Shown here: positions 1 through 64,000 of the stretch, piece after piece
How the letters are laid out: every line of letters starts with the position of its first letter
Position numbering within the stretch: position 1 is the first letter of the stretch
Virus record (IMG/VR): IMGVR_UViG_3300047508_000265
Coordinates: 19,127-83,126 of that record
DNA length: 64,000 bases
Strand: one strand, 5' to 3'
Origin: a virus
Notes under the pieces: generated by a model
What the model saw: the letters and a program-made list of their open reading frames with translations, nothing else
Told to the model about the DNA's origin: nothing
The model's database searches: none
Position numbers and translations under genes: made by a program

Positions 1-639
1 CCCAAAAGTAATAGTAGCACTGAAGGCGCCAAAATTAAACTTAACTGCATAGGTTTGAGGAGAACCAGAATTGTTTAAAATACGTCCATATATTTTAAAC
101 ACAACTTGATCCCCCGAAGCAAAAGAAATAATCTTGGAAACAAGAGTTGCAGGGGCGCCCGTAAGAACATTAATCGCAATCGCCGTATTAGGAGCATCAG
201 CGTTAAGAACATTTATACCGGAAGGACCAGTAGGGCCAATGGGGCCTGTTGCGCCTGTAGCTCCCGTCGGACCCGCAGAACCAGTAGCTCCTGTAGGACC
301 CGTTAAACCGCGCGGACCAGTAGGACCAGTAGGACCAGTGGGGCCCCCACCAGAAGAACCAGTAGCACCTGTTGGGCCGGTTGGGCCGGTTGGGCCTGTG
401 GTTCCTGCCCCAGTAGCGCCTGTTGCACCGGTAGCACCTGTTGCACCGGTAGCGCCTGTTGCGCCGGTAGCACCTGTTGCACCGGTAGCACCTGTTGCAC
501 CGGTAGCGCCTGTTGCGCCTTGGCCAGCAAATACAGACACAACGGATTTTACGCTAGCCCCAGACTGCAAAAGCTCTACAAGTTCGTCTCCCGTTATGGT
601 ATCCGCAGCAGGTAATTGATCTATGGTTTTCGTGCTCAT
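1..639 (-). CDS. Collagen-like tail fibre/virion protein (runs off the window edge; missed by ORF track)
   Basis: ATG at 639 overlaps the TGA of the upstream ORF (ATGA). Translates [31 protein letters not shown] followed by (GAT/GPT)n triplets. The plus-strand PVA/PVG ORFs are its antisense shadow. Confidence 0.85.
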
Positions 640-782
640 GGTAATACTAATCTATAATCTCCTTCTTCAGTTACGCGAATGTTTTTATCTTCCGTTGCAC
701 GAAATATATTATCGCCTTTTTCCTCAACAGAAACCCCACCGCACTGTGGTCCTTCCTCTACAACACCATCTTCCTCGCTCAT
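636..782 (-). CDS. Small acidic hypothetical virion protein (48 aa)
   Basis: [10 protein letters not shown]...[20 protein letters not shown], with ATGA overlaps at both ends. Confidence 0.6.
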
Positions 783-1165
783 GGTCCCGTGGCTCCTGTA
801 GCAATTGTTTGGGTAACTTCTCCCTCGGCGAATATGGTTCCAAAACAAGGTGTGGCAACGGCGCCTGTCTCATCCTCCACCAACTCCACATCCCAATAAT
901 ATGGGCGACCTGGTCGCATTTGAACTGTGTTGGTGTGGGGCACTGTTACGTCTAAAATCCCATCCGCATCCTCGCCTACGACTTCAATATCCCCGTCCTC
1001 AAGCGAACCTTGGAAGATAGCAGCAAAATCCGAATCATACTTACTGCGCTTGATTGTGAAGTAAATTCCATGAAAAGTGGCCAAGCTGATGGGCGTTCCA
1101 TCTGGATTCAGAACGGGTATACGAAGTATAGCAGTGTCGCCTTGAACAATAGAAAGCCGCGTCAT
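779..1165 (-). CDS. BppU-like baseplate/fibre adaptor domain protein
   Basis: IVQGDT...PDGTPISL...FTIK...YYWDVEL...GTI pattern typical of the BppU N-terminal domain; ends in ATGATGP. Confidence 0.65.
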   Translation of the reverse strand: MTRLSIVQGDTAILRIPVLNPDGTPISLATFHGIYFTIKRSKYDSDFAAIFQGSLEDGDIEVVGEDADGILDVTVPHTNTVQMRPGRPYYWDVELVEDETGAVATPCFGTIFAEGEVTQTIATGATGP

Positions 1166-1167
1166 AT

Positions 1168-1623
1168 TTACACTTTATTCATCTTCGCCTCAATTACAAC
1201 TTTGGACATGACAAAAAGCAGTAACTCCGCTCTGCGTCTTTCATCGGCGTCTTCATTCGTATCATCCGCCTTTTCGCGCAATAAAATCTTTAGTCTAATC
1301 GTCTTTTCAGGAGTCAGGCGAAGGTGCTCCAAATCCTCCAAAAGCTTGTCAAGCTCCCGAGATTCAGGGTGCGGATGATGCAATGTGTCAGCAATTTCTT
1401 TTTGAAGAGCAGACCAAAGCGGGCTCACTTGTGTTTCCAAAGTCGTGAGTCTGGTGTTTATTTTCCAAGCATACCCAAGAAGAGCCATGGAAATAGGAAC
1501 CAAGGCCCCCAATATCCAAGGAGTATAAGGCGAGGCATCTGCCAAGACCGCCAGAACACCAACTAGAAGAGCGCTAAAAACTACAGGAACAGCTTTTGTA
1601 CCATAAAAAATATGTGATATCAT
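1168..1623 (-). CDS. Membrane protein (2 TM plus helical tail), possible holin/lysis accessory
   Basis: Two hydrophobic segments then a charged helical C-terminus; ATGA coupling to the upstream gene. Confidence 0.55.
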   Translation of the reverse strand: MISHIFYGTKAVPVVFSALLVGVLAVLADASPYTPWILGALVPISMALLGYAWKINTRLTTLETQVSPLWSALQKEIADTLHHPHPESRELDKLLEDLEHLRLTPEKTIRLKILLREKADDTNEDADERRRAELLLFVMSKVVIEAKMNKV

Positions 1624-1886
1624 GGATTAAAAAGCCTTTGATACCAAGGACGTTTTACAGGAACTTGGTGGTGAACTCTTGGCGATCTGATTCGAGTTGG
1701 AGTTGGAGTTGGAGTTGGAGTTGGAGTTGGAGTTGGAGTTGGTGGAGGAGAAGCATTTTCTATCAGCTCAATTCGATCCATGTTTTGATCGCTTTGTTCT
1801 GCTAAATGAGAAAGCCACCTAAACGACAGTCCTGTAACAAAAACAACTATCGTCAGGATTACAAATCTTATAATCCACACTCGCAT
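1620..1886 (-). CDS. Membrane-anchored protein with Pro-Thr repeat linker
   Basis: N-terminal TM helix, (PT)n tract, C-terminal KRPWYQRLF. Confidence 0.65.
   Translation of the reverse strand: MRVWIIRFVILTIVVFVTGLSFRWLSHLAEQSDQNMDRIELIENASPPPTPTPTPTPTPTPTPTRIRSPRVHHQVPVKRPWYQRLFNP
1694..1741. repeat. Hexamer tandem repeat (GAGTTG)x8 encoding the Pro-Thr tract
   Basis: Eight perfect copies visible. Confidence 0.95.
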
Positions 1887-1887
1887 T

Positions 1888-2214
1888 TTAAAAAGGCGAA
1901 GGATTTTGTGTTGCTATGCCAGTTGCGGGCGGCGAAGTATAAGGCTCAGGATTGACCTCAGATTCGGCCTTGACAGGAATGCCCTCCAACTTGGTCAGGC
2001 AAAGATCGCCATCTTCATCCAGCTTGAACGTGCCAACTGCGGTAAATTCGTCTCCTGCCTTAACGCCAGAAGGAAGCTGGTAACCTTCTGGAATTGCGAA
2101 ATCGACTTTGTCTTCCTCATCGTAATCTTGCTGTTCATCCGGACCGGCAGGGCCCATACCTTTCGGAAGAACGCCTTTCATCTGGGCTATAATATCAGAG
2201 GCTTTATTAGGCAT
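1888..2214 (-). CDS. Hypothetical structural-region protein, paralogue of 6680-7072
   Basis: Shares F.(I/L)P..Y.LP.G..AGD.F.AVGTF..DE.G......(E/D)G.P with 6680-7072. Confidence 0.75.
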   Translation of the reverse strand: MPNKASDIIAQMKGVLPKGMGPAGPDEQQDYDEEDKVDFAIPEGYQLPSGVKAGDEFTAVGTFKLDEDGDLCLTKLEGIPVKAESEVNPEPYTSPPATGIATQNPSPF

Positions 2215-2230
2215 GGGAATACGATAACAT

Positions 2231-2911
2231 TCATAAAGCGGTCGCGCTAACTATTTCTGACCAATCTGAAAAAACATTTCCGCCCCACAGAAACGGGTTC
2301 TGCGCTCGGACACGATAATAGTAGGTTGTGCCGGAGATAACAGTGATATCAGTCAACGAGTGGAGCACAAAGTTGTTTAGGTAACGCCATGTCACTAGAT
2401 CGGTTGAACGATAGATGTAAAATATCATTCCTGTTCCATCAGGTTCGGGGATGAAATATCCATTAGTCCAAGAGACGCGGATAGAACCAATTTGTGGAAC
2501 CGCCGCCACATTGATAGGTGGCGCTGGTATTTGCTGGTTTGGCATCGGCCCATCCGCTGTCGTAAAAACAACTTCATCGGTAAATACGGAAACCTGCCCC
2601 TGTGCGTCATAGGCGCGGGATTTATAACACCACATTGTCCCTGGCAAAAGCCTTACTGAATCGATAAACGAACCCTGCGGGTAGCCGGAATTTATGTTAT
2701 GAAATACCTCAGTAGGCATTTGTGCCCGCCACGCTTGAAATCCTACTTGAGTCCCAACTTTAGGATCTACGTGGAAATGAACCTTGTAAGGATCGACCGA
2801 ACCGTCAGCCTCAAACACCGGATCGACATGAAAATTTGTTGGTGGAGGCGGCGTCGGCGATTGTCCGTAAGCAGTTAAAGCGAGCAATGCGATTAAAAAT
2901 AAATATTTCAT
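2231..2911 (-). CDS. Signal-peptide protein with fibronectin type III domains
   Basis: MKYLFLIALLALTAYGQ signal; FN3 motifs PAPP.NV...IRVSW...YIYRS...TYYYRVRAQN...SDWSE. Confidence 0.75.
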   Translation of the reverse strand: MKYLFLIALLALTAYGQSPTPPPPTNFHVDPVFEADGSVDPYKVHFHVDPKVGTQVGFQAWRAQMPTEVFHNINSGYPQGSFIDSVRLLPGTMWCYKSRAYDAQGQVSVFTDEVVFTTADGPMPNQQIPAPPINVAAVPQIGSIRVSWTNGYFIPEPDGTGMIFYIYRSTDLVTWRYLNNFVLHSLTDITVISGTTYYYRVRAQNPFLWGGNVFSDWSEIVSATAL

Positions 2912-2947
2912 AGGATTCAAAAATAACCCTAAAAGGGAATCAAGCAA

Positions 2948-3666
2948 TCACTGAATCATAAATCCACCAAACCCCCCACCCAACCCATAAAGCAATCGCA
3001 CGTATCCTGCTGCTCCCGTTCCACCGGCACGATTCGTGGCTGTCGTGGAGAATGCACCACCACCCGCACCACCATAAGCATTGGCAGGACTGCCGGTTCC
3101 TGCCGTTGTTCTTGCCGCTCCACCAACTCCACCGACATTGTTAACGTTGGGGTTTATTGAAGTACCTGTGCCGCCCGCGCTAATCCCTCCCGCGCCACCA
3201 GCCCCCTGGCTGCCTGCTGCCCCTCCGCCTGCCGCGCCATGAGTTGAATCGCCAGTGCCGCCGCTACCACCAGCAAATAGAAGATCGCCTACGCATCCAG
3301 TAGTTGAACCTACCCCGCCCGTCGAACTATTAGCCACACTTTTTCCACCCGCGCCGCCTTTGGCGACACAACTCGTGGAACTATCACCTACAAAGCTACT
3401 GTCGTTTCCCTGTCCGCCGTTTCCTGCGCTCGTTCCAGTCTTAAGGGCCGCCACGGTGACGGTGTAACTGCTGCCGGGAGTAACGGGAATCATTGCTTTA
3501 GCTGCATAAGTTCCGCCTGCTCCTCCACCACCACCAAAATTTCCGCCGTCCGTGGTGCTCGTGCCGCCGCCCGCGCCGCCGCCGCCCCAACACTCAGCAG
3601 TGACAAACCGAATACCTGCTGGACAAGTCCAACTTTGGGTTGTTGTGAATTCTTCAACGTAAGCCA

Positions 3667-3667
<1 letters not shown>
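2948..3667 (-). CDS. Glycine-rich tail-associated protein
   Basis: FTT..SWTCPAG...AECWGGGGAGG...GGAGG.Y...VTPG.SYTVTV, the glycine-rich domain common next to fibre genes. Confidence 0.8.
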
Positions 3668-6678
<3,011 letters not shown>

Positions 6679-6679
6679 G

Positions 6680-7072
6680 TCATCTACGTACGTGCATTTT
6701 GTTAGCAGCGCCAAAGTTCAAGGCGTTACGTGGAAGCACAATGCCACGAGTTCCAAAAGGCGTTACTGAATTAGTCAAGCCATTAACTCCCATTGCTCCC
6801 GGAGCCGCAGGATTGGGGTCCCCTTCGCTCTGCTCTGGTGACATAGACGGATCAATAGGCATGCCGTCAACTTGAACAATCTCCATCAAGCCCGCTTCAT
6901 CAACACGAAAAGTTCCCACAGCATTGAATAAATCTCCTGCAGCAAGTCCATCAGGCAAAGGATAATTTTTAGGTAGTGGGAAAGTTACTCTCGGAGCTTC
7001 TGATATTGGCTCACCAGCAGGGTTAGTCTGCGGCTTCATCATCTGCGAAATTATATTACCGACATTGGCCAT
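6680..7072 (-). CDS. Hypothetical structural-region protein, paralogue of 1888-2214
   Basis: Same core motif as 1888-2214. Confidence 0.75.
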
Positions 7073-7101
7073 TACTGAAGGTCTCTCAATTAGCAGCTAA
7101 G

Positions 7102-7338
7102 TCAAGGAGCTTTGTTTAACGGAAGGAATATGACCAACCCGTCCCAAGAAGTATGAGCGTAAAGCCACCTGTAATGTTTTGCAGTCTTGTGATCACATTG
7201 AAAACAAGGGCCATTGTTAGGACACACCAAAGCGTTAGGTTTACCATTACGATAATCAGGAACTGTTTCTCCGAGAAGTATTTGGCAAAATCCAAAATAT
7301 ACCATCACTATAACCACTATCCGCTGTAGGAATTCCAT
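7102..7338 (-). CDS. Small exported/membrane protein with Cys/His cluster
   Basis: Hydrophobic N-terminus; C.....C..C.H. Confidence 0.5.
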   Translation of the reverse strand: MEFLQRIVVIVMVYFGFCQILLGETVPDYRNGKPNALVCPNNGPCFQCDHKTAKHYRWLYAHTSWDGLVIFLPLNKAP

Positions 7339-7642
7339 TTTTAATTAATCCTAATTTAACCGCTTGACTCCACGTTCGGTACTTCAACATTTTAATTTTC
7401 TTTTTCATTTTCGTAGGCAATCGATGATTTGAACCAACCCTTCGACGGTAGAATAGTCGCCAACACCAGCCCAAGAACGCTTCAATCGAGCTTTTGTGTC
7501 GCTTAGCAGTTTTTGTTCTTCCTTAGTTAATTCCTTTTTCACGGAGTTACAAGCGCATTAAACATATGAGAACATTCTCGAAGCACTAAAATCGCAACCA
7601 CAATTACCAAAATCCCAAAAGCAATACTAGCCACGGTTCGTA

Positions 7643-8212
7643 TCATTTTGCGCTAAATGAAAGTACACGAAAGTTAGCTGACCCATTGCTCAAATAAGCG
7701 CCATGGGCGTATCCGTGATCGGTTCCACCAAAACAAACTGAAATATCTGAGTCACCGGCAACAGCTTTGTTAAATAAATTAATATGCGCCTGATCGTAAT
7801 TACACGGAAATCCATCTATCGTCTGCCAATTTTCAGGAGTCATCTTAACAGTCAAGGTATGCCTACCGATCTGTAAATCTTGTCGATTGGCATGATTGGA
7901 AAAAATTGTTGCACTAGCAAATTTGAATCCTACCTGTCCTGGTTCGTTTTCAGTGGACGTAAAAATAGGATTTTTACCAGTGATCTCATAAGTCATGGAA
8001 ACCTGCTTAACTAATTTAGCTCCTCTATCGACAGAATGAATTCCATCTTTGTTTGGGAAATCAAAAGAAAAAGTATCTCCAGTCACAACTAGTTTTACAT
8101 TTTTTGTCCAAGCATCAACATGCCAGTTTTTAGATTCGATACCTAACGCGGCGCACCCCACAAGAAACAGGGCAAATAAAACAGATAAAAAATTACTTGT
8201 TTTCATAAACAA
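7643..8212 (-). CDS. Putative lipoprotein (beta-rich)
   Basis: Signal peptide with lipobox LVGC. Confidence 0.65.
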   Translation of the reverse strand: MFMKTSNFLSVLFALFLVGCAALGIESKNWHVDAWTKNVKLVVTGDTFSFDFPNKDGIHSVDRGAKLVKQVSMTYEITGKNPIFTSTENEPGQVGFKFASATIFSNHANRQDLQIGRHTLTVKMTPENWQTIDGFPCNYDQAHINLFNKAVAGDSDISVCFGGTDHGYAHGAYLSNGSANFRVLSFSAK

Positions 8213-8381
8213 TATGGTTGACCTCTACTTTGAATAACACAAATTCCGCTTTGGGTCCAGAGGATTTCTCACTTTTGTATAAGCTAACTCCTCCACTAGT
8301 AAAATAACCGGCAACCATAGGCGCAGCAGCACATCCGCTAAGTAAATAGATCGCCACAATAGCTTCAATACACTTTATCAT
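8193..8381 (-). CDS. Small putative lipoprotein
   Basis: Lipobox LSGC after a hydrophobic stretch. Confidence 0.55.
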   Translation of the reverse strand: MIKCIEAIVAIYLLSGCAAAPMVAGYFTSGGVSLYKSEKSSGPKAEFVLFKVEVNHIVYENK

Positions 8382-8574
8382 TTTCTGGATCGGGATTGGC
8401 CCACTTAGCTTTGGGCGGGTCTATACTGAAATGGAAGTCAATTTTTATGTTGAAGCGATCGAGGAGCCCGTGAAGAATTCCTGCCGCCCGCATTTCAAAA
8501 TCTTGGGCGATTGGGCCCAGAGTTTGAACAGCTTCTAAGCCCGCTTCTTTACCAGTACTAGCGAATAAGCCCAT
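8365..8574 (-). CDS. Hypothetical protein
   Basis: ATG ORF in operon orientation. Confidence 0.55.
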   Translation of the reverse strand: MGLFASTGKEAGLEAVQTLGPIAQDFEMRAAGILHGLLDRFNIKIDFHFSIDPPKAKWANPDPENDKVY

Positions 8575-8638
8575 AATAGTCCTGCTGCCGCAATAACCTG
8601 TAAGCTGTTAACTTCTATTAGAAATTGAAAATAGGCGA

Positions 8639-9001
8639 TTAGCACCCGGATTGCACTTTGACAGCCAGTGCCTCTAAAACTTGGTTTACTTGAGCAGGAG
8701 TAACCGGATGCGCTGCTACAAAGTCATCTATAATCCCTCTGATGAAATCGGTGTATTGATTCCCAGACGGTAGCCAACTGTCAGCCAATGCTTGCAGTGC
8801 CGCCGGAATTCTGGTCGCATCTCTAGCAAGTGCACTGCCTTCAAGACTGCGTATAGCAATTGCAAACGCCTGTTTATAAACACAAGAATTAGGTCCAAGA
8901 ACGCATACGTATTTTGTTCCTGTGGTTTTATTCACACAGCACCCACTTTGAAAGAGCATTGCTACTGATAAAATTAAGGCGATTAGATATTTCATGGACA
9001 A
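8639..9001 (-). CDS. Putative lipoprotein (helical)
   Basis: MKYLIALILSVAMLFQSGC lipobox-like signal. Confidence 0.6.
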   Translation of the reverse strand: MSMKYLIALILSVAMLFQSGCCVNKTTGTKYVCVLGPNSCVYKQAFAIAIRSLEGSALARDATRIPAALQALADSWLPSGNQYTDFIRGIIDDFVAAHPVTPAQVNQVLEALAVKVQSGC

Positions 9002-9174
9002 CCTTCGCTAATGTTTCCGCTCATTGCAGGAAAACCTTTTCCAGAATCTCCTGCACGTTCATCAGAAGGCCCGCCATCACCACTGCCAATACCGAAAGAT
9101 TTGCAAGTTTCACTGGCGATATCCTCTGGCATAATTGGAGCGCCGCTGGCGCCTTTTATTAGATCTTCGTTCAT
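8992..9174 (-). CDS. Small low-complexity hypothetical protein
   Basis: ATG with upstream AAGGA; operon position. Confidence 0.5.
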   Translation of the reverse strand: MNEDLIKGASGAPIMPEDIASETCKSFGIGSGDGGPSDERAGDSGKGFPAMSGNISEGCP

Positions 9175-9187
9175 TTATTTCCTTTCG

Positions 9188-9436
9188 TTAACAATTGGTT
9201 CCAAATGTCCCGCGAGCGAGCCCGTATTGAGAAACACTAGGATCGCCAGCTTTAATATCCGGATTCATATTCACCGGTTCCGCCTCGGGAACAATCTTAG
9301 GTTTGGTTGGAGGAGACATAAACGGTTTCATGGATGCCATAGCATCCCCCTCTCCGTCGCCACCACCATCGCGTCTTAAGGCGGGTGGTCTTGAAGCTGT
9401 AGATGGTGTATTAGTTCCTGTAGGTATTTGATCCAT
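9188..9436 (-). CDS. Small hypothetical protein after MCP
   Basis: ATG 5 nt after a predicted -10 box. Confidence 0.6.
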   Translation of the reverse strand: MDQIPTGTNTPSTASRPPALRRDGGGDGEGDAMASMKPFMSPPTKPKIVPEAEPVNMNPDIKAGDPSVSQYGLARGTFGTNC

Positions 9437-9441
9437 AAATT

Positions 9442-9483
9442 AATGTAGGACCGCGCAGCAGAACTGTCAAGGTTCTGCTGCGC
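9442..9483 (-). promoter_or_regulatory. Sigma70-like promoter whose -35 box lies in the loop of a 12-bp perfect inverted repeat
   Basis: TTGACA (9470-9465), 17 bp, TACATT (9447-9442); arms GCGCAGCAGAAC 9453-9464 and 9472-9483. Confidence 0.6.
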
Positions 9484-9499
9484 TAATCCAAGTTAAGGT

Positions 9500-10663
9500 T
9501 TAGGCACCAGTACAACCAGTGTCGCCAGGAATCACTGGACCACAGCGTAAGTGACGAATCACATAACCGAGGTCAGGACGCTCTTCTTTTATCCCATACG
9601 CAAATAGCGCACGGAAGAAGCCGATGTTGCCATCGATATTGCAGTCCCGGGACGGGATGTTGCGCCACACGAACTCACCTGCCCACGAATACTGGGCGAG
9701 ATAGGTCATGCCGCCAATGTTGCCCTGAGGCTTGGGAATCAGCACACGAAGAACTTCCTCGTGATAGATTACCGTATCCTCGTAGTCAGCATCTTTGTAG
9801 ACGTCATTAACCAGCCATTTCTGACCGCGAGAAGCACTTGCAGCAGAATACGGATATCTCCGCGCATAGGCGCCGGTCACGATATCGTATCTAGGCGGAA
9901 ACTGCACAGCTTGGAATTTAAAGCCATGGTAAACTTTTCCGCCAAGCCCAGGAGCACCAACCAATACATCAGGTTCGTTAAACGAGAAATACCGGTAGTC
10001 ATTCCTGTTATTGGAACTCAGTTTCTTGAGGTTGTTGAACGTGTAATTCGAGCCAACCGCTGTGTAAACAGCAGTGCCATCATCAACACGCGCAGTAGGT
10101 TTCAAAGTTCCGCCATTATACCCAAGCTCTTGGTGAATTGTTTCAAGCAACTCAAAGCTCAAGGTTGATGTAGGCGGAACAGAAGCGTCAAAGGTTGTCT
10201 CAATCGTAGGCGAGGCGCCTATAGCTGAAACACAATTAGCTGAATGGGCGATTACTTCTGTTTGATAGGTCTGGGACCAAACCCACTTTGAATTCTCGGC
10301 GAGAACTCTAGTTACGTTTTTGATCTGGTCTAGCACCTGCCATTGGAACTTGAAATCATCCAAGCAGATATCTGGACTATTGACGGCAGCTTTCTTCAAA
10401 GCCACGGTCTTCACATCAACAGCGAAACTGTCAATGTTATAGCCAGTGATAGAACATGCGCCGGTACCGATCAGGTTATTACCTGTGGCACCAGTGGCGC
10501 TGAGAGTTGCAAACGACTGGAAGAAATCCGCATCCGTTACCGCTTTCGTGATTAACGATCGCTGATATATTGGGTACGAATATTGATAGCCTTGGCCGTC
10601 AAGCCAAGGTTCCTTCGGCAGTGTTTTAATGTAAAAATCTGAGTCTTGAATTTGGACTGCAAC
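9500..10663 (-). CDS. Major capsid protein, exon 2
   Basis: 387 codons plus stop, downstream of scaffold, portal and TerL; C-terminal GEFVWRNI...CNIDG..GFFRA.F..G; in frame with exon 1 after splicing. Confidence 0.85.
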   Translation of the reverse strand, partial: VAVQIQDSDFYIKTLPKEPWLDGQGYQYSYPIYQRSLITKAVTDADFFQSFATLSATGATGNNLIGTGACSITGYNIDSFAVDVKTVALKKAAVNSPDICLDDFKFQWQVLDQIKNVTRVLAENSKWVWSQTYQTEVIAHSANCVSAIGASPTIETTFDASVPPTSTLSFELLETIHQELGYNGGTLKPTARVDDGTAVYTAVGSNYTFNNLKKLSSNNRNDYRYFSFNEPDVLVGAPGLGGKVYHGFKFQAVQFPPRYDIVTGAYARRYPYSAASASRGQKWLVNDVYKDADYEDTVIYHEEVLRVLIPKPQGNIGGMTYLAQYSWAGEFVWRNIPSRDCNIDGNIGFFRALFAYGIKEERPDLGYVIRHLRCGPVIPGDTGCTGA

Positions 10664-10883
10664 CAATATTGTTACTACCTTTTCAGGCGGCTATGAGCTT
10701 TCGCCATAGCTCTTTGGTTTTATCTATATCCAAAGATCGGACTATATCATCCCTTTCGGGCCCTGCGTATAGTCTCTACGGGGTCATTTACGACTTCCCT
10801 CGGTATTGTCCTTTTCAGGAGTTTCACCGATATAGCAAGGTTTTCCATTTCAGCTATTTCTAACTGAAACGCGACGTTGGTCC
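10664..10883 (-). mobile_element. Group I self-splicing intron (220 nt, no internal ORF) in the MCP gene
   Basis: P1: exon CGAU pairs with GUCG giving U.G at the splice site. P10: CAAC pairs with 3' exon GUUG. P3 CCUUGC/GCAGGG, P4 UCGGU/ACCGA, R element GUAGAGACUA (10779-10770), S element GAUAUAGUCC (10748-10739), terminal G at 10664. Confidence 0.92.
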
Positions 10884-10943
10884 ATCGTTCCGAATTAGCA
10901 TCGAATGATCAAGAAACAGATTTTCTAAAGCAGTACATGCCAT
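10884..10943 (-). CDS. Major capsid protein, exon 1 (MACTALENLFLDHSMLIRND)
   Basis: Exactly 20 codons from ATG at 10943; the unspliced frame hits TAG inside the intron; spliced product is 407 aa. Confidence 0.85.
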
Positions 10944-10957
10944 AATAAAATCTTTCT

Positions 10958-11114
10958 TAAAAGGTTACACTGAGGATATTCCTATCGCCTAATGCGATAA
11001 GTCTCAGCTTTCTCCCTTTCCGCAGCGGTTATGAACTCGGATTAGGGAACTCCGAAACCGCGAAAAGCTAATTAAGGGTTAGCAACCCTGCGCCTTATTA
11101 TCCTTCGAGCGCAC
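10958..11114 (-). ncRNA. Structured 5' leader upstream of MCP
   Basis: Stems UGCGCU/GGCGCA, GGGUU/AACCC, GCGGUU/AACCGC with inner UCGGA/UCCGA, CUGAG/CUCAG with inner UAUCGC/GCGAUA; no credible ORF. Confidence 0.5.
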
Positions 11115-11143
11115 TTGTTCTTTAACACCAACAAACTAACTCG

Positions 11144-11605
11144 TCAAGAAATTTCTTTATGAGGACAAACGCCATAGTTAGATTTGGCGTTATTGCAATT
11201 GTGGCACAACACTTGAAAGCCTTTAGGAAATTTATTCTTTTTTAACCAACGATAAAAATCAGTTCCCGCTCTTCCATTAGTGTATTTACGTCTATGAGCA
11301 TTGCCCCTTCCTTCTATATGATCAATTACTAAAAATTGAAAGATATCTTCACCACAACAAGCGCATTTAGATGGCGTACCGCCATAATGCTCCAAGCATT
11401 CTTTTCGAAGAGCTTGTTCCCGTTTCTTTTTCTTTGCGATAATCTCTACAGAATGATTACGATACCAGACTTTCCATCCCTTTCGTCTAGATCGTTTCCC
11501 TTTTTCGGACATGTAATATCGACGACTAGCTGCCTTCCCTTTGTCAGAATGGTTGTACCGGTATTCAGTAGCAAGTCGAGCTTCGCGCCGTTCATGAATA
11601 TTCAC
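11144..11605 (-). CDS. HNH homing endonuclease, family B (HYG..CxC...IDHI...FY.WL...FP...LC.NC)
   Basis: IDHI and LCHNCN motifs; basic N-terminus; paralogous to 26850 and 30974. Confidence 0.85.
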   Translation of the reverse strand: MNIHERREARLATEYRYNHSDKGKAASRRYYMSEKGKRSRRKGWKVWYRNHSVEIIAKKKKREQALRKECLEHYGGTPSKCACCGEDIFQFLVIDHIEGRGNAHRRKYTNGRAGTDFYRWLKKNKFPKGFQVLCHNCNNAKSNYGVCPHKEIS

Positions 11606-11612
11606 TATCCTA

Positions 11613-11641
11613 ATATTACCAGATTACTGGTACAATATCAA
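11613..11641 (-). promoter_or_regulatory. Sigma70-like promoter, leaderless for the HNH gene
   Basis: TTGATA, 17 bp, TAATAT, then 7 nt to GTG at 11605. Confidence 0.6.
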
Positions 11642-11646
11642 GATAA

Positions 11647-12939
11647 TTATTGCGGTAAGATATTCGGTAGACTCTTCTTCAATACATCAATGAAGCTCGC
11701 ACTCTCTGCGGGTTTCGCAGAAGCCGGTGCGGGAGCAGGAGGAGCGCCGCCGCCAGCAGGGGGTGTGCCACCACGCAATTTGGTAACCTCTTCCTCTAAG
11801 TCTTGGTTACTTTTGACCAAGTCAGCAACAAGACCGAGAGTCATATCCAAAGCTTCCTTCTTATAAAGAGCCTCGGCGATAGCGCTATTAGGCATACGAG
11901 CAACGTCTACAGCTTGAACTCGTGCAATCGCCTGCTGCATATTTGTATCCCAAGCAGCATCCTTGGTAATGCCAAAGATAGGAATGTTCTGGGCGAGATT
12001 CTTTAGAGTATCCGTGAGTGCGCTCTTCCAATTCGCCTGATATTCCTGCACCGCTTGATCGTTGGCTTGTTTAGCAGTTCGCCTGTTCTCCTCAAGTTTC
12101 TGCATCGCAAACTCAAGAACCTGTTGCTTCTCTACATTCAATCGGTCGTAATCAAGCACAGATCGATCGAACCCAGTCATATCTAGGCGATTAAAGCCCG
12201 CGGATAATTCGGACAATTTATCGCTTCTTACAGTTTGATCGGGCTCCATCAACGCCGAACGCAATTCAGTAGGATCGATCTTATATTTAGTAGAATACGC
12301 CTTGAAGCTGTTCTCGACAGTCTCAAGCGGCTTGGCGATCTTGTTCTGGAACTCTTCAGTATTCTGATAATCTACAATCGACAAGCGTTTCTCATAATCA
12401 TTTACTTTGTCTTGGAGTAGTTTGACCTCGGCTTCATTTACCGGCGGAGCTTGTGACGCCGAAGAAAGCTTCTGTTCCGCCTCGGCAAGTTTCGCCTCTG
12501 AATCTTTCAGATTTCTTCGAAGAATCTTAAACGCCGTTCCCGCAGCGACCGTCATCTTGCTCTGGGCAGCATCTAACTGTGCTTCTGTGGGAGCCGCCGC
12601 TGTCGCACCGGTGGCGCCAGTTTCAGCCGTAGGACCGGTAGCGCCCGTATCAGCCGCTGCTGTCGCACCGGTAGCAGCCGTATCACCTGTCGCACCAGTC
12701 TCTGCAGTAGCTCCTGTGGCCGCGGTATCGCCTGTAGCGCCGGTCGGAGCCGGTTCTGCAGCCGCTGTAGCGCCGGTAGCACCAGTGTCAGCAGCCGCTG
12801 TAGCGCCGGTTGGAGCCGGTTCGTTTTCTAAATTTCCTTTTGCTGGCAGGGCTTCTGGCGGAATAACGCCTCCTGGGTAAGCTGCTGCTAAAGCGGCTTC
12901 GAATGATGTAACGGCGGTATTTGTGACGGGTTCGGGCAT
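11647..12939 (-). CDS. Capsid scaffolding protein with TGAT-rich N-terminal repeats
   Basis: Lies between portal and MCP; acidic/coiled-coil body, Pro/Ala linker and short C-terminal helix. Confidence 0.7.
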   Translation of the reverse strand: MPEPVTNTAVTSFEAALAAAYPGGVIPPEALPAKGNLENEPAPTGATAAADTGATGATAAAEPAPTGATGDTAATGATAETGATGDTAATGATAAADTGATGPTAETGATGATAAAPTEAQLDAAQSKMTVAAGTAFKILRRNLKDSEAKLAEAEQKLSSASQAPPVNEAEVKLLQDKVNDYEKRLSIVDYQNTEEFQNKIAKPLETVENSFKAYSTKYKIDPTELRSALMEPDQTVRSDKLSELSAGFNRLDMTGFDRSVLDYDRLNVEKQQVLEFAMQKLEENRRTAKQANDQAVQEYQANWKSALTDTLKNLAQNIPIFGITKDAAWDTNMQQAIARVQAVDVARMPNSAIAEALYKKEALDMTLGLVADLVKSNQDLEEEVTKLRGGTPPAGGGAPPAPAPASAKPAESASFIDVLKKSLPNILPQ

Positions 12940-12940
12940 A

Positions 12941-13270
12941 TTAAACGACTACCTTTCCTTCTAGGATTTCTTGTGCTCTTTCTTCGACATTGCCTGAATC
13001 CCATGGTTTTCGGTCAGGCATGCGATGAACATTTAGTTCAGCAAGTTTAAGTAAATTTTGAAGCGCAGCCTCGTATCCAGCTTTCTTAGCGCCGTATACT
13101 GCGTAGACTTCCATTAAATTAGGAGCGCTTAAAGGAGGAGAACCAGAAGCTTCGTAAAGTTGTTCTTTAACGATTGCCAATGCATCGACAAATGCAGGCT
13201 GTTGCATTAACTCGGCGAGTTCTCTACGTCTTGTTGGAGATTCTTTCCACTGATCTAATAATGAGGGCAT
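12941..13270 (-). CDS. Hypothetical protein between portal and scaffold
   Basis: ATG ORF in the head-module position. Confidence 0.7.
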   Translation of the reverse strand: MPSLLDQWKESPTRRRELAELMQQPAFVDALAIVKEQLYEASGSPPLSAPNLMEVYAVYGAKKAGYEAALQNLLKLAELNVHRMPDRKPWDSGNVEERAQEILEGKVVV

Positions 13271-13329
13271 ACGATTATCTGAATTTACAGGCCCAATCTA
13301 GGGCGATGATTACTTATCTCACACGGAAT

Positions 13330-13464
13330 TTACTTGTCAACCAAAATCAGGATGCCCGCGAGAACGGCCACAATTCCAACAATTACAGCAGGAATTGGAA
13401 GACCGAACGAGACAAGCCCGAATAGGATCAAGAAAATTGCGAGAGCTATAGTTCCGAGTTTCAT
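13330..13464 (-). CDS. 44-aa two-TM small membrane protein (below ORF-track cutoff)
   Basis: MKLGTIALAIFLILFGLVSFGLPIPAVIVGIVAVLAGILILVDK. Confidence 0.6.
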   Translation of the reverse strand: MKLGTIALAIFLILFGLVSFGLPIPAVIVGIVAVLAGILILVDK

Positions 13465-13475
13465 AAGCACCAACA

Positions 13476-15719
13476 CTACGCAGTTTGTTTAGCTTGTCCA
13501 CTAACTTTTTGAGCCGCGGCGGCGTCCGCTAACGCTCGCGCCTGCGCTGCCGTAGCCGCCTTCTCTTTCATAGTTGATTGATGAAGTTCTTCTCGATGCC
13601 GTATCTTCTGACTGTGCTCCTCTTGGGATTGACGGAGATTCTGAGCATGCTCATTCTCAGCCGCTTGAGAAGCAGGATCGGGCGGAGGAGGTTGAGTCGC
13701 AGCTTTAATCTGATCTTTCATCGCCTGCCGCTTGGCCCTATCGTCCGCTGCAGAAGTGCGCTCGGCTAAATTATTAAATTTCCTAGTCAACTCAGCAACT
13801 AACTTCTCCTGCAATTTATCCGGTTTCAAAAGCTGCATATGCTGCGCGGAATGTTTCGTCTTCAATATCGCCACCTGCAAAAGTTGCGGGGTGGCCTGAC
13901 CCTGTTCAAGTTGAACTAAGTCGTTCTCCAAACTGGGTAAATGCGCCTGTAGATGAAGAATATGATGATCGTTGGGCATGACCGACATAGGAACACCATT
14001 ACTCATTGCGACATTTTGGAGTTCGGCAATCTCGGCATCAAGCGGAGTCCGGCCATTCATTTGAATTGAAGGAACAAATTCGTCTACTTGTGCGTATCCT
14101 ACCTTTTGAGCAAACTTAGCACGAAGCAAATTATTCTGGCCCACTGGATCAAGGGAACCCCAATAATCCATAAAGTCATCGAACGCAGCCTCTCTCGCTG
14201 CGGGCGAACCATACCCAACTGCACGATAAGGTTCCACCCAAGAAGTGAGATCCATTAGCATGACTTCAGGAACGCCTCGCCTCATACATCTTTCTCTATA
14301 GGCGAAAACTTGTATGCCTCCAGGATCGTTTTGCTTTAGCTTTGGATTTTTAACTCGCCGCCATACCTCGTTCAGGTGGCGCTTCCATGGCTGATAGAAA
14401 AGATTCAAGGACGCTGTTGGAAGAACTGACTCCTCGGCGATATCCGCTCGCTTCTCGAATTTGGTTTTTCTCTGATCGCCACTTTGCTTCTGATTTACAT
14501 TAGGCTGCTGATCCTGCAGCAACATAGACATGTCCTGAATAATTGGAAGCATGCTATCAGATGGATTCTGAAGTTTTGTCTGAACCACATTAACCTCAGG
14601 TGGGATATAGACCACACCACCGTACCAAATCAAAGCCATATCCTCCGCCTCAGTAGCTGACTTAGGCTGAATAATCATGCTACCCGCCAATCGAGCGTTA
14701 TCTACCGATTGATTACGAACTGTGTTAAGAACCTGTGCTTCGGGATACCTTTCATGAGCTAGGCCCCTGACGGAATGCAACTGACCGTTGGTCCCAACCT
14801 CGTAAGGAAAAAAGTTGAAACATTGATTAACGTTCTCGAACCGATTTTCGTACTTGAATAAGTAGTCTTCATTATCGCCAAGGCGCAAAGTTAAGTAATA
14901 GGAAACTTTCCCGGAATATTCTTTCACCCAGCAGTGAGCTAACTTCACATACTCATTCGCCTTTGTAGCTGCAAAAATGTCGTTATTTTTAAGAATCGTT
15001 TCCCACTTTTCCCATTCTCCCTGCGACCAAACTGCCTGCTGATTGTACGCCTTTAATATCGCCTTATAAACTTCCGGCCTGTTCCAACGCTTATCTCCGG
15101 GATCGCTTTGCATACACCATTGATAAAGAGTAGATACTGTAACCTCTCGAAATGCTACAGCGATATCTACTTCCTCTTCAGCAAGTGTAGTTCCGCGAGC
15201 CATCTTAAAGTCCTCCATACCCGCAACTCGCCACTGCCAATTCAAGTCGTCCTGAAAATACAGAAATCCCATACCATGAGTAACAAATTTCTGAACAAGC
15301 AATTGATGGTACGTTTCAAAAGACGACCAATCCTTTAACATCTTATGAAATTCTTCCGACATGACGGAACACCACTCTGATCGCTTAGTGGGATCAACGT
15401 CCATGTTAGAATTCACACGAGCCAATACTGGAACTGATTCAGTTAGATCATAATAAGATACACACTCTCGTTTTACTCTACGCTTAAGATCAAGGAAGTT
15501 TAAGTTAGCACGACCTTCTTGTCCCGAATCTCGCATATACTGTTCATCATATGGCGCCTTGCCATCAACTGCAGCCTGTATGTCCTGTCGCTGCAAGGCA
15601 GAAATTAAATCCAACTCAACAATCTTCTTGACAATATTGTTAAGAGACCCAACATCGGCGATACGCGTTTTAGGGGCTTTGCCGGTTTCTGTTATTTGAG
15701 CGAAGTTAAAATCTGCGAT
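13476..15719 (-). CDS. Portal protein; start probably non-canonical (ATC 15719) upstream of the track's TTG 15614
   Basis: About 750 aa directly downstream of TerL/HNH, C-terminal DHHILH..AH and coiled tail; frame is open a further 35 codons upstream to ATC preceded by GGAAGG. Confidence 0.75.
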   Translation of the reverse strand: MADFNFAQITETGKAPKTRIADVGSLNNIVKKIVELDLISALQRQDIQAAVDGKAPYDEQYMRDSGQEGRANLNFLDLKRRVKRECVSYYDLTESVPVLARVNSNMDVDPTKRSEWCSVMSEEFHKMLKDWSSFETYHQLLVQKFVTHGMGFLYFQDDLNWQWRVAGMEDFKMARGTTLAEEEVDIAVAFREVTVSTLYQWCMQSDPGDKRWNRPEVYKAILKAYNQQAVWSQGEWEKWETILKNNDIFAATKANEYVKLAHCWVKEYSGKVSYYLTLRLGDNEDYLFKYENRFENVNQCFNFFPYEVGTNGQLHSVRGLAHERYPEAQVLNTVRNQSVDNARLAGSMIIQPKSATEAEDMALIWYGGVVYIPPEVNVVQTKLQNPSDSMLPIIQDMSMLLQDQQPNVNQKQSGDQRKTKFEKRADIAEESVLPTASLNLFYQPWKRHLNEVWRRVKNPKLKQNDPGGIQVFAYRERCMRRGVPEVMLMDLTSWVEPYRAVGYGSPAAREAAFDDFMDYWGSLDPVGQNNLLRAKFAQKVGYAQVDEFVPSIQMNGRTPLDAEIAELQNVAMSNGVPMSVMPNDHHILHLQAHLPSLENDLVQLEQGQATPQLLQVAILKTKHSAQHMQLLKPDKLQEKLVAELTRKFNNLAERTSAADDRAKRQAMKDQIKAATQPPPPDPASQAAENEHAQNLRQSQEEHSQKIRHREELHQSTMKEKAATAAQARALADAAAAQKVSGQAKQTA

Positions 15720-16173
15720 AAAAATCCCTTCCTTTAATTAGATTATCTCGGGCCCAAAGCGGCTGGGTATTGGTATAATGAAAGGCAGCTTTCTGACCAG
15801 CTAATGTAGTAAGGTCAAATTTACAAATTGGGATTTTGTGGTCAATGTGCCATTCACCATAATTTGTCCAAGACATCCCAGGAACAAACTGTCGCTCAAG
15901 AAAAGTTTTGTAAAAGTGATAAGAACAGCCCAACAACTCCTTAGTATGCCCCATTTTCAGTAATCCAGATACCGCTCTTCGCACACGTTCACGACAACTA
16001 TGTCGTAACTTAACTAAAGGTTTTTGTTTATATTTTCGACAAGCCGCTTTATGCTTTTCTGGATTAGCTAACTGCCAGCATTTACGGTATCCTTTAAATT
16101 CTTCAGGATGTCCTAATGCCCATAAATACTTGTACATTCTTCTTTCCAAATCAGTTAACTTGGCCATGATCAA
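15706..16173 (-). CDS. HNH/EndoVII-like homing endonuclease
   Basis: LLGCS...LERQF..GMSW.NYGEWHIDHKIP...FDL...AFHYTNTQPLWA.DN. Confidence 0.85.
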   Translation of the reverse strand: MIMAKLTDLERRMYKYLWALGHPEEFKGYRKCWQLANPEKHKAACRKYKQKPLVKLRHSCRERVRRAVSGLLKMGHTKELLGCSYHFYKTFLERQFVPGMSWTNYGEWHIDHKIPICKFDLTTLAGQKAAFHYTNTQPLWARDNLIKGRDFYRRF

Positions 16174-16204
16174 TTAATCTTAGGCGATGCCCCGATAAAG
16201 TCAA

Positions 16205-18019
16205 TTAGACTTCTGGATGGGCCCCCACTCGGATACGAGATAAGGCGGAAGGCCGAGCAAGTTTGGGATTACGCAATCTGCACAGCTCTCTCCAACTTCG
16301 CACAACTTTTTTTAAATTACTGTCGGGGGCAATCTTCATCGTAAATCCAAAACGTTCCCGTGCCAATGTGACAAGAATAAAACCCGCATCCGCAATATCG
16401 GGACTTCGATGGGTTCTAAATTTCATATCTGTTTTGCTCTCAGCGAAAATTCTTTTCTTAGCGCCAGTGGTTCCATACATTCGTATCACCATCTCTTGCG
16501 CCATCGCGGGGCATATGCCTTTAAGTTGTGACTGACGAAGTAATTCACGCCCGCTATACCAAATTTCCGAAACTCTATCATGATATTTTTCTTTGGCTGG
16601 AGTTGAATCAGTAAGGCTGACTGGAAACTCGCTAGCACTACCACCAAAGTTTACGCGAAGTATCAGAGGAGACCATACAGTAGCTACCACATCACAAAAT
16701 GGATTACCCGCCCCCGTATTATCTACTCCGCAATTATAAGGCGGAATATCTCGTTTCTCGCACTGTTCTTTTAACTGTCTGGCAATTTGAAAAGATCGTT
16801 CTTCTTTTGTGTTAGTGACATCTTCGGTTAACTCAAGGTATTCATCAAACTGTAATACTTTCTTTCCTTCTTTATCCTGACCCAAGGTTCCAAAATATAA
16901 AATTGATCGATCGCCGCCATTCGTAAATCCGGGATCCAAGGCTGCTATACGAATAAGCGGAGAATCCCCCCAAACAGCGGGCTCGTCACCCTTAAACTTC
17001 ACAATATCAACTTGTGAATAAATCAAATCGGCTTGACCCATAGGCGAAGGGAAACCGCGAATCATACGCCAGAAACGCAGGGAATTTGCACCACCCTCAG
17101 ACGCTAGCGCCGCATCAATCTTCTCTTGGGTTGGAAGAAACGACAGTCCCGTATTTGGCGCCTTATAAATTACCTCAGGAATGTTAGGCGATTTCATTCC
17201 ATCTAAATGCAAGGCGATACCGTATTCAGTTTCCCAGCGAGTATCCTCTACAGTGATAGAAGTCCAACCAGCTTTCGGTTTCCAGATTCGAGCAAAGCTA
17301 TCATAATAAGAGGCTGGATTCGCCAACCCAATCACTTGATACTTGGGATTTGAAGAAAGATTTCCACCGGGAAGCGCATACTCTATAATTGACTCAGGCA
17401 ATTCTGTAAGCTCATCCGCCACTACAATCACCTCATCTTGGTGTTTTCCAATCAACTTTCCAATCGCCTCTTTTTCCTGTTTTCGTTCACCAGCGATTAA
17501 GCATAGACAAGCCCGCTCTCCCGCCTTAAACGTAGGTGAATTGTAACGAATTATGCCGGTTGCCATAGCTTCCAACGGCAAAACCCCCTTTGGAATTGCA
17601 TGAACGAAGTCTACGGCAGAACCCCAAATACGTTGTTTCGCCTCCTTTAGGGAAGTGGATATGGCAAAACCAAGAGTACGGCGAGCATTAGATAAATACT
17701 TTACAAGCAACCACAAAGCCGCGGTTTCTGATTTTGTCGAACCACTGGCGCCGCCAACAGCAACATATTTGTAGGAGCACAATTCATCCACAATATCCTC
17801 GGACCAAGGATTTTTGATGAAGTATTTGGAGGTATTGTGAACTGGATTATTAACGCCCCAGAGATAAGCCACAATCTCCCAAAAATGTCCCGCCTGCCCA
17901 AGACCACCCTGTTCTTTAGTTCGACCTATTTTGAAGCAATGCAAGGCTATGTCGAGATTTGTCCACTTCTGGGGAAACATCAATCCATATTTTTGTCTGC
18001 GCTGCATTCCCTGTATCAT
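16205..18019 (-). CDS. terL: Terminase large subunit
   Basis: Walker A GGASGSTKS, Walker B VVADE, coupling motif LANP, nuclease motifs ALDPG and SPDIADA. Confidence 0.9.
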   Translation of the reverse strand: MIQGMQRRQKYGLMFPQKWTNLDIALHCFKIGRTKEQGGLGQAGHFWEIVAYLWGVNNPVHNTSKYFIKNPWSEDIVDELCSYKYVAVGGASGSTKSETAALWLLVKYLSNARRTLGFAISTSLKEAKQRIWGSAVDFVHAIPKGVLPLEAMATGIIRYNSPTFKAGERACLCLIAGERKQEKEAIGKLIGKHQDEVIVVADELTELPESIIEYALPGGNLSSNPKYQVIGLANPASYYDSFARIWKPKAGWTSITVEDTRWETEYGIALHLDGMKSPNIPEVIYKAPNTGLSFLPTQEKIDAALASEGGANSLRFWRMIRGFPSPMGQADLIYSQVDIVKFKGDEPAVWGDSPLIRIAALDPGFTNGGDRSILYFGTLGQDKEGKKVLQFDEYLELTEDVTNTKEERSFQIARQLKEQCEKRDIPPYNCGVDNTGAGNPFCDVVATVWSPLILRVNFGGSASEFPVSLTDSTPAKEKYHDRVSEIWYSGRELLRQSQLKGICPAMAQEMVIRMYGTTGAKKRIFAESKTDMKFRTHRSPDIADAGFILVTLARERFGFTMKIAPDSNLKKVVRSWRELCRLRNPKLARPSALSRIRVGAHPEV

Positions 18020-18031
18020 ATCACGAAAGGC

Positions 18032-18060
18032 TTGACTTTCATCCCAAAATTTGAGATAAT
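18032..18060 (+). promoter_or_regulatory. Middle-block promoter TTGACT-N17-GATAAT
   Basis: Shares AATTTGAGATAATA with the promoters at 24296 and 36261. Confidence 0.75.
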
Positions 18061-18268
18061 AGAAGACACTTAGAAATGAACTATTTTATCGCAGGATTTC
18101 TCGTTGGTGGTTTTTTCGTATTATTTTTCTGGATAATTAGCGATTTACGAAAATGATTAAATGTTTCTTTCATATACACAAATGGAGCTATTTTGTCGAT
18201 GGCAGCGTAAGACAATGTAGACGATGTGGTAAGTGGCAATATCAAATTTTTACACGATTACGTTGGGT

Positions 18269-18709
18269 ATGATAGCAATTGATCCAGGACAGTCCGGCGG
18301 GATAGCCTCAAATGAAGAGCCCGGCGATATCGTCGCGTGGGCAATGCCAAAAACCGATAGAGAAATAGCAGATCGTTTGAGCCCCGGGGCAAATCCAATA
18401 GCTTATCTTGAAGACCTTGTAAAATTTACAGGTAGAAATATGCCCTCCTCAGCTATGGCGGTTTACGCTTCTAACTGGGGGTTTATCAAAGGAGTGCTAA
18501 CGGCAAGAGGTTTTCGTATAGTAATTATACATCCCAAAACATGGCAGAAAGCTCTCGGCCTTGGGACTACAAAAAGCCTCTCTCGAACAGAATGGAAAAA
18601 TAAATTGAAACAAAAAGCAGAACAACTCTATCCAAAAATCAAAGTGACTTTGGCAACGGCAGACGCTTTACTAATTCTTGAAGCCGCCCGAAGAGGTGCC
18701 CTAGGATGA
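18269..18709 (+). CDS. RuvC-like Holliday junction resolvase
   Basis: IAIDPGQSGGIA, YLED, P..WQK, ADALLI. Confidence 0.85.
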   Translation: MIAIDPGQSGGIASNEEPGDIVAWAMPKTDREIADRLSPGANPIAYLEDLVKFTGRNMPSSAMAVYASNWGFIKGVLTARGFRIVIIHPKTWQKALGLGTTKSLSRTEWKNKLKQKAEQLYPKIKVTLATADALLILEAARRGALG

Positions 18710-18999
18710 AAGTCTTATTTATTGGGGGACAAATGGATGGGTATCGTCGAGATTGGCCCGCTTCCCGAGACCAAATAGCGAATTTCGCCATTCGTTGTCC
18801 GGGTCCATTTAATGCAGCTTTTGCAACAGCGCACTGTGATCAAGCAGTTAGTTTTAAAACTGATACATATACTCTTCGACAATTCGCAGAAGGCGACAAC
18901 AGGTATTTCGTTGCAGCGCATCCAAGCGTCAAGAATACAATGGAGAAGTTAATCAAGGGCTACCACGGTCACCGACATGGACGATCAAGGCGAGTATAG
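18706..18999 (+). CDS. Hypothetical protein
   Basis: ATGA-coupled; FIGG..DG start. Confidence 0.6.
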   Translation: MKVLFIGGQMDGYRRDWPASRDQIANFAIRCPGPFNAAFATAHCDQAVSFKTDTYTLRQFAEGDNRYFVAAHPSVKNTMEKLIKGYHGHRHGRSRRV

Positions 19000-19189
19000 G
19001 GCTTACAGGAAGCAGACAGGTTGGGGGAAGGGTGACGTCCAGAGGCCCCGACAAATTAGTAGAAAAGAGTTCGAGGATAACTGGGATTTGATAGACTGGG
19101 GAAAAGTACCAAGACGATCACAAAGCTTTCTTAAATCTTCTCATGCGCCCGCGGAATCAGATGCATTTCGAAGAGCGACAGGCAAATGA
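18977..19189 (+). CDS. Hypothetical protein
   Basis: GKGD..RP.......DNWD.I motif; coupled to the next gene. Confidence 0.55.
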   Translation: MDDQGEYRAYRKQTGWGKGDVQRPRQISRKEFEDNWDLIDWGKVPRRSQSFLKSSHAPAESDAFRRATGK

Positions 19190-19923
19190 ACCATAGCTGC
19201 ATTGTTCGATCTCATGGGGCAGGGCTGTTCTCAAACATCAACAAAATTCTAGTATGTTCGAGAATTTACGATCATGTGCATGTAGATTGGAGTGTCGTTG
19301 ATCACAATGACGCCGCATACAAATACGGAGGTAGTTTTTACGGCGATTGCTGGAATGTTTTATTCGAACCAACTATTGCGCCCGATCCCCCATTCGATTC
19401 GATTTGGGAATACCCTTTTTACGAAATCACGGCTGGCTGTGCGGGCGTCTTATACCAAAACGAGCAATGGAATTGGAGACAACGATACAACAACGAATGG
19501 AAAAAGCTCACCTGTAAAGTGCAAGGGCTTCCAGTCGAGCCTAATACCGTGGGAGTCTTGATTCGTAGTGAGGCTCTTGGAGGCGAACAACTTTCAGGAC
19601 GAAGTCCTACACTGGAACAATATGCTGCGTCAATCGACAAAAACGCTAATCTGTTCGTTGTATCAAGCGATCAAGAAAGTCTTTCATGGTTTTGCAATCA
19701 GTATCCAAATACGAAATTTACTGAAGGGATTAAACGAAATGCCAAACGTTCCGATCGAGAACAGCACATTCATATTCCGCAAACTAAAGAGGATGCAGTG
19801 CAGGTAATGCAAGAAGTGCTAACTCTAGCAAATTGCCAAACCCTTGTCCATCCAGTTTCAAATATGGCAACCGCGGCGCTCTATATGAATTTGAATCTGA
19901 AAAGTATTTTCGTAAAATCATAA
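19186..19923 (+). CDS. NodZ/O-fucosyltransferase-like (GT-B) glycosyltransferase
   Basis: GAGLFSN, VGVLIR, LFVVSSD, E...LANC..LV...SN...AA. Confidence 0.7.
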   Translation: MNHSCIVRSHGAGLFSNINKILVCSRIYDHVHVDWSVVDHNDAAYKYGGSFYGDCWNVLFEPTIAPDPPFDSIWEYPFYEITAGCAGVLYQNEQWNWRQRYNNEWKKLTCKVQGLPVEPNTVGVLIRSEALGGEQLSGRSPTLEQYAASIDKNANLFVVSSDQESLSWFCNQYPNTKFTEGIKRNAKRSDREQHIHIPQTKEDAVQVMQEVLTLANCQTLVHPVSNMATAALYMNLNLKSIFVKS

Positions 19924-19925
19924 TC

Positions 19926-20570
19926 ATGCTCAACCTATCTAACATAACTTTAGTGTGTTTTGAGGCACGGCATTTCAAACGGGCTCTAGCATTCATGAAT
20001 GACATGTTAGACTTCGCAATCTGGGGCGGCATGCGTTGGTACAACCATCATGATAGCTACAAAGATTTTTGGTATTCTGAACTAGAGGCCCACAAAATCG
20101 TTCATACATCTCACATGATGTATACCCATTTGGATGGGTTTCCTGTTAACTCGGAAGTATGGGACCCAAAATGGTTGGAATATGACTACATTGGCGCACC
20201 TTGGCCTGAAGGTTGGCAACCTTATCGAGTAGGAAACGGCGGCTTTTCTCTTAGAACTAAAAAATTAGCGGCAAGATTAGAAGAATTATCGCAGGGACAG
20301 ACAGATATCGTAAATGATATTCTTGTTAGCGTTACTCATAGAAAACAACTAGAACGAGAGGGCTTCAAATTCGCACCAATCGCAGAAGCAGCAAAATTTT
20401 CTGTAGAATTTGCAGTAGCTGAGACCCCCAAAAAGACTTTTGGTTTTCACGGTTATTGGCCAGACCCTACGCAAACCCCTCCACCATATTTTACTCTCAG
20501 CGGCTGCATGATTCCTAAACCCGATGCAAAAATTGATAGTTGGGATTTCTTTTGCAAAACTAAGAAATGA
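19926..20570 (+). CDS. DUF5672-like glycosyltransferase-associated protein
   Basis: YDYIGAPW...VGNGGFSLR...A.KFSVE...FGFH. Confidence 0.8.
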   Translation: MLNLSNITLVCFEARHFKRALAFMNDMLDFAIWGGMRWYNHHDSYKDFWYSELEAHKIVHTSHMMYTHLDGFPVNSEVWDPKWLEYDYIGAPWPEGWQPYRVGNGGFSLRTKKLAARLEELSQGQTDIVNDILVSVTHRKQLEREGFKFAPIAEAAKFSVEFAVAETPKKTFGFHGYWPDPTQTPPPYFTLSGCMIPKPDAKIDSWDFFCKTKK

Positions 20571-21430
20571 ATATTTACCATCATTCCGGCGATATTGGTG
20601 ACGTAATCGCAAGCATGCCGGTTATGCGCGAATTGGGCGATGGTAAACTAATAATCAGTGAAACCTCTTACCCGCCAGGAAAAAATCCAGCAAGAAGCAT
20701 GCGAGGAAAAAGATTCGAAGCACTGCAGCCAATGTGGGAAGCCGCGCCTTACGTCACTTCAATCGAATGGCAAGACCAACCGAAAGGCGTTACTCACGAC
20801 ATCGGAAGATTTAGAATGGAGGCAGCATGGACAGCAGGGGAAACCTTATACCATTGGCAAGGCAGAGCAATGAAAGTGAACTTGCCTGAAGCGCCGCAAC
20901 GATGGCTGCATGTCGAGGTTCCATACCATGATATGATTGTAATTGGCCGCACTGCCCGTTATCATACTCCTCACTTTCCTTGGCGATTGATAGTTGAAAA
21001 ATTCCATAACAACCTTTTATTTCTGGGTCTGCCGGAAGAATACAAAGCTTTTCGGGAAGAGTTTGGCAAAGTGGAATACCAGCTCACCAAAGATTTGCTG
21101 GAAGCCACCAAGATTATCGCAGGCTCCAAGTTATTTATCGGCAATCAATCTGTTTTGTTCTGGATAGCCGCGGGGCTCGCGCATCATCTGATTCAGGAAA
21201 CCTTTCACCAAATCTATTCACACGATTCCATAGTGCCAAGGCGGAACGCCTTATATGTCAATTCTGCAGAAGATCTGTTATTGGTACATACGACCTTGGG
21301 GCTCAGCACAGACTGGCTGAAAAAATACAATTTCCCAATTTCATCCCGCGTCAATCTCACCACAAGCGCAGGCGATCCCAGAAAAAACTTAACCACTTCC
21401 GCCGAGATATTTGAACTACTAAACTCATGA
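20567..21430 (+). CDS. GT9-like (heptosyltransferase-fold) glycosyltransferase
   Basis: HSGDIGDVI..MP and DLLE...II.GSKLFIGNQS. Confidence 0.7.
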   Translation: MNIYHHSGDIGDVIASMPVMRELGDGKLIISETSYPPGKNPARSMRGKRFEALQPMWEAAPYVTSIEWQDQPKGVTHDIGRFRMEAAWTAGETLYHWQGRAMKVNLPEAPQRWLHVEVPYHDMIVIGRTARYHTPHFPWRLIVEKFHNNLLFLGLPEEYKAFREEFGKVEYQLTKDLLEATKIIAGSKLFIGNQSVLFWIAAGLAHHLIQETFHQIYSHDSIVPRRNALYVNSAEDLLLVHTTLGLSTDWLKKYNFPISSRVNLTTSAGDPRKNLTTSAEIFELLNS

Positions 21431-22083
21431 AAGCTGTTACTTATTTTAACGAAGTGGAAAGTTTACACGATCCTGCCCTGCTTGAATTATGGAAAGCTTC
21501 ATGGGCAAAGTTTGGATGGGAGCCCGTGGTGCTTACTATCAAAGATGCCTTGGAAACTGACCCCGATATGGTGGAACGTTTTCAGAAATCTCCTCTACTA
21601 AAATCCCATCCCGGAAATCCATCCGGTTATGTTTGGGCTTGCTTAGTACGCTGGGTAGCGCAACTTAAAATAAAAGAGCCAAGCCTGCTGCTGGATTGGG
21701 ATGTTATATGTAACGGATACAAACCAGAAGACGCACCGAAAGAAACTAACGATTTTAGACCCGTATTTCTAGCTGGTGGTTTATGTCCATGCGCAGTTGC
21801 AGGAAGACATATGACTTGGCAAATGATTTGTGCTTGGCTAGAATTCGCACCCTTTGCCCCAAACTTTAGCACAGAAGCTTTGGCGAAAGACAACGCAGAC
21901 CAATATGCTATTGCTTACGTAATGCCTAAAGAATGGGCGATCGTCGATCCAAAATCTCCTTGTATAGCATATCAGAACGAAGGCTGGAAAACAGCGCCAA
22001 TGATTCATTTCCCAAATCAAGTAACAAGCTATCCGAGAAGTGAAGTAATTAAACATGAATTAGGGATATTAGGGAACAGTTGA
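21427..22083 (+). CDS. Putative GT-A glycosyltransferase (DxD)
   Basis: W..SW...GWEP.VL, C..RW.A, LLLDWDV, DQ, IHF. Confidence 0.6.
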   Translation: MKAVTYFNEVESLHDPALLELWKASWAKFGWEPVVLTIKDALETDPDMVERFQKSPLLKSHPGNPSGYVWACLVRWVAQLKIKEPSLLLDWDVICNGYKPEDAPKETNDFRPVFLAGGLCPCAVAGRHMTWQMICAWLEFAPFAPNFSTEALAKDNADQYAIAYVMPKEWAIVDPKSPCIAYQNEGWKTAPMIHFPNQVTSYPRSEVIKHELGILGNS

Positions 22084-22571
22084 AAACTCCTTTAAAAATT
22101 CTAGAAAAGAATAAACGCTGGCGACTGCGGCATCCGGTTCAAGTAAAAGCAATAAACCAAAGCTATTATTCAAAAAATTCTAGAAAAATAAAAGCCAAGG
22201 TTCGTAGATACAAAAAACAAAACAAAAAGAAAGTAAACGCATCCAACAAAAAATGGCGAGCAAAGAACAAAACAAAAGTAAAAGAAATAGGCCGAAAATA
22301 CTACTTAAAACACCCCGATAAGGCAAGAACAAATTGCGTTAAAAGACGAGCCTTAAAACGAAAAGCTACAATTGGTGATTTAACAGAAATCGCCAAAATT
22401 TACGCCCGCGCCAGAGAGCTTAGACAATGGTTTAATGTCGTAGTTGATCATAAAATTCCTCTTTCAAAAGGCGGGGCGCATTCACCCGAAAATTTACAAA
22501 TTATTTACGCTTACGAAAACGCTCAAAAACACAACAGTTTAACTTATAAACCTAAAATAATTTTCAAATGA
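22080..22571 (+). CDS. HNH homing endonuclease, family A (VDH..PL.KGGAHS.ENLQIIY...IFK)
   Basis: HNH motif; C-terminus nearly identical to 28777 and 39447. Confidence 0.9.
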   Translation: MKTPLKILEKNKRWRLRHPVQVKAINQSYYSKNSRKIKAKVRRYKKQNKKKVNASNKKWRAKNKTKVKEIGRKYYLKHPDKARTNCVKRRALKRKATIGDLTEIAKIYARARELRQWFNVVVDHKIPLSKGGAHSPENLQIIYAYENAQKHNSLTYKPKIIFK

Positions 22572-22771
22572 TCCCCGAACTTAAAATCACAGAACGGGAA
22601 GATTATATTTGGTTCCGCATCCCTTGGCGCAATTGGTACATGAGGTGTTGCAATTGCCATCTGATACACAGAATTAATCACAAACTTGTTAACGGAAAAC
22701 TATTCTTGCAGGCGATCAGAGAAGATGAGCTAACAAAACAAAATGAGAATACTAAAAATAACTTGGCTTGA
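22568..22771 (+). CDS. Small Zn-finger-like hypothetical protein
   Basis: CCNCHLIH; ATGA-coupled. Confidence 0.55.
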   Translation: MIPELKITEREDYIWFRIPWRNWYMRCCNCHLIHRINHKLVNGKLFLQAIREDELTKQNENTKNNLA

Positions 22772-22982
22772 CAGTATAAGAAACGGAGGATGGCAATCTA
22801 ACCAAGCATATTGCGATGAAGCAGACTACAAGGGCCTTCTTCATACTTCAGTAGGCTATGAAATACAAAACGCCACTCACTCAATCCTTCTCGCCCAAAG
22901 CAAAGCAGAGCACACTACAAATATTTGTGATACAATTCAAATTCCAAAAAGAACTATTATCAAAATCAAAGTTCTAAAATGA
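22743..22982 (+). CDS. Hypothetical phage protein
   Basis: ITWLDS...GW...SVGY...LAQS...IP motif. Confidence 0.65.
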   Translation: MRILKITWLDSIRNGGWQSNQAYCDEADYKGLLHTSVGYEIQNATHSILLAQSKAEHTTNICDTIQIPKRTIIKIKVLK

Positions 22983-24232
22983 CGCCACTTTTTTCAATCC
23001 AAAAAACGCACGTAGCAAAGCTACAAAAAATACTTGATACACACTCGGCAGTCCTTGATTCCTCAGATTGTGGAACGGGGAAGACATATGTCGGAGCAGA
23101 ACTAGCTCGACTTCACAAAGGTCCAGTTCTAGTGGTTGCGCCTTTAGCAACCCTTCCTTTCTGGCGAGCTATTATGAAGGATCGCGGAGTTCCTGCGGGC
23201 TTCATAAATTATGAGAAATTACGCACTGGTAGAACTGAATTTGTAAAGAAAGAGCCAATGCTGTGGAAATGGCAGCTTTCTAATTCGGCTATGATTATCT
23301 TTGATGAGGCGCATCGCCTCAAATCAAGAGACTCCATTATCAGTAAAATCGCCATCGCTGCCAAACCTTACAAGAATATTTTCCTTAGCGCCACGATAGC
23401 AGAGAACCCTCTACACCTTCGCGCTGTAGGATTTCTGCTTGGCTTACACAATCTCAAGAACTATTGGAATTGGTGCCGGATTTTGAAATGCGCTCCAAAT
23501 GGTTGGGGCGGTCTTGAGTTCACTGGAGGTCAAAAAGAACTGCAAAAACTCCACGCACAAATTTATCCCGAACACGGCGATAGAATTTCCCTGACTGACA
23601 TGGCTGACCTGTTTCCTGAAAACCGAATCGTCTATCAAAAAATAGACTTCGGCGATAAAGGAAAAATTCAGGCGTTATATGAGGAAATGGAAGCAGAGCT
23701 TACCGCGCTCAAGGAAACAGCGGAACAAGATAGCAAGGGCGCAGAGGCTTTAACTATCCAGTTGCGCCAAAGGCAAAAAACGGAACTGCTGAAAGTTCCG
23801 ATGTTGGCAGAACGAGCACAAGATTTAGTAGAAGAAGGAATGTCTGTAGTTATCTTCTGTTGCTTCCGAGATACTATTCGCGCCTTGCAGCAACGCCTTC
23901 CCAACGCACCAGCGATAGAAGGAGGCCAGAAACCTGAGGAACGGGAACGAATTAAGCAGGATTTTCAATCAGACAAAACCCCAATCCTTCTCTGTAACGT
24001 CGCCGCCGGAGGCGCGGGAATCTCACTTCATGGAACCAAACCACGAGCAACCCTGATTACCCTTTCTTGGACTGCCCCTGACATCAAACAAGCTCTGGGA
24101 CGAACACATCGGGCTAAAGGTTCGTCCTCTATCCAGTATATTTTGACCTGCAGCGATTCAGTGGAAGAACAATTGGAAGTCGCAGTACGACAGAAACTTG
24201 CGAATATTGAAACACTAAATGTTGGAAATTAA
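22979..24232 (+). CDS. SF2 (SNF2/DEAH-like) helicase
   Basis: GTGKT, DEAH, SAT, G.GISL, QALGRTHR. Confidence 0.9.
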   Translation: MTPLFSIQKTHVAKLQKILDTHSAVLDSSDCGTGKTYVGAELARLHKGPVLVVAPLATLPFWRAIMKDRGVPAGFINYEKLRTGRTEFVKKEPMLWKWQLSNSAMIIFDEAHRLKSRDSIISKIAIAAKPYKNIFLSATIAENPLHLRAVGFLLGLHNLKNYWNWCRILKCAPNGWGGLEFTGGQKELQKLHAQIYPEHGDRISLTDMADLFPENRIVYQKIDFGDKGKIQALYEEMEAELTALKETAEQDSKGAEALTIQLRQRQKTELLKVPMLAERAQDLVEEGMSVVIFCCFRDTIRALQQRLPNAPAIEGGQKPEERERIKQDFQSDKTPILLCNVAAGGAGISLHGTKPRATLITLSWTAPDIKQALGRTHRAKGSSSIQYILTCSDSVEEQLEVAVRQKLANIETLNVGN

Positions 24233-24295
24233 CTGCTTATTTGTAAAAATACTTTTGTGTTATATGCGCTTTTGTAAAATTTAATCACAATAATA

Positions 24296-24324
24296 TTGAC
24301 TTACAGGTTAAAATTTGAGATAAT
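24296..24324 (+). promoter_or_regulatory. Promoter TTGACT-N17-GATAAT, 9 nt before a TTG start
   Basis: Conserved AAAATTTGAGATAATAGAAGA. Confidence 0.75.
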
Positions 24325-24333
24325 AGAAGAACA

Positions 24334-25548
24334 TTGAAAACGGATTTAGACGGGGCCGCAGAAGAGTCAGAGTTGCAGAAACCTTCTCAACTTGAAACTG
24401 TGGTTCCCGAACGAATAGATGAAACAGGACAAGCACATGCCACCTTTCCGCCTTCTCAACTGTCGAATTTCGAGAAATGTCCTGGCTTTAGAAATCGCCC
24501 CAGCGCGGAATCAAGTAACCCTGAATCCGCGGCCAAGGGCACACGAATCCATAAAGCACTGGAGAAAGATGCAGTTGACGACTTAAAAAATGAAGAAGAA
24601 AAGGGGCTCGCGCAAATTCTTAAAGATTACATAGATGGCGTTATTCAAGAAAATTTACCTACCCTCCCTTCGATTGATCGGCGTGAAATCAGACTCACGA
24701 TGGATTTGGGCGGAGGACTTAAAACGTTTGGAACCTGTGATCGTATTCTTATCTACGGTACCAAAGGACGAGTTTTTGATTACAAAACGGGTTTTCGTGA
24801 GGTGGCTGATGCGGAGACAAATGCGCAAGCGTGGAGCTACTCGTTAGGCAGCTTTCAAAAATACGACTACTTAGATGAAATCAAATTCACCTTTCTCGTC
24901 CCGCAAAGAGACGAAGTCCTCTCTCATACTTTTAAACGATCAGACATGCCAGATATTAGGCTTCGGCTCAACACCATTATCCGCCGCGCTATGGCAATTG
25001 ACTGGTCAAAACCCGTCGATCCTAAAAAACTTAATCCTCAACCCTCGCTTTGCGAGTGGTGTAAATATCAAGGAACCTGCCCTGCCCTAGCCGAAAAGGC
25101 ATTGAAAATTGGCGCTGCCCTCCTCCCCGGTCTCCCAGTGCCGACATCAGTGCTCGTAGATGCCAGCCGTCCGAATGATATCCCCCTCATTCTGCGGCTG
25201 GCACCTCTCATGGAGGAATGGGCCAAGAATGCACGGCAGACCGCACTCAAGCTGAATATGGAAGAAGGGTTAGATATTCCTGGCTTCAAGCGCATCGAGC
25301 GATCTACACCACGAGCGGTTACTTCCGTAGTGGGCGCATGGGAGGCCATAAAAGATAAAATCGGATTGGACGATTTCTTAGCCGCTTGTGCCCAAGTATC
25401 CGTGCATCAATTAGAGCAGATGTTCGCCGATCAAGCGAAGCGAGGTGGCAAGGCGAAAGCGAGACAAGACCTCGAAATCAGATTGCGTCAAGCTGATGTG
25501 CTACGCGATCAGGGAAAAATTTATTATTTACGAGAAAAAAAATCATGA
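24334..25548 (+). CDS. PD-(D/E)XK / Cas4-like exonuclease (DUF2800-like)
   Basis: PS...CPG, GTRIH, E...GTCD...DYKTG, Q..Y, C.WC....CP. Confidence 0.85.
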   Translation: MKTDLDGAAEESELQKPSQLETVVPERIDETGQAHATFPPSQLSNFEKCPGFRNRPSAESSNPESAAKGTRIHKALEKDAVDDLKNEEEKGLAQILKDYIDGVIQENLPTLPSIDRREIRLTMDLGGGLKTFGTCDRILIYGTKGRVFDYKTGFREVADAETNAQAWSYSLGSFQKYDYLDEIKFTFLVPQRDEVLSHTFKRSDMPDIRLRLNTIIRRAMAIDWSKPVDPKKLNPQPSLCEWCKYQGTCPALAEKALKIGAALLPGLPVPTSVLVDASRPNDIPLILRLAPLMEEWAKNARQTALKLNMEEGLDIPGFKRIERSTPRAVTSVVGAWEAIKDKIGLDDFLAACAQVSVHQLEQMFADQAKRGGKAKARQDLEIRLRQADVLRDQGKIYYLREKKS

Positions 25549-25742
25549 GCAAAGCAAATTCATCAATTCAAATCGGCCCCAGCGGATCAATGTTACTTAC
25601 AATCGTATTCGTATTTTTAAAAGTACTCGGATACATTACTTGGTCTTGGTGGTGGGTTTTCTCGCCACTTTGGATTTCCGCAATTATTGGACTCTTAATT
25701 CTAGTAGCAGTAATCGGATTAGCACTATGGGCCGAGTCATGA
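25545..25742 (+). CDS. Small membrane protein
   Basis: LK..G.I.WSWWWVFSPLWI motif common in phages. Confidence 0.75.
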   Translation: MSKANSSIQIGPSGSMLLTIVFVFLKVLGYITWSWWWVFSPLWISAIIGLLILVAVIGLALWAES

Positions 25743-26047
25743 AATGAGCCCACGATACAATTTCTTAGTGTTTATGATTCTGTTAGGATTAGACTTCGGT
25801 CGATCTTACGCAGGTCTATTCGCTACGATAGCAACAGGAATCCTCTTAATAGTCGATATCCTGCCAAGTAAACCCAAATGAAACTACCTAACGAAATATT
25901 CGTAATCAAAGAAAAAGACGGTAATGATTCCTATCTGATCGCCTTTAATTCATTGGATGAAATTCCAATGGACCAAAATGGTGATTCAGTAGGCGTCTAC
26001 CAGCTTCAAGAAACCCGAAAATTAAAAGTAACAACTGAATTAATCTA

Positions 26048-26803
26048 ATGGCAAAGACATCATTCGTAAAGAAAGCAGAAGTAGTAGAATCTACTCCGGA
26101 ATCAGTCACGGATACGACTGTCGCTGTGGCGCAGCCCAAAACGCTCGCAGTGCAACATGAGGGCAAGGATGACATGTTTGGCGAGTGGCTCCCAGGAGAC
26201 TCAAAACTCCCTAGGCTGAACATCAGACAAAAATCCAGTGGTGATGAACTACAGGAGAACTTTGAATTCGGAGACCTTGTATTCGCCAAGAAAATCAAAC
26301 TCGCAGATGAGAATTCAACTGTAACCGTAGTGCCTATTATTGCTGGTAAAGATTACCAGCAGAAGGTGCCATTCGGTGAGGGCCAAGGCGTAGTTTATCC
26401 TACTGCCCAAGCTGTAATCGACAATGGCGGAGTGCTGCAGTATAGCAAAGAGGCTGTAAACGAGCAGACCTACTTCGGTCCGAGAGCGCATATTGAACTT
26501 GCAATTAAGGCGCCGAAAGGCTTGTCGGAAGACGACCTCAACTACTTCCCATTTGAGTTTAATGGCGAAAGTTGGGCGGTCTGCCTGTTCACAGTAGCGT
26601 CTAGCGCTTATACATCATTCGCAAAAGAACTGGAAACACTGCGACGTCATAACGTAATCATGCGCAAAGGATTAATATATGGCCAACTAGAGTTGACTAC
26701 TAAGCAAAGGAATAAACCTGGACAATCATGGTTTATTCCTGTAGCTAAATTAGTCGGTGAAAACCCGCCTGAATTAGTAGAGTTCTTAGAGAAGATTAAA
26801 TAA
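26048..26803 (+). CDS. Putative ssDNA-binding/recombination protein
   Basis: LPRLNI.QK.S, G..VF, WFIP pattern; replication-module position. Confidence 0.55.
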   Translation: MAKTSFVKKAEVVESTPESVTDTTVAVAQPKTLAVQHEGKDDMFGEWLPGDSKLPRLNIRQKSSGDELQENFEFGDLVFAKKIKLADENSTVTVVPIIAGKDYQQKVPFGEGQGVVYPTAQAVIDNGGVLQYSKEAVNEQTYFGPRAHIELAIKAPKGLSEDDLNYFPFEFNGESWAVCLFTVASSAYTSFAKELETLRRHNVIMRKGLIYGQLELTTKQRNKPGQSWFIPVAKLVGENPPELVEFLEKIK

Positions 26804-26849
26804 CCAAACAACATTGGACACGCGGGTCCAACCCCCGCACTGTCCATTT

Positions 26850-27194
26850 ATGTATTACAAAAGTAAAAAATTTTACAAGACACGGAAACGTTATGCTAAA
26901 ACGCATCGAGTCGAGCTACGAATTAAGCAACGTCAATATAATAGAAAACTAAAAGAAGATATATTTAATCATTATGGAATCGAATGCGCTCACTGTAAAT
27001 TTTCTGATTTACGAGCTTTATCTATCGATCATATTAACGGGGGCGGCACTCAACATAGAAAAAAGTTTAAAAGTCCCTACTCTTTTTACATATGGTTGCG
27101 ACAAAATAAATTTCCAAAAGGGTTTCAAACTCTTTGTATGAATTGCCAATTTATCAAACGACATACAAACAACGAAAGTACCCGAATAAAATGA
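26850..27194 (+). CDS. HNH homing endonuclease, family B
   Basis: HYGIECAHC...IDHINGGG...FYIWL...FPKGFQTLCMNC. Confidence 0.85.
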   Translation: MYYKSKKFYKTRKRYAKTHRVELRIKQRQYNRKLKEDIFNHYGIECAHCKFSDLRALSIDHINGGGTQHRKKFKSPYSFYIWLRQNKFPKGFQTLCMNCQFIKRHTNNESTRIK

Positions 27195-27724
27195 AACTAA
27201 TCGGCATCACAGGACGCAAAAAATCAGGTAAAGATACAGCAGCGCGAGCCCTGATAACAGAAGGCTACTGGCCACTGCGCTTCGCAGGCGGGTTGAAGGC
27301 GATGGTGGCATGCCTACTCACCTACATGGGCATAGAGCCCGCGACCATCGAGAAGATGATCGATGGCGATTTGAAGGAAATGCCTTTTCCATATCTGGAA
27401 GGCAAGTCTTGTCGACAGATTATGCAAACTTTGGGTACAGAATGGGGCAGGGATTGTGTAGGCAGGGATTTATGGGTTCACATTTGCATGGAACGAGCGA
27501 AGTCCTACGACAAGGTTGTCGTTACGGATGTTCGCTTTAAGAATGAGGAGAAAGCAATCAGGGAGGCAGGCGGAAAGATCGTGAAGATTGAACGACCTAC
27601 ATTGGTGAGAGACGATCACCCCTCTGAGGCAATTGACAAAATCCACCCCGATCTAATTATTATGAACACAGGAACAATTAAATACCTACAGGAGAAAATT
27701 ACTGAATATGCGCGAAGGAACTGA
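27191..27724 (+). CDS. Deoxynucleoside monophosphate kinase
   Basis: IGITGRKKSGKDT, FA..LK, RQIMQTLGTEWGR, DVRF.NE, H.SE. Confidence 0.9.
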   Translation: MKLIGITGRKKSGKDTAARALITEGYWPLRFAGGLKAMVACLLTYMGIEPATIEKMIDGDLKEMPFPYLEGKSCRQIMQTLGTEWGRDCVGRDLWVHICMERAKSYDKVVVTDVRFKNEEKAIREAGGKIVKIERPTLVRDDHPSEAIDKIHPDLIIMNTGTIKYLQEKITEYARRN

Positions 27725-28208
27725 GAAATTTAATGACGAAGCTAAAGGCGGCTATTCGTACGCCGAAAAACTTGCTCTGGTAGCACAAGAGGCCATGGAT
27801 CCCTCCGAAATAGGTTTAGAGACCGCAGCACAAGCAAGAGCGAAAATTGTAGACAAGCCGCCTGCGTTAATGAAACTCAGTGACTTCGTGACATTTGAGG
27901 CATCTGTAGTCCCGCCGCAACTCCGCGCTCACTGGGCCTACCAAGATTTAACAATTAAACCCGAGAATATGAAAGCTTGGGAGGCTGATTGGTGTGAACA
28001 GCACAAAAATGAATACGCTATCCAAGGCCTTCTCCACAGTGGCGGCTTGGCCGCACAAGTTGGCCAACTCTTCACAGACCCGATACTGGGATTCTGTGAA
28101 ATGTTGCGCAAAGCTGCAGAATTACTAGAAAAGAAATATGAAGAGCTTAAAAAGACAGACCCCAACCCTATCATCACAAGAGACGAAGCTACTAAAGAAA
28201 GCAGTTAG
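27708..28208 (+). CDS. Hypothetical protein
   Basis: 166-aa ORF in operon. Confidence 0.65.
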   Translation: MREGTEKFNDEAKGGYSYAEKLALVAQEAMDPSEIGLETAAQARAKIVDKPPALMKLSDFVTFEASVVPPQLRAHWAYQDLTIKPENMKAWEADWCEQHKNEYAIQGLLHSGGLAAQVGQLFTDPILGFCEMLRKAAELLEKKYEELKKTDPNPIITRDEATKESS

Positions 28209-28638
28209 TTTATTTCCAAGCTTAATTGCAAGAGACTGCGGAAATGTTGAAGGAACTCCATGTAATGATCTTAACCACAGATATGTTTGCAAGTATCATC
28301 GTTGGTTAACCAAAGCTCGTGCTGCATTAAAAAATGAAAAGAAAACGTAAACGAAGCCAGAGGTTTGACCGGCCCTTCTACCAAACAAAGCACGGACTCC
28401 GAGGAGGAATAAAAGACTCCTACGGAAAAGTGTATGAAGTCCGACCTGACGGATCGATAAAACGAATTTCTTCAAGACGCCATGAATAAATTACTAACCG
28501 CTTTACTTTTTATCCTTTCCTTCTCAGTTGGATTTTTTATTGGTTGGGCGATTCTAAACTATCCGTTGCCCGTAATCGCAGCAACAATGATCATTCAAAC
28601 CTTTACAAACAGACTTTAACAAATTAAAATGAAAGCAT

Positions 28639-28768
28639 GGACCTGCACAACTGGCTGGTGCTTTGGCGAAACGCCTAGACGGGTAGCGGGAACGGATTCT
28701 GTCCCGTTCAACCGCATCTCTCCCATCGCAAGATGGCGCCTTGTGAATTGCCTTAGGTGTGCGGGTCC
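28639..28768 (+). ncRNA. Candidate multibranched structured RNA (130 nt)
   Basis: 11-bp closing stem GGACCUGCACA/UGUGCGGGUCC; inner hairpins GGCG-AAA-CGCC, GCGG.GAACGG/CCGUUC.CCGC, CCAUC-GCAA-GAUGG. Confidence 0.55.
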
Positions 28769-28776
28769 TTTAATTT

Positions 28777-29217
28777 ATGGGTTCCTCAATTAAATACTAC
28801 AAAGAGCATCCAGAAAAACGTCGTGAACATATGCGACAATGGAGAGCTAACCGTCCGGGCTATAAATCTGCAGAAGGAAAATTATATCGTAAACGGTACC
28901 CTGAAAAAGCTAGATTATCTTGTCGAAAAAATTATCAAAAGCACAAACAAGAGAGAATTCAAAAAGGCGCCATTCATGCCAGAACTTATAGAGCCAGAAA
29001 ACATGGCGCAACTATAGGAAACGCAAAAGACATCCTAAAAATTTATAACCGAGCGAAAGAACTGCGGCAATCTGGGTTTGATGTAGCCGTTGATCACATT
29101 TTCCCGCTTTCAAAGGGAGGAGCGCATTCTGTGGAAAATCTTCAAATAATTTACTCTTTTGAAAACTCTCAAAAAGGCGATCGGCTTAATTACATACCTT
29201 CTATTATTTTCAAATGA
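28777..29217 (+). CDS. HNH homing endonuclease, family A
   Basis: VDHIFPLSKGGAHSVENLQIIY. Confidence 0.9.
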   Translation: MGSSIKYYKEHPEKRREHMRQWRANRPGYKSAEGKLYRKRYPEKARLSCRKNYQKHKQERIQKGAIHARTYRARKHGATIGNAKDILKIYNRAKELRQSGFDVAVDHIFPLSKGGAHSVENLQIIYSFENSQKGDRLNYIPSIIFK

Positions 29218-30977
29218 TCACTTACGATTTTGACTACGAGACCTACTACGATCGTGATTTTTCAGTTAAGACCCTTGGAAATTGGATGTATACTCACGAC
29301 GAACGTTTCGATGCTTATCTTCTCACTGTTGAAGGCGACAACGGTTACGAGTGGGCAGGGAATCCAAAAGAATTTGATTGGGAAAGATTCAATGGACAAA
29401 TCGGAGTAGCGCACAATGCAGGATTTGACTTCGCGGTAACAGAACGGCTAAAGGAATTAGGCATCGCGCCAGCTTTTACATGGGCAGAACTTTATGACAC
29501 TGCTGACCTTGCAGCCTATCTCGGCTACCCACGGAGTTTAGCTTCCGCATCTTTTCATCTTCTAGGCGTCAGTCTTAGCAAGGAAATACGCGACAAGGCT
29601 AAAGGAAAGCATTGGAATGAAATGACGCCTGAATTCCAGAAACAAATGCTCGCCTATGGCAAGAATGACTCCAAAATTGGGCTACGTCTTTGGAAAGAGC
29701 ATGGGCACAAGATGCCACAATGGGAACGCGAGCTATCCAGATTGACGAGAGAAATGTGCTGGCGGGGAGTTCCTACAGACCCAGCAAAAGTCAAGGCAGC
29801 TATCACAAATCTTGAGACCCGCTTGATCACAGCACGGTCGTTGATTCCATGGGTTAAGGATAATCCAGAGGCGCCAGTATTGTCATTGAAGCAAGCAGGA
29901 CTGGAAGCTCGCAAGCACGGCGTAGCACCGCCAAAGTCGTTTGCGAAAGATAGTGAGGAATTTGCAGAATGGGTTACGCAATACGGCGAAAAATTTCCAT
30001 GGGCCCGCGGGCTAGGGGAATATCGCAGCGTTAACATGTTGCTCCAAAAACTAATTACACTCAAAGAAAGAACAGATTCGTCTGGCGTATTCCGTTATGG
30101 ATTAAAATACTTTGGGGCGCATACAGGCAGAGACAGTGGTGACTCCGGTTTCAATCCACAAAATTTGGCAAGAAAACCGATGTTTGGGGTTGATGTTAGA
30201 GGATGCGTTATTACCGCTCCAAAAGGATATATTTTAGGAATCGCAGACGAGGCCGCTATTCAACCTAAAATAGTAACTCTTTTTTCAAAAGACAAAGAAA
30301 TTTTGGATCTTCTGCACAAAGGGCAAGATATTTATGAGGCCCAAGCTAGAATATCTCATGGTTACACAAATCCTGAGCCTCTAAAAGAGAGCGATCCCGA
30401 CTTCCGCAAACATATGAAAGTCGAGTTATTGGGCTGCATGTTTGGTGCTGGCGCCGCAAAAGTACAAATTATCGCCAAACAACAGGTAGGACTGGATATC
30501 TCCTTCTCCGAGGCAGAGAAGATTGTAAACACCTTTCGCAAAAGAAAATTTATTCCAAATTTATGGAAGCATCTTGAATCGCAAATAGCAAAATCTGCTC
30601 CAGGAGACTGGGAACTTGAACTGCCCTCAGGCAGAATAATGAACTACCGAAATGTACGAAGCTTTGGGAACACCAGTGCCGAAATTCCACGACTAGGAAA
30701 AATGCTGCGAGTAAAATTATGGGGTGGCACATTATGCGAAAATTTAGCCCAAGCGGTAGAACGAGATATAGTAATGTGGCATGTTCTTCAAATAGTTAGT
30801 GCTGGATTTCAAATTCTGCTAAGAGCGCACGATGAATTAGTCCTATTATTAAAAGAATCCGAAGCAGAAACAAAATTAGCAGAAGCTCTTGCTATAATGA
30901 GTCAGCCTCCGCCATGGCTTAAAGAATTTCCTGCTGGAGCAGAAGGGCAACTTAGCAAATCCTATAAGAAAATATGA
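29214..30977 (+). CDS. polA: Family A DNA polymerase with 3'-5' exonuclease
   Basis: ExoI DYET, ExoII HNAGFD, HTGR.SG, motif A DEAAIQPK (atypical), motif B R...K...LG..FG, motif C HDE. Confidence 0.92.
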   Translation: MITYDFDYETYYDRDFSVKTLGNWMYTHDERFDAYLLTVEGDNGYEWAGNPKEFDWERFNGQIGVAHNAGFDFAVTERLKELGIAPAFTWAELYDTADLAAYLGYPRSLASASFHLLGVSLSKEIRDKAKGKHWNEMTPEFQKQMLAYGKNDSKIGLRLWKEHGHKMPQWERELSRLTREMCWRGVPTDPAKVKAAITNLETRLITARSLIPWVKDNPEAPVLSLKQAGLEARKHGVAPPKSFAKDSEEFAEWVTQYGEKFPWARGLGEYRSVNMLLQKLITLKERTDSSGVFRYGLKYFGAHTGRDSGDSGFNPQNLARKPMFGVDVRGCVITAPKGYILGIADEAAIQPKIVTLFSKDKEILDLLHKGQDIYEAQARISHGYTNPEPLKESDPDFRKHMKVELLGCMFGAGAAKVQIIAKQQVGLDISFSEAEKIVNTFRKRKFIPNLWKHLESQIAKSAPGDWELELPSGRIMNYRNVRSFGNTSAEIPRLGKMLRVKLWGGTLCENLAQAVERDIVMWHVLQIVSAGFQILLRAHDELVLLLKESEAETKLAEALAIMSQPPPWLKEFPAGAEGQLSKSYKKI

Positions 30978-31273
30978 GGGCCCGCGATCAAGCATATGTG
31001 GATAAAATCTTCAATCACTACGGACGGAAATGCATCTGTTGTGACGAAGATGAAATACGTTTCCTAACGATTGATCATATCAACAACGACGGAAATAAAC
31101 ACAGAAGGAACTTCAAACAATACACCGGCGCCGCATTTTATCGTTGGATTGTGAAGATGGGATTTCCAAACGATCTTCAAATCCTATGTGCTAATTGTAA
31201 TTCAGGCAAACATCGTAATGGCGGTATATGCCCGCACCAAACAAAAGCGGCCAAAGAAATCGAGGAAGGGTAG
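30974..31273 (+). CDS. HNH homing endonuclease, family B (short N-terminus)
   Basis: HYGRKCICC...IDHINNDG...LCANCN...CPH. Confidence 0.85.
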   Translation: MRARDQAYVDKIFNHYGRKCICCDEDEIRFLTIDHINNDGNKHRRNFKQYTGAAFYRWIVKMGFPNDLQILCANCNSGKHRNGGICPHQTKAAKEIEEG

Positions 31274-31327
31274 CCTCTTTACTAGGACAAGTCTCTTCAC
31301 AAACTCCAATGACCGCAGGATAACATA

Positions 31328-31921
31328 ATGAGAAAACCAGGAATTGAAACTTTTACTGGCAAAAGAGTTTTGATTAAAAACACAAAACCGAAGAGCATTA
31401 ACATATATGATATTGCTCGCGGACTGGCCATGACAGTTAGGTTCAATGGACAACTCGATGATTTCTTCTGCGTAGGACAGCATTGTATAAATGTAAAAAA
31501 CATGCTGAAATCAATGGGCGAGCCCCCGCCTGTTCAAATGTATGGACTGCTTCACGACGCTCCTGAATTCGCTTTAGGCGATTTAGTACGACCGGTAAAA
31601 ATAATGCTTCCCTCCTTTAAAAAACTAGAGACAGGAGTGATGAAGGCGGTGTTAAAGGCACTGGGACTCCGCAAACAACTTGCTCTAACCAAGGAGCAAC
31701 TCAAAAGTGTGAAGTTCGCCGACAACTATCAGGTAATCATTGAACGTCTAGCTCTTAAATCTGCAGCATGCAAAAAGAACGGTTGGAATGATTTTGGTCC
31801 TCAACCAAGAGAACTAGGAATGGACCCCAAGGCTAAAAGGAAAAAACTAATCTGCATGAGTTGGAAAACGGCCGAAAAGAAGTATCTTAAGGAATTCAAA
31901 AAACTGAAAGCGGAATTATGA
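31328..31921 (+). CDS. HD-domain phosphohydrolase (YfbR/YfdR-like 5'-deoxynucleotidase)
   Basis: DIA..L...RFNG....V.QH...LLHDA.E...GD..P.K. Confidence 0.85.
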   Translation: MRKPGIETFTGKRVLIKNTKPKSINIYDIARGLAMTVRFNGQLDDFFCVGQHCINVKNMLKSMGEPPPVQMYGLLHDAPEFALGDLVRPVKIMLPSFKKLETGVMKAVLKALGLRKQLALTKEQLKSVKFADNYQVIIERLALKSAACKKNGWNDFGPQPRELGMDPKAKRKKLICMSWKTAEKKYLKEFKKLKAEL

Positions 31922-34029
31922 AATTCTTCTCTCTCCCAAACCTATCATCACAAGACGTTTCGGAGACTGATCCACGCACAGCGAAGCGACCGGATTTTGC
32001 AGAGAAGGCAGAGTTCAGAGCTTGGTGTAATGATATCAAAACGCAGCATTGCTTCTACAATCACACGGAAGCAATTACGCCAAGCCTGCGAGTAACCGTC
32101 AATAATGAGCCCTTTTATTTGCATGGCTTCACAGCAGATTACGATGCAGAAATAAAACAGAAGGAAGCGCTGCTGATCATTACACGTAACGCTCCTGCAG
32201 GACTCCTGCCGCGCTTCATATCGTCAACCTTCTCCGGCGGTATCCGTCTGACTTGGGAGTTCGAGGAACCTGTGCTTGTAGATCAAGGCGAACTGTCGGA
32301 GAAATTCATGAAGCTGCTGGTGGCAGAACTGGGAGCAAAGAATTTGGCAGCAGGGTTTGACGTCGCCTCCCTGAAACTAGGGCAGTATTATGAAGCAGGA
32401 CGAAATTGGAACGAGATACCAAACTCCAAGCCAATCAGTAATAAGATTTTACAACTCATCTTCTTTCGAGCGGCAAATCAAACGACCATAAAATCTGAAG
32501 GACCGAAGATACCGATCGAAAAGGTGGCAGAGCAAGTGGAGAAACTATTCCCCAGCAGGGTGAAAGATTTCTCCGTAGGGCAGAGAGTCCCCTTATTTTG
32601 GGTAGAACCATTTGAGCCCCGAGTTGGTGCACAAATAGGCGATCTTGGAATGCTCTGCTACTCCACTCGCGCAGGCAAGAGCTTCGTTCCGTGGAGCGAA
32701 ATCTTGGGCACGGAATTCATGAGAGATTATCAGGCGCAGAGAATTGGTGCTGCCGCGGAAGGGTTGTACTTCGATGGACAGCACTACTGGCGGAAGGATT
32801 TCGAGTTTTACTGGCAGAAGGCTACGAAGGAAGACACGATCATGTGGCTCAAAAGTCAGGGCGTAAATCCTCGACCGGAAACTAAGAGTTACGCCAGCGA
32901 GGCAGAGCGAGTCCTGTTGGTATCACAGGCACAGCATCGCGTGAAGGCAGCAGTGCCGATTGTTCATAATAAAAACACCATCGTAGTAGATGAAAGCGGC
33001 AGTAAATTTCTTAACATATCTACCCGCAAGATAATGCAGCCCGCGGAAGAGGACGGAAGCTTCAACTGGATAGCGAAGTTCTTCCAAAATATCTGGGCGA
33101 AACCTACGGAGACCCAGAAAGATTTCTTTCTAGCTTGGCTACAACACGCCTATCAGAGTTGTTTAAATGGGAAGCCGGATCAGGGTCAGGCGCTTTTCAT
33201 TGCAGGTCCGCCCTCAAGTGGTAAGACCTTCATGAATTACCACATCCTAGCCAAAATATTTGGTGGATGCGCCGACCCTTCCGAGCTTCTGATGGGCCGC
33301 ACAAATTTTAATAAGAATGAAAGTGAAAACTATTTGTGGGCGATTGATGACACTCGCGGAGCAGCGATGTGGGATAGCAAGCTGAAGTTCGGCGCCAGTA
33401 TCAAGAAATATGTAGCAAACCCCTATGTAAGATGTGAAGGTAAAGGAAAAGATGCAGCACAAATATCATGGAACGGACGAATTGTTGTCACCTGTAATAC
33501 TGACACCCGATCACTTGAAATCATTCCTCCCTTGGACGAAGAAGGAATACTCGACAAAATTAGTCTGTTTCTCTGGGACGGATGGAAGGCTCCATTTTTA
33601 CCCAATAAAGGTACCGAAACCGTTGTGACCAAAGAGCTTCCCCACTTCCTGCGTTGGTTGATCGGATGGAAAGTGCCAAAGGAATGTGTTTCAGACAATC
33701 CTCGCTTCGCGGTCAACTCATACCACCATCCGGATTTGTTAGAAAGCACTCAGGATTTATCCAGCGGCGCCAGGCTAAAGGATTTACTGAAACACTTACT
33801 CGAATCACAAGATGGACTTGGAACAGGGAAGCAGTGGATGACCCCCACAAAACTCAGGGCTTGGTTGAGCAAAGTTGTGGGTTCCGGCGAATTAGTTGAA
33901 TTTGGAAAGAATCGGATGAAAGAAGGTCTCGAAGAGCTTAAATTTAAGAGGCGAAGGAACGGAACCTCAACAGAGTATTTGGTTTACGACTCAGACCCTG
34001 AGGCGGGAGACAAACATCTATATGAATAG
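31918..34029 (+). CDS. Primase-helicase (PrimPol-like N-terminus, SF3-like NTPase)
   Basis: ADYD and STFSGG.R motifs; Walker A GPPSSGKT; Walker B AIDD; VTCN. Confidence 0.8.
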   Translation: MKFFSLPNLSSQDVSETDPRTAKRPDFAEKAEFRAWCNDIKTQHCFYNHTEAITPSLRVTVNNEPFYLHGFTADYDAEIKQKEALLIITRNAPAGLLPRFISSTFSGGIRLTWEFEEPVLVDQGELSEKFMKLLVAELGAKNLAAGFDVASLKLGQYYEAGRNWNEIPNSKPISNKILQLIFFRAANQTTIKSEGPKIPIEKVAEQVEKLFPSRVKDFSVGQRVPLFWVEPFEPRVGAQIGDLGMLCYSTRAGKSFVPWSEILGTEFMRDYQAQRIGAAAEGLYFDGQHYWRKDFEFYWQKATKEDTIMWLKSQGVNPRPETKSYASEAERVLLVSQAQHRVKAAVPIVHNKNTIVVDESGSKFLNISTRKIMQPAEEDGSFNWIAKFFQNIWAKPTETQKDFFLAWLQHAYQSCLNGKPDQGQALFIAGPPSSGKTFMNYHILAKIFGGCADPSELLMGRTNFNKNESENYLWAIDDTRGAAMWDSKLKFGASIKKYVANPYVRCEGKGKDAAQISWNGRIVVTCNTDTRSLEIIPPLDEEGILDKISLFLWDGWKAPFLPNKGTETVVTKELPHFLRWLIGWKVPKECVSDNPRFAVNSYHHPDLLESTQDLSSGARLKDLLKHLLESQDGLGTGKQWMTPTKLRAWLSKVVGSGELVEFGKNRMKEGLEELKFKRRRNGTSTEYLVYDSDPEAGDKHLYE

Positions 34030-34252
34030 GCGAAACATCCACAAAACATATATGGCCATATACAAAACATATATTGGCACTTATCTGCTTCAAGGCGAGA
34101 GCTTTAAGTCCTATTGAATGATCATTCATATATGTTTTTACTATTCTGTCCGCTAAACAAAAAAAAAGAGGAAAGTGTAAAGAAATGATACACATTATGG
34201 TCAAAGTGGGCCCTTTGGCGCTACGGACTTCAAAAACATATATACATATATG
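34010..34252. repeat. AT-rich cluster of AAACATATAT(G) repeats, candidate replication origin
   Basis: About six direct and inverted copies immediately after the primase-helicase. Confidence 0.5.
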
Positions 34253-34483
34253 AACCCCTTAAAATGGTTTAAATCCCTGTGGCCGCAGCAACGAGCCCAA
34301 GTCCCGTTGGATATCGCCGTTCGCAACGCCCTGCGAGTTTGCATCCAACCCGTTCAGCTTACCGAGGAGCAATTTGAGGCCCTCTACTGCCTCATTATGG
34401 AGAACGAGGTCTTGGCGCCAAATCACAAGGATGCTGGGGAGATTATTACTAAGTTCTTTAAGGAGAATAATATACATATATGA
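34250..34483 (+). CDS. Hypothetical protein
   Basis: ATG ORF coupled to the next gene. Confidence 0.55.
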   Translation: MNPLKWFKSLWPQQRAQVPLDIAVRNALRVCIQPVQLTEEQFEALYCLIMENEVLAPNHKDAGEIITKFFKENNIHI

Positions 34484-34767
34484 GCCGTCTGCGTTGCACT
34501 TGTGATCCTGATTCAGAGGGCTGCACTTGTGGTTATGCTTTTGCTGGCATTGACCTTTTAAACCCTGACACCTGGCACAACCCATACCCTATGCAAATAA
34601 CACTGGAACAAAGAATCAAGGATGAGATTGAGTATCTGAAAGATCGAGTAATCTTCCTCAGTCGAGAAATAGAGGCAAGACATGCTCAGATTGAAGAGAT
34701 CAAGAGATTTCAGTTGTCTTTGGAAACGAAACTAATGCTGAACAAAACCGATGAATCCCGAAAATAA
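34480..34767 (+). CDS. Hypothetical coiled-coil protein
   Basis: ATGA-coupled. Confidence 0.55.
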   Translation: MSRLRCTCDPDSEGCTCGYAFAGIDLLNPDTWHNPYPMQITLEQRIKDEIEYLKDRVIFLSREIEARHAQIEEIKRFQLSLETKLMLNKTDESRK

Positions 34768-34936
34768 ATACACCATAGAGGGCCTCGCCCCCGATCGCTT
34801 CCTGATTCAGGTAGAGCGCTCCGGGTATCCTCGCCTACTAATATGCACAGCACATTCCGAACCTTACGCCCGTGTAATTGTGATCGCCTTAATGGAAATT
34901 GACAAGAACCGCGGCATCAACTGGGATAGATTATGA
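34751..34936 (+). CDS. Hypothetical protein
   Basis: Overlapping operon arrangement. Confidence 0.5.
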   Translation: MNPENKYTIEGLAPDRFLIQVERSGYPRLLICTAHSEPYARVIVIALMEIDKNRGINWDRL

Positions 34937-35283
34937 AGGTAAAACTTCGCCCTATGAATAAGAGATTTGTCGTGCCTATTTATGAAGCGCGAATTAGATT
35001 GGTTGTATCATATGATGTTACCGCGGAGCGTAAGAAATTTATACATTTGTTCGGTTCTGTTCCGGATGAATATTATGACGCCGTATGTTCTTATTCAGGC
35101 TATGGTGATTTTGCCTTATTTTTTGAGTGTAAGCCCCTGTCTTTGAATGTTTTGTCTCATGAAGTATTTCATCTTACTCACCGCATTCTTGATTGGGTAA
35201 GCGCAAATTTTGATGGCGGGCACCATGAGCAGGGAGCTTTATTGCATGGTTATTTAATGGAGACTATAAAAAATAAATTATGA
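34933..35283 (+). CDS. HExxH zincin-like small protein
   Basis: LSHEVFHL...EQGALL.GY. Confidence 0.6.
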   Translation: MKVKLRPMNKRFVVPIYEARIRLVVSYDVTAERKKFIHLFGSVPDEYYDAVCSYSGYGDFALFFECKPLSLNVLSHEVFHLTHRILDWVSANFDGGHHEQGALLHGYLMETIKNKL

Positions 35284-35379
35284 TAATTATTGGCCTTTGG
35301 ATTACGATTACACATACTGATGTCTTGCTTCACCAGTTTACTCCGGATCAGTTTCCTGTACTTCAAGAGAAAGAGATTT

Positions 35380-35703
35380 ATGAAAGATAAAGGTAAGAAA
35401 ATTCAAGCAGCGAAGGCGGCTAAGCAAGCTGTTTTCGGTAAGCAACTTATAAAAGTTAATGACGAGTGGTCTATCGCCAGAATAGACGAATACAACTGGC
35501 AGATCAGGAAAAAGACCCTGCCCTATCCCAAAGCGCAGCCTTGGTATTTTGGGACTCTTCAGGGCGCTTTTGTGGCTCTTCCTGAGAAGATGCTTGATGA
35601 AGAGGCTAAAAACTCCATGGCGGAAGCCCAGAGAGACTACAGACGCTTTCTAGAAGTTGTCGAGAAGACTTTGGGGAAGATCGGAGTAGATACAAATAGA
35701 TGA
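35380..35703 (+). CDS. Hypothetical protein
   Basis: TTTATG start MKDKGKK. Confidence 0.55.
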   Translation: MKDKGKKIQAAKAAKQAVFGKQLIKVNDEWSIARIDEYNWQIRKKTLPYPKAQPWYFGTLQGAFVALPEKMLDEEAKNSMAEAQRDYRRFLEVVEKTLGKIGVDTNR

Positions 35704-36260
35704 TTGGATGTATTTGCTGCCACGGGCCTCTGGATGAAGAAGGTCTGTGCTATATTTGTGACTGGAAGAAAATGGATGAGAAGCATTTGAAAAATAGAAG
35801 GCACCATTATCGAGCCGAAGACGGCTTCCCTTGCCCTTGCGGCAAGCCCATCGATGATCCAATTCATATCCCTAGAATATGAAAGTTGATGTCTATAAAG
35901 ACCGGATACTCTTATTTCCTGAATCCGACGCAGAAGTGCATCAACTAGAATGGATTAAGGATCGTGTGGAGAAGGAAAGCGAATTCGCCTTTTGCGAACA
36001 TCGCCAGTGGGATATTGTGAGTTTGACCCTGTATCCGGAGAGAAGAATATGAACTCGCCGTTTTGGCTGGGTTTTTTGGCGGGATAAGACTTTTTACGTA
36101 AAATACATATGATATACAGATTTAAACGAGTCCGCAATCCGGATAGATATATGATTAAAGATGGAAAATACATTCGTGCCGTGCTCTCTAAAGGCCCATC
36201 TAACCCAGCTTGGAAGACTGTGCCAAAAACAGTGTTTATTATGCGCGGAGTTGATTTGTC

Positions 36261-36289
36261 TTTACATTCGCCCCAGAATTTGAGATAAT
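36261..36289 (+). promoter_or_regulatory. Promoter TTTACA-N17-GATAAT, 8 nt before ATG
   Basis: Conserved AATTTGAGATAATA. Confidence 0.65.
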
Positions 36290-36297
36290 ATAAGAAC

Positions 36298-36582
36298 ATG
36301 AAAATCAGTAAAGAAGAGCGAAGATTACGACAAGAACTACGAGATTTTAAAAATGAGATGGACGCTGCTTGGTTTAAAGTCGAGCATCCTATCACTAGGC
36401 AAGGCCCACATTATTATCCTGATACTTGTGTAAAATCTTTCAATCTTAGTTCCTTATACAATGAGATAGAAGCTGTAGACAGACTTGGCTATGATGTAGT
36501 GCTTCGCGCTTCATTGCCCCAAACTATCAATGTAATGTATGCGCAAAGACCTCCTTCAAAACCATGGCAACTAAGATGTTAA
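36298..36582 (+). CDS. Hypothetical protein
   Basis: Directly follows the promoter. Confidence 0.65.
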   Translation: MKISKEERRLRQELRDFKNEMDAAWFKVEHPITRQGPHYYPDTCVKSFNLSSLYNEIEAVDRLGYDVVLRASLPQTINVMYAQRPPSKPWQLRC

Positions 36583-36733
36583 GATTCGGTTGGACTACAA
36601 GTATGGAAACCCCATTGACTATGCATGTTTGTGACGAAAAACATTCGGATGATAATATTCCAGTAGTCGTGATTCGCCTGCCGTTTTTATCCACGAAGAT
36701 GAAGAAGAAATGTGAAAAGTTTGCAGAGGAGTA

Positions 36734-37072
36734 TTGTCCCGCGTGATTAATCGAGAACGATTTTGGATTAAGGGCGCTAACATGGATGTTCCTTGGGGAG
36801 TTTCTATTTATTATGGTTTAGAAAGCACTGATGGGCCTAAGGCTTTTGCTTTACCGGTTGAATTAAAGGAGTTCTCCGAGGATTCTCCTGAAAGGCCAAA
36901 ACCTATGTTGGTTGTAGAGTCTGCCGCTGCTTTGCAATCTCTTATGGATGAATTGTGGAAAGAGGGAATTCGCCCTTCTGACATTGGTACTCCTGGCCAT
37001 CTGGCTGCGACCCAAGCGCATCTTTCTGATATGAGAAAACTTGTTGAAGGAACTTTGAAAATAAAATTATGA
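36734..37072 (+). CDS. Hypothetical phage protein
   Basis: QSLMDELW..GIRPS...A...HL.DMR motif. Confidence 0.65.
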   Translation: MSRVINRERFWIKGANMDVPWGVSIYYGLESTDGPKAFALPVELKEFSEDSPERPKPMLVVESAAALQSLMDELWKEGIRPSDIGTPGHLAATQAHLSDMRKLVEGTLKIKL

Positions 37073-37458
37073 AACGAAGAAACTTTCTAACTCTCGCCCT
37101 TGCATCCCTGCTTCCCTTACCCTTTGTTGCGAAGAAAAAGTGGTATCCGATTCCTCCGCCTTTACCACTTTATGAACGCTTTAGTTTTACTGTGCGGGAA
37201 TTAGGTGAACGATATGATATAGAAGGGAACGTCTTGCTTCCCTGTTTCCGTGCAGTTATTAGAGATGGCAGCAAGCATATGGTTATTCAATCAACCACTT
37301 TTACAAATACCCGAGAGCGCCGTATGGCTTTGGACGGCCTGTATCATAATATCGGATACGTAACCCGTCGGAGACAATTCCCAAAAGATACGCTGATCTA
37401 CGATCGTGTAGATGATGAGCCGGGTTATCGCCTTTGTAATCCAAGATATCCTGTATGA
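37069..37458 (+). CDS. Protein with twin-arginine-like N-terminus
   Basis: MKRRNFLTLALASLLPL. Confidence 0.55.
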   Translation: MKRRNFLTLALASLLPLPFVAKKKWYPIPPPLPLYERFSFTVRELGERYDIEGNVLLPCFRAVIRDGSKHMVIQSTTFTNTRERRMALDGLYHNIGYVTRRRQFPKDTLIYDRVDDEPGYRLCNPRYPV

Positions 37459-37646
37459 CGGCGGAAGAGTTTGTAAATAAAGTTTGTCCTGAGCATTGTA
37501 GAACAACTTGCTCTGATGATAATTTAACAAATGGGTTAGGAAGTGGTGATACAGAAAATGATTTTCGCTGTTCTAAATGTGTTTTACTGGAAGTTGCCCG
37601 AGAGTTAGTCGCACTTCCTCCCAAATTTTACTTGGTAGGTTCATGA
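37455..37646 (+). CDS. Small Cys-rich protein
   Basis: PEH.RT.CSD.N..NG...RC..C. Confidence 0.55.
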   Translation: MTAEEFVNKVCPEHCRTTCSDDNLTNGLGSGDTENDFRCSKCVLLEVARELVALPPKFYLVGS

Positions 37647-37904
37647 AACTTCTGATCCCCTGCATCCCTGTCTCCTTGCTTCTTGGCTGCGCGAGAGTTG
37701 GTGAAGCTTTTACGCGACCCCATGATCAGGTGACGGGAATAGATAATTTAATACAGACCGGTGTTATAGTTGGGGTTATTCTAGTTTTTGCTATTGGATT
37801 CGGTGCGGTTATGAAATTACTGAAATGAAAGTTCTGGGCCTAATCGCCTTTATCGTTGTCTATCTGACTATCTTGTATCAAATTTTAAAACGAGTGAAGC
37901 TTAT

Positions 37905-38795
37905 ATGACTATTTGCCTGCATTGTATGGTTAAAAATGGTCGCTGGACTTTGCCTGCGCTGTTTGAGTCTTGTGAGAAGTTTGTTGATAACGCTGTGATT
38001 TTAGATACCGGCAGTACAGACGGTACTCGAAGATGGCTACGTGAGCAGTCCATAATTCCAACAGAAGTGATAGAGCAACCTTTCGTGAATTTCGGCAAGA
38101 CCCGAACCATTGGAATGGCCCACGCCCGCGGGCAAGCTGACTGGCTTCTCCTGCTGGACTCTGATATGGTGCTTCGCTGCGACAAGCCGGTAGAGGAAAT
38201 TAAGGCTTCGATCGATCCCACGGCCAAAGCCTACATGCTCCAAATGGATCAACCGGTAACCTATTGGAATACTCGCCTGGTTAGCGGCAAGGAATTGTGG
38301 GAATACAAGGGAGTGACTCATGAGTATCTGGATCGTTCCGCGGGTTCGCCTAAGTTGGAAGGTCTTATGGTTGAGCATCACTTCAATCATGGACCACAGA
38401 AGTTCGAACGCGATCTTCGTCTGCTTTCTGCGGACGTTTCACGAGATCCGTATGATGCTAGAACAATTTTTTATCTTGCTCAGACTTTGCGGGATATGGG
38501 CCACACTCTTCCTGCGATTTGGTACTATCAGTTACGTGCTGCGATGGGCGGATGGGAAGAGGAGAAATTCTATTCGTTATATGAGGCAGCAAGATTGGCG
38601 GGAGACCCAAGAGCTATGGAAGCTGCTTATAAATTTCGACCTAGTCGCGCTGAAACTGCTGATTGGTTGGCGAATTATTATAGAACTCAGGGGGACAATA
38701 TGTGTACCGGAAAGTGGGAAAACATAAGGGCCAATATCCCTCTTCCTCCCGATATACTGTTCCTTAACACCAAAAGTTATGGCCCCCGAAACTAG
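37905..38795 (+). CDS. GT2 glycosyltransferase with TPR repeats
   Basis: ICL...VKN, ILDTGSTDGT, NFG..R, LLLDSD, GVTHE, R..FYLAQT.RD TPR helices. Confidence 0.88.
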   Translation: MTICLHCMVKNGRWTLPALFESCEKFVDNAVILDTGSTDGTRRWLREQSIIPTEVIEQPFVNFGKTRTIGMAHARGQADWLLLLDSDMVLRCDKPVEEIKASIDPTAKAYMLQMDQPVTYWNTRLVSGKELWEYKGVTHEYLDRSAGSPKLEGLMVEHHFNHGPQKFERDLRLLSADVSRDPYDARTIFYLAQTLRDMGHTLPAIWYYQLRAAMGGWEEEKFYSLYEAARLAGDPRAMEAAYKFRPSRAETADWLANYYRTQGDNMCTGKWENIRANIPLPPDILFLNTKSYGPRN

Positions 38796-38997
38796 AAGCC
38801 CTTACCGGTATTACTATAGAACTCGTCCTGCGACGTTTCGAGAAAAATGGCGAATGTTGTGGACTGATTGGTCTTGGCCAATTACAATTGATTATCTTGT
38901 TCCTGTAAAGAAAGGCGAGCCGGGATATGAAGAAGCGCCTTATGAAGAAACATTTATTCAGTATAGAGATGTTTGGAGTATAGAATGTACGAAGTAA
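38779..38997 (+). CDS. Hypothetical protein
   Basis: Overlapping operon ORF. Confidence 0.45.
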   Translation: MAPETRSPYRYYYRTRPATFREKWRMLWTDWSWPITIDYLVPVKKGEPGYEEAPYEETFIQYRDVWSIECTK

Positions 38998-39148
38998 TTG
39001 ACAGCCAAGGAATAGTTTTAGCAGAATATGAGGATTTGAAAGACGCCGAGTTATTTACGGATGGTATAGAGACTGAAGAAACCTTGGATATTGTAGATAC
39101 CTGCCCGCATCCACCAAATCTTTTTCTTAGTCATGGGAATTTAACACA

Positions 39149-39466
39149 ATGATACTTGATGAATACCAAGAGCGAGCTTATGACTTGGCGCTTCCTACGA
39201 CCAAAAATATAACTTACATGTTGCTTGGAGTAACTAATGAATCTGGGGAGGCCGCTGGGAAATTGAAGAAAGCGCTTCGAGGCGATAAGAAACTAGCCGC
39301 GATAACTGAAGATATCGCACAGGAATTGGGTGATGTGCTTTGGTATGTATCCGGAGCCGCTAGAGTTCTAGGGTATTCTTTGGATGAAATCGCCTGTATG
39401 AATTTGAAAAAATTGGAAGATAGACAATTGAGAGGTAAACTGCAAGGTGACGGAGACGAACGCTAA
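39149..39466 (+). CDS. MazG-like NTP pyrophosphohydrolase
   Basis: LG...E.GE...K.KK..R...ELGDVLWY...N..KL..R..RG...G.GD.R. Confidence 0.9.
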   Translation: MILDEYQERAYDLALPTTKNITYMLLGVTNESGEAAGKLKKALRGDKKLAAITEDIAQELGDVLWYVSGAARVLGYSLDEIACMNLKKLEDRQLRGKLQGDGDER

Positions 39467-39938
39467 AATTATTTATTCGCTTTTATGGGGTTTAGTTTTT
39501 CCTGAAAAAAGGAAAGTGATTCTTCATAAGTATAATATTTCGGATAAAAGAAAAGCGGTAACGAGACGATATGCACAATCTGAGCGCGGAAAACAAACTA
39601 TTACAGCTTATAACAATTCATCTCAAGGTAAGAACAATAGACGGCGAGCCAAACGAAAATACAAACGGTCTGAAAAGGGCCGACTAAAGAATTGTGTTCA
39701 TGCTGCAAAACGTAATGCTCTGAAGAGGTGTCGTACGGTTGGTGATCTTTTTGCTATAGAAAAGGTTTACGCTCGTGCGCAAGAGCTTCGACAATGGTTT
39801 GATGTTGTAGTTGATCATATTGTTCCTCTTGCTAAAGGCGGCGCCCATTCTCCAGAAAATTTGCAGATTATTTATGCTTTTGAAAATGAACGCAAGGGAG
39901 CCCGCTTAGATTATAAGCCACGAGTTATTTTCAAATGA
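39447..39938 (+). CDS. HNH homing endonuclease, family A
   Basis: VDHIVPLAKGGAHSPENLQIIY; exact start uncertain. Confidence 0.88.
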   Translation: MTETNAKIIYSLLWGLVFPEKRKVILHKYNISDKRKAVTRRYAQSERGKQTITAYNNSSQGKNNRRRAKRKYKRSEKGRLKNCVHAAKRNALKRCRTVGDLFAIEKVYARAQELRQWFDVVVDHIVPLAKGGAHSPENLQIIYAFENERKGARLDYKPRVIFK

Positions 39939-41839
39939 TTTTATCAGAAAAGTTTCTCAAGCCTTATAAAACAGCTAAACCGCCCTTCGGGTTTAATGGT
40001 CTTGGGCATGTTGTATATCGCCGGACCTACAGTCGTTTTAAAGAGGACGGTCAGTTAGAAGATTGGTGGGAAACTTTGCAGCGTTGTGTGGAGGGCGCTC
40101 AAAAGATTGGTGCGGAATACACAGTTGAAGAAGCAGAAAAACTTTATAACCATTTATTTAATCTTAGATGCTCGTTCGCCGGAAGGTCTTTGTGGCAGTT
40201 CGGGGCTCCTACACTTGACAAACTCGGCGCGGCATCGCTACTTAATTGTTGGTTTGTTCCGATAACCAAACCTTATGACTTCTGTTTTTTATTCGATAAT
40301 CTTATGCTCGGAGGAGGCTGCGGATTTTCCATCCGTCGTCAAGATGTTCACGAACTTCCAAGAGTTAAACGCGGAGTTTCGATTACTCATCAAAAATGCA
40401 GCGACGCCGATTTCATTGTTCCCGATTCCCGTGAAGGGTGGGTACGGTTATTGCGCCGAGTTCTTAGGTCCTACTTTGAAACCGGTACAAGTTTTAATTA
40501 CTCGACTATTCTTGTGCGACCTCGCGGTGAAAGGATAGCGGGATTCGGGGGGATTGCTAGTGGGCCTATCAATCTTATAGAAGGTGTAGAGTCTATTTGT
40601 AAAGTTTTACGAGCACGAGAGGGCAAAAAACTTAGGTCTATCGATGCTCTTGATATTTGTAATATAATAGGAAGCATAGTTGTTTCGGGTAATGTTAGAC
40701 GTTCTGCTGAAGTTGCGCTTTTTGACCCTGATGATGTCCTTCTTTTACGAGCTAAACGTTGGGATTTAGGAGACGTTCCCAATTTTCGCGCAATGTCTAA
40801 TAATAGTCTTTACGCTGATAGTTATGATCATATTATGGATCATGTGTGGCAAACATATGAGGGAAACGGCGAAGCGCTTGGGTTGTTTAATCTTCCCCTT
40901 GCTCAAAGCCAAGGACGATTAGGAGAGGAGCGAGACGATAATTGTGAGGGAGCTAATCCTTGTATGGAGGTTCCTCTTGCGCCTTATGAATGTTGTAATC
41001 TTGCAGAACTATTTTTAAATAATATCGAATCGCCTGAACAATTGTATGAGTGCGCCCGACTTCTCTATAAAACCCAAAAAGCAATTGCTGCTGCTCCCTA
41101 TCACCATCCCGAAACAAATAGAGTGGTCCACCGAAATATGCGATTGGGACTTGGTGCCACTGGAATCTGTCAAGTTTCGAAAAAACTCGAATGGCTCGAT
41201 AAGTGTTATAGAGACCTTCGGAAGTTCGATAGGGAATGGAGCAAGAAACGAGGATGGCCAGAGTCCATCAAACTTACCACCATTAAACCGAGCGGTACGT
41301 TGTCCCTCCTCGCGGGTTCCACGCCGGGTTGTCATCCAGCCTACTCGCAGTACTATCTTCGTCGTGTCCGATTAAGCTCCTCTGATTCCCTGATTCCCTG
41401 CCTCCGTGAAGCTGGCTACAATGTAACTTTTCAGGAGAATCAGGACGGTTCCGTGAATCGTGACACTCTGGTTGTTGAGTTTCCTTGTGAGGCTGGGGAA
41501 GGAGCGAAGCTCGCCTCTGATATGACTGCGGTGGACCAGCTTGAGTTAGTGAAGAAGCTTCAGACGATATGGGCTGATAACGCCGTCTCAGTTACTATTT
41601 ATTATGAACATAGCGAGTTAGACGCCATACGCGCTTGGCTGAAGGAACATTATGCTTCCTCAATTAAATCCGTGAGCTTTCTCCTGAAGCAGGGCCATAA
41701 CTTCAAACAGGCGCCTTATGAGGCGATAGATAAGACAACCTATGATATGCTAATGCAGAAAATTAAACCGATAAAAAATATCTCGCAGGGCGAACTAATA
41801 GAGGAGGAGTGTGCAGGAGGAAAATGCCCAGTTCGCTAA
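39935..41839 (+). CDS. nrdJ: Class II (B12-dependent) ribonucleotide reductase
   Basis: GNVRRSA, NPCME, CNLAE, TTIKPSGT, C-terminal CAGGKCP; no beta subunit nearby. Confidence 0.92.
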   Translation: MILSEKFLKPYKTAKPPFGFNGLGHVVYRRTYSRFKEDGQLEDWWETLQRCVEGAQKIGAEYTVEEAEKLYNHLFNLRCSFAGRSLWQFGAPTLDKLGAASLLNCWFVPITKPYDFCFLFDNLMLGGGCGFSIRRQDVHELPRVKRGVSITHQKCSDADFIVPDSREGWVRLLRRVLRSYFETGTSFNYSTILVRPRGERIAGFGGIASGPINLIEGVESICKVLRAREGKKLRSIDALDICNIIGSIVVSGNVRRSAEVALFDPDDVLLLRAKRWDLGDVPNFRAMSNNSLYADSYDHIMDHVWQTYEGNGEALGLFNLPLAQSQGRLGEERDDNCEGANPCMEVPLAPYECCNLAELFLNNIESPEQLYECARLLYKTQKAIAAAPYHHPETNRVVHRNMRLGLGATGICQVSKKLEWLDKCYRDLRKFDREWSKKRGWPESIKLTTIKPSGTLSLLAGSTPGCHPAYSQYYLRRVRLSSSDSLIPCLREAGYNVTFQENQDGSVNRDTLVVEFPCEAGEGAKLASDMTAVDQLELVKKLQTIWADNAVSVTIYYEHSELDAIRAWLKEHYASSIKSVSFLLKQGHNFKQAPYEAIDKTTYDMLMQKIKPIKNISQGELIEEECAGGKCPVR

Positions 41840-41978
41840 CTTATAAAATGTTGGAGCATATTTCTAAGGAACTTAAGAAATGCAAAATGCCGCCGGTGTA
41901 TAACTCGAAAGGCGAACCTTGTTATGCTTTGCGGTTTTCTGGTACAAAAAGACAATATCGTAAATTGATGAAGAAGTT

Positions 41979-42650
41979 ATGCACGACTACCTAGTCTTCT
42001 GTTCCACCCGCCACGGCCAAACGAATGCCGAGCTTGGCATCTACGGCGCTGATCGGAACTTCGATCTTTGCATTCATGACTATTCGAGTTGGGGCACAGA
42101 TCCACAGGAAAAGTTTAAACGATCAGAATATTGGTTTACTCGTCCAAAGGCTGAGAAGTTAGAAACGGCAGCTATGGTGCTTCCTCATTTGCCTGTAAGT
42201 TACAAGTACTATGCTTTTTTAGACGACGATCTTACGATTACAACTGACCAGCTTAATCGTTTGTTTCTTGTTGGTGATTCCCTTGGTCTCGATCTTTATC
42301 AACCGGCATTGACAGGAAATAGTTATGGCTCGTGGAAACATTTGTTTCAATATGAGCTTCCAAATTGTCCTGCTGTTCGGGATGTAGACTTTGTTGAGAT
42401 AATGATGCCTTTTATGAGCAAGGCGTTTTTAGACAAGCATATTGGAATGTTTGATTGCAACATTTCCGGTTGGGGCCTCGACCTGTATGATTGGGGCAAG
42501 GGCTATCTAGTAAATTCTATCGCCGTTGGACACTATCGTAAACCAGAAAGGCGTAATCGTATACTTCGCAACGGCCTCACACCTGCACAAGAACTTTGGA
42601 TAATGACTAAGATATACAACCCAGATGACTGTAGTTTGCCGCCATGTTAA
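41979..42650 (+). CDS. DUF707-like putative GT-A protein
   Basis: Y.Y..FLDDDL, LDL.QPALT, FVEIMMP.MS, GWGLD..W. Confidence 0.75.
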   Translation: MHDYLVFCSTRHGQTNAELGIYGADRNFDLCIHDYSSWGTDPQEKFKRSEYWFTRPKAEKLETAAMVLPHLPVSYKYYAFLDDDLTITTDQLNRLFLVGDSLGLDLYQPALTGNSYGSWKHLFQYELPNCPAVRDVDFVEIMMPFMSKAFLDKHIGMFDCNISGWGLDLYDWGKGYLVNSIAVGHYRKPERRNRILRNGLTPAQELWIMTKIYNPDDCSLPPC

Positions 42651-42864
42651 TGCCTTATCAAGACCCAGATGATTACGTGAGTTTTTTCGACCAACATACC
42701 TGTCGTTTTCATGAAATAGCTCCTGGCGAACCTTATGCTGGCTGCACATGCAGCACAGATTGGGGACAACGAAAGGCTACGCCGGAAGAGCGAGAAGCCA
42801 ATAGGAAGAGTCGTCTAGAGCGGGAAGAACGAAGAGCTAGGACTTATCGAGCAGTAGGATTTTT

Positions 42865-43647
42865 ATGCAGTCAGCCTTAGTCGTAGCTTGGCACAATCCA
42901 AAACAGATCGCCGAGTTTAAGGAGGCGTGGAAGATTCAGTCTGGTCACCAGGTCTATTTTCAGCAGGATAAGGACAAAGAGGGCTGTGCCGTAACGAAGA
43001 ACAAAGGAATTCGTCGAGCGTATGATGACGGCGCTGAGATGATCGTTGTTTTAGATGATGACTGTTATCCTAAAGACGAACACTATACTCTGCAGAATTT
43101 GTTTGAGGATTATGAATCCGCCTTGAAGCCGCAGAAGGTTTTGATGTATTATGCCATTACTCAGCCTCGTTCTCGTGGAACGCCGTATTTAAACCGGACT
43201 ATTCAAATGCCGGTTGCTGCGGCTTTGGGGTATGCTTTAAAGTTCCCAGATTTGGATGCCGCTTCTTCTTTGGTTCTCGGCAGCCAGATTGAGATTGGAA
43301 TGCTGAAACAACCAATACACGGAAGGTATTTTAGTGGTTGCGGAATGAATTTCGCCTTTCGTCGTGAATGGATTGATTGTGTTCAATTTATCAACATTCC
43401 CAGATTCGACGACATTTGGATGTTTTTAATCTTCCAGAAAATCGCCTACGCGAAAGGATTTTGTTTTTCTTTGGAAGGTCCTGATGTAATTCATCAGCGT
43501 CAATCCAACATTTGGAGAAATTTACAAGACGAAGTCAAATATCTTGAGATAAATGAAACTCTTTGGCAGACGATTCATGCTGCTCCTTCTTGCTTGTCCG
43601 CTTCGGAATTGAGGGATAAACTTTTTCTAAGTTATCCTCGAACATGA
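42865..43647 (+). CDS. GT75/RGP-like protein (UDP-arabinopyranose mutase family)
   Basis: LDDDCYP, RGTPY, PDLDA, CGMNFAFRRE, RFDDIW...K, H...SN...NL..E. Confidence 0.75.
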   Translation: MQSALVVAWHNPKQIAEFKEAWKIQSGHQVYFQQDKDKEGCAVTKNKGIRRAYDDGAEMIVVLDDDCYPKDEHYTLQNLFEDYESALKPQKVLMYYAITQPRSRGTPYLNRTIQMPVAAALGYALKFPDLDAASSLVLGSQIEIGMLKQPIHGRYFSGCGMNFAFRREWIDCVQFINIPRFDDIWMFLIFQKIAYAKGFCFSLEGPDVIHQRQSNIWRNLQDEVKYLEINETLWQTIHAAPSCLSASELRDKLFLSYPRT

Positions 43648-43790
43648 GTTAGTCTTGGATTTCGTTTCTTAGCGCCAGCACTCGCCTTACGAGAACTTGC
43701 GGCAAGGATTTTGTTTGCCGTTGCTTGTGAGTAATTTTCGCGTCTTGCGATCGATTGAGAGGCTTTCCGGAAACCTGGGTGCTTGTTCAT
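43632..43790 (-). CDS. 52-aa basic small protein (below ORF-track cutoff)
   Basis: MNKHPGFRKASQSIARRENYSQATANKILAASSRKASAGAKKRNPRLTHVRG. Confidence 0.6.
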   Translation of the reverse strand: MNKHPGFRKASQSIARRENYSQATANKILAASSRKASAGAKKRNPRLTHVRG

Positions 43791-43927
43791 ATTGAGGGAA
43801 GCACGGGCGGATCAAGTTTATATACAATGAAAATTGTAATTAAAGAAGCCAGCCATATTCGGAAGGTTTCGCAATAAACTTGTCTAAACGGAATTTTCCA
43901 ATAATCTTTTATCATGTGTTTACTTTC

Positions 43928-44000
43928 TCGGGTTGGCAAGATTCGAACTTGCGATCTGATGCTCCCAAGGCATCCGCGCTGGCCGCTACGCTACAACCCG
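43928..44000 (-). tRNA. tRNA-Pro (anticodon UGG), CCA not encoded
   Basis: Acceptor CGGGUUG/CAACCCG, anticodon stem GAUGC/GCAUC with loop CUUGGGA, T-arm GCAAG-UUCGAAU-CUUGC. Confidence 0.93.
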
Positions 44001-44132
44001 AGGAAGGAAACCCTCGGTTGCATCCGGGCGGCAATGGTTGTGTCTTGAGTTCGCGCATAAGATTAGGATCGGGTTCTGAGCCCATTTGTCTAGACATTTC
44101 TTTTAGGAATAAATTTTCGAATGTTTCTCGGT

Positions 44133-44561
44133 TCACAGTCCTAGTTTTTGCAGAACTTCTTGAACAGTCCTGTCCGTTAACTCATTCATGCGGACGTCAT
44201 CGTCTGCGTCATCGTCGTCCTGCGTGAGTTCTTTCAAGTGATCTTGAGCCGCTTTCGCGCGCGCTTCTAACTCCACCAGAACTGCACGACTTTCGCGTGT
44301 GCGCGTGGTCGGGTCGGAATTGAGTTCGCTTGTGAAATGCTCCAATAGCACTGTGAGCGCCCATACATCGTCGGCAGCTTTAATAATTTCGTCGTCTTGG
44401 CGCGAATCTTCTGCGATCCATCCGCGAAGGAAGCCGATGCCTGCTGTGTTTTCAATTCGAGTGAACTCGCCTGCGTGAATCAGATTGTCTCTCGCGTTTT
44501 TACGCTCTGCTTTTCTATCATGGCCTTCCGGTTGTAGTATGCTGCCTGTTTGTTCGCTCAT
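44133..44561 (-). CDS. Hypothetical helical protein
   Basis: 142-aa ATG ORF in the leftward block. Confidence 0.65.
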   Translation of the reverse strand: MSEQTGSILQPEGHDRKAERKNARDNLIHAGEFTRIENTAGIGFLRGWIAEDSRQDDEIIKAADDVWALTVLLEHFTSELNSDPTTRTRESRAVLVELEARAKAAQDHLKELTQDDDDADDDVRMNELTDRTVQEVLQKLGL

Positions 44562-44914
44562 ATTAGCACCAAGTTATATAAGTATTCATCCAAATTGGAT
44601 TTGGGTATGGATTGAAAGGAGGCGGATCGTAGGGCCCTCTTCCGCAATAAGGGCTTCGACCGCAGTGCGGACAGATATGCTGGTTTGGGGTATTTGTGAT
44701 AGTGGTGGAATCCACTTTTACATCGCTGCCAGTTGTAGTATTCATTTACAAGTTTCTGGTGTACAAGGTATCATAATACTTTTAAGACCGCAAACAATAA
44801 GACAACGCCCGCAAATTAAGTTTTTCCCATCCATCATTGGTTGTGGGTGTTCACAGTCATAAGGGCAGTGAGCATGCCAGCAATTGTGTTCTTCATACCA
44901 TTCATATTTACTCA

Positions 44915-45763
44915 TTAACCAATACCAATAAAATTATCTTCGCTTTCCTCCACCAAGGCGCGCATTCTTTCTATATCGCCGAAAGCAGCAGAATATCTGC
45001 CTGCTAAATGACCGTTGCTTTCCGCCACAGGCTGGCCTTCCCAAACTCGATCTTTATACTCAACCCACGGCAGAGTGCCAGATTTGCATAGCATCGGATG
45101 CCAGAGATGAAGAACCTGATTAGGCGTTGTTTTATGCCGCCAGTAGAGCATGTCGGTTGCGCGCATTGCGGAGTGATCTTCGCCGCCCCAGCCGCGAAAT
45201 CTGCGATCCCAACAATGAAAAGCTTCTCGGGGTATAATTTGGATCATAGCGCCATACCAGTGTCCATGTTTTGATCCGGACCAATGATGGCGGTGATGAT
45301 GGTGATGATGCCCGTGTTCATCTTCATCGATTTCATGAGGAGGTGTCGGAAATTGATAGGGGCAACAGGGATCGGAGTCTAGAACGCGTTGGGAAGCGGC
45401 ATCGGTTAATCTAAAGAATTTTCGGTAAGGGACGAACCATATACGCTTGTTACGACGTCTTGCTCGTCTTATCTCCTCGGCACATTTCAGGACGACGTCA
45501 GCGTCGATATAACAATCCACATCCACGATGATAAAGATATCGCCTGTAGCTCTCTTAGCACCGTCATTTACAGCTACTGATTTGGAAAACGGACGCCACC
45601 ATCTACGATCTTGCCCTCGAATAATTTGGGCTCCCGGCAGTTGGCATTTCCAATACTTTTTCATCCATCGGAAATTTTCGTCCTGACGTTTAAATTTCTT
45701 GGATCGCCTGAACGGGATGATGATCGACAATCCGTGACCTTTTCTATGGTTGCTAAAGATCAT
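44915..45763 (-). CDS. GT2/GT7-like glycosyltransferase with poly-His insert
   Basis: SIIIPFR, FSKS.A.N.G, IIVDVD, D.RF.GWGGED, HLWH; ATG 45763 overlaps the end of the upstream gene. Confidence 0.85.
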   Translation of the reverse strand: MIFSNHRKGHGLSIIIPFRRSKKFKRQDENFRWMKKYWKCQLPGAQIIRGQDRRWWRPFSKSVAVNDGAKRATGDIFIIVDVDCYIDADVVLKCAEEIRRARRRNKRIWFVPYRKFFRLTDAASQRVLDSDPCCPYQFPTPPHEIDEDEHGHHHHHHRHHWSGSKHGHWYGAMIQIIPREAFHCWDRRFRGWGGEDHSAMRATDMLYWRHKTTPNQVLHLWHPMLCKSGTLPWVEYKDRVWEGQPVAESNGHLAGRYSAAFGDIERMRALVEESEDNFIGIG

Positions 45764-46538
45764 GTAGTTCCTTTTCCAAGATTTTGTAGGCATCGAATAT
45801 CGCAAAACGCGTATCTTCTATTGGCCATCTTGAAGGTTCAGTCATTTTTCCAGGTTCAAAAGGGGTATTTATAGAGGCGCTGTAGTCGCGGAATTTGAAG
45901 TCATAGCCTTCAGTTGTGTTAAGCAACTTAGGCGACATTTCAACTCGGCGAGGAATTGCAAAGGCATCCGCGGTAATCATGCCGTGTAGCGAGGAGGTTA
46001 CAATTCGCCTGCAGGCACCGATCTCTCTTAGAATTGTAAGAGGATCACCTCTTGGGCTAATTACTTGTATGGTAGGGTGAGTGCCGAATGAACGAAACAT
46101 CTGGATAAATCGTGGAACCAACTCATCGTCTTTCCAATGAGGTACGATTCCCAGGTCCCATTTCTTCTCTTGCCACCCAACTAGTTCATCTGCTAAGAGG
46201 CCAGGATCGCCGAGGGCGAAGTTTCCTTTTACACCATGAGCAGAGAGCGGGCCGCGCAGAGCTAGGATTGTAGCGTTTGATAATTCAATATTAGAATTTT
46301 CTTTCAGCCTGCCTGCGCCGCAGATGTAGCCGGTCCATTTGGGAGGAAGGTGTTCTAGGACGGAGCCAACTGTTATGATAGAGGCATCGCCTATGGCGCC
46401 CCATTCAAGATCGGCATCGCAAAAGTGGTCTAGTAACAAAGGCGCCAGGGCATCTCCGAAGTTACTAACTCCCTTCCACCAGTAGGCTTTGAGAGAGGCT
46501 AAAGGTAGGCCAGGAATGATAGGTCTGACGTTTGACAT
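45753..46538 (-). CDS. Polysaccharide pyruvyl transferase family protein
   Basis: NFGD.L.P, GSVL, RGPLS, GDPGLL, GIVPH, SSLHG..I.ADA. Confidence 0.88.
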   Translation of the reverse strand: MSNVRPIIPGLPLASLKAYWWKGVSNFGDALAPLLLDHFCDADLEWGAIGDASIITVGSVLEHLPPKWTGYICGAGRLKENSNIELSNATILALRGPLSAHGVKGNFALGDPGLLADELVGWQEKKWDLGIVPHWKDDELVPRFIQMFRSFGTHPTIQVISPRGDPLTILREIGACRRIVTSSLHGMITADAFAIPRRVEMSPKLLNTTEGYDFKFRDYSASINTPFEPGKMTEPSRWPIEDTRFAIFDAYKILEKELHDL

Positions 46539-46559
46539 AGCAGAATAATAACATAAAAT
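46532..46559 (+). promoter_or_regulatory. Promoter TTGACA-N16-TAAAAT, leaderless; overlaps a divergent extended -10 (TGTTATTAT) for the pyruvyl transferase
   Basis: 7 nt from the -10 to ATG 46567; on the minus strand 6 nt from TATTAT to ATG 46538. Confidence 0.6.
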
Positions 46560-46566
46560 TTTCTGC

Positions 46567-46758
46567 ATGCCAGCAGTATCAAAGAAACAACAGCATTTAA
46601 TGGCGGCTGCTGAACATGGAGCAAATTTTCCCATGGCCAGAAAAGTTCGCCAAAGTATGACACATCAACAGATGCATGATTTTGCATCTACATCAACGAA
46701 AGGATTGTCTAACAAAAAGAAGAAACGAGGCCCTATGTCGGATTACGAAATGCCTTAA
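46567..46758 (+). CDS. DUF3008-like small basic protein
   Basis: MPA.SK.QQ..M.AA...SM......DFAST..KGL. Confidence 0.7.
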   Translation: MPAVSKKQQHLMAAAEHGANFPMARKVRQSMTHQQMHDFASTSTKGLSNKKKKRGPMSDYEMP

Positions 46759-47110
46759 AATATTTCGCATGTTCGGGTCGGGGTCTGCCTGCGTGTCCTT
46801 TGCGGTGGCAGTTGGCACAAATAACTACACATTTCTTAGCTTCTTTTCTTGCTGAGTATGGGGAGCGTATTTGGTTTATACATTGAGTTTTTCCATTTCT
46901 AAATCTTTTCTTTGTTGCAGGATTTATATGGTGGAGGTCTAAACAGACAATATCTGATTCGCCGCAAGTGCACGGATTGTTTTGTTTAATTTCGTTAATA
47001 AATTTTTTTCGTTTTTCATAACGGCGTTGGTTTTCTCGTTGTTTTTGTTCTAAATATTTATCACGATGTTTATGTCGCCATCGTAGGGTTTGTTCATAGG
47101 TACTTGGCAT
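46733..47110 (-). CDS. HNH endonuclease
   Basis: CTCGE...CLDLHH.NP..K...E..KC..ICANCHRK.H; own promoter TTGACC-N17-TAGGGT at 47144-47116. Confidence 0.85.
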   Translation of the reverse strand: MPSTYEQTLRWRHKHRDKYLEQKQRENQRRYEKRKKFINEIKQNNPCTCGESDIVCLDLHHINPATKKRFRNGKTQCINQIRSPYSARKEAKKCVVICANCHRKGHAGRPRPEHAKYFKAFRNPT

Positions 47111-47451
47111 ATTTTACCCTATCATTGAAGCAGGGGTAGGTCAAATTATTTTTACTAGGATTTTGTTGTATGGGTGGTAAGCGCTCGTAGCGACCACCTA
47201 TTAAGGGGTCTGACGGCGACACGGGTAGGTCTCTGATTCCCTGCACCACTGACTCCATGTAGCTTTTGATAGGACTGTGACAAGATAGAGCCAGACGCAT
47301 GATGCACCGAGTCAAGGCTATCAAGTCCGTGAGCAACGATTGCACCGACAGAAGCTTGTAGCGGTGCGTAGCTTGAACCGTGAGTGTGTTGCCATGTGAT
47401 TACGCTACAGAGTTACAATCCAAACATTGCGCCACTGATTCTGTGATGCAA

Positions 47452-47888
47452 TGCGACAAGGCAGCAAGGCGAAAAGTCGTAAGAAACCTTGAGCGGGAGT
47501 CTGTAAGTCTTGAAGGCAAGCCCGACACGCTAAGCTCAAGTTAATGAGTGCGATGCCGCGAATAAGCCGATACAAAGTCGATCAGTAATACCACATTGCG
47601 TTGGCTGTAACGTAGCCATAGCATCTCATCATCACGAGACTTATTGCAATTCAGGTATGACCAATACACACCGGAACGAGTGTTAGTCGCAAGGCTAAGG
47701 TTAAAGGTTGATAACGTTAAAACACTAACAGAGACGAAGCATCGACTAGATGCATAAACGAATTGCTCGACTAGGGCAAACAAACGATTTAAAAGTCTCT
47801 TAACTCTGGAGCGCACCGTATCGCGGTGCGCTCTTAGACAATGCTGCGAAATGATGCTGGCCAAACGGCAAAGCGCGCGGCATTGGTT
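47452..47888 (+). ncRNA. Long highly structured non-coding leader before the first early gene
   Basis: Series of stems including CUUGAGC/GCUCAAG, UGGCUG/UAGCCA, UUAGUC-GCAA-GGCUAA, twin GACUA-loop hairpins, GAGCGCACCG/CGGUGCGCUC and CAAUGCUGCG/CGCGGCAUUG. Confidence 0.5.
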
Positions 47889-47898
47889 AGGATAACAT

Positions 47899-48444
47899 AT
47901 GGAAACACAAAGTAATGATGCAACGTTCGCTAATCCGAACGCAACGTTGAAGGAAATTAATGTTGCGGCGAAAGAGCGGGCGCTTGTTAAATTGGACGCA
48001 CCACGCGAAAAGCTATCCGAATTGGTTGCAAAAGACGTAACCTATAACGGTGCTTTTCAAGTGGACAAGCGCACCGGCGGGACTGGTAAAGCAGTCGGCG
48101 CTGTGTCTTATGTTGCAGCCAAGATGAACTTGTCTGTGACTAAGGATACGACAATCGCCGAGCTTCGCAAGAACTACGATAAGGATACGATCAAGTCGCA
48201 CCTTGTTGCGTTAAAGTCAGCGAAAGTTCTTCGCACAGTCCACTCCCGTCAAGTGTGGGCGTTGATCGGTCAAGATCAAAACTACACGTTGACGGTTAAA
48301 GGTAAGGTCAACAAAAAGGGTGAGTTCACTGGATTCTCCGGGAACGCCCGTTTCCTCAAGCCAGAGGCAGCAAAGAAAATGTCGAAAGACGCAACGATTG
48401 CGTTCTTGCAATCGAAGTTGGCAGCAGCGGGAATTGCAGTTTAG
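47899..48444 (+). CDS. First early-block protein, basic, function unknown
   Basis: 181-aa ORF with AGGA upstream. Confidence 0.75.
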   Translation: METQSNDATFANPNATLKEINVAAKERALVKLDAPREKLSELVAKDVTYNGAFQVDKRTGGTGKAVGAVSYVAAKMNLSVTKDTTIAELRKNYDKDTIKSHLVALKSAKVLRTVHSRQVWALIGQDQNYTLTVKGKVNKKGEFTGFSGNARFLKPEAAKKMSKDATIAFLQSKLAAAGIAV

Positions 48445-48875
48445 TTTCGACTGATTGGCCAGTCATTCGACCTCTGCTACAGTGATGCATTGCGTCCCTG
48501 TAGCAAGGTCGCATGATAAGCGGAAGTGCGTGTCCAGTCAAAACTATCGAAACTAACTGGCGAAATAAGAAGTCGAGCGCACTTCGTAATTTCTCTTGCA
48601 CCCCTGACATCTTGACTCAGTGCTACAGGAAAGCAGGGAATCAATTTCTAGTGCAGATATCGCGCTAGACGCGGCACGGACGTGAGTCCTAATTTTGCTT
48701 GAGTATAGCGGGGCAGTCCGTGTCGCCTTTACTTTATGAAACAACTAATGACAGACTTGGCAGAGGGAGCAATCTCCGTTGCTACCTTCTACCTTGAAGC
48801 AAAAATGCAAGGCTACAGTGAAGTAGAGATTCGCTTGGCTCTTGATATCGTAGAATAGAGAACACCACTTCTACG

Positions 48876-48895
48876 TGTAGTCACATGTGACTACA
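48876..48895. repeat. Perfect 20-bp palindrome TGTAGTCACATGTGACTACA
   Basis: Direct inspection. Confidence 0.9.
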
Positions 48896-48911
48896 TAGCG
48901 TGAAGAATCAC

Positions 48912-49048
48912 ATTACAATTCTGTAATGATTGGTGCGTGTTGAATCCTAGAAGTAAGAACACGAATCATGGCGTGATAACGTCGATCTCAAGTGCTAGGC
49001 ATCAAGGCGAGACGTTAAGCACACCAGCCAACATTACAGAATTGTAAT
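48912..49048. repeat. 17-bp perfect inverted repeat ATTACAATTCTGTAATG (48912-48928) / CATTACAGAATTGTAAT (49032-49048)
   Basis: Direct inspection; each arm is itself quasi-palindromic. Confidence 0.9.
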
Positions 49049-49278
49049 AAATCAATTTATGAGATACCTCATAATGCAAGGCGACCACTTCAAAATGGAG
49101 TCATTGCCTGCGCGTGAATCGCGCGAAGAAGCACAAGCGGAAGCTGAGCGTTTGAATCAGCTTCTTGAAAAACCCAAACATCGTTGGGACGGCTCATGTC
49201 GTGAACGGTATTGGGTAAAAGAAATAGTTTAAGGCATCCCTGATTCACTGTGTCAGTGCAGCAGGGATTCACAGAACC

Positions 49279-49707
49279 ATGAACACAAGTCAGTCCTATG
49301 TTCACGTAGGACAAATCCTGACAGAAATCGTGGACATTCAGGAGTGGGAGAAACTTCCGGAAGAAGATCGTGAACTGGCTAACGGATGGTCAGAGCCGCG
49401 AAAAATCCGTGCAGCAGTAGGCGAAACTCCGGTTTCGTTATTCATTCTCGCCCACGAGTGCGGCCATGTATTTCACGGCCACCCAAGCACAGAATTTGAT
49501 TGGGGCAAGGCATCCAATAAGTGGGAGTGGGAAGCAACACAATGGGCGCTTTGCATGCTTCGCCAGTGTGGCGCCCCAATCACTAAAGAAATAAAAGATT
49601 TCGCCAAAGGCTGTTTGCTAGGTTATGTGCAGGATGCTGAGAAGTATGGGCACACAATCAAGCCGCGAATTAAGCGCTTTATTCGTGGTGTAAAAGCAGT
49701 TAGATAG
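49279..49707 (+). CDS. HExxH metallopeptidase-like protein (ImmA/IrrE-like)
   Basis: FILAHECGHVFHGH...E.EA..WA. Confidence 0.65.
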   Translation: MNTSQSYVHVGQILTEIVDIQEWEKLPEEDRELANGWSEPRKIRAAVGETPVSLFILAHECGHVFHGHPSTEFDWGKASNKWEWEATQWALCMLRQCGAPITKEIKDFAKGCLLGYVQDAEKYGHTIKPRIKRFIRGVKAVR

Positions 49708-50090
49708 AATTTATGAAAACACACATGTGCGGAAATTGGGGCATGACTTTATGTGGTAAAGATGGTTGGGCTCCTCATTTTTGGTCAAGTTGGAGCAATC
49801 CTGACTCGCTTAAGTCAACCATAAACAAAAAGAAAGTCACATGCAAATCATGTTTACGAAAATTGAAATAACACTCGCAATCGCCGATGTTCTTCTCTGG
49901 ACATGGGCGTTGTGGCCTATTTTATGAAAACAAAAACAAAGCAACTACTTATAAAGTTGCAGGAAATAGCCGACGATTGCGATGATGTTAGTAGAAGCGC
50001 TGTGGTGCAACATGCAGAAAGCCGAACTTGGAAGTCTGTTGCAGCTAGACTTCGCGCTATAATCGCCGAATTCAAGAAATAGTTTGCAAA

Positions 50091-50150
50091 CGTGGTGCAA
50101 CGGGCGCAGTCGTGCGATTAAACCACGGCTGAAAGCGCCATTGCACCACG
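50091..50150 (+). other. Intergenic long hairpin, copy 1 (CGTGGTGCA...CGCCATTGCACCACG)
   Basis: Same stem sequence as 50707-50761. Confidence 0.7.
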
Positions 50151-50706
50151 ACACTTTATGAGATTGATCAAATGGCTAAGGTGGAGATATAACCATCATT
50201 TCAAATACCATTGCACACATCCCAAAAACTGTGAGTTTTGTGGGTGGTGCGGCATGGGTCATTGATACACTCGCCTTGGCCTCCGGTCGCTCCGGCAATA
50301 CTATCGCGTGAGTGAGACGTAGCTCAGTGGTATGCCGCTGAGCTACGATACTTTTATGAAACCAACACAAGAAGACATAATCAAATATGCCTCGCAGCAT
50401 ACACGTCTGATTGTAGATGTGGATTGCTACGGGGCACCAATAGAAATCATTGTTCAGAAGCAATTAAACGATGGTGAGTTGTTTCAGGCAGGCATTGGTT
50501 GGGGTGTTCGATGGTTTAAGACTAATCAGGTAGATATTCTCGCCATGTTGCCGCCACCTGTGCCAAGGCCGGTGCCAGCATTTCTTTATTCCAAACCGGA
50601 AAAGAAACGCAGGAAGAAAAATGATAAAAGCAATCCGTGATTGGTGGCAGTTGCGGCGATTTGCGCGGTTATGCCGCAGGTGCAAACATTTTAAGTTCCG
50701 TTAACG

Positions 50707-50761
50707 CGTGGTGCAGTGGAATGCCGCAAAGGGCTTTGTTAGCCGACGCCATTGCATCACG
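50707..50761 (+). other. Intergenic long hairpin, copy 2 (CGTGGTGCA...CGCCATTGCATCACG)
   Basis: Same stem sequence as 50091-50150, different loop. Confidence 0.7.
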
Positions 50762-52164
50762 ACATTTTCGCAGTAAACAAATGAAAGGAAGCACATGAAA
50801 AAATGGATTAGCTACAGGTTCGCCCTGTTGCGTTGGCGGTTCCGTTTGGGTGAGTATTCTCCGACAGGGGAATACGGTAGCCGTTGCTCTAAGTAAGTTG
50901 CAAACACTGCGATATCGGCGCAAGCTTGATATCGCAAGCTGTAATTTATGAAATGGCAGAAGGAGTTTGACGAAAACCAAAGAGCCAGACGAATTTCTGG
51001 CATGAAAACATTTGGTAAAGAAGAAATTAAAAGAGGCCGTCGAATTAGGTGCGAGCATTGTGATGTTCTTGTAATCAATAATATCGTGTGTCATGAATTC
51101 GGCTGTCCTTCCCAACGCAAATGATCGTAAGACTGCTTGATAACCCCGTGGGCTGTCTCATTGCCTCTGCTTGTGTTGTGGCATTAGTAATGAAATGGAT
51201 TTATGGAAAAAACAAAAAGCCTCAGGGACAGAATCCTAGAGGCGAACTCGGAAAAGCAAGTTGATGAGTTATTGGCGGAAGGCGCGGCTTATCAATTTGC
51301 ATCACCAACCACGCGCCGAAAATGGGAAAAAGCCGCAAGGCGTAGAAAGAGAGAACTGAATGAGCAACAAAGCTAGAAACACAGAGGCTGTGAGAATACA
51401 CAGACCCCTTGTAACAGGACAAGCTCACGGCTTGTCTATGGCGGAATTGTGCAGCATTGCGGTAGTCGCTATAATCTTCGGTATCGACTTGTTGCCGCAC
51501 ATGCGCCCTGATCAGATGTGGAGAAAATAATGACGGCAGAAGAAGTTAGAGAAGAAGATTTGAAGTTGTGGATGAACGACTTACGCAATGATAACGATGA
51601 AGGATATGAGAACGTCACTTGATTTCCTGACTGAAAAACAACTGCGCGAGCAGGAAAAGGAACTAACAGAAGTTTTGGCTTCAGGTGAGGCTACTATTGA
51701 TGTAGCAAATCGTTTGTCCAAAATCAGATCAGTTTTGCGAAGATTTGACGCCGTGAAAAATAACCAAACTTGGGATTACTAATGAAATTAGGAACTTGGA
51801 TAGTTAAAACTTATGGGAGTTTGAAGTTAGGTCTCTTGGAGAAGAGCTTTGTGTGCAAGATCGCGCATGAACGAGATAAGAAGATTGGGCATCGTGGTTT
51901 ACCCCCGAATCCGCCGCTCTTCCCAATCGACCGCAAGTCACACGCAAGAGGGCCAAGACCCAATACTTGGTGGAAACAGAGGAACAAATGAATGTATACA
52001 ACATAAGCGCAGATATAGTCTATTCAGGATATGGACAAACTACAGAAAACCTTGAAAAAGTTGTTAGTAACTTGCTTGAATCAAGCGGATTGATAACTAT
52101 TCAAGATTGCCATGTTGAAGAGTTGGAAGATTATGGTCAAGAGACTACTCGACAATGAAACAAC

Positions 52165-52695
52165 TCAGGCGACGGATTGATCTGTGGCGCTGTCGCCTTG
52201 CGTGGATTCGCCCGTGTCCTCTATGCTTTCGATTTCGGCATCCAAAACTTCACCTTCCTGATCGGGTAGTCTCATACTGTCGGCCTCGATAACCTGCGCC
52301 TCGCCGAAAGCTTCAATTTCTTCATTGATGTGCACTAGCGTTTGCTGAATCATTTCTGCGGTGTCTAGTCCCGCAGCGCGACGGGCGATCTTGTCCGCCG
52401 CCTCTAGCTCTCTGAAATTTGCAGGAGCGCGAATCTTAAACTTCTTCACACTTTCGTGAGCTTTCTCATACGCCAGTTCCCTATGCGCCTCACCCCGCTT
52501 CGGCCAGTTCACAAGCAGCTTGTTTTTTTCAGTCTGCGTAAGCAGGCGCCATTTGTAGCGTTCAGCACGGCGATAGATTGCTACACGACTTACACCAAAC
52601 TCTTTTGCAGCTTCCGTGGCGCTCAACGTTTCGGGCTTCGCCTTGGTTCCGGCGGGAACGTGAATAGCGTCTCTGATGGTATCCCAAGCAATCAT
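52165..52695 (-). CDS. Terminase small subunit-like HTH protein
   Basis: W..IR...S..EAAKEFGVS..AIYRRA.R.KW N-terminal HTH, helical middle, acidic tail; GGGGG RBS before ATG 52695. Confidence 0.6.
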   Translation of the reverse strand: MIAWDTIRDAIHVPAGTKAKPETLSATEAAKEFGVSRVAIYRRAERYKWRLLTQTEKNKLLVNWPKRGEAHRELAYEKAHESVKKFKIRAPANFRELEAADKIARRAAGLDTAEMIQQTLVHINEEIEAFGEAQVIEADSMRLPDQEGEVLDAEIESIEDTGESTQGDSATDQSVA

Positions 52696-53337
52696 TTCCC
52701 CCTTATTGTTCTTTATATGTGTCGTTGAGACACAGCAACCTTTATTCATGCGAACACAAAGTATCAGAGATTACTGGTTTTGGCAACAATTTCTGCGCAG
52801 ATTGCCATTGACTAAACCGAAACTGCGCAGCACAGTTTATGCAAAACGAAATGACTTTCGATCGATATATGATATCTCGCCTGTGGGTGAAGTATTATCT
52901 ATTGGTCAATCGGATAAGACGATGGTGGAGAAGTAAATGAAAGCAAAAATAGAATTCCCAATGAAAGGTTGCGGCATAAGTGGCGCCAAAAAGGAACGGC
53001 ATAAGCGTAAGGGAAGAAGTGAAGCGGGACGCATGAAGTCAGGTTGCAAAGCTAATTGGCGGGAACGCGGAGCTTGTCGTGTTGGTCGTGCTTACAAATG
53101 GGATGATTATCCTACGATCATGAACGCCATAGATAAGAAGGCCGCGCCAACTTCTTCAACAGCGAAAGCAAGAGTAAACGCGTTTAATGAAACAAACTAA
53201 AGAACAAGAAGCCTACTGGCAGCGACGGTTCACTGACCCCGTGATTCGGTGGCAGTGGAATAACGCAATTAAAGTCAATCCAATCAAGGAAGGCGGGATT
53301 GGCTCGCGCGTGTATCCTAATGGAGTGGTGGAATACT

Positions 53338-53868
53338 TTGGCAAATCTATTCTTCACATCTGATACTCACTTTGGGGATAGTGATTTTCTTACGCTTACG
53401 CGTGATAATGGGACATTGCTACGTGAATTTCCCTCTGTGGAAGCAATGGACGATTTCATTGTTCAACAGTGGAATTCTGTCGTTCGTCCGCAAGATCACA
53501 TCTACCATCTTGGTGATGTAGCTATGAAGCGAACAGATATCGCCACTGTTGGGCGATGCAATGGTCACAAGCGCCTTATTCGTGGTAATCATGATATTTA
53601 TAAGACCAAGGATTACTTGCCGTTCTTTGAGGAAATTATGGGACATCGCAAAATAGAATACTTCATTTTCACTCATGCGCCTTGGCATCCCTACTGCTTG
53701 CGTCATGATTGGATTAACATTCACGGCCATGTGCATAACAACGTAGCACAAGGGCATTTTGGGCCGCGCTACTATAATATTTCAACGGAAGTTACGGACT
53801 ATCGCCCTTTAGCATTGGAAGAATTGAAACAAATGGTGAAACCTTATGACGCCAAGGGAACAAATTAA
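53338..53868 (+). CDS. Calcineurin-like metallophosphoesterase
   Basis: SDTHFG, HLGD, GNHD, THAP, HGHVH. Confidence 0.9.
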   Translation: MANLFFTSDTHFGDSDFLTLTRDNGTLLREFPSVEAMDDFIVQQWNSVVRPQDHIYHLGDVAMKRTDIATVGRCNGHKRLIRGNHDIYKTKDYLPFFEEIMGHRKIEYFIFTHAPWHPYCLRHDWINIHGHVHNNVAQGHFGPRYYNISTEVTDYRPLALEELKQMVKPYDAKGTN

Positions 53869-53996
53869 CATTCGCGCCGCTCTGCATGAATTGGGATTTT
53901 TTCGAGACCAGCTGAGCGACAAGGAAGTCTGGCGTTCAGATAAAGACAAAACAAAGATAACAATAGAATGGGATACAAATGGAAACAGAACACAAG

Positions 53997-54200
53997 ATGA
54001 AATTAGTAATAGGAAGTAGCGAAGTATCAAGAAAACGAATAGTCAAAATCTCTTTAGAACAAAGAGAGGATAAAGTGCTTGTTTTAATAGACGGGTATTA
54101 TGTCCTTGGGATTTATGAAAATGGGGCAATTAAACGTATAGCAAATGTTCCTACAGATACTGGATTTTTAGTCCATAATGGAAAGATAGTTATTGAATAA
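53997..54200 (+). CDS. Hypothetical protein, tandem paralogue 1
   Basis: MKLV...L.Q....V.VL.DGY..L...G.I.R...VP...GF. Confidence 0.65.
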   Translation: MKLVIGSSEVSRKRIVKISLEQREDKVLVLIDGYYVLGIYENGAIKRIANVPTDTGFLVHNGKIVIE

Positions 54201-54216
54201 ACTAATAGAACCCAAG

Positions 54217-54417
54217 ATGAAATTAGTAACAACAGCAGATAAGAAGGAAGAAAAACGACAAGTAACCTTGCAACAAGGAGAAAAGGCAGTAGCCATTTTA
54301 GTAGACGGATATTGTATTCTAAAACTCCTTAACATCGGAGAAATCGAACGAACAGGAAGCGTTCCCTCATTTTTGGGATTTGAAATAGATTCGTTCGGTC
54401 GGGTCATTATAAAATGA
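54217..54417 (+). CDS. Hypothetical protein, tandem paralogue 2
   Basis: Same pattern; shares CAAGATGAAATTAGTAA start with paralogue 1. Confidence 0.65.
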   Translation: MKLVTTADKKEEKRQVTLQQGEKAVAILVDGYCILKLLNIGEIERTGSVPSFLGFEIDSFGRVIIK

Positions 54418-54595
54418 ACAAGTTAGTGATTGAGGTCGATCTTGATGAAGCGCGCGATGTGCCGGAAGTACTTCGCGCCTACATTAAGTTCGTAGAGTAT
54501 CGAAACACAAAACACGAGCCTATCGCTCCATGGCACTACTTCGTCCAAGATGGATTGGTTGCTAGAGCAAGGGGCGAACACAAGAGAAAGGGTGG

Positions 54596-54952
54596 ATGGT
54601 AATGAAAAAAGAAATAAAAGCATTATGGCTGACTGCGCTTCGCAGCGGCATTTACAAAAAAGGTGAAGGTGCGCTTAACGATCAACAGCATTACTGCTGT
54701 TTGGGAGTGTTGTGCGACATTTATCAAAAACAAACTGGTGAAGGCCGGTGGGAAGCAGCAGATGATGGCACACTACATTTTCGCATAGGAGAAGCTGATG
54801 AACGTGATGTGCTGCCCAATGATGTAGTAGATTGGGCGGAACTTCCTGATCGTAATCCATATTTCGATGAGTATAGGGCAATAGCCGAGTATAATGATGA
54901 AAGTGAGACGACGTTTGAAGATGTGGCTGATATTATTGAAGCTAATTTATAA
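54596..54952 (+). CDS. Hypothetical phage protein
   Basis: W..ALRSG.Y....G.L.....YCCLGVLC...ND....F..IAD.IE motif. Confidence 0.75.
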   Translation: MVMKKEIKALWLTALRSGIYKKGEGALNDQQHYCCLGVLCDIYQKQTGEGRWEAADDGTLHFRIGEADERDVLPNDVVDWAELPDRNPYFDEYRAIAEYNDESETTFEDVADIIEANL

Positions 54953-55033
54953 TGAAACTAGGAAGTCCGGAAGCAATGAGACAGGAGCCGCAGAGCGGCC
55001 CCGATTCCCAACATTCATCGGATTCCGTGACAA

Positions 55034-55396
55034 GTGGGATTTATGAAAAGAAAAGTAGAATACAGCAGCAATAATTCCGGCGGAAGCTGGTGGCTTTCTG
55101 ATAAAGATTGGAAGGCACTGGAAAAAGCTGGATGGAAAGTGGCGTGGTTTGCAAAAGATAAATATGAGAAGAAACATCTTGATAAAAACGGACGGTGGCT
55201 AGGCGCATTAGCGAGAAATGCGACTCGTTTAGGACTAAGTATGCAAGAAGCTGTTGCGGAATGGGAAGAAGTAACCGGAAAAAGTTCTGCAGCCGCGGGT
55301 TGCCCCTGTTGCGGTCAACCGCATAGCTTTACGTATTATGAAAACGGAGAATACAAGGAATCAGGACCACATACAAGCTACGGAGCAAGCTGGTGA
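55034..55396 (+). CDS. Hypothetical phage protein
   Basis: YSSNNSGGSWWL...GCPCCG.PH.F. Confidence 0.7.
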   Translation: MGFMKRKVEYSSNNSGGSWWLSDKDWKALEKAGWKVAWFAKDKYEKKHLDKNGRWLGALARNATRLGLSMQEAVAEWEEVTGKSSAAAGCPCCGQPHSFTYYENGEYKESGPHTSYGASW

Positions 55397-55666
55397 CTAT
55401 TAAACAACTGAAAAAAGAACTGGAAAAATGGTTTGATGATGCCGTGGTATCTGGCTATGTCAGTATCTGGCCTCCTGATGCCACGAAACCTGAACACACA
55501 ATAGAACTAGATGAATGAACGCACATGAAGAATTAGATATGTGGATTTCAATTTCAGAAATTTCGAATCGAGCAGGATCAAATACTACTAGAGCAGAGCA
55601 GGATTATATTTCTAAACACATTAAAGAAGCCAGACAAAAAATTAGAGACGAAAAGCTTAAAGAGAA

Positions 55667-57799
55667 ATGAAAGTAGCAGAATATGCTGGCGGAGATACCG
55701 TAGCCAGCGCTAACTTACTGCCGAAAAACATAGGCATTTCCGACAGGCCGGAAGACCAGCTAATGTTGCTGAACATTCTGTCGAACTCGCTTTATTCTGA
55801 CAAAATTAGTGCCGTCTGGCGAGAATACATTGCGAACTCGACAGACGCCCATGCGGATGCAGGAACGCCGGATAAGCCGATTGAAATATGCTTGCCAACA
55901 CAAATAGCGCCTAACGCGATCATTCGGGATTTCGGTAACGGGCTGTCCCGTGAGTTTATGGATGACGGATTCATAAAACTCATGGTATCCACGAAGCGAG
56001 ATTCTAACGATGCAGTTGGCTGCTTGGGCATTGGTCGCATGGCGGGGCTCGCGTATGGCGATGCCTTTGTAGTAACAAACTGGCACAAGGGCGAGAAAAC
56101 GATCTACAACGTTTTCCGTGATAAAGGGATGCCAAAGATGGCTTTGATGCATCGAGAGCCTTGCGGCGATCAACATGGTATCGAAATATCAGTGCCTGTG
56201 CGTAGAGAAGATTTGCAGACTTTCGCCGATCGAGCAGAGAAAGTGTGTCGTTATCTTAAAATTCCTCCTGTAGTGCATGGTGGGAAACTGGATTATAAGC
56301 GCGCGGCAAGCTCATTTGACGGCATTGGTTGGCGCTATGTTGGTGATGGGGCGTCTGTAGCAATAATGGGGAGTGTAGGCTACGCGATCAACAAGGGCGC
56401 CATACCGAATCTAAGTAACAAAGAGTCAACCCTGCTGGACTTGGGTGTGGAGTTAGAATTCAACATCGGCGATCTGAAAATGACTCCAAACCGAGAGGGA
56501 TTGGAGTATGTTGATCTGACGATCAATGCCTTAAAGAAACAGTTGAACAAGATGCTTTCTGAGCTTGGGCAGATTTTCTCAGACAAGATCGCCAAGGCCA
56601 CAAGTTATTGGGATGCAAAGCTGGCTTACGCTAATGCTTTTGAGAACGTTAGTCGATCCGGCGGCTATTATAATAGAAGCTCCTTGAGGGAAATTTTGGA
56701 GGCTCACATTCTGTGGCGTGGTAAGAAGATTGAATCTGGCTGCTTCTGCATTGAGAACAAGGAGAAGAACCTTGATGTGGGGATAACGGTCTACGAAAAG
56801 AACTGGCGTCGTATTCCAAAGCGAATTTCAGACGAGCCGGACTGGTGCGCAGTTAGCGATGCGACGAAGCTGGTTATCAATGACCTGAAAGCTGTATCGC
56901 CGAGTAGGGTAAAGTTCTACTTTGCGTCCAATCCTGCCGTTACCAGTATGGTAATTTTCACATTCGCAAATAACGCCAAGGATAAGTATTGGAAGCTGCG
57001 CGATTTGACTGGCGCGCCGACGATGCTGCACTCGTCCATGCCGAAACCGCCGCCGAGTGTAAGCACAAGCACTGGTAATGTTGCGCTAAAGCCTAAGCAT
57101 GCTGCGAAGGCATTCGTGCTGAAAGATAAATCAGATGCAAGTTATGGAGTCAACTCAGGCTGGTGGGAAACTGAAACGGTGGACTATCAGAATGACAGTG
57201 GCGTGTATGTGGTGATAGACAAGTTTGTGGCGCAGCTTCCTAATGTTTCTGGTCATTATGGTGCGGGAGAACCTGCTGCAGTTAGAAATGTGAGGAATGC
57301 GGTAAAGGCCGCGGGTCTCTTGAAAGGCAAGCTCTACGGCTTCAAGCCGCCGGTTGCGACAAAGTTGGGGAAAGGTTGGGTAAAGTTGCAGGATTATTTG
57401 CAAACTGAATTGAATACTTTGCTGGCAAAGCCCGATGCAAAACAATTACTCGCTGATGCTTTGACGGCGTATGCTTATCCAGACTTATTTGCAGAAAGCA
57501 GCAAAGCTAAATTTCCAAGTGGTTGTTTGGCGTGGATGTTCTTGAATGAAATAGAACGAATGCGGCATCCTAAGATCGGGGAGAAGCTGTTCAAGTTAAT
57601 CCATGATAAATCTGCGGAACCGTGGCTCACGCGACCCGCGGGTTTGCTTGCACCAACGATTGATTTGCTAGCTTTGGAGAAGAACGTAAAGAAAAAGTAT
57701 CCAATGCTTGAGTGGCACCCAAGATCGTATTGTCAGTCAACCGGAGCTGACTTTACACCGATCGCCGAGTATGTTAAATTGATTGAGAAAAAGATATGA
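55667..57799 (+). CDS. rIIA: rIIA-like protein (GHKL ATPase N-terminus)
   Basis: LS..LYSDKI.AV.RE...N..DAH, IRDFG.GLS, STK..SND..G..GIG. Confidence 0.85.
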   Translation: MKVAEYAGGDTVASANLLPKNIGISDRPEDQLMLLNILSNSLYSDKISAVWREYIANSTDAHADAGTPDKPIEICLPTQIAPNAIIRDFGNGLSREFMDDGFIKLMVSTKRDSNDAVGCLGIGRMAGLAYGDAFVVTNWHKGEKTIYNVFRDKGMPKMALMHREPCGDQHGIEISVPVRREDLQTFADRAEKVCRYLKIPPVVHGGKLDYKRAASSFDGIGWRYVGDGASVAIMGSVGYAINKGAIPNLSNKESTLLDLGVELEFNIGDLKMTPNREGLEYVDLTINALKKQLNKMLSELGQIFSDKIAKATSYWDAKLAYANAFENVSRSGGYYNRSSLREILEAHILWRGKKIESGCFCIENKEKNLDVGITVYEKNWRRIPKRISDEPDWCAVSDATKLVINDLKAVSPSRVKFYFASNPAVTSMVIFTFANNAKDKYWKLRDLTGAPTMLHSSMPKPPPSVSTSTGNVALKPKHAAKAFVLKDKSDASYGVNSGWWETETVDYQNDSGVYVVIDKFVAQLPNVSGHYGAGEPAAVRNVRNAVKAAGLLKGKLYGFKPPVATKLGKGWVKLQDYLQTELNTLLAKPDAKQLLADALTAYAYPDLFAESSKAKFPSGCLAWMFLNEIERMRHPKIGEKLFKLIHDKSAEPWLTRPAGLLAPTIDLLALEKNVKKKYPMLEWHPRSYCQSTGADFTPIAEYVKLIEKKI

Positions 57800-57958
57800 A
57801 ACAAATAGCTAAGGCGTTTGGGCCGAATGATGAATGCGTCCAAGTCGAAGGGTTGGTATTCAAAGTAAATATTTCAGCAAAGCTAGTAGCGGAAAAGATT
57901 AACGTCGCAATTTACAAAATTTCGAGGGAAGAACCCTCACAAACCAGAAAGAAAATAA

Positions 57959-58723
57959 ATGATAAGTTATATCAAGACTGATGAAGGACTCACTGCCGTA
58001 ATTGGTGGGAAGTCTTATTCAGTCACATCAGATAATCCGTCTTATACGCAAGTGTTGGACGCGATTTCAGCAGAGGAGTCGGAGCAGGATATCGTTGATC
58101 TGTTTAATAGTGCAAACGCAGTTAAGAGATACTTCGAGGGCAACCTTGAGGTTACAGATTACAACGAAATCTTGTTCGATGGTGAGCCTGTGCATAACGT
58201 AGTTGTGGACAGGATATTCGAGTTCATCGACGAAGGCTTGCCTTACAGGCCACTGCTTGCATTCCTAAAACGGCTGCAGGCAAATCCAAGTCGCCGAGCA
58301 GTTCAGGAACTTTACACGTTCTTGGAGCACAAGTCGTTACCCATCACAGAGGACGGGTTCTTCTTGGGTTACAAGGGCGTTACCAATGAGTATCGTGACG
58401 TTCACTCAGGACGATTCAGTAATCGTGTTGGCGTAACAAACGAAATGCCTCGGGCAAAAGTGGATGATGATTTCCGGAATCATTGTTCCTACGGATTCCA
58501 CGTAGGTTCATTAGAATATGCCACGACTTGGGGCTCCCGCACGGTAATTGTCAAGGTTGACCCCGCTGACTGCGTCAGCGTTCCTAGTGATTGCAACTGC
58601 CAGAAACTCCGTGTATGCAAATACACAGTGGTTTCAGACTACAAGGGCGCCCTTCCGAAGCCGTTGGTAGACGACGAAAACGACCCATACGAATACGACG
58701 TAGATCACACTTACGACTATTAA
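57959..58723 (+). CDS. rIIB: rIIB-like protein
   Basis: ANPS.....ELY.FL...PITEDG.F..YKGV...CS.G.HVG...YA...VKVDP.D.VSVP.D. Confidence 0.88.
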   Translation: MISYIKTDEGLTAVIGGKSYSVTSDNPSYTQVLDAISAEESEQDIVDLFNSANAVKRYFEGNLEVTDYNEILFDGEPVHNVVVDRIFEFIDEGLPYRPLLAFLKRLQANPSRRAVQELYTFLEHKSLPITEDGFFLGYKGVTNEYRDVHSGRFSNRVGVTNEMPRAKVDDDFRNHCSYGFHVGSLEYATTWGSRTVIVKVDPADCVSVPSDCNCQKLRVCKYTVVSDYKGALPKPLVDDENDPYEYDVDHTYDY

Positions 58724-59282
58724 TCCCTAACGGGATGGAAGGTCCGACCCCTTCTGTCCTAACCTATTCCAAATGGAAGATGAAGTTTTATTGGGGCTAA
58801 TCCCAACACCAGTGAAAATAAAGATTGAGTATCTCTATCTCAATATGATAAAAGCCAAAACACCAGAAGAACATACAGTAGAAAGAGAATGTTTGGAAGA
58901 TTATTTACAAGCATTAGCAAAAGCATGACCTGTGAGATCTGTCAAAATAAAGCGGGACTGGAAGCAGTCCTAGCTACTCAGAAACGAGTGAAAGAGATTC
59001 GAGAAATGCCAGATGAAGAATTCAAAAAACTAAGAAAAAGAATGGAACAGCAGTCCAACAGGAGGCGCACAGGAGCGAAATGACATTTTGTTTACGCTGT
59101 CACGAAGATTTGTTTTGGTGTAAATGCGGGATAAGGTGCAAACCTTATCCTGAGACAAGCGCGAATATTACCCTAAATGTGGATTGCCGGTCCGCAAAGA
59201 TTGCAGAAGGAAAAGTAAAGATCATGTGCGACATGCAAAATCCTAGGCCGTAGGGCGCTCGCGTATGGGTAGAAATTCAACA

Positions 59283-59492
59283 ATGAACATACCAAATAAT
59301 TTATATGTGTTGGATAACCAGAATTGGAAAACTTTAACGGGCTATATAAGTCCTGATGTGAACAACGAAAAAACAAAAACAGTAAAGCTTCCTTCTTGGT
59401 TAACACAATCAATCCAAAAGGAGATTAAACTTGCCCGAGAAGACGGAGCCGCAGAAGTAAGAAAACAAATACGAAACGCTTTACGAATATGA
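59283..59492 (+). CDS. Hypothetical protein, paralogue of 62036-62248
   Basis: MNIP...SP..NNEKT...KLP.WL...A...GA.EVR..IR.AL. Confidence 0.65.
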   Translation: MNIPNNLYVLDNQNWKTLTGYISPDVNNEKTKTVKLPSWLTQSIQKEIKLAREDGAAEVRKQIRNALRI

Positions 59493-60160
59493 GAGTTCTA
59501 GTCGCCTGTGAACGTTCCGGCGTAGTGCGAGAAGCGTTTCGGAAGTTGGGGCATGAAGCGTGGAGTTGTGATATTGTTCCTACGGATGATGGGAGCAAGT
59601 TTCATATTCAAGCAGATGCGGTAGATGTAACAAATAATCCTTGGCGATATCAACAGCTTTCTACTGTGGTTTTAGGCGATTGGTGGGACTTGATGATCGC
59701 ACATCCGCCTTGCACATATCTGTGCAACTCCGGTGTATGCTGGTTATCAGAAGAAAATAAGTATGGCGAATTGTCAGATAAAGCGAGGGATCGATGGAGA
59801 AATTTGGATAAAGCGGCGCATTTCTTTAGGCAATTATGGATGGCGAAAATTCCGCATATTGCAATTGAAAATCCTATTCCGCATAAGTATGCCAGTCTTG
59901 GGCCTTATGACCAAATCATTCAGCCTTGGATGTTCGGGCATCCGGAGAGCAAGGCAACTTGTTTGTGGTTGAAAAACCTGCCGAAGTTGGTGGAAACAAA
60001 CAACGTCAAACACATCTGGAAGCTTGCACCTAAGAGTAAGGCACAACGAATACACATGATGGGCCCAAGTAAAGATCGCTCCCGTTTACGGAGCGTAACC
60101 TATCAGGGAATCGCGGATGCTTTCGCACAACAATGGAGTGAATACATATGCAAAGCTTAA
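59489..60160 (+). CDS. DNA cytosine-5 methyltransferase-like protein
   Basis: VLVACE.SG, WSCD, IAHPPCT (catalytic PC), IENP, K.TCLW. Confidence 0.8.
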   Translation: MRVLVACERSGVVREAFRKLGHEAWSCDIVPTDDGSKFHIQADAVDVTNNPWRYQQLSTVVLGDWWDLMIAHPPCTYLCNSGVCWLSEENKYGELSDKARDRWRNLDKAAHFFRQLWMAKIPHIAIENPIPHKYASLGPYDQIIQPWMFGHPESKATCLWLKNLPKLVETNNVKHIWKLAPKSKAQRIHMMGPSKDRSRLRSVTYQGIADAFAQQWSEYICKA

Positions 60161-60491
60161 ATCTAAATATAGAAGGGGCTGCTAAACAATTAAATGATTA
60201 TCTGTATCCTAATGGTTTCTGGATAGGCCATGCTTGGATTCAGGATAATGTGTTATATGAGTTAGCAGCAAATTTAAAACAAGCAGTTGATAAGAAACGA
60301 AAGAAAGATGAAACACAAAACAGAACATAGAGGACGACCAACGTCCTACGCATTTGCCAATAACAGGCACGAACGAAAAACAGGGCAGCTTTTGTTCACT
60401 TACGCCGTGACAGCAAAAGATATACGGCGATGGTGGGCGAGTTTGCCACAGAAGAAACGGGATAAATTAATCAGGGCGATATCGAGAAGTC

Positions 60492-60956
60492 ATGCGGAAA
60501 ATTAAATTAACTCAAGGAAAGACTGCGCTAGTAAGCGATCAAGATTGGTCACGAGTTCGTAAATTCAAATGGTATGCCGTGCATATGGATAAACAATGGT
60601 ATGCACAAGCAGCATTACCTAATGGCCGACGCAACCCGCCGACAATTCTATTACACCAGTTTATTCGTAATGGGGAAAGACATGTTGATCATAGAAACTG
60701 TAACGGATTAGATAATCGTAGGCGCAATCTTCGTTCTGCTAGTAGAAGCCAGAATTTATGTAATCGGGGCAAAACACGAGCGAACACATCTGGTTTTAAG
60801 GGCGTTACTTGGAGTAAAGAAAAACAAAAATGGCAAGCACAAATTAAATTCGAAGGAGTTTATAAAATGTTAGGAAGATTTAAATCGAAACGAAAAGCGG
60901 CTCAAGTTTATGCTAGAGCGGCAAAACGAATACACAAAGAATTTGCGCGTCTATGA
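60492..60956 (+). CDS. HNH endonuclease with AP2 domain
   Basis: VDHRN.NGLDNRR.NLR...SGFKGV.W....KW.AQI....LGRF....AA..Y. Confidence 0.9.
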   Translation: MRKIKLTQGKTALVSDQDWSRVRKFKWYAVHMDKQWYAQAALPNGRRNPPTILLHQFIRNGERHVDHRNCNGLDNRRRNLRSASRSQNLCNRGKTRANTSGFKGVTWSKEKQKWQAQIKFEGVYKMLGRFKSKRKAAQVYARAAKRIHKEFARL

Positions 60957-61651
60957 ACTACAAATATTTAAGCGTAAGCGCAGATTCAAAGACTCGTAAA
61001 GGTGAAAAATTTGGGTATCTCACAGCAATTCTTTATCTTAGTCCTGCTCAAGTGGCTGGGGGTCGCAATATGTGTCCCTTTTCAACGGCGGGGTGCCGTC
61101 GTGTGTGCCTAAATTTAGCAGGACGCGGTGCTATGAATATGGTGCAACAGGCGAGAATTCGAAAGACTAGAGAATTTTTAGCGGACCCAATCGCCTTTGT
61201 TGCCCAATTACAAACAGACATAACGGGATTAATTAAAGAGGCTAAGAACAAGGGACTCATTCCAGCAGTTCGCCTTAATGGAGTTACTGATGTTCAGTGG
61301 GAGAAGTATAGTGTTATGGCGCCCTTTCCTGATGTTTTCAATTACGACTACACGAAGTTTCCAGCGGGAGTTCGCAAAGACTTACCTAAAAATTATCACC
61401 TTACCTATTCTCACTCTGAGCATCCTAAATCTTGGGAACGAAGTGAAGAATGGTTTAAGCGTGGAGTAAACACAGCAGTAGTATTCGCTCAACGATTGCC
61501 GGATACTTACAAGGGCAGGCCAGTAATCAATGGCGATGAATCAGACTTACGATTTACTGACCCGCAAGGAGTTTATGTAGGATTGAAAACAAAAGGTAAG
61601 GCGCGGAAGGATGATGGCGATGGATTCGTGGTAACATCACATTTAACATGA
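60953..61651 (+). CDS. Gp88-like (radical SAM-like) phage protein
   Basis: CP..T.GC...CL, RLNG..D, YDYTK, NYHLTYS, GD..D.RF.D. Confidence 0.75.
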   Translation: MNYKYLSVSADSKTRKGEKFGYLTAILYLSPAQVAGGRNMCPFSTAGCRRVCLNLAGRGAMNMVQQARIRKTREFLADPIAFVAQLQTDITGLIKEAKNKGLIPAVRLNGVTDVQWEKYSVMAPFPDVFNYDYTKFPAGVRKDLPKNYHLTYSHSEHPKSWERSEEWFKRGVNTAVVFAQRLPDTYKGRPVINGDESDLRFTDPQGVYVGLKTKGKARKDDGDGFVVTSHLT

Positions 61652-61994
61652 GTAGACCAGATGGATTATACAGAATAACAACGCCGGAATTCACGGCAGG
61701 ATTTGAATTGTTCGATGGGCAAGTGGTTGCTTGCGCTCCGATTCTCAAACGCAACATAGATTATTGGAAACACGAGGGCGAGTATGTTGCTCCATCGGCA
61801 GACGAAACAAGAAAGGAACTGATGGAATGAGAGATAGATGGCGCACAGGACAACCGGAACCAGAGGACTTTCAACCTACCGGTTGGCTTCATGCCATAGA
61901 TGATAAAGGTAATCATCACAGACTAACGCAGAATGAATGGCGTGAATGGTCCAAAGTAACAACGTACATGCACTGGCGATGCATAACTCCGCCA

Positions 61995-62288
61995 ATAATT
62001 TCGCAGGAAGAACCTGCGCAAGCAGAAAGTAAAACATGAACATACCAGACAAAGGATACGATTCAATTGCAGAAAGCGATTGGAGTTCTATAATGATATA
62101 TACGAGTCCAAATGGGAATAATGAAAAAACTAGAAAAATAAAATTGCCTTTTTGGTTAAGTTCCGCAATTCTTATAGCTATTGGGAACGCCAAACGCGAA
62201 GGAGCACAAGAAGTTAGAATGCCAATTAGAAGTGCATTAGGATTATAATTTCGCAGGAAGAACCTGCACAAGCAGAAAGCAAATAATG
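61995..62288 (+). repeat. 44-bp direct repeats (61995-62038 and 62245-62288) flanking one gene
   Basis: ATAATTTCGCAGGAAGAACCTGC(G/A)CAAGCAGAAAG(T/C)AAA..ATG. Confidence 0.9.
62036..62248 (+). CDS. Hypothetical protein, paralogue of 59283-59492
   Basis: Same motif pattern as 59283. Confidence 0.65.
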   Translation: MNIPDKGYDSIAESDWSSIMIYTSPNGNNEKTRKIKLPFWLSSAILIAIGNAKREGAQEVRMPIRSALGL

Positions 62289-62648
62289 AAAATACAACTA
62301 TACAGTGATGGATTCACGATAGTAGAGAGTCCAGAAACCAATGATGTAACAACGTTCTTTTTGGATGATGGATTTGAAATTAAGGAATCCAAAGTTCAAG
62401 CAGAATTTATAAGTGATCGTGGGGCTCTTGCGGCAATACGAGAAGATTTTGTTTGGGAAACCCATAAAGGCAGGTTTCAATATCCAAGAGACATGGCAAC
62501 ACCACATTTGATTCATGCCGTGAATATGATCTGGAGAAATTGGTTCGGGTTAAAGAACGACTATCCGGAAATTAAATCACGATGGAGCGATGCCTATGTC
62601 CGCCGAGCCTTGAGTGAATTAACTAATGAGTTAAACTGGCGCATATGA
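62286..62648 (+). CDS. Hypothetical protein
   Basis: W.T..G......M.T.HL motif. Confidence 0.6.
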   Translation: MKIQLYSDGFTIVESPETNDVTTFFLDDGFEIKESKVQAEFISDRGALAAIREDFVWETHKGRFQYPRDMATPHLIHAVNMIWRNWFGLKNDYPEIKSRWSDAYVRRALSELTNELNWRI

Positions 62649-62934
62649 TCTTGCGCCTCATGCATTGGTGCGCCAGATGGTTCTTTGGCTACATATACAC
62701 CTACGGTCAGCCAGAAGTGAAGGCCGTATTCTATGCCAAGAACGAGAGGGAAATGAACAATGCAGCAAGAACATACGTGGAGGAACTAGATGATGAATAT
62801 GAAAAAACTAAGTAACGCTATTGAAGAAGGGCGTAAAGCTCTCAAGGGAGATAGTAATGATGCAGAACATGATGCCTTATTTGATATCGTTGAAGTGTGG
62901 GATTTAATCGTAGCTAAGCAACGAAAGAAAATAA

Positions 62935-63186
62935 ATGACCCCAAGTGATATTGAAGTCATGCTTCACTGCTACTATTCACCCTTGCCGCATCCAAGAAGA
63001 TTCGTGCCTGCGGTAAGTCATGCGTTGGCAATGTTGTTACACGAGGAATTAATAAGCCCGCGTGATTTCGGTCATGGCCCAACATATACAGCAACCGAGA
63101 AGGGAAAAGCATGGGTCGCCATGATCTGTGCTACTCCGCTACCAGTCCAAGCGTGGCTGGACCCTAGAACAGGAAAGGCACCATGA
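62935..63186 (+). CDS. Hypothetical wHTH-like protein
   Basis: ATG ORF with TEKGKAW motif. Confidence 0.55.
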   Translation: MTPSDIEVMLHCYYSPLPHPRRFVPAVSHALAMLLHEELISPRDFGHGPTYTATEKGKAWVAMICATPLPVQAWLDPRTGKAP

Positions 63187-63569
63187 GATATATAGCGACA
63201 ATACAAACATACGTTAGAGTATCCGCTGATTATGATGTAGCTAAATGCACTCGAACTAAAATTCTTGAGGAGTATAATACTCTTAAAGAAGTAATGGATT
63301 GGGTAGAAAAAGAAAGTCAGTCTACAATGGGAGTTTCTGACGTAATAATCACACATGAATGACATAGACAACATAACACAAAAAGTAGCACAAAAGTTTA
63401 ACTGCTTTGGAGAAGGAACGCCTGTTAAATTTGGTAATCCTCTTTCAATTCTATGGCGCTATGAACCACCAGTGTTTGCGGCAGGAGTTAAAGTCGGAGA
63501 AGTTGTGGAGTTTGTGATACAGGAATGGTTGTGCAGTTAAATAACCCTAGAACAGGAAAAGCGCCATGA
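63161..63569 (+). repeat. 26-bp direct repeats (63161-63186 and 63544-63569) flanking two small ORFs
   Basis: ACCCTAGAACAGGAAA(G/A)GC(A/G)CCATGA. Confidence 0.85.
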
Positions 63570-63754
63570 AAACAATAAGACTGTATACTGAGAGCGGAGA
63601 TAAATATAAAATCAAAGTAAAAGAAAATACCTCAGAAGATGAGCTAGAAAAAATCTTAAAAGAAAAGTTTCCTGATGAATGGGAAGAAGAGGGCCCTGGA
63701 TTTCGAGGAAGCTATATTCATATTGAGGAAGATGGAGAGTATGAACAAACCTAA
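63566..63754 (+). CDS. Hypothetical acidic protein
   Basis: Starts at the ATG inside repeat copy 2. Confidence 0.55.
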   Translation: MKTIRLYTESGDKYKIKVKENTSEDELEKILKEKFPDEWEEEGPGFRGSYIHIEEDGEYEQT

Positions 63755-64000
63755 ATGTGTAGTCTGCGGCGCCCGATCACCGTGGGGTCAGAAAACGTGC
63801 GATGTGTTATGCGCCAGAGCACAAAAGTATGGCCGTGATCGAGGGAAGCAGATGGAACTGGAAGTCAGGGATGCGTGGCGAAGGCCGATCGTTGTAGACT
63901 CACTGACAAAGCCAGATAGAAGTGCGGACTTGGAATACAATCGGCCTTACATGATGGAGGTGTATTGAAAATAACAAACGCACAAGCAGAAAACTTAGCA

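Follow-up and report, generated by a model that had tools for sequence, protein, structure and literature searches.

Group I introns in phage capsid genes have been described previously. In the mycobacteriophage LittleE (Cluster J) an intron in the capsid gene was proven by RT-PCR and N-terminal sequencing, and the tail gene of BAKA carries a copy related to it (PMC3706429). The same article refers to an intron in the capsid gene of the lactococcal phage Tuc2009 (PMC3706429). Small group I introns are known from the gut “Jug” jumbo phages, where ORF-less introns of ~206 nt are abundant (~18 per genome) and reads support splicing for 37 of the 76 introns predicted in three metatranscriptome-paired genomes (PMC12880540). 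In collaborative homing, an ORF-less intron is associated with a free-standing endonuclease that targets its insertion site; examples are the psbA gene of cyanophage S-PM2 with F-CphI and the DNA polymerase introns of T7-like phages (PMC3984707).

The locus described here is in the genome of an uncultured soil phage (IMG/VR record IMGVR_UViG_3300047508_000265). The genome is complete (83,126 bp, with direct terminal repeats), was assembled at 21x depth and is abundant in its own sample. The stretch analysed, termed the window, is 64,000 nt long. It contains a 220-nt insert in the major capsid gene that has the properties of a compact group I intron. As in LittleE, the most highly expressed virion gene is interrupted, exon 1 ends with U and the intron with G, close relatives have the intron only sporadically, free-standing HNH genes abound in the genome, and a related intron copy is present in a different structural gene (in the case of LittleE, the BAKA tail gene). 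The LittleE intron, however, is 819 bp long with a LAGLIDADG-type open reading frame, whereas that of the window is limited to 220 nt, with no ORF. The LittleE intron is located at the border of the delta domain and the mature capsid; that of the window follows codon 20 in a capsid gene of the N4-like type with its own, separate scaffold gene. Splicing in LittleE was proven on RNA, whereas that of the window intron is predicted.

Judged by their description, the Jug introns are similar to the window intron in size, in being ORF-less, in interrupting essential genes (terL, nrdD) and in the many stand-alone HNH genes that accompany them. The Jug genomes have ~18 introns each, in contrast to one in the 83-kb window phage, in its capsid gene. 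The locus and two related ones (L002 and L005, described below) also resemble the collaborative homing pairs, with an ORF-less intron and an endonuclease gene beside the interrupted gene, the resemblance here being one of adjacency alone; unlike those pairs, a homologous HNH gene is found at the same spot in loci without an intron (L016, L037/L038). A first-pass annotation of this DNA had implied that group I introns are rare in capsid genes. In view of LittleE and Tuc2009, and of the abundance of ~200-nt ORF-less phage introns, this was overstated; capsid-gene group I introns were already known, and it is well supported that the window intron adds one further example.

The features of the locus are as follows, in order of transcription.

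11647..12939, minus strand: gene of a scaffold-like protein, 430 aa, conserved in related loci, where it immediately precedes the capsid gene
11144..11605, minus strand: free-standing HNH endonuclease gene, 153 aa (phrog_2255, E 1.3e-5)
10884..10943, minus strand: exon 1 of the major capsid gene, ATG and 19 codons, MACTALENLFLDHSMLIRND
10664..10883, minus strand: predicted group I intron, 220 nt, ORF-less (RF00028, R1), absent from intron-less homologues
9500..10663, minus strand: exon 2 of the major capsid gene, an open reading frame from VAVQIQ... to the stop codon, with 155 homologues and a predicted HK97 fold

The gene order is two unannotated open reading frames (604 aa and 712 aa), the coiled, repeat-rich scaffold-like gene, the capsid gene, and tail fibre genes. 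The product of 11647..12939 is taken as scaffold-like from its position and composition, and its location upstream supports a portal-scaffold-capsid gene order. R1 (a covariance model built from the window intron and two close relatives) detects exactly one intron copy in the window and in the whole 83,126-bp genome. A 24-nt word of the intron core occurs once in the window, compared with 0.00 expected in shuffled sequence. A default Rfam scan of the window lists a single tRNA and does not list the intron.

That the interrupted gene encodes the major capsid protein had been assumed in the first-pass annotation. The capsid protein sequence gave no match to Pfam, PHROGs or PDB-sequence profiles, and none in a tblastn search of 50,697 phage records. 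AlphaFold with an alignment of 21 sequences gave a pLDDT of 32.5 only. With 130 sequences, the homologue P0008 (82% identical to the window protein) was modelled with a pLDDT of 88.9 and a pTM of 0.86. A Foldseek search of the PDB with this model has the capsids of N4, Moo19 and DEV at the top (E-values to 3.5e-10, probability 1.00, ~410 columns), with the phage N4 capsid as the closest match. In BFVD the model matches major capsid proteins, one of them named “N4-gp56 family”. By the fold of this model, the host gene product is an HK97-fold, N4 gp56-like major capsid protein, and the assumption is borne out. Residues 4–26 of the P0008 model form a single N-terminal helix; the splice junction is inside this N-arm helix.

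The automatic gene call begins the capsid open reading frame at TTG 10666 and yields a 388-aa protein (P0001). Upstream, exon 1 opens at ATG 10943 and codon 20 is the last before the intron. If unspliced, this frame continues as GPTSRFS and then meets TAG at 10862..10860, creating a 27-aa open reading frame (10860..10943). The intron starts with GGACCAACGUCGC and ends with AUAUUG, its terminal G being 10664. Its removal is predicted to join IRND|VAVQIQ in the protein (D20|V21) and AACGAU|GUUGCA in the RNA, with a spliced product of 407 residues. The placement of the splice sites is ambiguous by one base, as the intron and exon 2 both start with G; the ambiguity is settled by the rules for group I introns, in which the exon ends with U and the intron with G.

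Homologues of the exon-2 protein number 155 in a first search and 464 by profile. About 80 intron-less homologues start MACTALENLFLDHAMLIRND|VAV(Q/S)IQ, which is the predicted join. Close homologues are 405–411 aa long and start MACTALENLFLDHAMLIRNDVAV(Q/S)IQDSDFYIK, i.e. with exon 1 followed by exon 2; P0008 shares with the window protein the same ...LDHSMLIRNDVAVQIQ. In the DNA of the intron-less locus L001, AGGAACGAT|GTGGCAGTT is unbroken, and the same is true of L003, L004 and L016. Exon 1 is identical to intron-less relatives at 19–20 of its 20 residues, and six residues (E7, L9, F10, L16, R18 and N19) do not vary in a set of 21 homologues whose overall identity goes down to 52%. Because of this invariance exon 1 can be regarded as constrained coding sequence and not as a chance open reading frame. 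Out of 86 related capsid loci, two have the insert, one in the window and one in a different contig, and a search of 81 intron-less capsid loci (475 kb) with R1 found zero copies. The first-pass annotation had read the TTG start, the 20-codon exon at ATG 10943, the stop codon inside the intron and the in-frame join from the DNA, and had proposed an alignment to intron-less homologues. The first three are in the sequence as it described them; in the alignment, exon 1 has its counterpart and the join agrees residue for residue.

The same annotation had described a full group I core in the 220 nt, and had suggested a search with covariance models. With permissive settings, a local Rfam search matches the insert to RF00028 (40.5 bits, E 6.7e-9), yet the score is under the gathering cut-off of 50; a genome-wide Rfam run gives E 2.2e-10, again under 50 bits. 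The insert matches group I and no other Rfam family. In the Rfam alignment, posterior probabilities are high for P3, P4, P5, P6, P7 and P8; P1 and P9 are misplaced. The fold has a z-score of -5.9, and none of 200 shuffled sequences folds equally well. The elements of the predicted ribozyme are listed from its 5′ end.

10872..10883, minus strand: internal guide, GGACCAAC (8 nt, of which CAAC is the P10 strand) followed by GUCG, the 3′ strand of P1
10846..10871, minus strand: P2 hairpin, 11 bp with a GAAA loop; all 11 pairs are changed on both sides in the family
10835..10840, minus strand: 5′ strand of P3, CCUUGC, which pairs with GCAGGG at 10766..10761
10800..10830, minus strand: P4-P5 domain, with P4 UCGGUG/UACCGA, an A-rich J4/5, P5 UCCU/AGGA and a GAAA loop
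10780..10799, minus strand: P6/P6a, GGG-AA-GUC ... GAC-CCC, 98–100% paired in the family
10770..10779, minus strand: R element GUAGAGACUA, J6/7 and the P7 5′ strand, in which one A is bulged
10761..10766, minus strand: 3′ strand of P3, GCAGGG; the helices were read out directly, and P3 covaries
10751..10760, minus strand: P8, CCC-GAAA-GGG, a minimal 3 bp, into which the 3′ strand of P3 runs straight
10739..10748, minus strand: S element GAUAUAGUCC, J8/7 and the 3′ strand of P7
10677..10736, minus strand: three 3′ hairpins, P9/P9.1/P9.2, 85–97% paired in the family, each pair changed on both sides
10736..10711, minus strand: P9, 7 bp
10710..10690, minus strand: P9.1, 8 bp, with a GAAA loop and a conserved 1-nt bulge
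10688..10677, minus strand: P9.2, 4 bp, with a GAAA loop

The helices thus measure 11 bp (P2), 6 bp (P3), 6 bp (P4), 4 bp (P5), 3+3 bp (P6/P6a), 6 bp (P7) and 3 bp (P8), and GAAA loops cap five hairpins (P2, P5, P8, P9.1 and P9.2). The catalytic core has P3 to P8, with both the P4-P6 and the P3-P7-P8 domains and P7 strands of the R/S type. Among the peripheral elements, P2, P6a and P9.1/P9.2 are present; P5abc and P7.1/P7.2 are absent. The 5′ segment of the intron, GGAC-CAAC-GUCG, pairs with both exons: P1 is formed by the exon-1 end CGAU (10887..10884) and GUCG, with the exon-end U in a U.G wobble at the cut, and P10 by the exon-2 start GUUG and CAAC; the last base of the intron is G. P1 of the window copy is 4 bp, shorter than that of its relatives, and P10 is also 4 bp. 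At the position of the minimal P8, relatives have longer P8 stems or ORF insertions. The core, the dual pairing of the guide and the compactness due to the lack of P5abc and P7.1, all of which had been read from the sequence in the first pass, are hereby upheld, the core by the Rfam match together with covariation across the family and the guide by its re-tuning in relatives.

The window intron scores 237 bits with R1, and this model detects about two dozen relatives in other viral contigs. Several of these are above the Rfam gathering score: L054 (113.5 bits with R1; 86.3 and 61.9 bits with Rfam), L008 (86 bits with R1, 75 with Rfam) and the intron of Pseudomonas phage PA28 (42 bits with R1, 59.8 with Rfam). 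Because relatives linked by R1 pass the Rfam threshold, the window family is tied to bona fide group I introns. PA28 (OM234793, in which the intron is unannotated) is the only cultured phage with a BLASTN match to the window intron, and the match is confined to the P4-P5 core. The PA28 intron interrupts terL, in contrast to the capsid gene in the window, and its peripheral helices have diverged; it is followed by an open reading frame with a GIY-YIG-like motif (read by eye).

In 25 distinct members of the family, 85.1% of the pair cells hold standard pairs, as opposed to 58.5% in shuffles (none of 500 reaches the observed value). When the partners are slid by 1–3 columns, pairing falls to 35–42%. 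Changes on both sides are found in 51 of the 60 pairs in these 25 members. P4 is paired in 100% and P5 in 93% of the family, both with compensatory changes. P3 and P7 were extracted by means of anchors. Ten introns have P3 in eight versions, each perfectly complementary; P7 shows a switch from A-U to G-C, and in L054 two P7 pairs are swapped at once. Automatic counts of 62% pairing for P3 and 28% for P7 were rejected as artefacts of a model-fitted alignment that had mis-registered both helices. The window, L002 and L005 introns differ from one another by many compensatory changes. Intact helices with mainly compensatory changes point to selection on structure.

The relationship of the guide to its exons can be seen in four related introns, each at a different site. 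In each, the P1/P10 strand is complementary to its own exons, with U.G at the cut. L002, an IMG/VR contig, has a 220-nt intron that is 77% identical to that of the window, in a gene whose capsid protein is 83% identical. This intron interrupts codon M15 after its second base, 16 nt upstream of the window site within the coding sequence. Its guide, AAAUCAGU-GUGGC, is laid out as in the window, with 8 nt ahead of the P1 strand, but differs in its letters; P1 is GCCAU/GUGGC, and P10 has 7 bp with the exon-2 start GUUGAUU. The predicted junction is confirmed by intron-less homologues.

In L005, an intron of 223 nt, 74–79% identical, interrupts a different capsid gene, one of the N4-gp56 family, close to its 3′ end. 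The guide is CAACUUGG-GUCGC, P1 is GCGAU/GUCGC and P10 is 4 bp, with KSD|PTNRF as the predicted join. The frame of exon 2 differs from that of the naive read-through open reading frame, whose frame is wrong. The intron-less proteins P0271, P0272, P0275 and P0302 read ...CDKPDKSDPTNRFITAGLKTYW...SKSAYAG, matching the prediction. A BLASTP comparison of the 34-aa exon-2 peptide with a 25%-identical capsid protein gave no match, and MAFFT misplaced the peptide. Comparison with intron-less homologues thus shows that excision restores the frame in the window, L002 and L005. The fourth intron, L008, is in a nuclease-like gene; P1 is AGUGAU/GUCACU and P10 is CUAC/GUAG (4 bp), and excision gives an open frame, ...FFSD|LHYGH.... 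This series argues strongly for functional P1 and P10 helices in the four introns, and RNAs of the window family would therefore be expected to splice.

The 220 nt at 10883..10664 of the minus strand are accordingly read as a functional, spliced, compact and ORF-less group I intron, with a probability of roughly 0.9. In the proposed mechanism, the late transcript would fold into a P3-P8 core flanked by P2 and P9/P9.1/P9.2, and the GUCG of the guide would pair with the exon-1 end CGAU to form P1, with U.G at the cut. The nucleophile would be an external guanosine, bound in P7, that attacks after U10884. CAAC would then pair with the exon-2 start GUUG (P10), the terminal G10664 would enter the G site, and the exons would be ligated to ...AACGAU|GUUGCA.... 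Catalysis by the RNA itself, its efficiency and its independence from protein cofactors are presumed here. Virion production would depend on splicing, because a start at TTG 10666 would lose the conserved first 20 residues; and since the most abundant protein needs splicing, the ribozyme would have to be fast and efficient late in infection.

It is unlikely, although it is the most durable of the alternatives, that the intron is genuine and removed in vivo but needs a phage or host protein, or ongoing translation, in order to fold. An RNA chaperone would be a candidate helper; the neighbouring HNH protein, in the role of a maturase, is another possibility. The shortness of P1 and P10 (4 bp each) and P8 (3 bp) in the window copy is in keeping with such a need, as is the HNH gene 260 nt upstream. 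There is precedent in homing endonucleases, certain of which also serve as maturases, and in T4 introns, which rely on translation in vivo. Against this, the five GAAA tetraloops, together with three additional hairpins at the 3′ side, suggest a tertiary design that stabilises itself. The related introns adjoin unrelated HNH families (28% identity in one case, a different Pfam family in the other), which speaks against a specific protein partner in folding. Introns of ~206 nt in other phages have moreover been seen spliced in metatranscriptomes, in work where protein independence was no part of the test (PMC12880540).

A decayed remnant that does not splice, with the capsid gene being a pseudogene of a defective genome or encoding an N-terminally truncated protein from TTG 10666, would agree with the automatic gene call at that codon and with the sub-threshold Rfam score. 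This is very improbable in the face of helices that are all intact, with differences from relatives that are mainly compensatory, and of an intact exon 1 that is in frame after excision and has 19–20 of its 20 residues as in intron-less relatives. These first 20 residues are conserved down to 52% identity and begin the N-arm helix in the model, and the genome itself is complete and abundant in its sample (21x). An assembly chimera or another type of insertion (IS element, group II intron, intein or translational bypass element) is a generic alternative for any metagenomic insertion, has nothing specific in its favour, and can be practically dismissed: a contig from a second soil study is identical across the 3′ splice site, an independent IMG/VR contig (L002) has a 77%-identical intron in the orthologous gene, in-frame stop codons exclude an intein, an ORF and terminal inverted repeats are both absent from the insert, and the core fits group I and not other Rfam families. 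Mapping of reads from four soil DNA runs, of which X1 is probably the source sample, gave fragments only, with zero joints. A search of sequencing runs for this DNA listed no RNA run that contains it.

A spliced group I intron being the preferred reading, the HNH gene bears on how such an intron may have spread. The HNH open reading frame is intact and is located between the scaffold-like gene and exon 1, and several paralogous HNH genes are found elsewhere in the genome of the window phage. At the same spot, L002 has a homologous HNH gene (28% identity, E 1e-11) and L005 an unrelated one (PF14279/PF01844). An HNH gene at that spot is absent from the intron-less L001, L003 and L004. In the intron-less L016, however, this spot is occupied by a pair of HNH genes, of which one is 43% identical to that of the window, and L037/L038 have a single one; a strict association of HNH gene and intron is thereby ruled out. 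Among loci with enough upstream sequence, an HNH gene is upstream in two of two that bear the intron versus about three of about 26 intron-less ones. The association across capsid loci is only suggestive, and the spot upstream of the capsid gene may be a mere landing site for HNH genes. As a hypothesis, the window HNH protein could be the mobility partner of the intron in collaborative homing. As a side observation, each of the three capsid loci with an intron (window, L002 and L005) has an HNH gene immediately ahead of the capsid gene.

The re-aimed guides at nearby sites would also be compatible with spread of the intron through reverse splicing, with short sequences that end in AU as the targets. 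A broader scheme can be proposed tentatively and is, as a whole, rather doubtful: a compact ORF-less lineage may colonise the capsid genes of N4-like soil phages, its 12–13-nt guide being re-aimed to new U|N sites, with reverse splicing into CGAU, GCGAU, GCCAU or GUGAU and with the upstream HNH gene driving or retaining the intron by collaborative homing. Two of the intron sites belong to one capsid family, with 16 nt between them, and an N4-gp56 capsid gene has the third.

What the locus adds is a clean, compact ribozyme under the Rfam default threshold, corrected capsid annotations, and a natural series of re-aimed guides. The default threshold overlooks the window, L002 and L005 introns. 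Gene callers truncate the capsid proteins of the window (388 instead of 407 aa) and of L002 (392 aa), and the L005 call reads through the intron to give a false protein of 411 aa with a wrong C-terminus. A dedicated model of the R1 type would correct capsid annotations in soil viromes. The guides of the relatives, in four exon contexts, constitute a natural data set on target-site change in group I introns, and a natural ribozyme of 220 nt offers a compact scaffold for engineering.

Two further observations concern capsid genes of related contigs. An extra stretch of ~300 nt in the capsid genes of L107/L113 was considered and found to be different from the window intron. Seven clusters of homologues start exactly at M15 and one at V23; these may represent further intron alleles.

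Introns related to the window intron, the 220-nt group I intron in the major capsid gene, are found in capsid genes and in other genes of further viral loci.

Introns related to the window intron (locus coordinates)
L002:3765-3984 (IMGVR_UViG_3300047471_000466), 220 nt, 77% identical to the window intron, in the orthologous capsid gene
L005:10192-10414 (IMGVR_UViG_3300047408_000046), 223 nt, in an N4-gp56-family capsid gene, close to its 3′ end
L008:75-284, 210 nt, splitting the sequence ...FFSD|LHYGH...
L060:1449-1677 (OM234793.1, about 14167-14395), Pseudomonas phage PA28, group I, Rfam 59.8 bits, unannotated

The L002 insertion point is inside codon M15, 16 nt upstream of the window intron's site, and the guide is re-tuned. 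The intron interrupts the gene and thus the L002 database capsid protein (P0004/P0005, 392 aa) is truncated. The L005 intron has no in-frame stop codon, and open reading frame finding therefore gives a false 411-aa read-through protein with an incorrect C-terminus; the correct junction reads KSD|PTNRF. An HNH gene (11340..11999) is immediately upstream at this locus.

Other capsid clusters have short N-termini in the same 5′ region. Seven of these (P0011, P0020, P0027, P0035, P0038, P0040 and P0066) start at M15 and one (P0014) starts at V23. These eight clusters may represent further intron-bearing alleles or extra insertion sites; alternatively, their short N-termini may be artefacts of contig ends or of gene calling. 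In soil DNA sequencing run X4, a 151-nt contig (over window 10745-10875) has a related intron after ...AUUCGUAACGAU, and this intron appears to share the window intron's insertion site. Its 8-nt 5′ segment, AAACUGAU, is unlike that of the window intron, a possible sign of a variant in which the P10 guide differs.

Distant capsid homologues (P0122, P0134, P0185, P0219, P0220, P0238, P0243, P0249; loci L107/L113) display about 70–150 additional residues near position 283–287, with two matched stretches in each. A search of both loci with R1, the covariance model built from the window intron and two close relatives, gave no match in L107 or L113, and the additional residues are therefore probably a domain insertion.

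Outside of capsid genes, the L008 junction lies in a sequence that, judged by eye, resembles the metal-binding motif of an Mre11/SbcD-type phosphoesterase; if so, this intron would be a typical case of insertion into a block of conserved active-site codons. The PA28 intron splits the large terminase gene of this cultured T7-like phage, and a 180-aa open reading frame with a GIY-YIG-like motif is 3′ of it. Two viral contigs are intron-rich: L051 (IMGVR_UViG_3300050506_000184) has 8 R1 matches within 8.7 kb and L056 (IMGVR_UViG_3300025073_000050) has 6 within 6.3 kb, some of them back to back with very short intervening exons.

At L016 the capsid gene is intron-less, and two tandem HNH genes (L016:1709-2839) are situated between it and the scaffold-like gene. 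The first HNH gene ends in ...AAAEMLKSKLDGALPR, which almost repeats the C-terminal sequence of the scaffold, ...TAAEMLKAKLEGVLPK, a short distance upstream. The arrangement resembles the footprint of an endonuclease gene that inserted together with a copied scaffold 3′ end.

The window phage has further endonuclease-like genes and a tRNA gene.

Endonuclease-like and RNA genes in the window
15706-16173, minus strand, endonuclease VII-like, 155 aa (phrog_1035, E 1.8e-12)
22188-22520, plus strand, HNH paralogue (tblastn)
26853-27158, plus strand, HNH paralogue (tblastn)
28792-29193, plus strand, HNH paralogue (tblastn)
30935-31240, plus strand, HNH paralogue (tblastn)
39504-39908, plus strand, HNH paralogue (tblastn)
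43928-44000, minus strand, tRNA gene (Rfam 67.1 bits)

The tRNA is the sole RNA family over the Rfam threshold in the window. The five further HNH endonuclease paralogues are dispersed across the replication-gene region. The endonuclease VII-like open reading frame, possibly another free-standing homing endonuclease, is flanked by two large genes of 604 and 712 aa that carry no annotation and by their position are likely the terminase and portal genes.

Follow-up and report, generated by a model that had tools for sequence, protein, structure and literature searches.

In mycobacteriophages, capsid and tail-tube subunits are reported to be glycosylated at their C-termini (Freeman et al., Cell Host Microbe 2023, as cited in PMC12619734). 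Mimivirus has a fibril glycan cluster, R135-L143, which includes the pyruvyltransferase L143 (PMC10117803). Phage DNA glycan clusters combine either a thymidylate-synthase (TS) homolog or a methyltransferase plus a 5mYOX/TET enzyme with glycosyltransferases (PMC13326640, 10.1101/2023.12.21.572611, PMC13229309). In bacterial spores, the GPT collagen repeats of BclA3 are proven to be O-glycosylated at Thr (PMC7157674).

Here we analyze an uncultured soil phage whose complete genome (83,126 bp, with terminal repeats) encodes about nine soluble sugar-transfer enzymes. Coordinates refer to the window, a stretch of 64,000 nucleotides of this genome. We propose, with a probability of about 0.4, that the acceptor of the phage glycan is its own Thr-rich virion proteins.

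Sugar-transfer enzyme genes at three loci

All nine ORFs claimed by the initial annotation are present at their positions, and its statement that their products lack transmembrane segments is correct (19-residue Kyte-Doolittle mean maximum ≤1.53 in 9/9). They occupy three loci: a cassette at 19186-22083, three genes (37905, 41979 and 42865) around the ribonucleotide reductase gene, and the convergent pair 44915/45753. Every one of them lies within the replication and nucleotide-metabolism region (helicase, exonuclease, PolA, RNR) and outside the late structural operon, a location that speaks for a DNA acceptor and against a virion one. The proposed families were supported by profile or fold in seven of the nine cases, the RGP/GT75-like gene 42865 being borderline and 21427 giving no profile match.

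The four genes of the cassette are on the plus strand and are translationally coupled. The product of the first (19186-19923) had no match in sequence searches of Pfam, PHROG and PDB; its AF2 model (pLDDT 95.5) matches FUT8, NodZ, FUT1 and POFUT1 in Foldseek (E 7e-7, prob 1.0), which confirms the suspected NodZ/fucosyltransferase-like GT-B superfamily fold. None of its 44 homologs carries a Pfam domain, and with 20 IMG/VR loci it founds a family rich in viruses and without a Pfam model. The second gene (19926-20570, starting at the ATG at 19926 of an ORF that opens with TTG at 19833) is a confirmed DUF5672 member (PF18922, E 1e-19, 71 bits versus a cut-off of 24.4), with homologs in Synechococcus phages and marine viruses; for this family the literature documents no glycan activity. 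The start of the third gene (20567-21430) overlaps the preceding stop codon (ATGA). Sequence searches gave no match for it, and its AF2 model (pLDDT 88.3) bears out the GT9-like assignment, with a GT-B heptosyltransferase fold matching GT9 3tov, WaaC, WaaF and the protein heptosyltransferase TibC (E 1e-7). POFUT1 and TibC, matched by the first and third models, are protein O-glycosyltransferases. The 61 homologs of the third gene, some of them fused to Methyltransf_24, include proteins of Chitinophagaceae and Sediminibacterium genomes; none was found among 50,697 phage records. The fourth gene (21427-22083) encodes a virus-specific protein without a match in Pfam and PDB, profile searches included. 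Its family conserves a RW..A..GGG..D.DV block, with a D-x-D, and a C-terminal His (W22, S25, W26, G30, W31, D90, D92 and H194); it is a putative GT-A enzyme. Like the 19186 family, it is mostly viral and lacks a Pfam model.

Around the reductase gene, also on the plus strand, 37905-38795 encodes a GT2-family glycosyltransferase (PF00535, 31.2 bits versus a cut-off of 23.3; phrog_13126, 3e-20) with a helical C-terminal half; the TPR part of the original GT2-TPR assignment was not confirmed, as TPR_17 reaches just E 0.078. The protein encoded by 41979-42650 scores only 14.9 bits against DUF707 directly, and its membership is supported through homologs, 31 of 40 of which match PF05212 (best 9e-14); in some relatives there are fusions to GT90, GT2 or CgtA domains. 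The RGP/GT75-like GT-A enzyme with a DDD motif (42865-43647) stays just below the cut-off (PF03214, 23.5 bits versus 23.8, E 3.9e-5; GT2, 8e-4), and its TAGT score is only 14 bits, with no other TAGT signal in the genome. On the minus strand, 44915-45805 (likely start ATG 45763) encodes a protein with a His-rich tract for which GT2 is supported (PF00535, 26.9 bits; phrog_1721 "galactosyl transferase", 5e-12), and 45753-46634 (likely start ATG 46568 or 46538) encodes the predicted polysaccharide pyruvyl transferase (PF04230, 30.2 bits versus 25.3). Both have counterparts in the jumbo phage Tunturi_5, in which gp300 (53-59% identity to 45753) adjoins gp301 (50% identity to 44915).

Enzymes of the GT9, NodZ-type, GT2 and pyruvyl-transferase families are soluble or peripheral and usually have a lipid-linked or a lipo-oligosaccharide acceptor, so the absence of transmembrane segments is also compatible with remodelling of host envelope glycans. 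The enzymes would then work at the inner membrane face on lipid-linked intermediates of the host, be they of LPS core, of EPS/CPS or of the repeat units of cell-wall polymers, with a benefit in lytic infection such as blocking superinfection or keeping progeny off debris. We regard this alternative as doubtful. The bacterial GT9-like homologs favor it, as does the occurrence of the pyruvyl-transferase/GT2 pair, which behaves like a mobile accessory module, in the unrelated Tunturi_5, where it is listed under moron/AMG genes. Against it, a priming phosphoglycosyl transferase, a flippase, a polymerase and a Gtr-type membrane protein are all absent, and the 19186 and 21427 families are predominantly viral. 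The complete genome contains no tyrosine integrase, which makes classical lysogenic conversion unlikely.

The nine enzymes may also form no single pathway at all. The loci would then be accessory modules that are independent of one another and differ in target, perhaps with a mixture of targets, and "nine enzymes, one glycan" would be a counting artefact. The module histories are separate: the only true relative of the phage (L004) retains just the 19186 homolog, the pyruvyl-transferase/GT2 pair is common to this phage and Tunturi_5 only, the GT2 gene at 37905 has no IMG/VR relative, and HNH homing genes are scattered between the enzyme genes. However, besides the coupling of the first cassette, the 21427 and RGP-like families, which belong to different loci here, are adjacent in four unrelated contigs of 47% to 64% GC (L024, L025, L055 and L058; RGP-like homologs 43-49% identical). 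This adjacency links the two dispersed loci, and at least these two should therefore cooperate. We hold an assortment of separate modules to be unlikely.

Candidate acceptors and the TGATG motif

The candidate acceptors are encoded on the minus strand. The collagen-like tail fibre (3667-6714; PHROG tail-fibre families, 6e-42) contains 60 G-x-T triplets and 13 copies of TGATG. A scaffold- or decoration-like protein (11647-12939), identified from its translation and motif counts, begins with an 80-aa Thr/Gly/Ala tract with five copies and no strict Gly-x-y repeat. By its translation, the capsid-like protein (9500-10666; 25% identity to a 403-aa protein of L037, E 8e-7) carries SATGATG internally and GDTGCTGA at its C-terminus, and a 128-aa protein of the structural module (779-1165) has a C-terminal IATGATGP; from composition, one TGATG would be expected with a probability of 0.0011 in the former and 0.0014 in the latter. 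The motif is confined to minus-strand structural genes, with no copy in about 100 other ORFs, a confinement that host remodelling leaves unexplained. The codons of the isolated copies differ from those of the fibre repeats, and they are therefore not recent DNA copies.

Under the virion reading, the three loci together would encode a cytoplasmic glycosylation system that uses host nucleotide sugars to attach a first sugar to virion Thr and to lengthen the resulting O-linked glycan. The likely sites are the G-x-T collagen-like fibres and the TGATG-type motifs of three further products, the 128-aa protein and the capsid-like and scaffold/decoration-like ones. A ketal bearing a negative charge, added by the pyruvyl transferase, would then terminate the glycan. 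Among the ORFs scanned there is no nucleotide-sugar synthesis gene, a point against this reading. Of the glycan initially imagined, the furanose would derive from the borderline RGP match, and branching is purely conjectural.

Co-occurrence of the enzymes with G-x-T collagen fibres in other phages, suggested at the outset as a check, was found in part. In five contigs (L036-L038, L042 and L044), 21427-like and GT9-like homologs and a SAM methyltransferase are flanked by a scaffold-like and a capsid-like gene, with GATGATG collagen fibres encoded downstream, and collagen-like sequence is present in the whole record (G010) of one 19186-family locus (L006). Conversely, no 19186-family locus has a collagen repeat in its flanking DNA (≤10 kb each side), and the complete record G003, with a 21427-like/RGP-like/methyltransferase/GT2 cluster, has no collagen-like gene.

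DNA as an alternative acceptor

The head-gene blocks of L036, L042 and L044 also contain ParB-TET/JBP-TAGT DNA-modification cassettes, so the 21427-like and GT9-like homologs there may glycosylate DNA. In our phage, DNA hypermodification would require that one of the unannotated ORFs, such as 26048-26803 or 27708-28208 beside the dNMP kinase gene, encodes an enzyme from a new family that activates bases; the glycosyltransferases would then build a glycan on the DNA. Hidden handles may exist, since the complete record of L038 (G032) has ParB-TAGT without TET or TS. The T4 gp1-like dNMP kinase (27134-27724, plus strand; PF21448, E 1.2e-19) and a MazG-type nucleotide pyrophosphohydrolase (39149-39466, plus strand; PF03819, E 1.7e-7) had been overlooked in the earlier reading. 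Both kinds of enzyme occur in phages with ordinary DNA too, which counts against a DNA acceptor. Nevertheless, together with a weak HD-domain match they are reminiscent of the enzyme set of phages that replace bases (PMC13326640), and documented DNA glycans reach three sugars, heptose and furanoses included (PMC13326640, 10.1101/2023.12.21.572611). In published DNA-glycan clusters, terminase and structural genes are often close by, and the enzymes employed are of LPS type, heptose transfer included (10.1101/2023.12.21.572611, PMC13229309), another point against the virion reading.

Documented DNA glycosylations, however, all begin at a TS-homolog or 5mYOX product (PMC13229309, 10.1101/2023.12.21.572611). 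The lack of a hydroxymethylase or TET-type oxygenase, first noted for the window, extends to the complete genome, in which no TS homolog, ThyX, TET/JBP, TGT or true TAGT was found; tblastn with the L036 TET, L037 ParB and L037 TAGT proteins gave no match either. Palindromic restriction sites are strongly avoided. GTAC occurs 84 times versus 201 expected (z -8.2) and is, with CGCG and GGCC, among the lowest three of 256 4-mers. Of 51 palindromic 6-mers, 5 occur at most once, which none of 3758 non-palindromic 6-mers does (Fisher 3.5e-10). Fully hypermodified genomes, to judge by T-even phages, should have little need to avoid sites in this way. The avoidance of many different palindromes thus indicates exposed DNA, which type II enzymes cut wherever such sites occur, and argues against wholesale hypermodification; the clean short-read assembly is a further, weak point. 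Overall, we judge DNA hypermodification to be quite improbable.

With the known route of sugar attachment to DNA absent, virion proteins are the most likely target. The virion glycosylation first proposed is favored by the missing DNA handle, the site avoidance, the lack of a tyrosine integrase, the confinement of TGATG and the 21427/RGP-like pairing. Which sugars are used, in what order they are added and on which acceptor is inferred, as is the membership of all nine enzymes in one pathway.

Comparison with described systems

Mycobacteriophage virion glycosylation sets comprise two to four enzymes, whereas about nine are found here, among them fucosyltransferase-, GT9-, DUF5672-, DUF707- and RGP-like proteins as well as a pyruvyl transferase. 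This phage has a host outside the actinobacteria, and its glycan is a predicted one. Shared features are soluble phage-encoded glycosyltransferases (PMC12619734) and the position of the candidate motifs, which in the capsid-like and 128-aa proteins are C-terminal.

The phage resembles DNA glycan clusters in its several soluble glycosyltransferases related to LPS/teichoic-acid enzymes, near polymerase, helicase and terminase genes, in its dNMP kinase and MazG-type enzyme, and in that homologs of two of its enzymes adjoin ParB-TET-TAGT in other phages. Unlike these clusters, it is missing the defining handle enzyme, its TAGT signal is 14 bits, and restriction sites are avoided. With the BclA/BclA3 spore glycoproteins and SgtA it shares G-x-T collagen repeats, O-glycosylated there at Thr by a soluble glycosyltransferase; in that bacterial spore system the glycosyltransferase gene adjoins the substrate gene (PMC7157674), while here enzymes and fibres are in separate modules. 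Mimivirus is a giant eukaryotic virus rather than an 83-kb tailed phage, and its cluster has nucleotide-sugar synthesis enzymes, none of which was found in this phage, whose genes are dispersed. In both, nevertheless, the virus encodes a multi-glycosyltransferase set with a pyruvyl transferase, which in Mimivirus yields pyruvylated glycans on virion-surface proteins (PMC10117803).

A divergent soil phage and its candidate glycan-acting enzymes

The IMG/VR virus record spans 83,126 bp, of which the window covers bases 19127-83126. The two ends of the record overlap by 127 bp, and its completeness is rated at 100%. The sequence was recovered from soil, as a metagenome, and the phage is uncultured; a search of sequencing runs matched one DNA run, from a soil metagenome and probably the sample of origin, and no RNA run was listed. 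The phage is tailed and very divergent. A near-identity DNA search with 20 kb of it gave no match in 50,697 phage records, in which the best counterpart of its family A polymerase reaches no more than 25% identity. The minus-strand half is given over to morphogenesis; among its genes are those for collagen-like tail fibres, which match PHROG tail-fibre families with E down to 6e-42. The plus-strand half holds replication and nucleotide-metabolism genes: a helicase, an exonuclease, a T4 gp1-like dNMP kinase (27134-27724, + strand; E 1.2e-19), PolA, a DUF5906 primase/helicase-like gene, the nucleotide pyrophosphohydrolase MazG (39149-39466, + strand; E 1.7e-7), ribonucleotide reductase (RNR) and many HNH endonucleases. 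MazG and the dNMP kinase, along with a weak HD/YfbR-like match (31328-31921, + strand), recall the set of nucleotide enzymes that base-replacing phages carry, but a modifying enzyme is absent. A 251-aa ORF at 26048 has neither a phage homolog nor a Pfam match. PDB searches gave no name to the 604-aa and 712-aa packaging genes; the former is called TerL solely because its homolog in the viral contig L037 matches phrog_2, and the latter portal from its size and gene order. Upstream of all nine enzyme starts (e.g. 19165-19188, 20546-20569) a Shine-Dalgarno-like sequence is absent. This, and the occurrence of GT9-like homologs in Chitinophagaceae, is a hint that the host may be of the Bacteroidota type.

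The initial annotation had listed about nine glycan-acting enzymes. Pfam membership was judged against the gathering score, and the scan reported matches to E 0.1. Pfam and PHROG profiles directly support five of the nine, the one at 42865 marginally, and the gene at 21427 has no profile match at all. The gene at 19926 belongs to DUF5672 (PF18922; 71.2 bits vs a gathering score of 24.4, E 1e-19). Those at 37905 and 44915 are GT2 genes (PF00535; 31.2 and 26.9 bits, respectively, vs a cut-off of 23.3), and a D-x-D is seen in both translations, as DSD and DVD. The TPR region formerly read into the product of 37905 was not borne out, the best TPR score being only E 0.078. The GT2-like protein at 44915-45805 (- strand) contains a His-rich tract, HGHHHHHHRHH. 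The gene at 45753 matches polysaccharide pyruvyl transferases (PF04230; 30.2 bits vs 25.3) over profile positions 120-272 of 280. For the gene at 42865, the score against the RGP family (PF03214) is 23.5 bits vs a cut-off of 23.8 (E 3.9e-5, profile positions 91-285 of 342); its RGP/GT75-like assignment is thus marginal, and the match does not distinguish mutase from transferase activity. The gene at 41979 scores 14.9 bits directly against DUF707 (PF05212; cut-off 24.1), and 31 of 40 sampled homologs match that family (best 9e-14; 1118 relatives in the representative library), so that its protein would belong to DUF707 by transitivity; sequence and profile searches of the PDB gave no meaningful match for it.

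The structures of the proteins encoded at 19186 and 20567 were predicted from alignments of metagenomic homologs. The 19186 model (pLDDT 95.5) matches FUT8 in Foldseek (E 7e-7, TMq 0.59-0.61), as well as NodZ, plant FUT1 and POFUT1, and is predicted to be a GT-B fold of the fucosyltransferase type. The 20567 model (pLDDT 88) matches the GT9 structure 3tov (E 1e-7), and also WaaC, WaaF and the protein heptosyltransferase TibC; its predicted fold is a GT-B of the GT9 type. By these matches, the NodZ/fucosyltransferase-like and GT9-like calls previously made from motifs were right. At the sequence level, 19186 has no Pfam family at E up to 0.1 and no PDB sequence or profile match to any fucosyltransferase, while 20567 has no Pfam match, Glyco_transf_9 included, and was negative in PDB sequence and profile searches. 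Residues R127, E134, R184 and H194 are invariant across the 19186 family. This family has 20 loci in IMG/VR and 44 members from metagenomes, all 44 devoid of Pfam domains; the closest Logan/NCBI relatives reach 73% identity. Closest relatives at 73%, 67% and 58% identity lie on contigs of 32-51 kb. Among these 20 loci the only true relative of the phage is L004, a viral contig which, of the nine enzymes, retains the 19186 homolog alone. Two other loci, L022 and L023, the former from a record labelled giant-virus MAG, have a homolog that covers the C-terminal two-thirds at 30% identity.

No Pfam match was obtained for the protein encoded at 21427 together with 13 close homologs, nor for ten distant viral homologs, and neither family profiles nor a single-sequence search found a match in the PDB. 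Kinship with the L037 protein of the TAGT family of DNA glycosyltransferases was considered and rejected (hhalign probability 0.2%). Two blocks are conserved in the family, W..SW...GWEP at the N-terminus and RW.A...GGG..D.DV, as is a C-terminal His; D90-x-D92 and H194 are among the conserved residues, and the pattern fits a putative metal-dependent GT-A.

The cassette at 19186-22083 is translationally coupled via ATGA overlaps that continue into the next gene, an HNH endonuclease (22080-22571, + strand; 4-nt overlap); two sister HNH genes lie in front of PolA and RNR. As noted initially, the enzymes lack transmembrane segments: a hydrophobic stretch of transmembrane strength was found in 0 of 9. 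Lysogenic conversion of the Gtr type is unlikely, because the phage has no membrane components of the Gtr or flippase kind and a search for tyrosine integrases found none. Another reading is that the enzymes act on host lipid-linked glycans during lytic growth. This is plausible because GT9, NodZ-type, GT2 and pyruvyl-transferase enzymes normally use lipid-linked acceptors, and we give it perhaps one chance in a few.

The TGATG motif in candidate virion acceptors

Three collagen-like fibre genes encode 11, 15 and 13 copies, respectively, of the pentapeptide TGATG. Five further copies lie in the N-terminal, non-collagen Thr/Gly/Ala tract of a scaffold- or decoration-like protein. The capsid-like protein (9500-10666) has one internal copy and ends in GDTGCTGA, and a 128-aa protein ends in IATGATGP, which contains the motif. 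None of the approximately 100 other ORFs of the phage has it. Each isolated copy has a chance probability of about 0.001. The isolated copies and the fibre repeats use different codons, so that the former did not arise by recent copying of DNA. Related loci show the motif in fibres only.

In BclA3, O-glycosylation of Thr is proven for the G-P-T collagen repeats (PMC7157674), and the summary given in PMC12619734 locates mycobacteriophage glycans at the C-terminal ends of capsid and tail-tube proteins. Glycosylation of virion proteins best accounts for the pattern of the motif and is our leading reading, with a probability of roughly 0.4. In its fullest form, which we put forward tentatively and consider rather doubtful as a whole, TGATG or G-x-T would be a portable O-glycosylation sequon in fibres and in head-associated, capsid-like and small tail-module proteins; it would be read by a dedicated cytoplasmic pathway of nine enzymes, including two virus-specific families without Pfam entries, and a pyruvylated, anionic glycan coat would result on a tailed phage. 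Most of the probability left over by the readings considered here goes to a mixed or multi-target set of modules.

Phage DNA as an alternative acceptor

The glycans might instead be built on the phage DNA, a reading to which the dNMP kinase, MazG and the genomic position of the enzyme genes still lend some weight. The window had appeared to lack a hydroxymethylase or 2OG-Fe base oxygenase, and this holds across the whole complete genome, where six-frame profile searches (including PF00303, PF02511 and PF12851) found no thymidylate synthase (TS) homolog, ThyX, TET/JBP or TGT. Searching the genome by tblastn with the TET protein of another viral contig, L036, gave no match, and the best TAGT score in the whole genome, within the RGP-like gene at 42865, is 14 bits vs a cut-off of 27.5. 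The absence matters because every documented phage DNA glycosylation begins with the product of a TS homolog (5hmC, 5hmU or the recently described 5-hydroxycytosine; PMC13326640) or of a 5mYOX/TET enzyme (10.1101/2023.12.21.572611, PMC13229309).

The genome also avoids restriction sites. Over its whole length, GTAC occurs 84 times vs 201 expected (z -8.2), and the three most depleted of the 256 tetramers are GTAC, CGCG and GGCC. CTCGAG, GAGCTC, GCCGGC and TCGCGA are missing altogether (8-11 expected each) and CAGCTG occurs once vs 10 expected; hexamers that rare make up 5 of 51 palindromic but 0 of 3758 non-palindromic ones of comparable expectation (Fisher 3.5e-10). Avoidance of palindromic sites is the signature of DNA open to cleavage by restriction enzymes, and speaks against hypermodification of bases on a wholesale scale; sparse, sequence-specific marks would be compatible with it. 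Since the complete genome lacks any handle enzyme and avoids restriction sites, the DNA reading is an improbable one.

Homologous enzymes in other phages and relation to known systems

In four independent contigs (47-64% GC), the 21427 family directly adjoins RGP-like homologs (43-49% identity), in both gene orders; in one of the loci, L024, a Methyltransf_24 gene and a GT2 gene come after the pair, beside a terminase-like gene. In the phage studied here the two genes are 20 kb apart, and their adjacency elsewhere suggests that at least the cassette at 19186-22083 and the cluster beside RNR (37905, 41979, 42865) are functionally linked. The pyruvyl-transferase/GT2 pair has its counterpart in the neighbours gp300 and gp301 of the 308-kb Acidobacteriota phage Tunturi_5, a Tunturiibacter phage (L050:11980-13718), with 53-59% identity to 45753 and 50% to 44915, respectively. 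Both are annotated there as 'galactosyl transferase' and listed as moron/AMG genes; given the PF04230 match of 45753, the annotation of gp300 is probably wrong. IMG/VR scans for 45753 and 37905 found no relatives.

The 21427-family gene lies within a few kb, and on the same strand, of homologs of the 604-aa TerL and the 712-aa portal-sized protein at 13 of 26 loci. In one group of contigs (L034-L049), a SAM methyltransferase gene, a GT9-like gene and the 21427-family gene stand between scaffold-like and capsid-like genes, the latter 25% identical to 9500-10666 (E 8e-7); in L037 the capsid homolog is a 403-aa protein, a 339-aa candidate having been rejected. GATGATG collagen fibres then follow in L036-L038, L042 and L044.

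The same head-gene blocks contain ParB-like genes and, in L036, L042 and L044, a Tet_JBP oxygenase and a TAGT glycosyltransferase, arranged as a TerL, ParB-like, Tet_JBP and TAGT cassette in front of the portal-sized gene (L036:1103-3268; the same in the other two). These three contigs also carry 21427-like genes, L042 and L044 a GT9-like gene as well, and their phages likely glycosylate 5hmU or 5hmC. L037 and L038 have a ParB-like gene and a strong TAGT match (E 4e-37) without TET (2096-3638). The complete 61-kb record of L038 has no TET/JBP or TS homolog anywhere, so that its TAGT gene occurs without a visible handle enzyme. Published surveys find 5mYOX pathways in company with glycosyltransferases (31%), ParB (27%), terminases (19%) and O-methyltransferases, and heptose can be part of DNA glycans (10.1101/2023.12.21.572611, PMC13229309). 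With ParB, TET and TAGT in the same blocks, the homologs may decorate DNA in those phages, and we have given up reading the presence of glycosyltransferase homologs among head genes as clear evidence for a virion role.

Whole-record searches of records with these families found TET in 3 of 42, TS in 3 of 33 and collagen in 10 of 33. The complete record G003, which has the closest 21427/RGP-like cluster, lacks TET, TS and collagen. As this distribution is mixed and the same glycosyltransferase families occur with and without TET/TAGT cassettes, caution is due: gene neighbourhood alone does not assign a DNA or a protein target.

Whatever their acceptor, two widespread virus-borne families missed by current profile libraries are now defined, the FUT8/NodZ-like 19186 family and the 21427 family, and a conserved 21427/RGP-like gene pair is shown. 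Phage-encoded virion glycosylation is already known, and so are virus-encoded pyruvylated virion glycans, in the Mimivirus L143 cluster (PMC10117803). The novelty here would lie in how many enzymes, and of which kinds, an 83-kb tailed phage carries, in the candidate sequon and in the two virus families that have no profile. If the enzymes do glycosylate the virion, the system would by far exceed in richness any other glycosylation system known from tailed phages, and would be the first of them with a pyruvyl transferase. Virion glycan coats would then be known from soil phages as well as from mycobacteriophages and giant viruses, and the system would provide a candidate peptide sequon.
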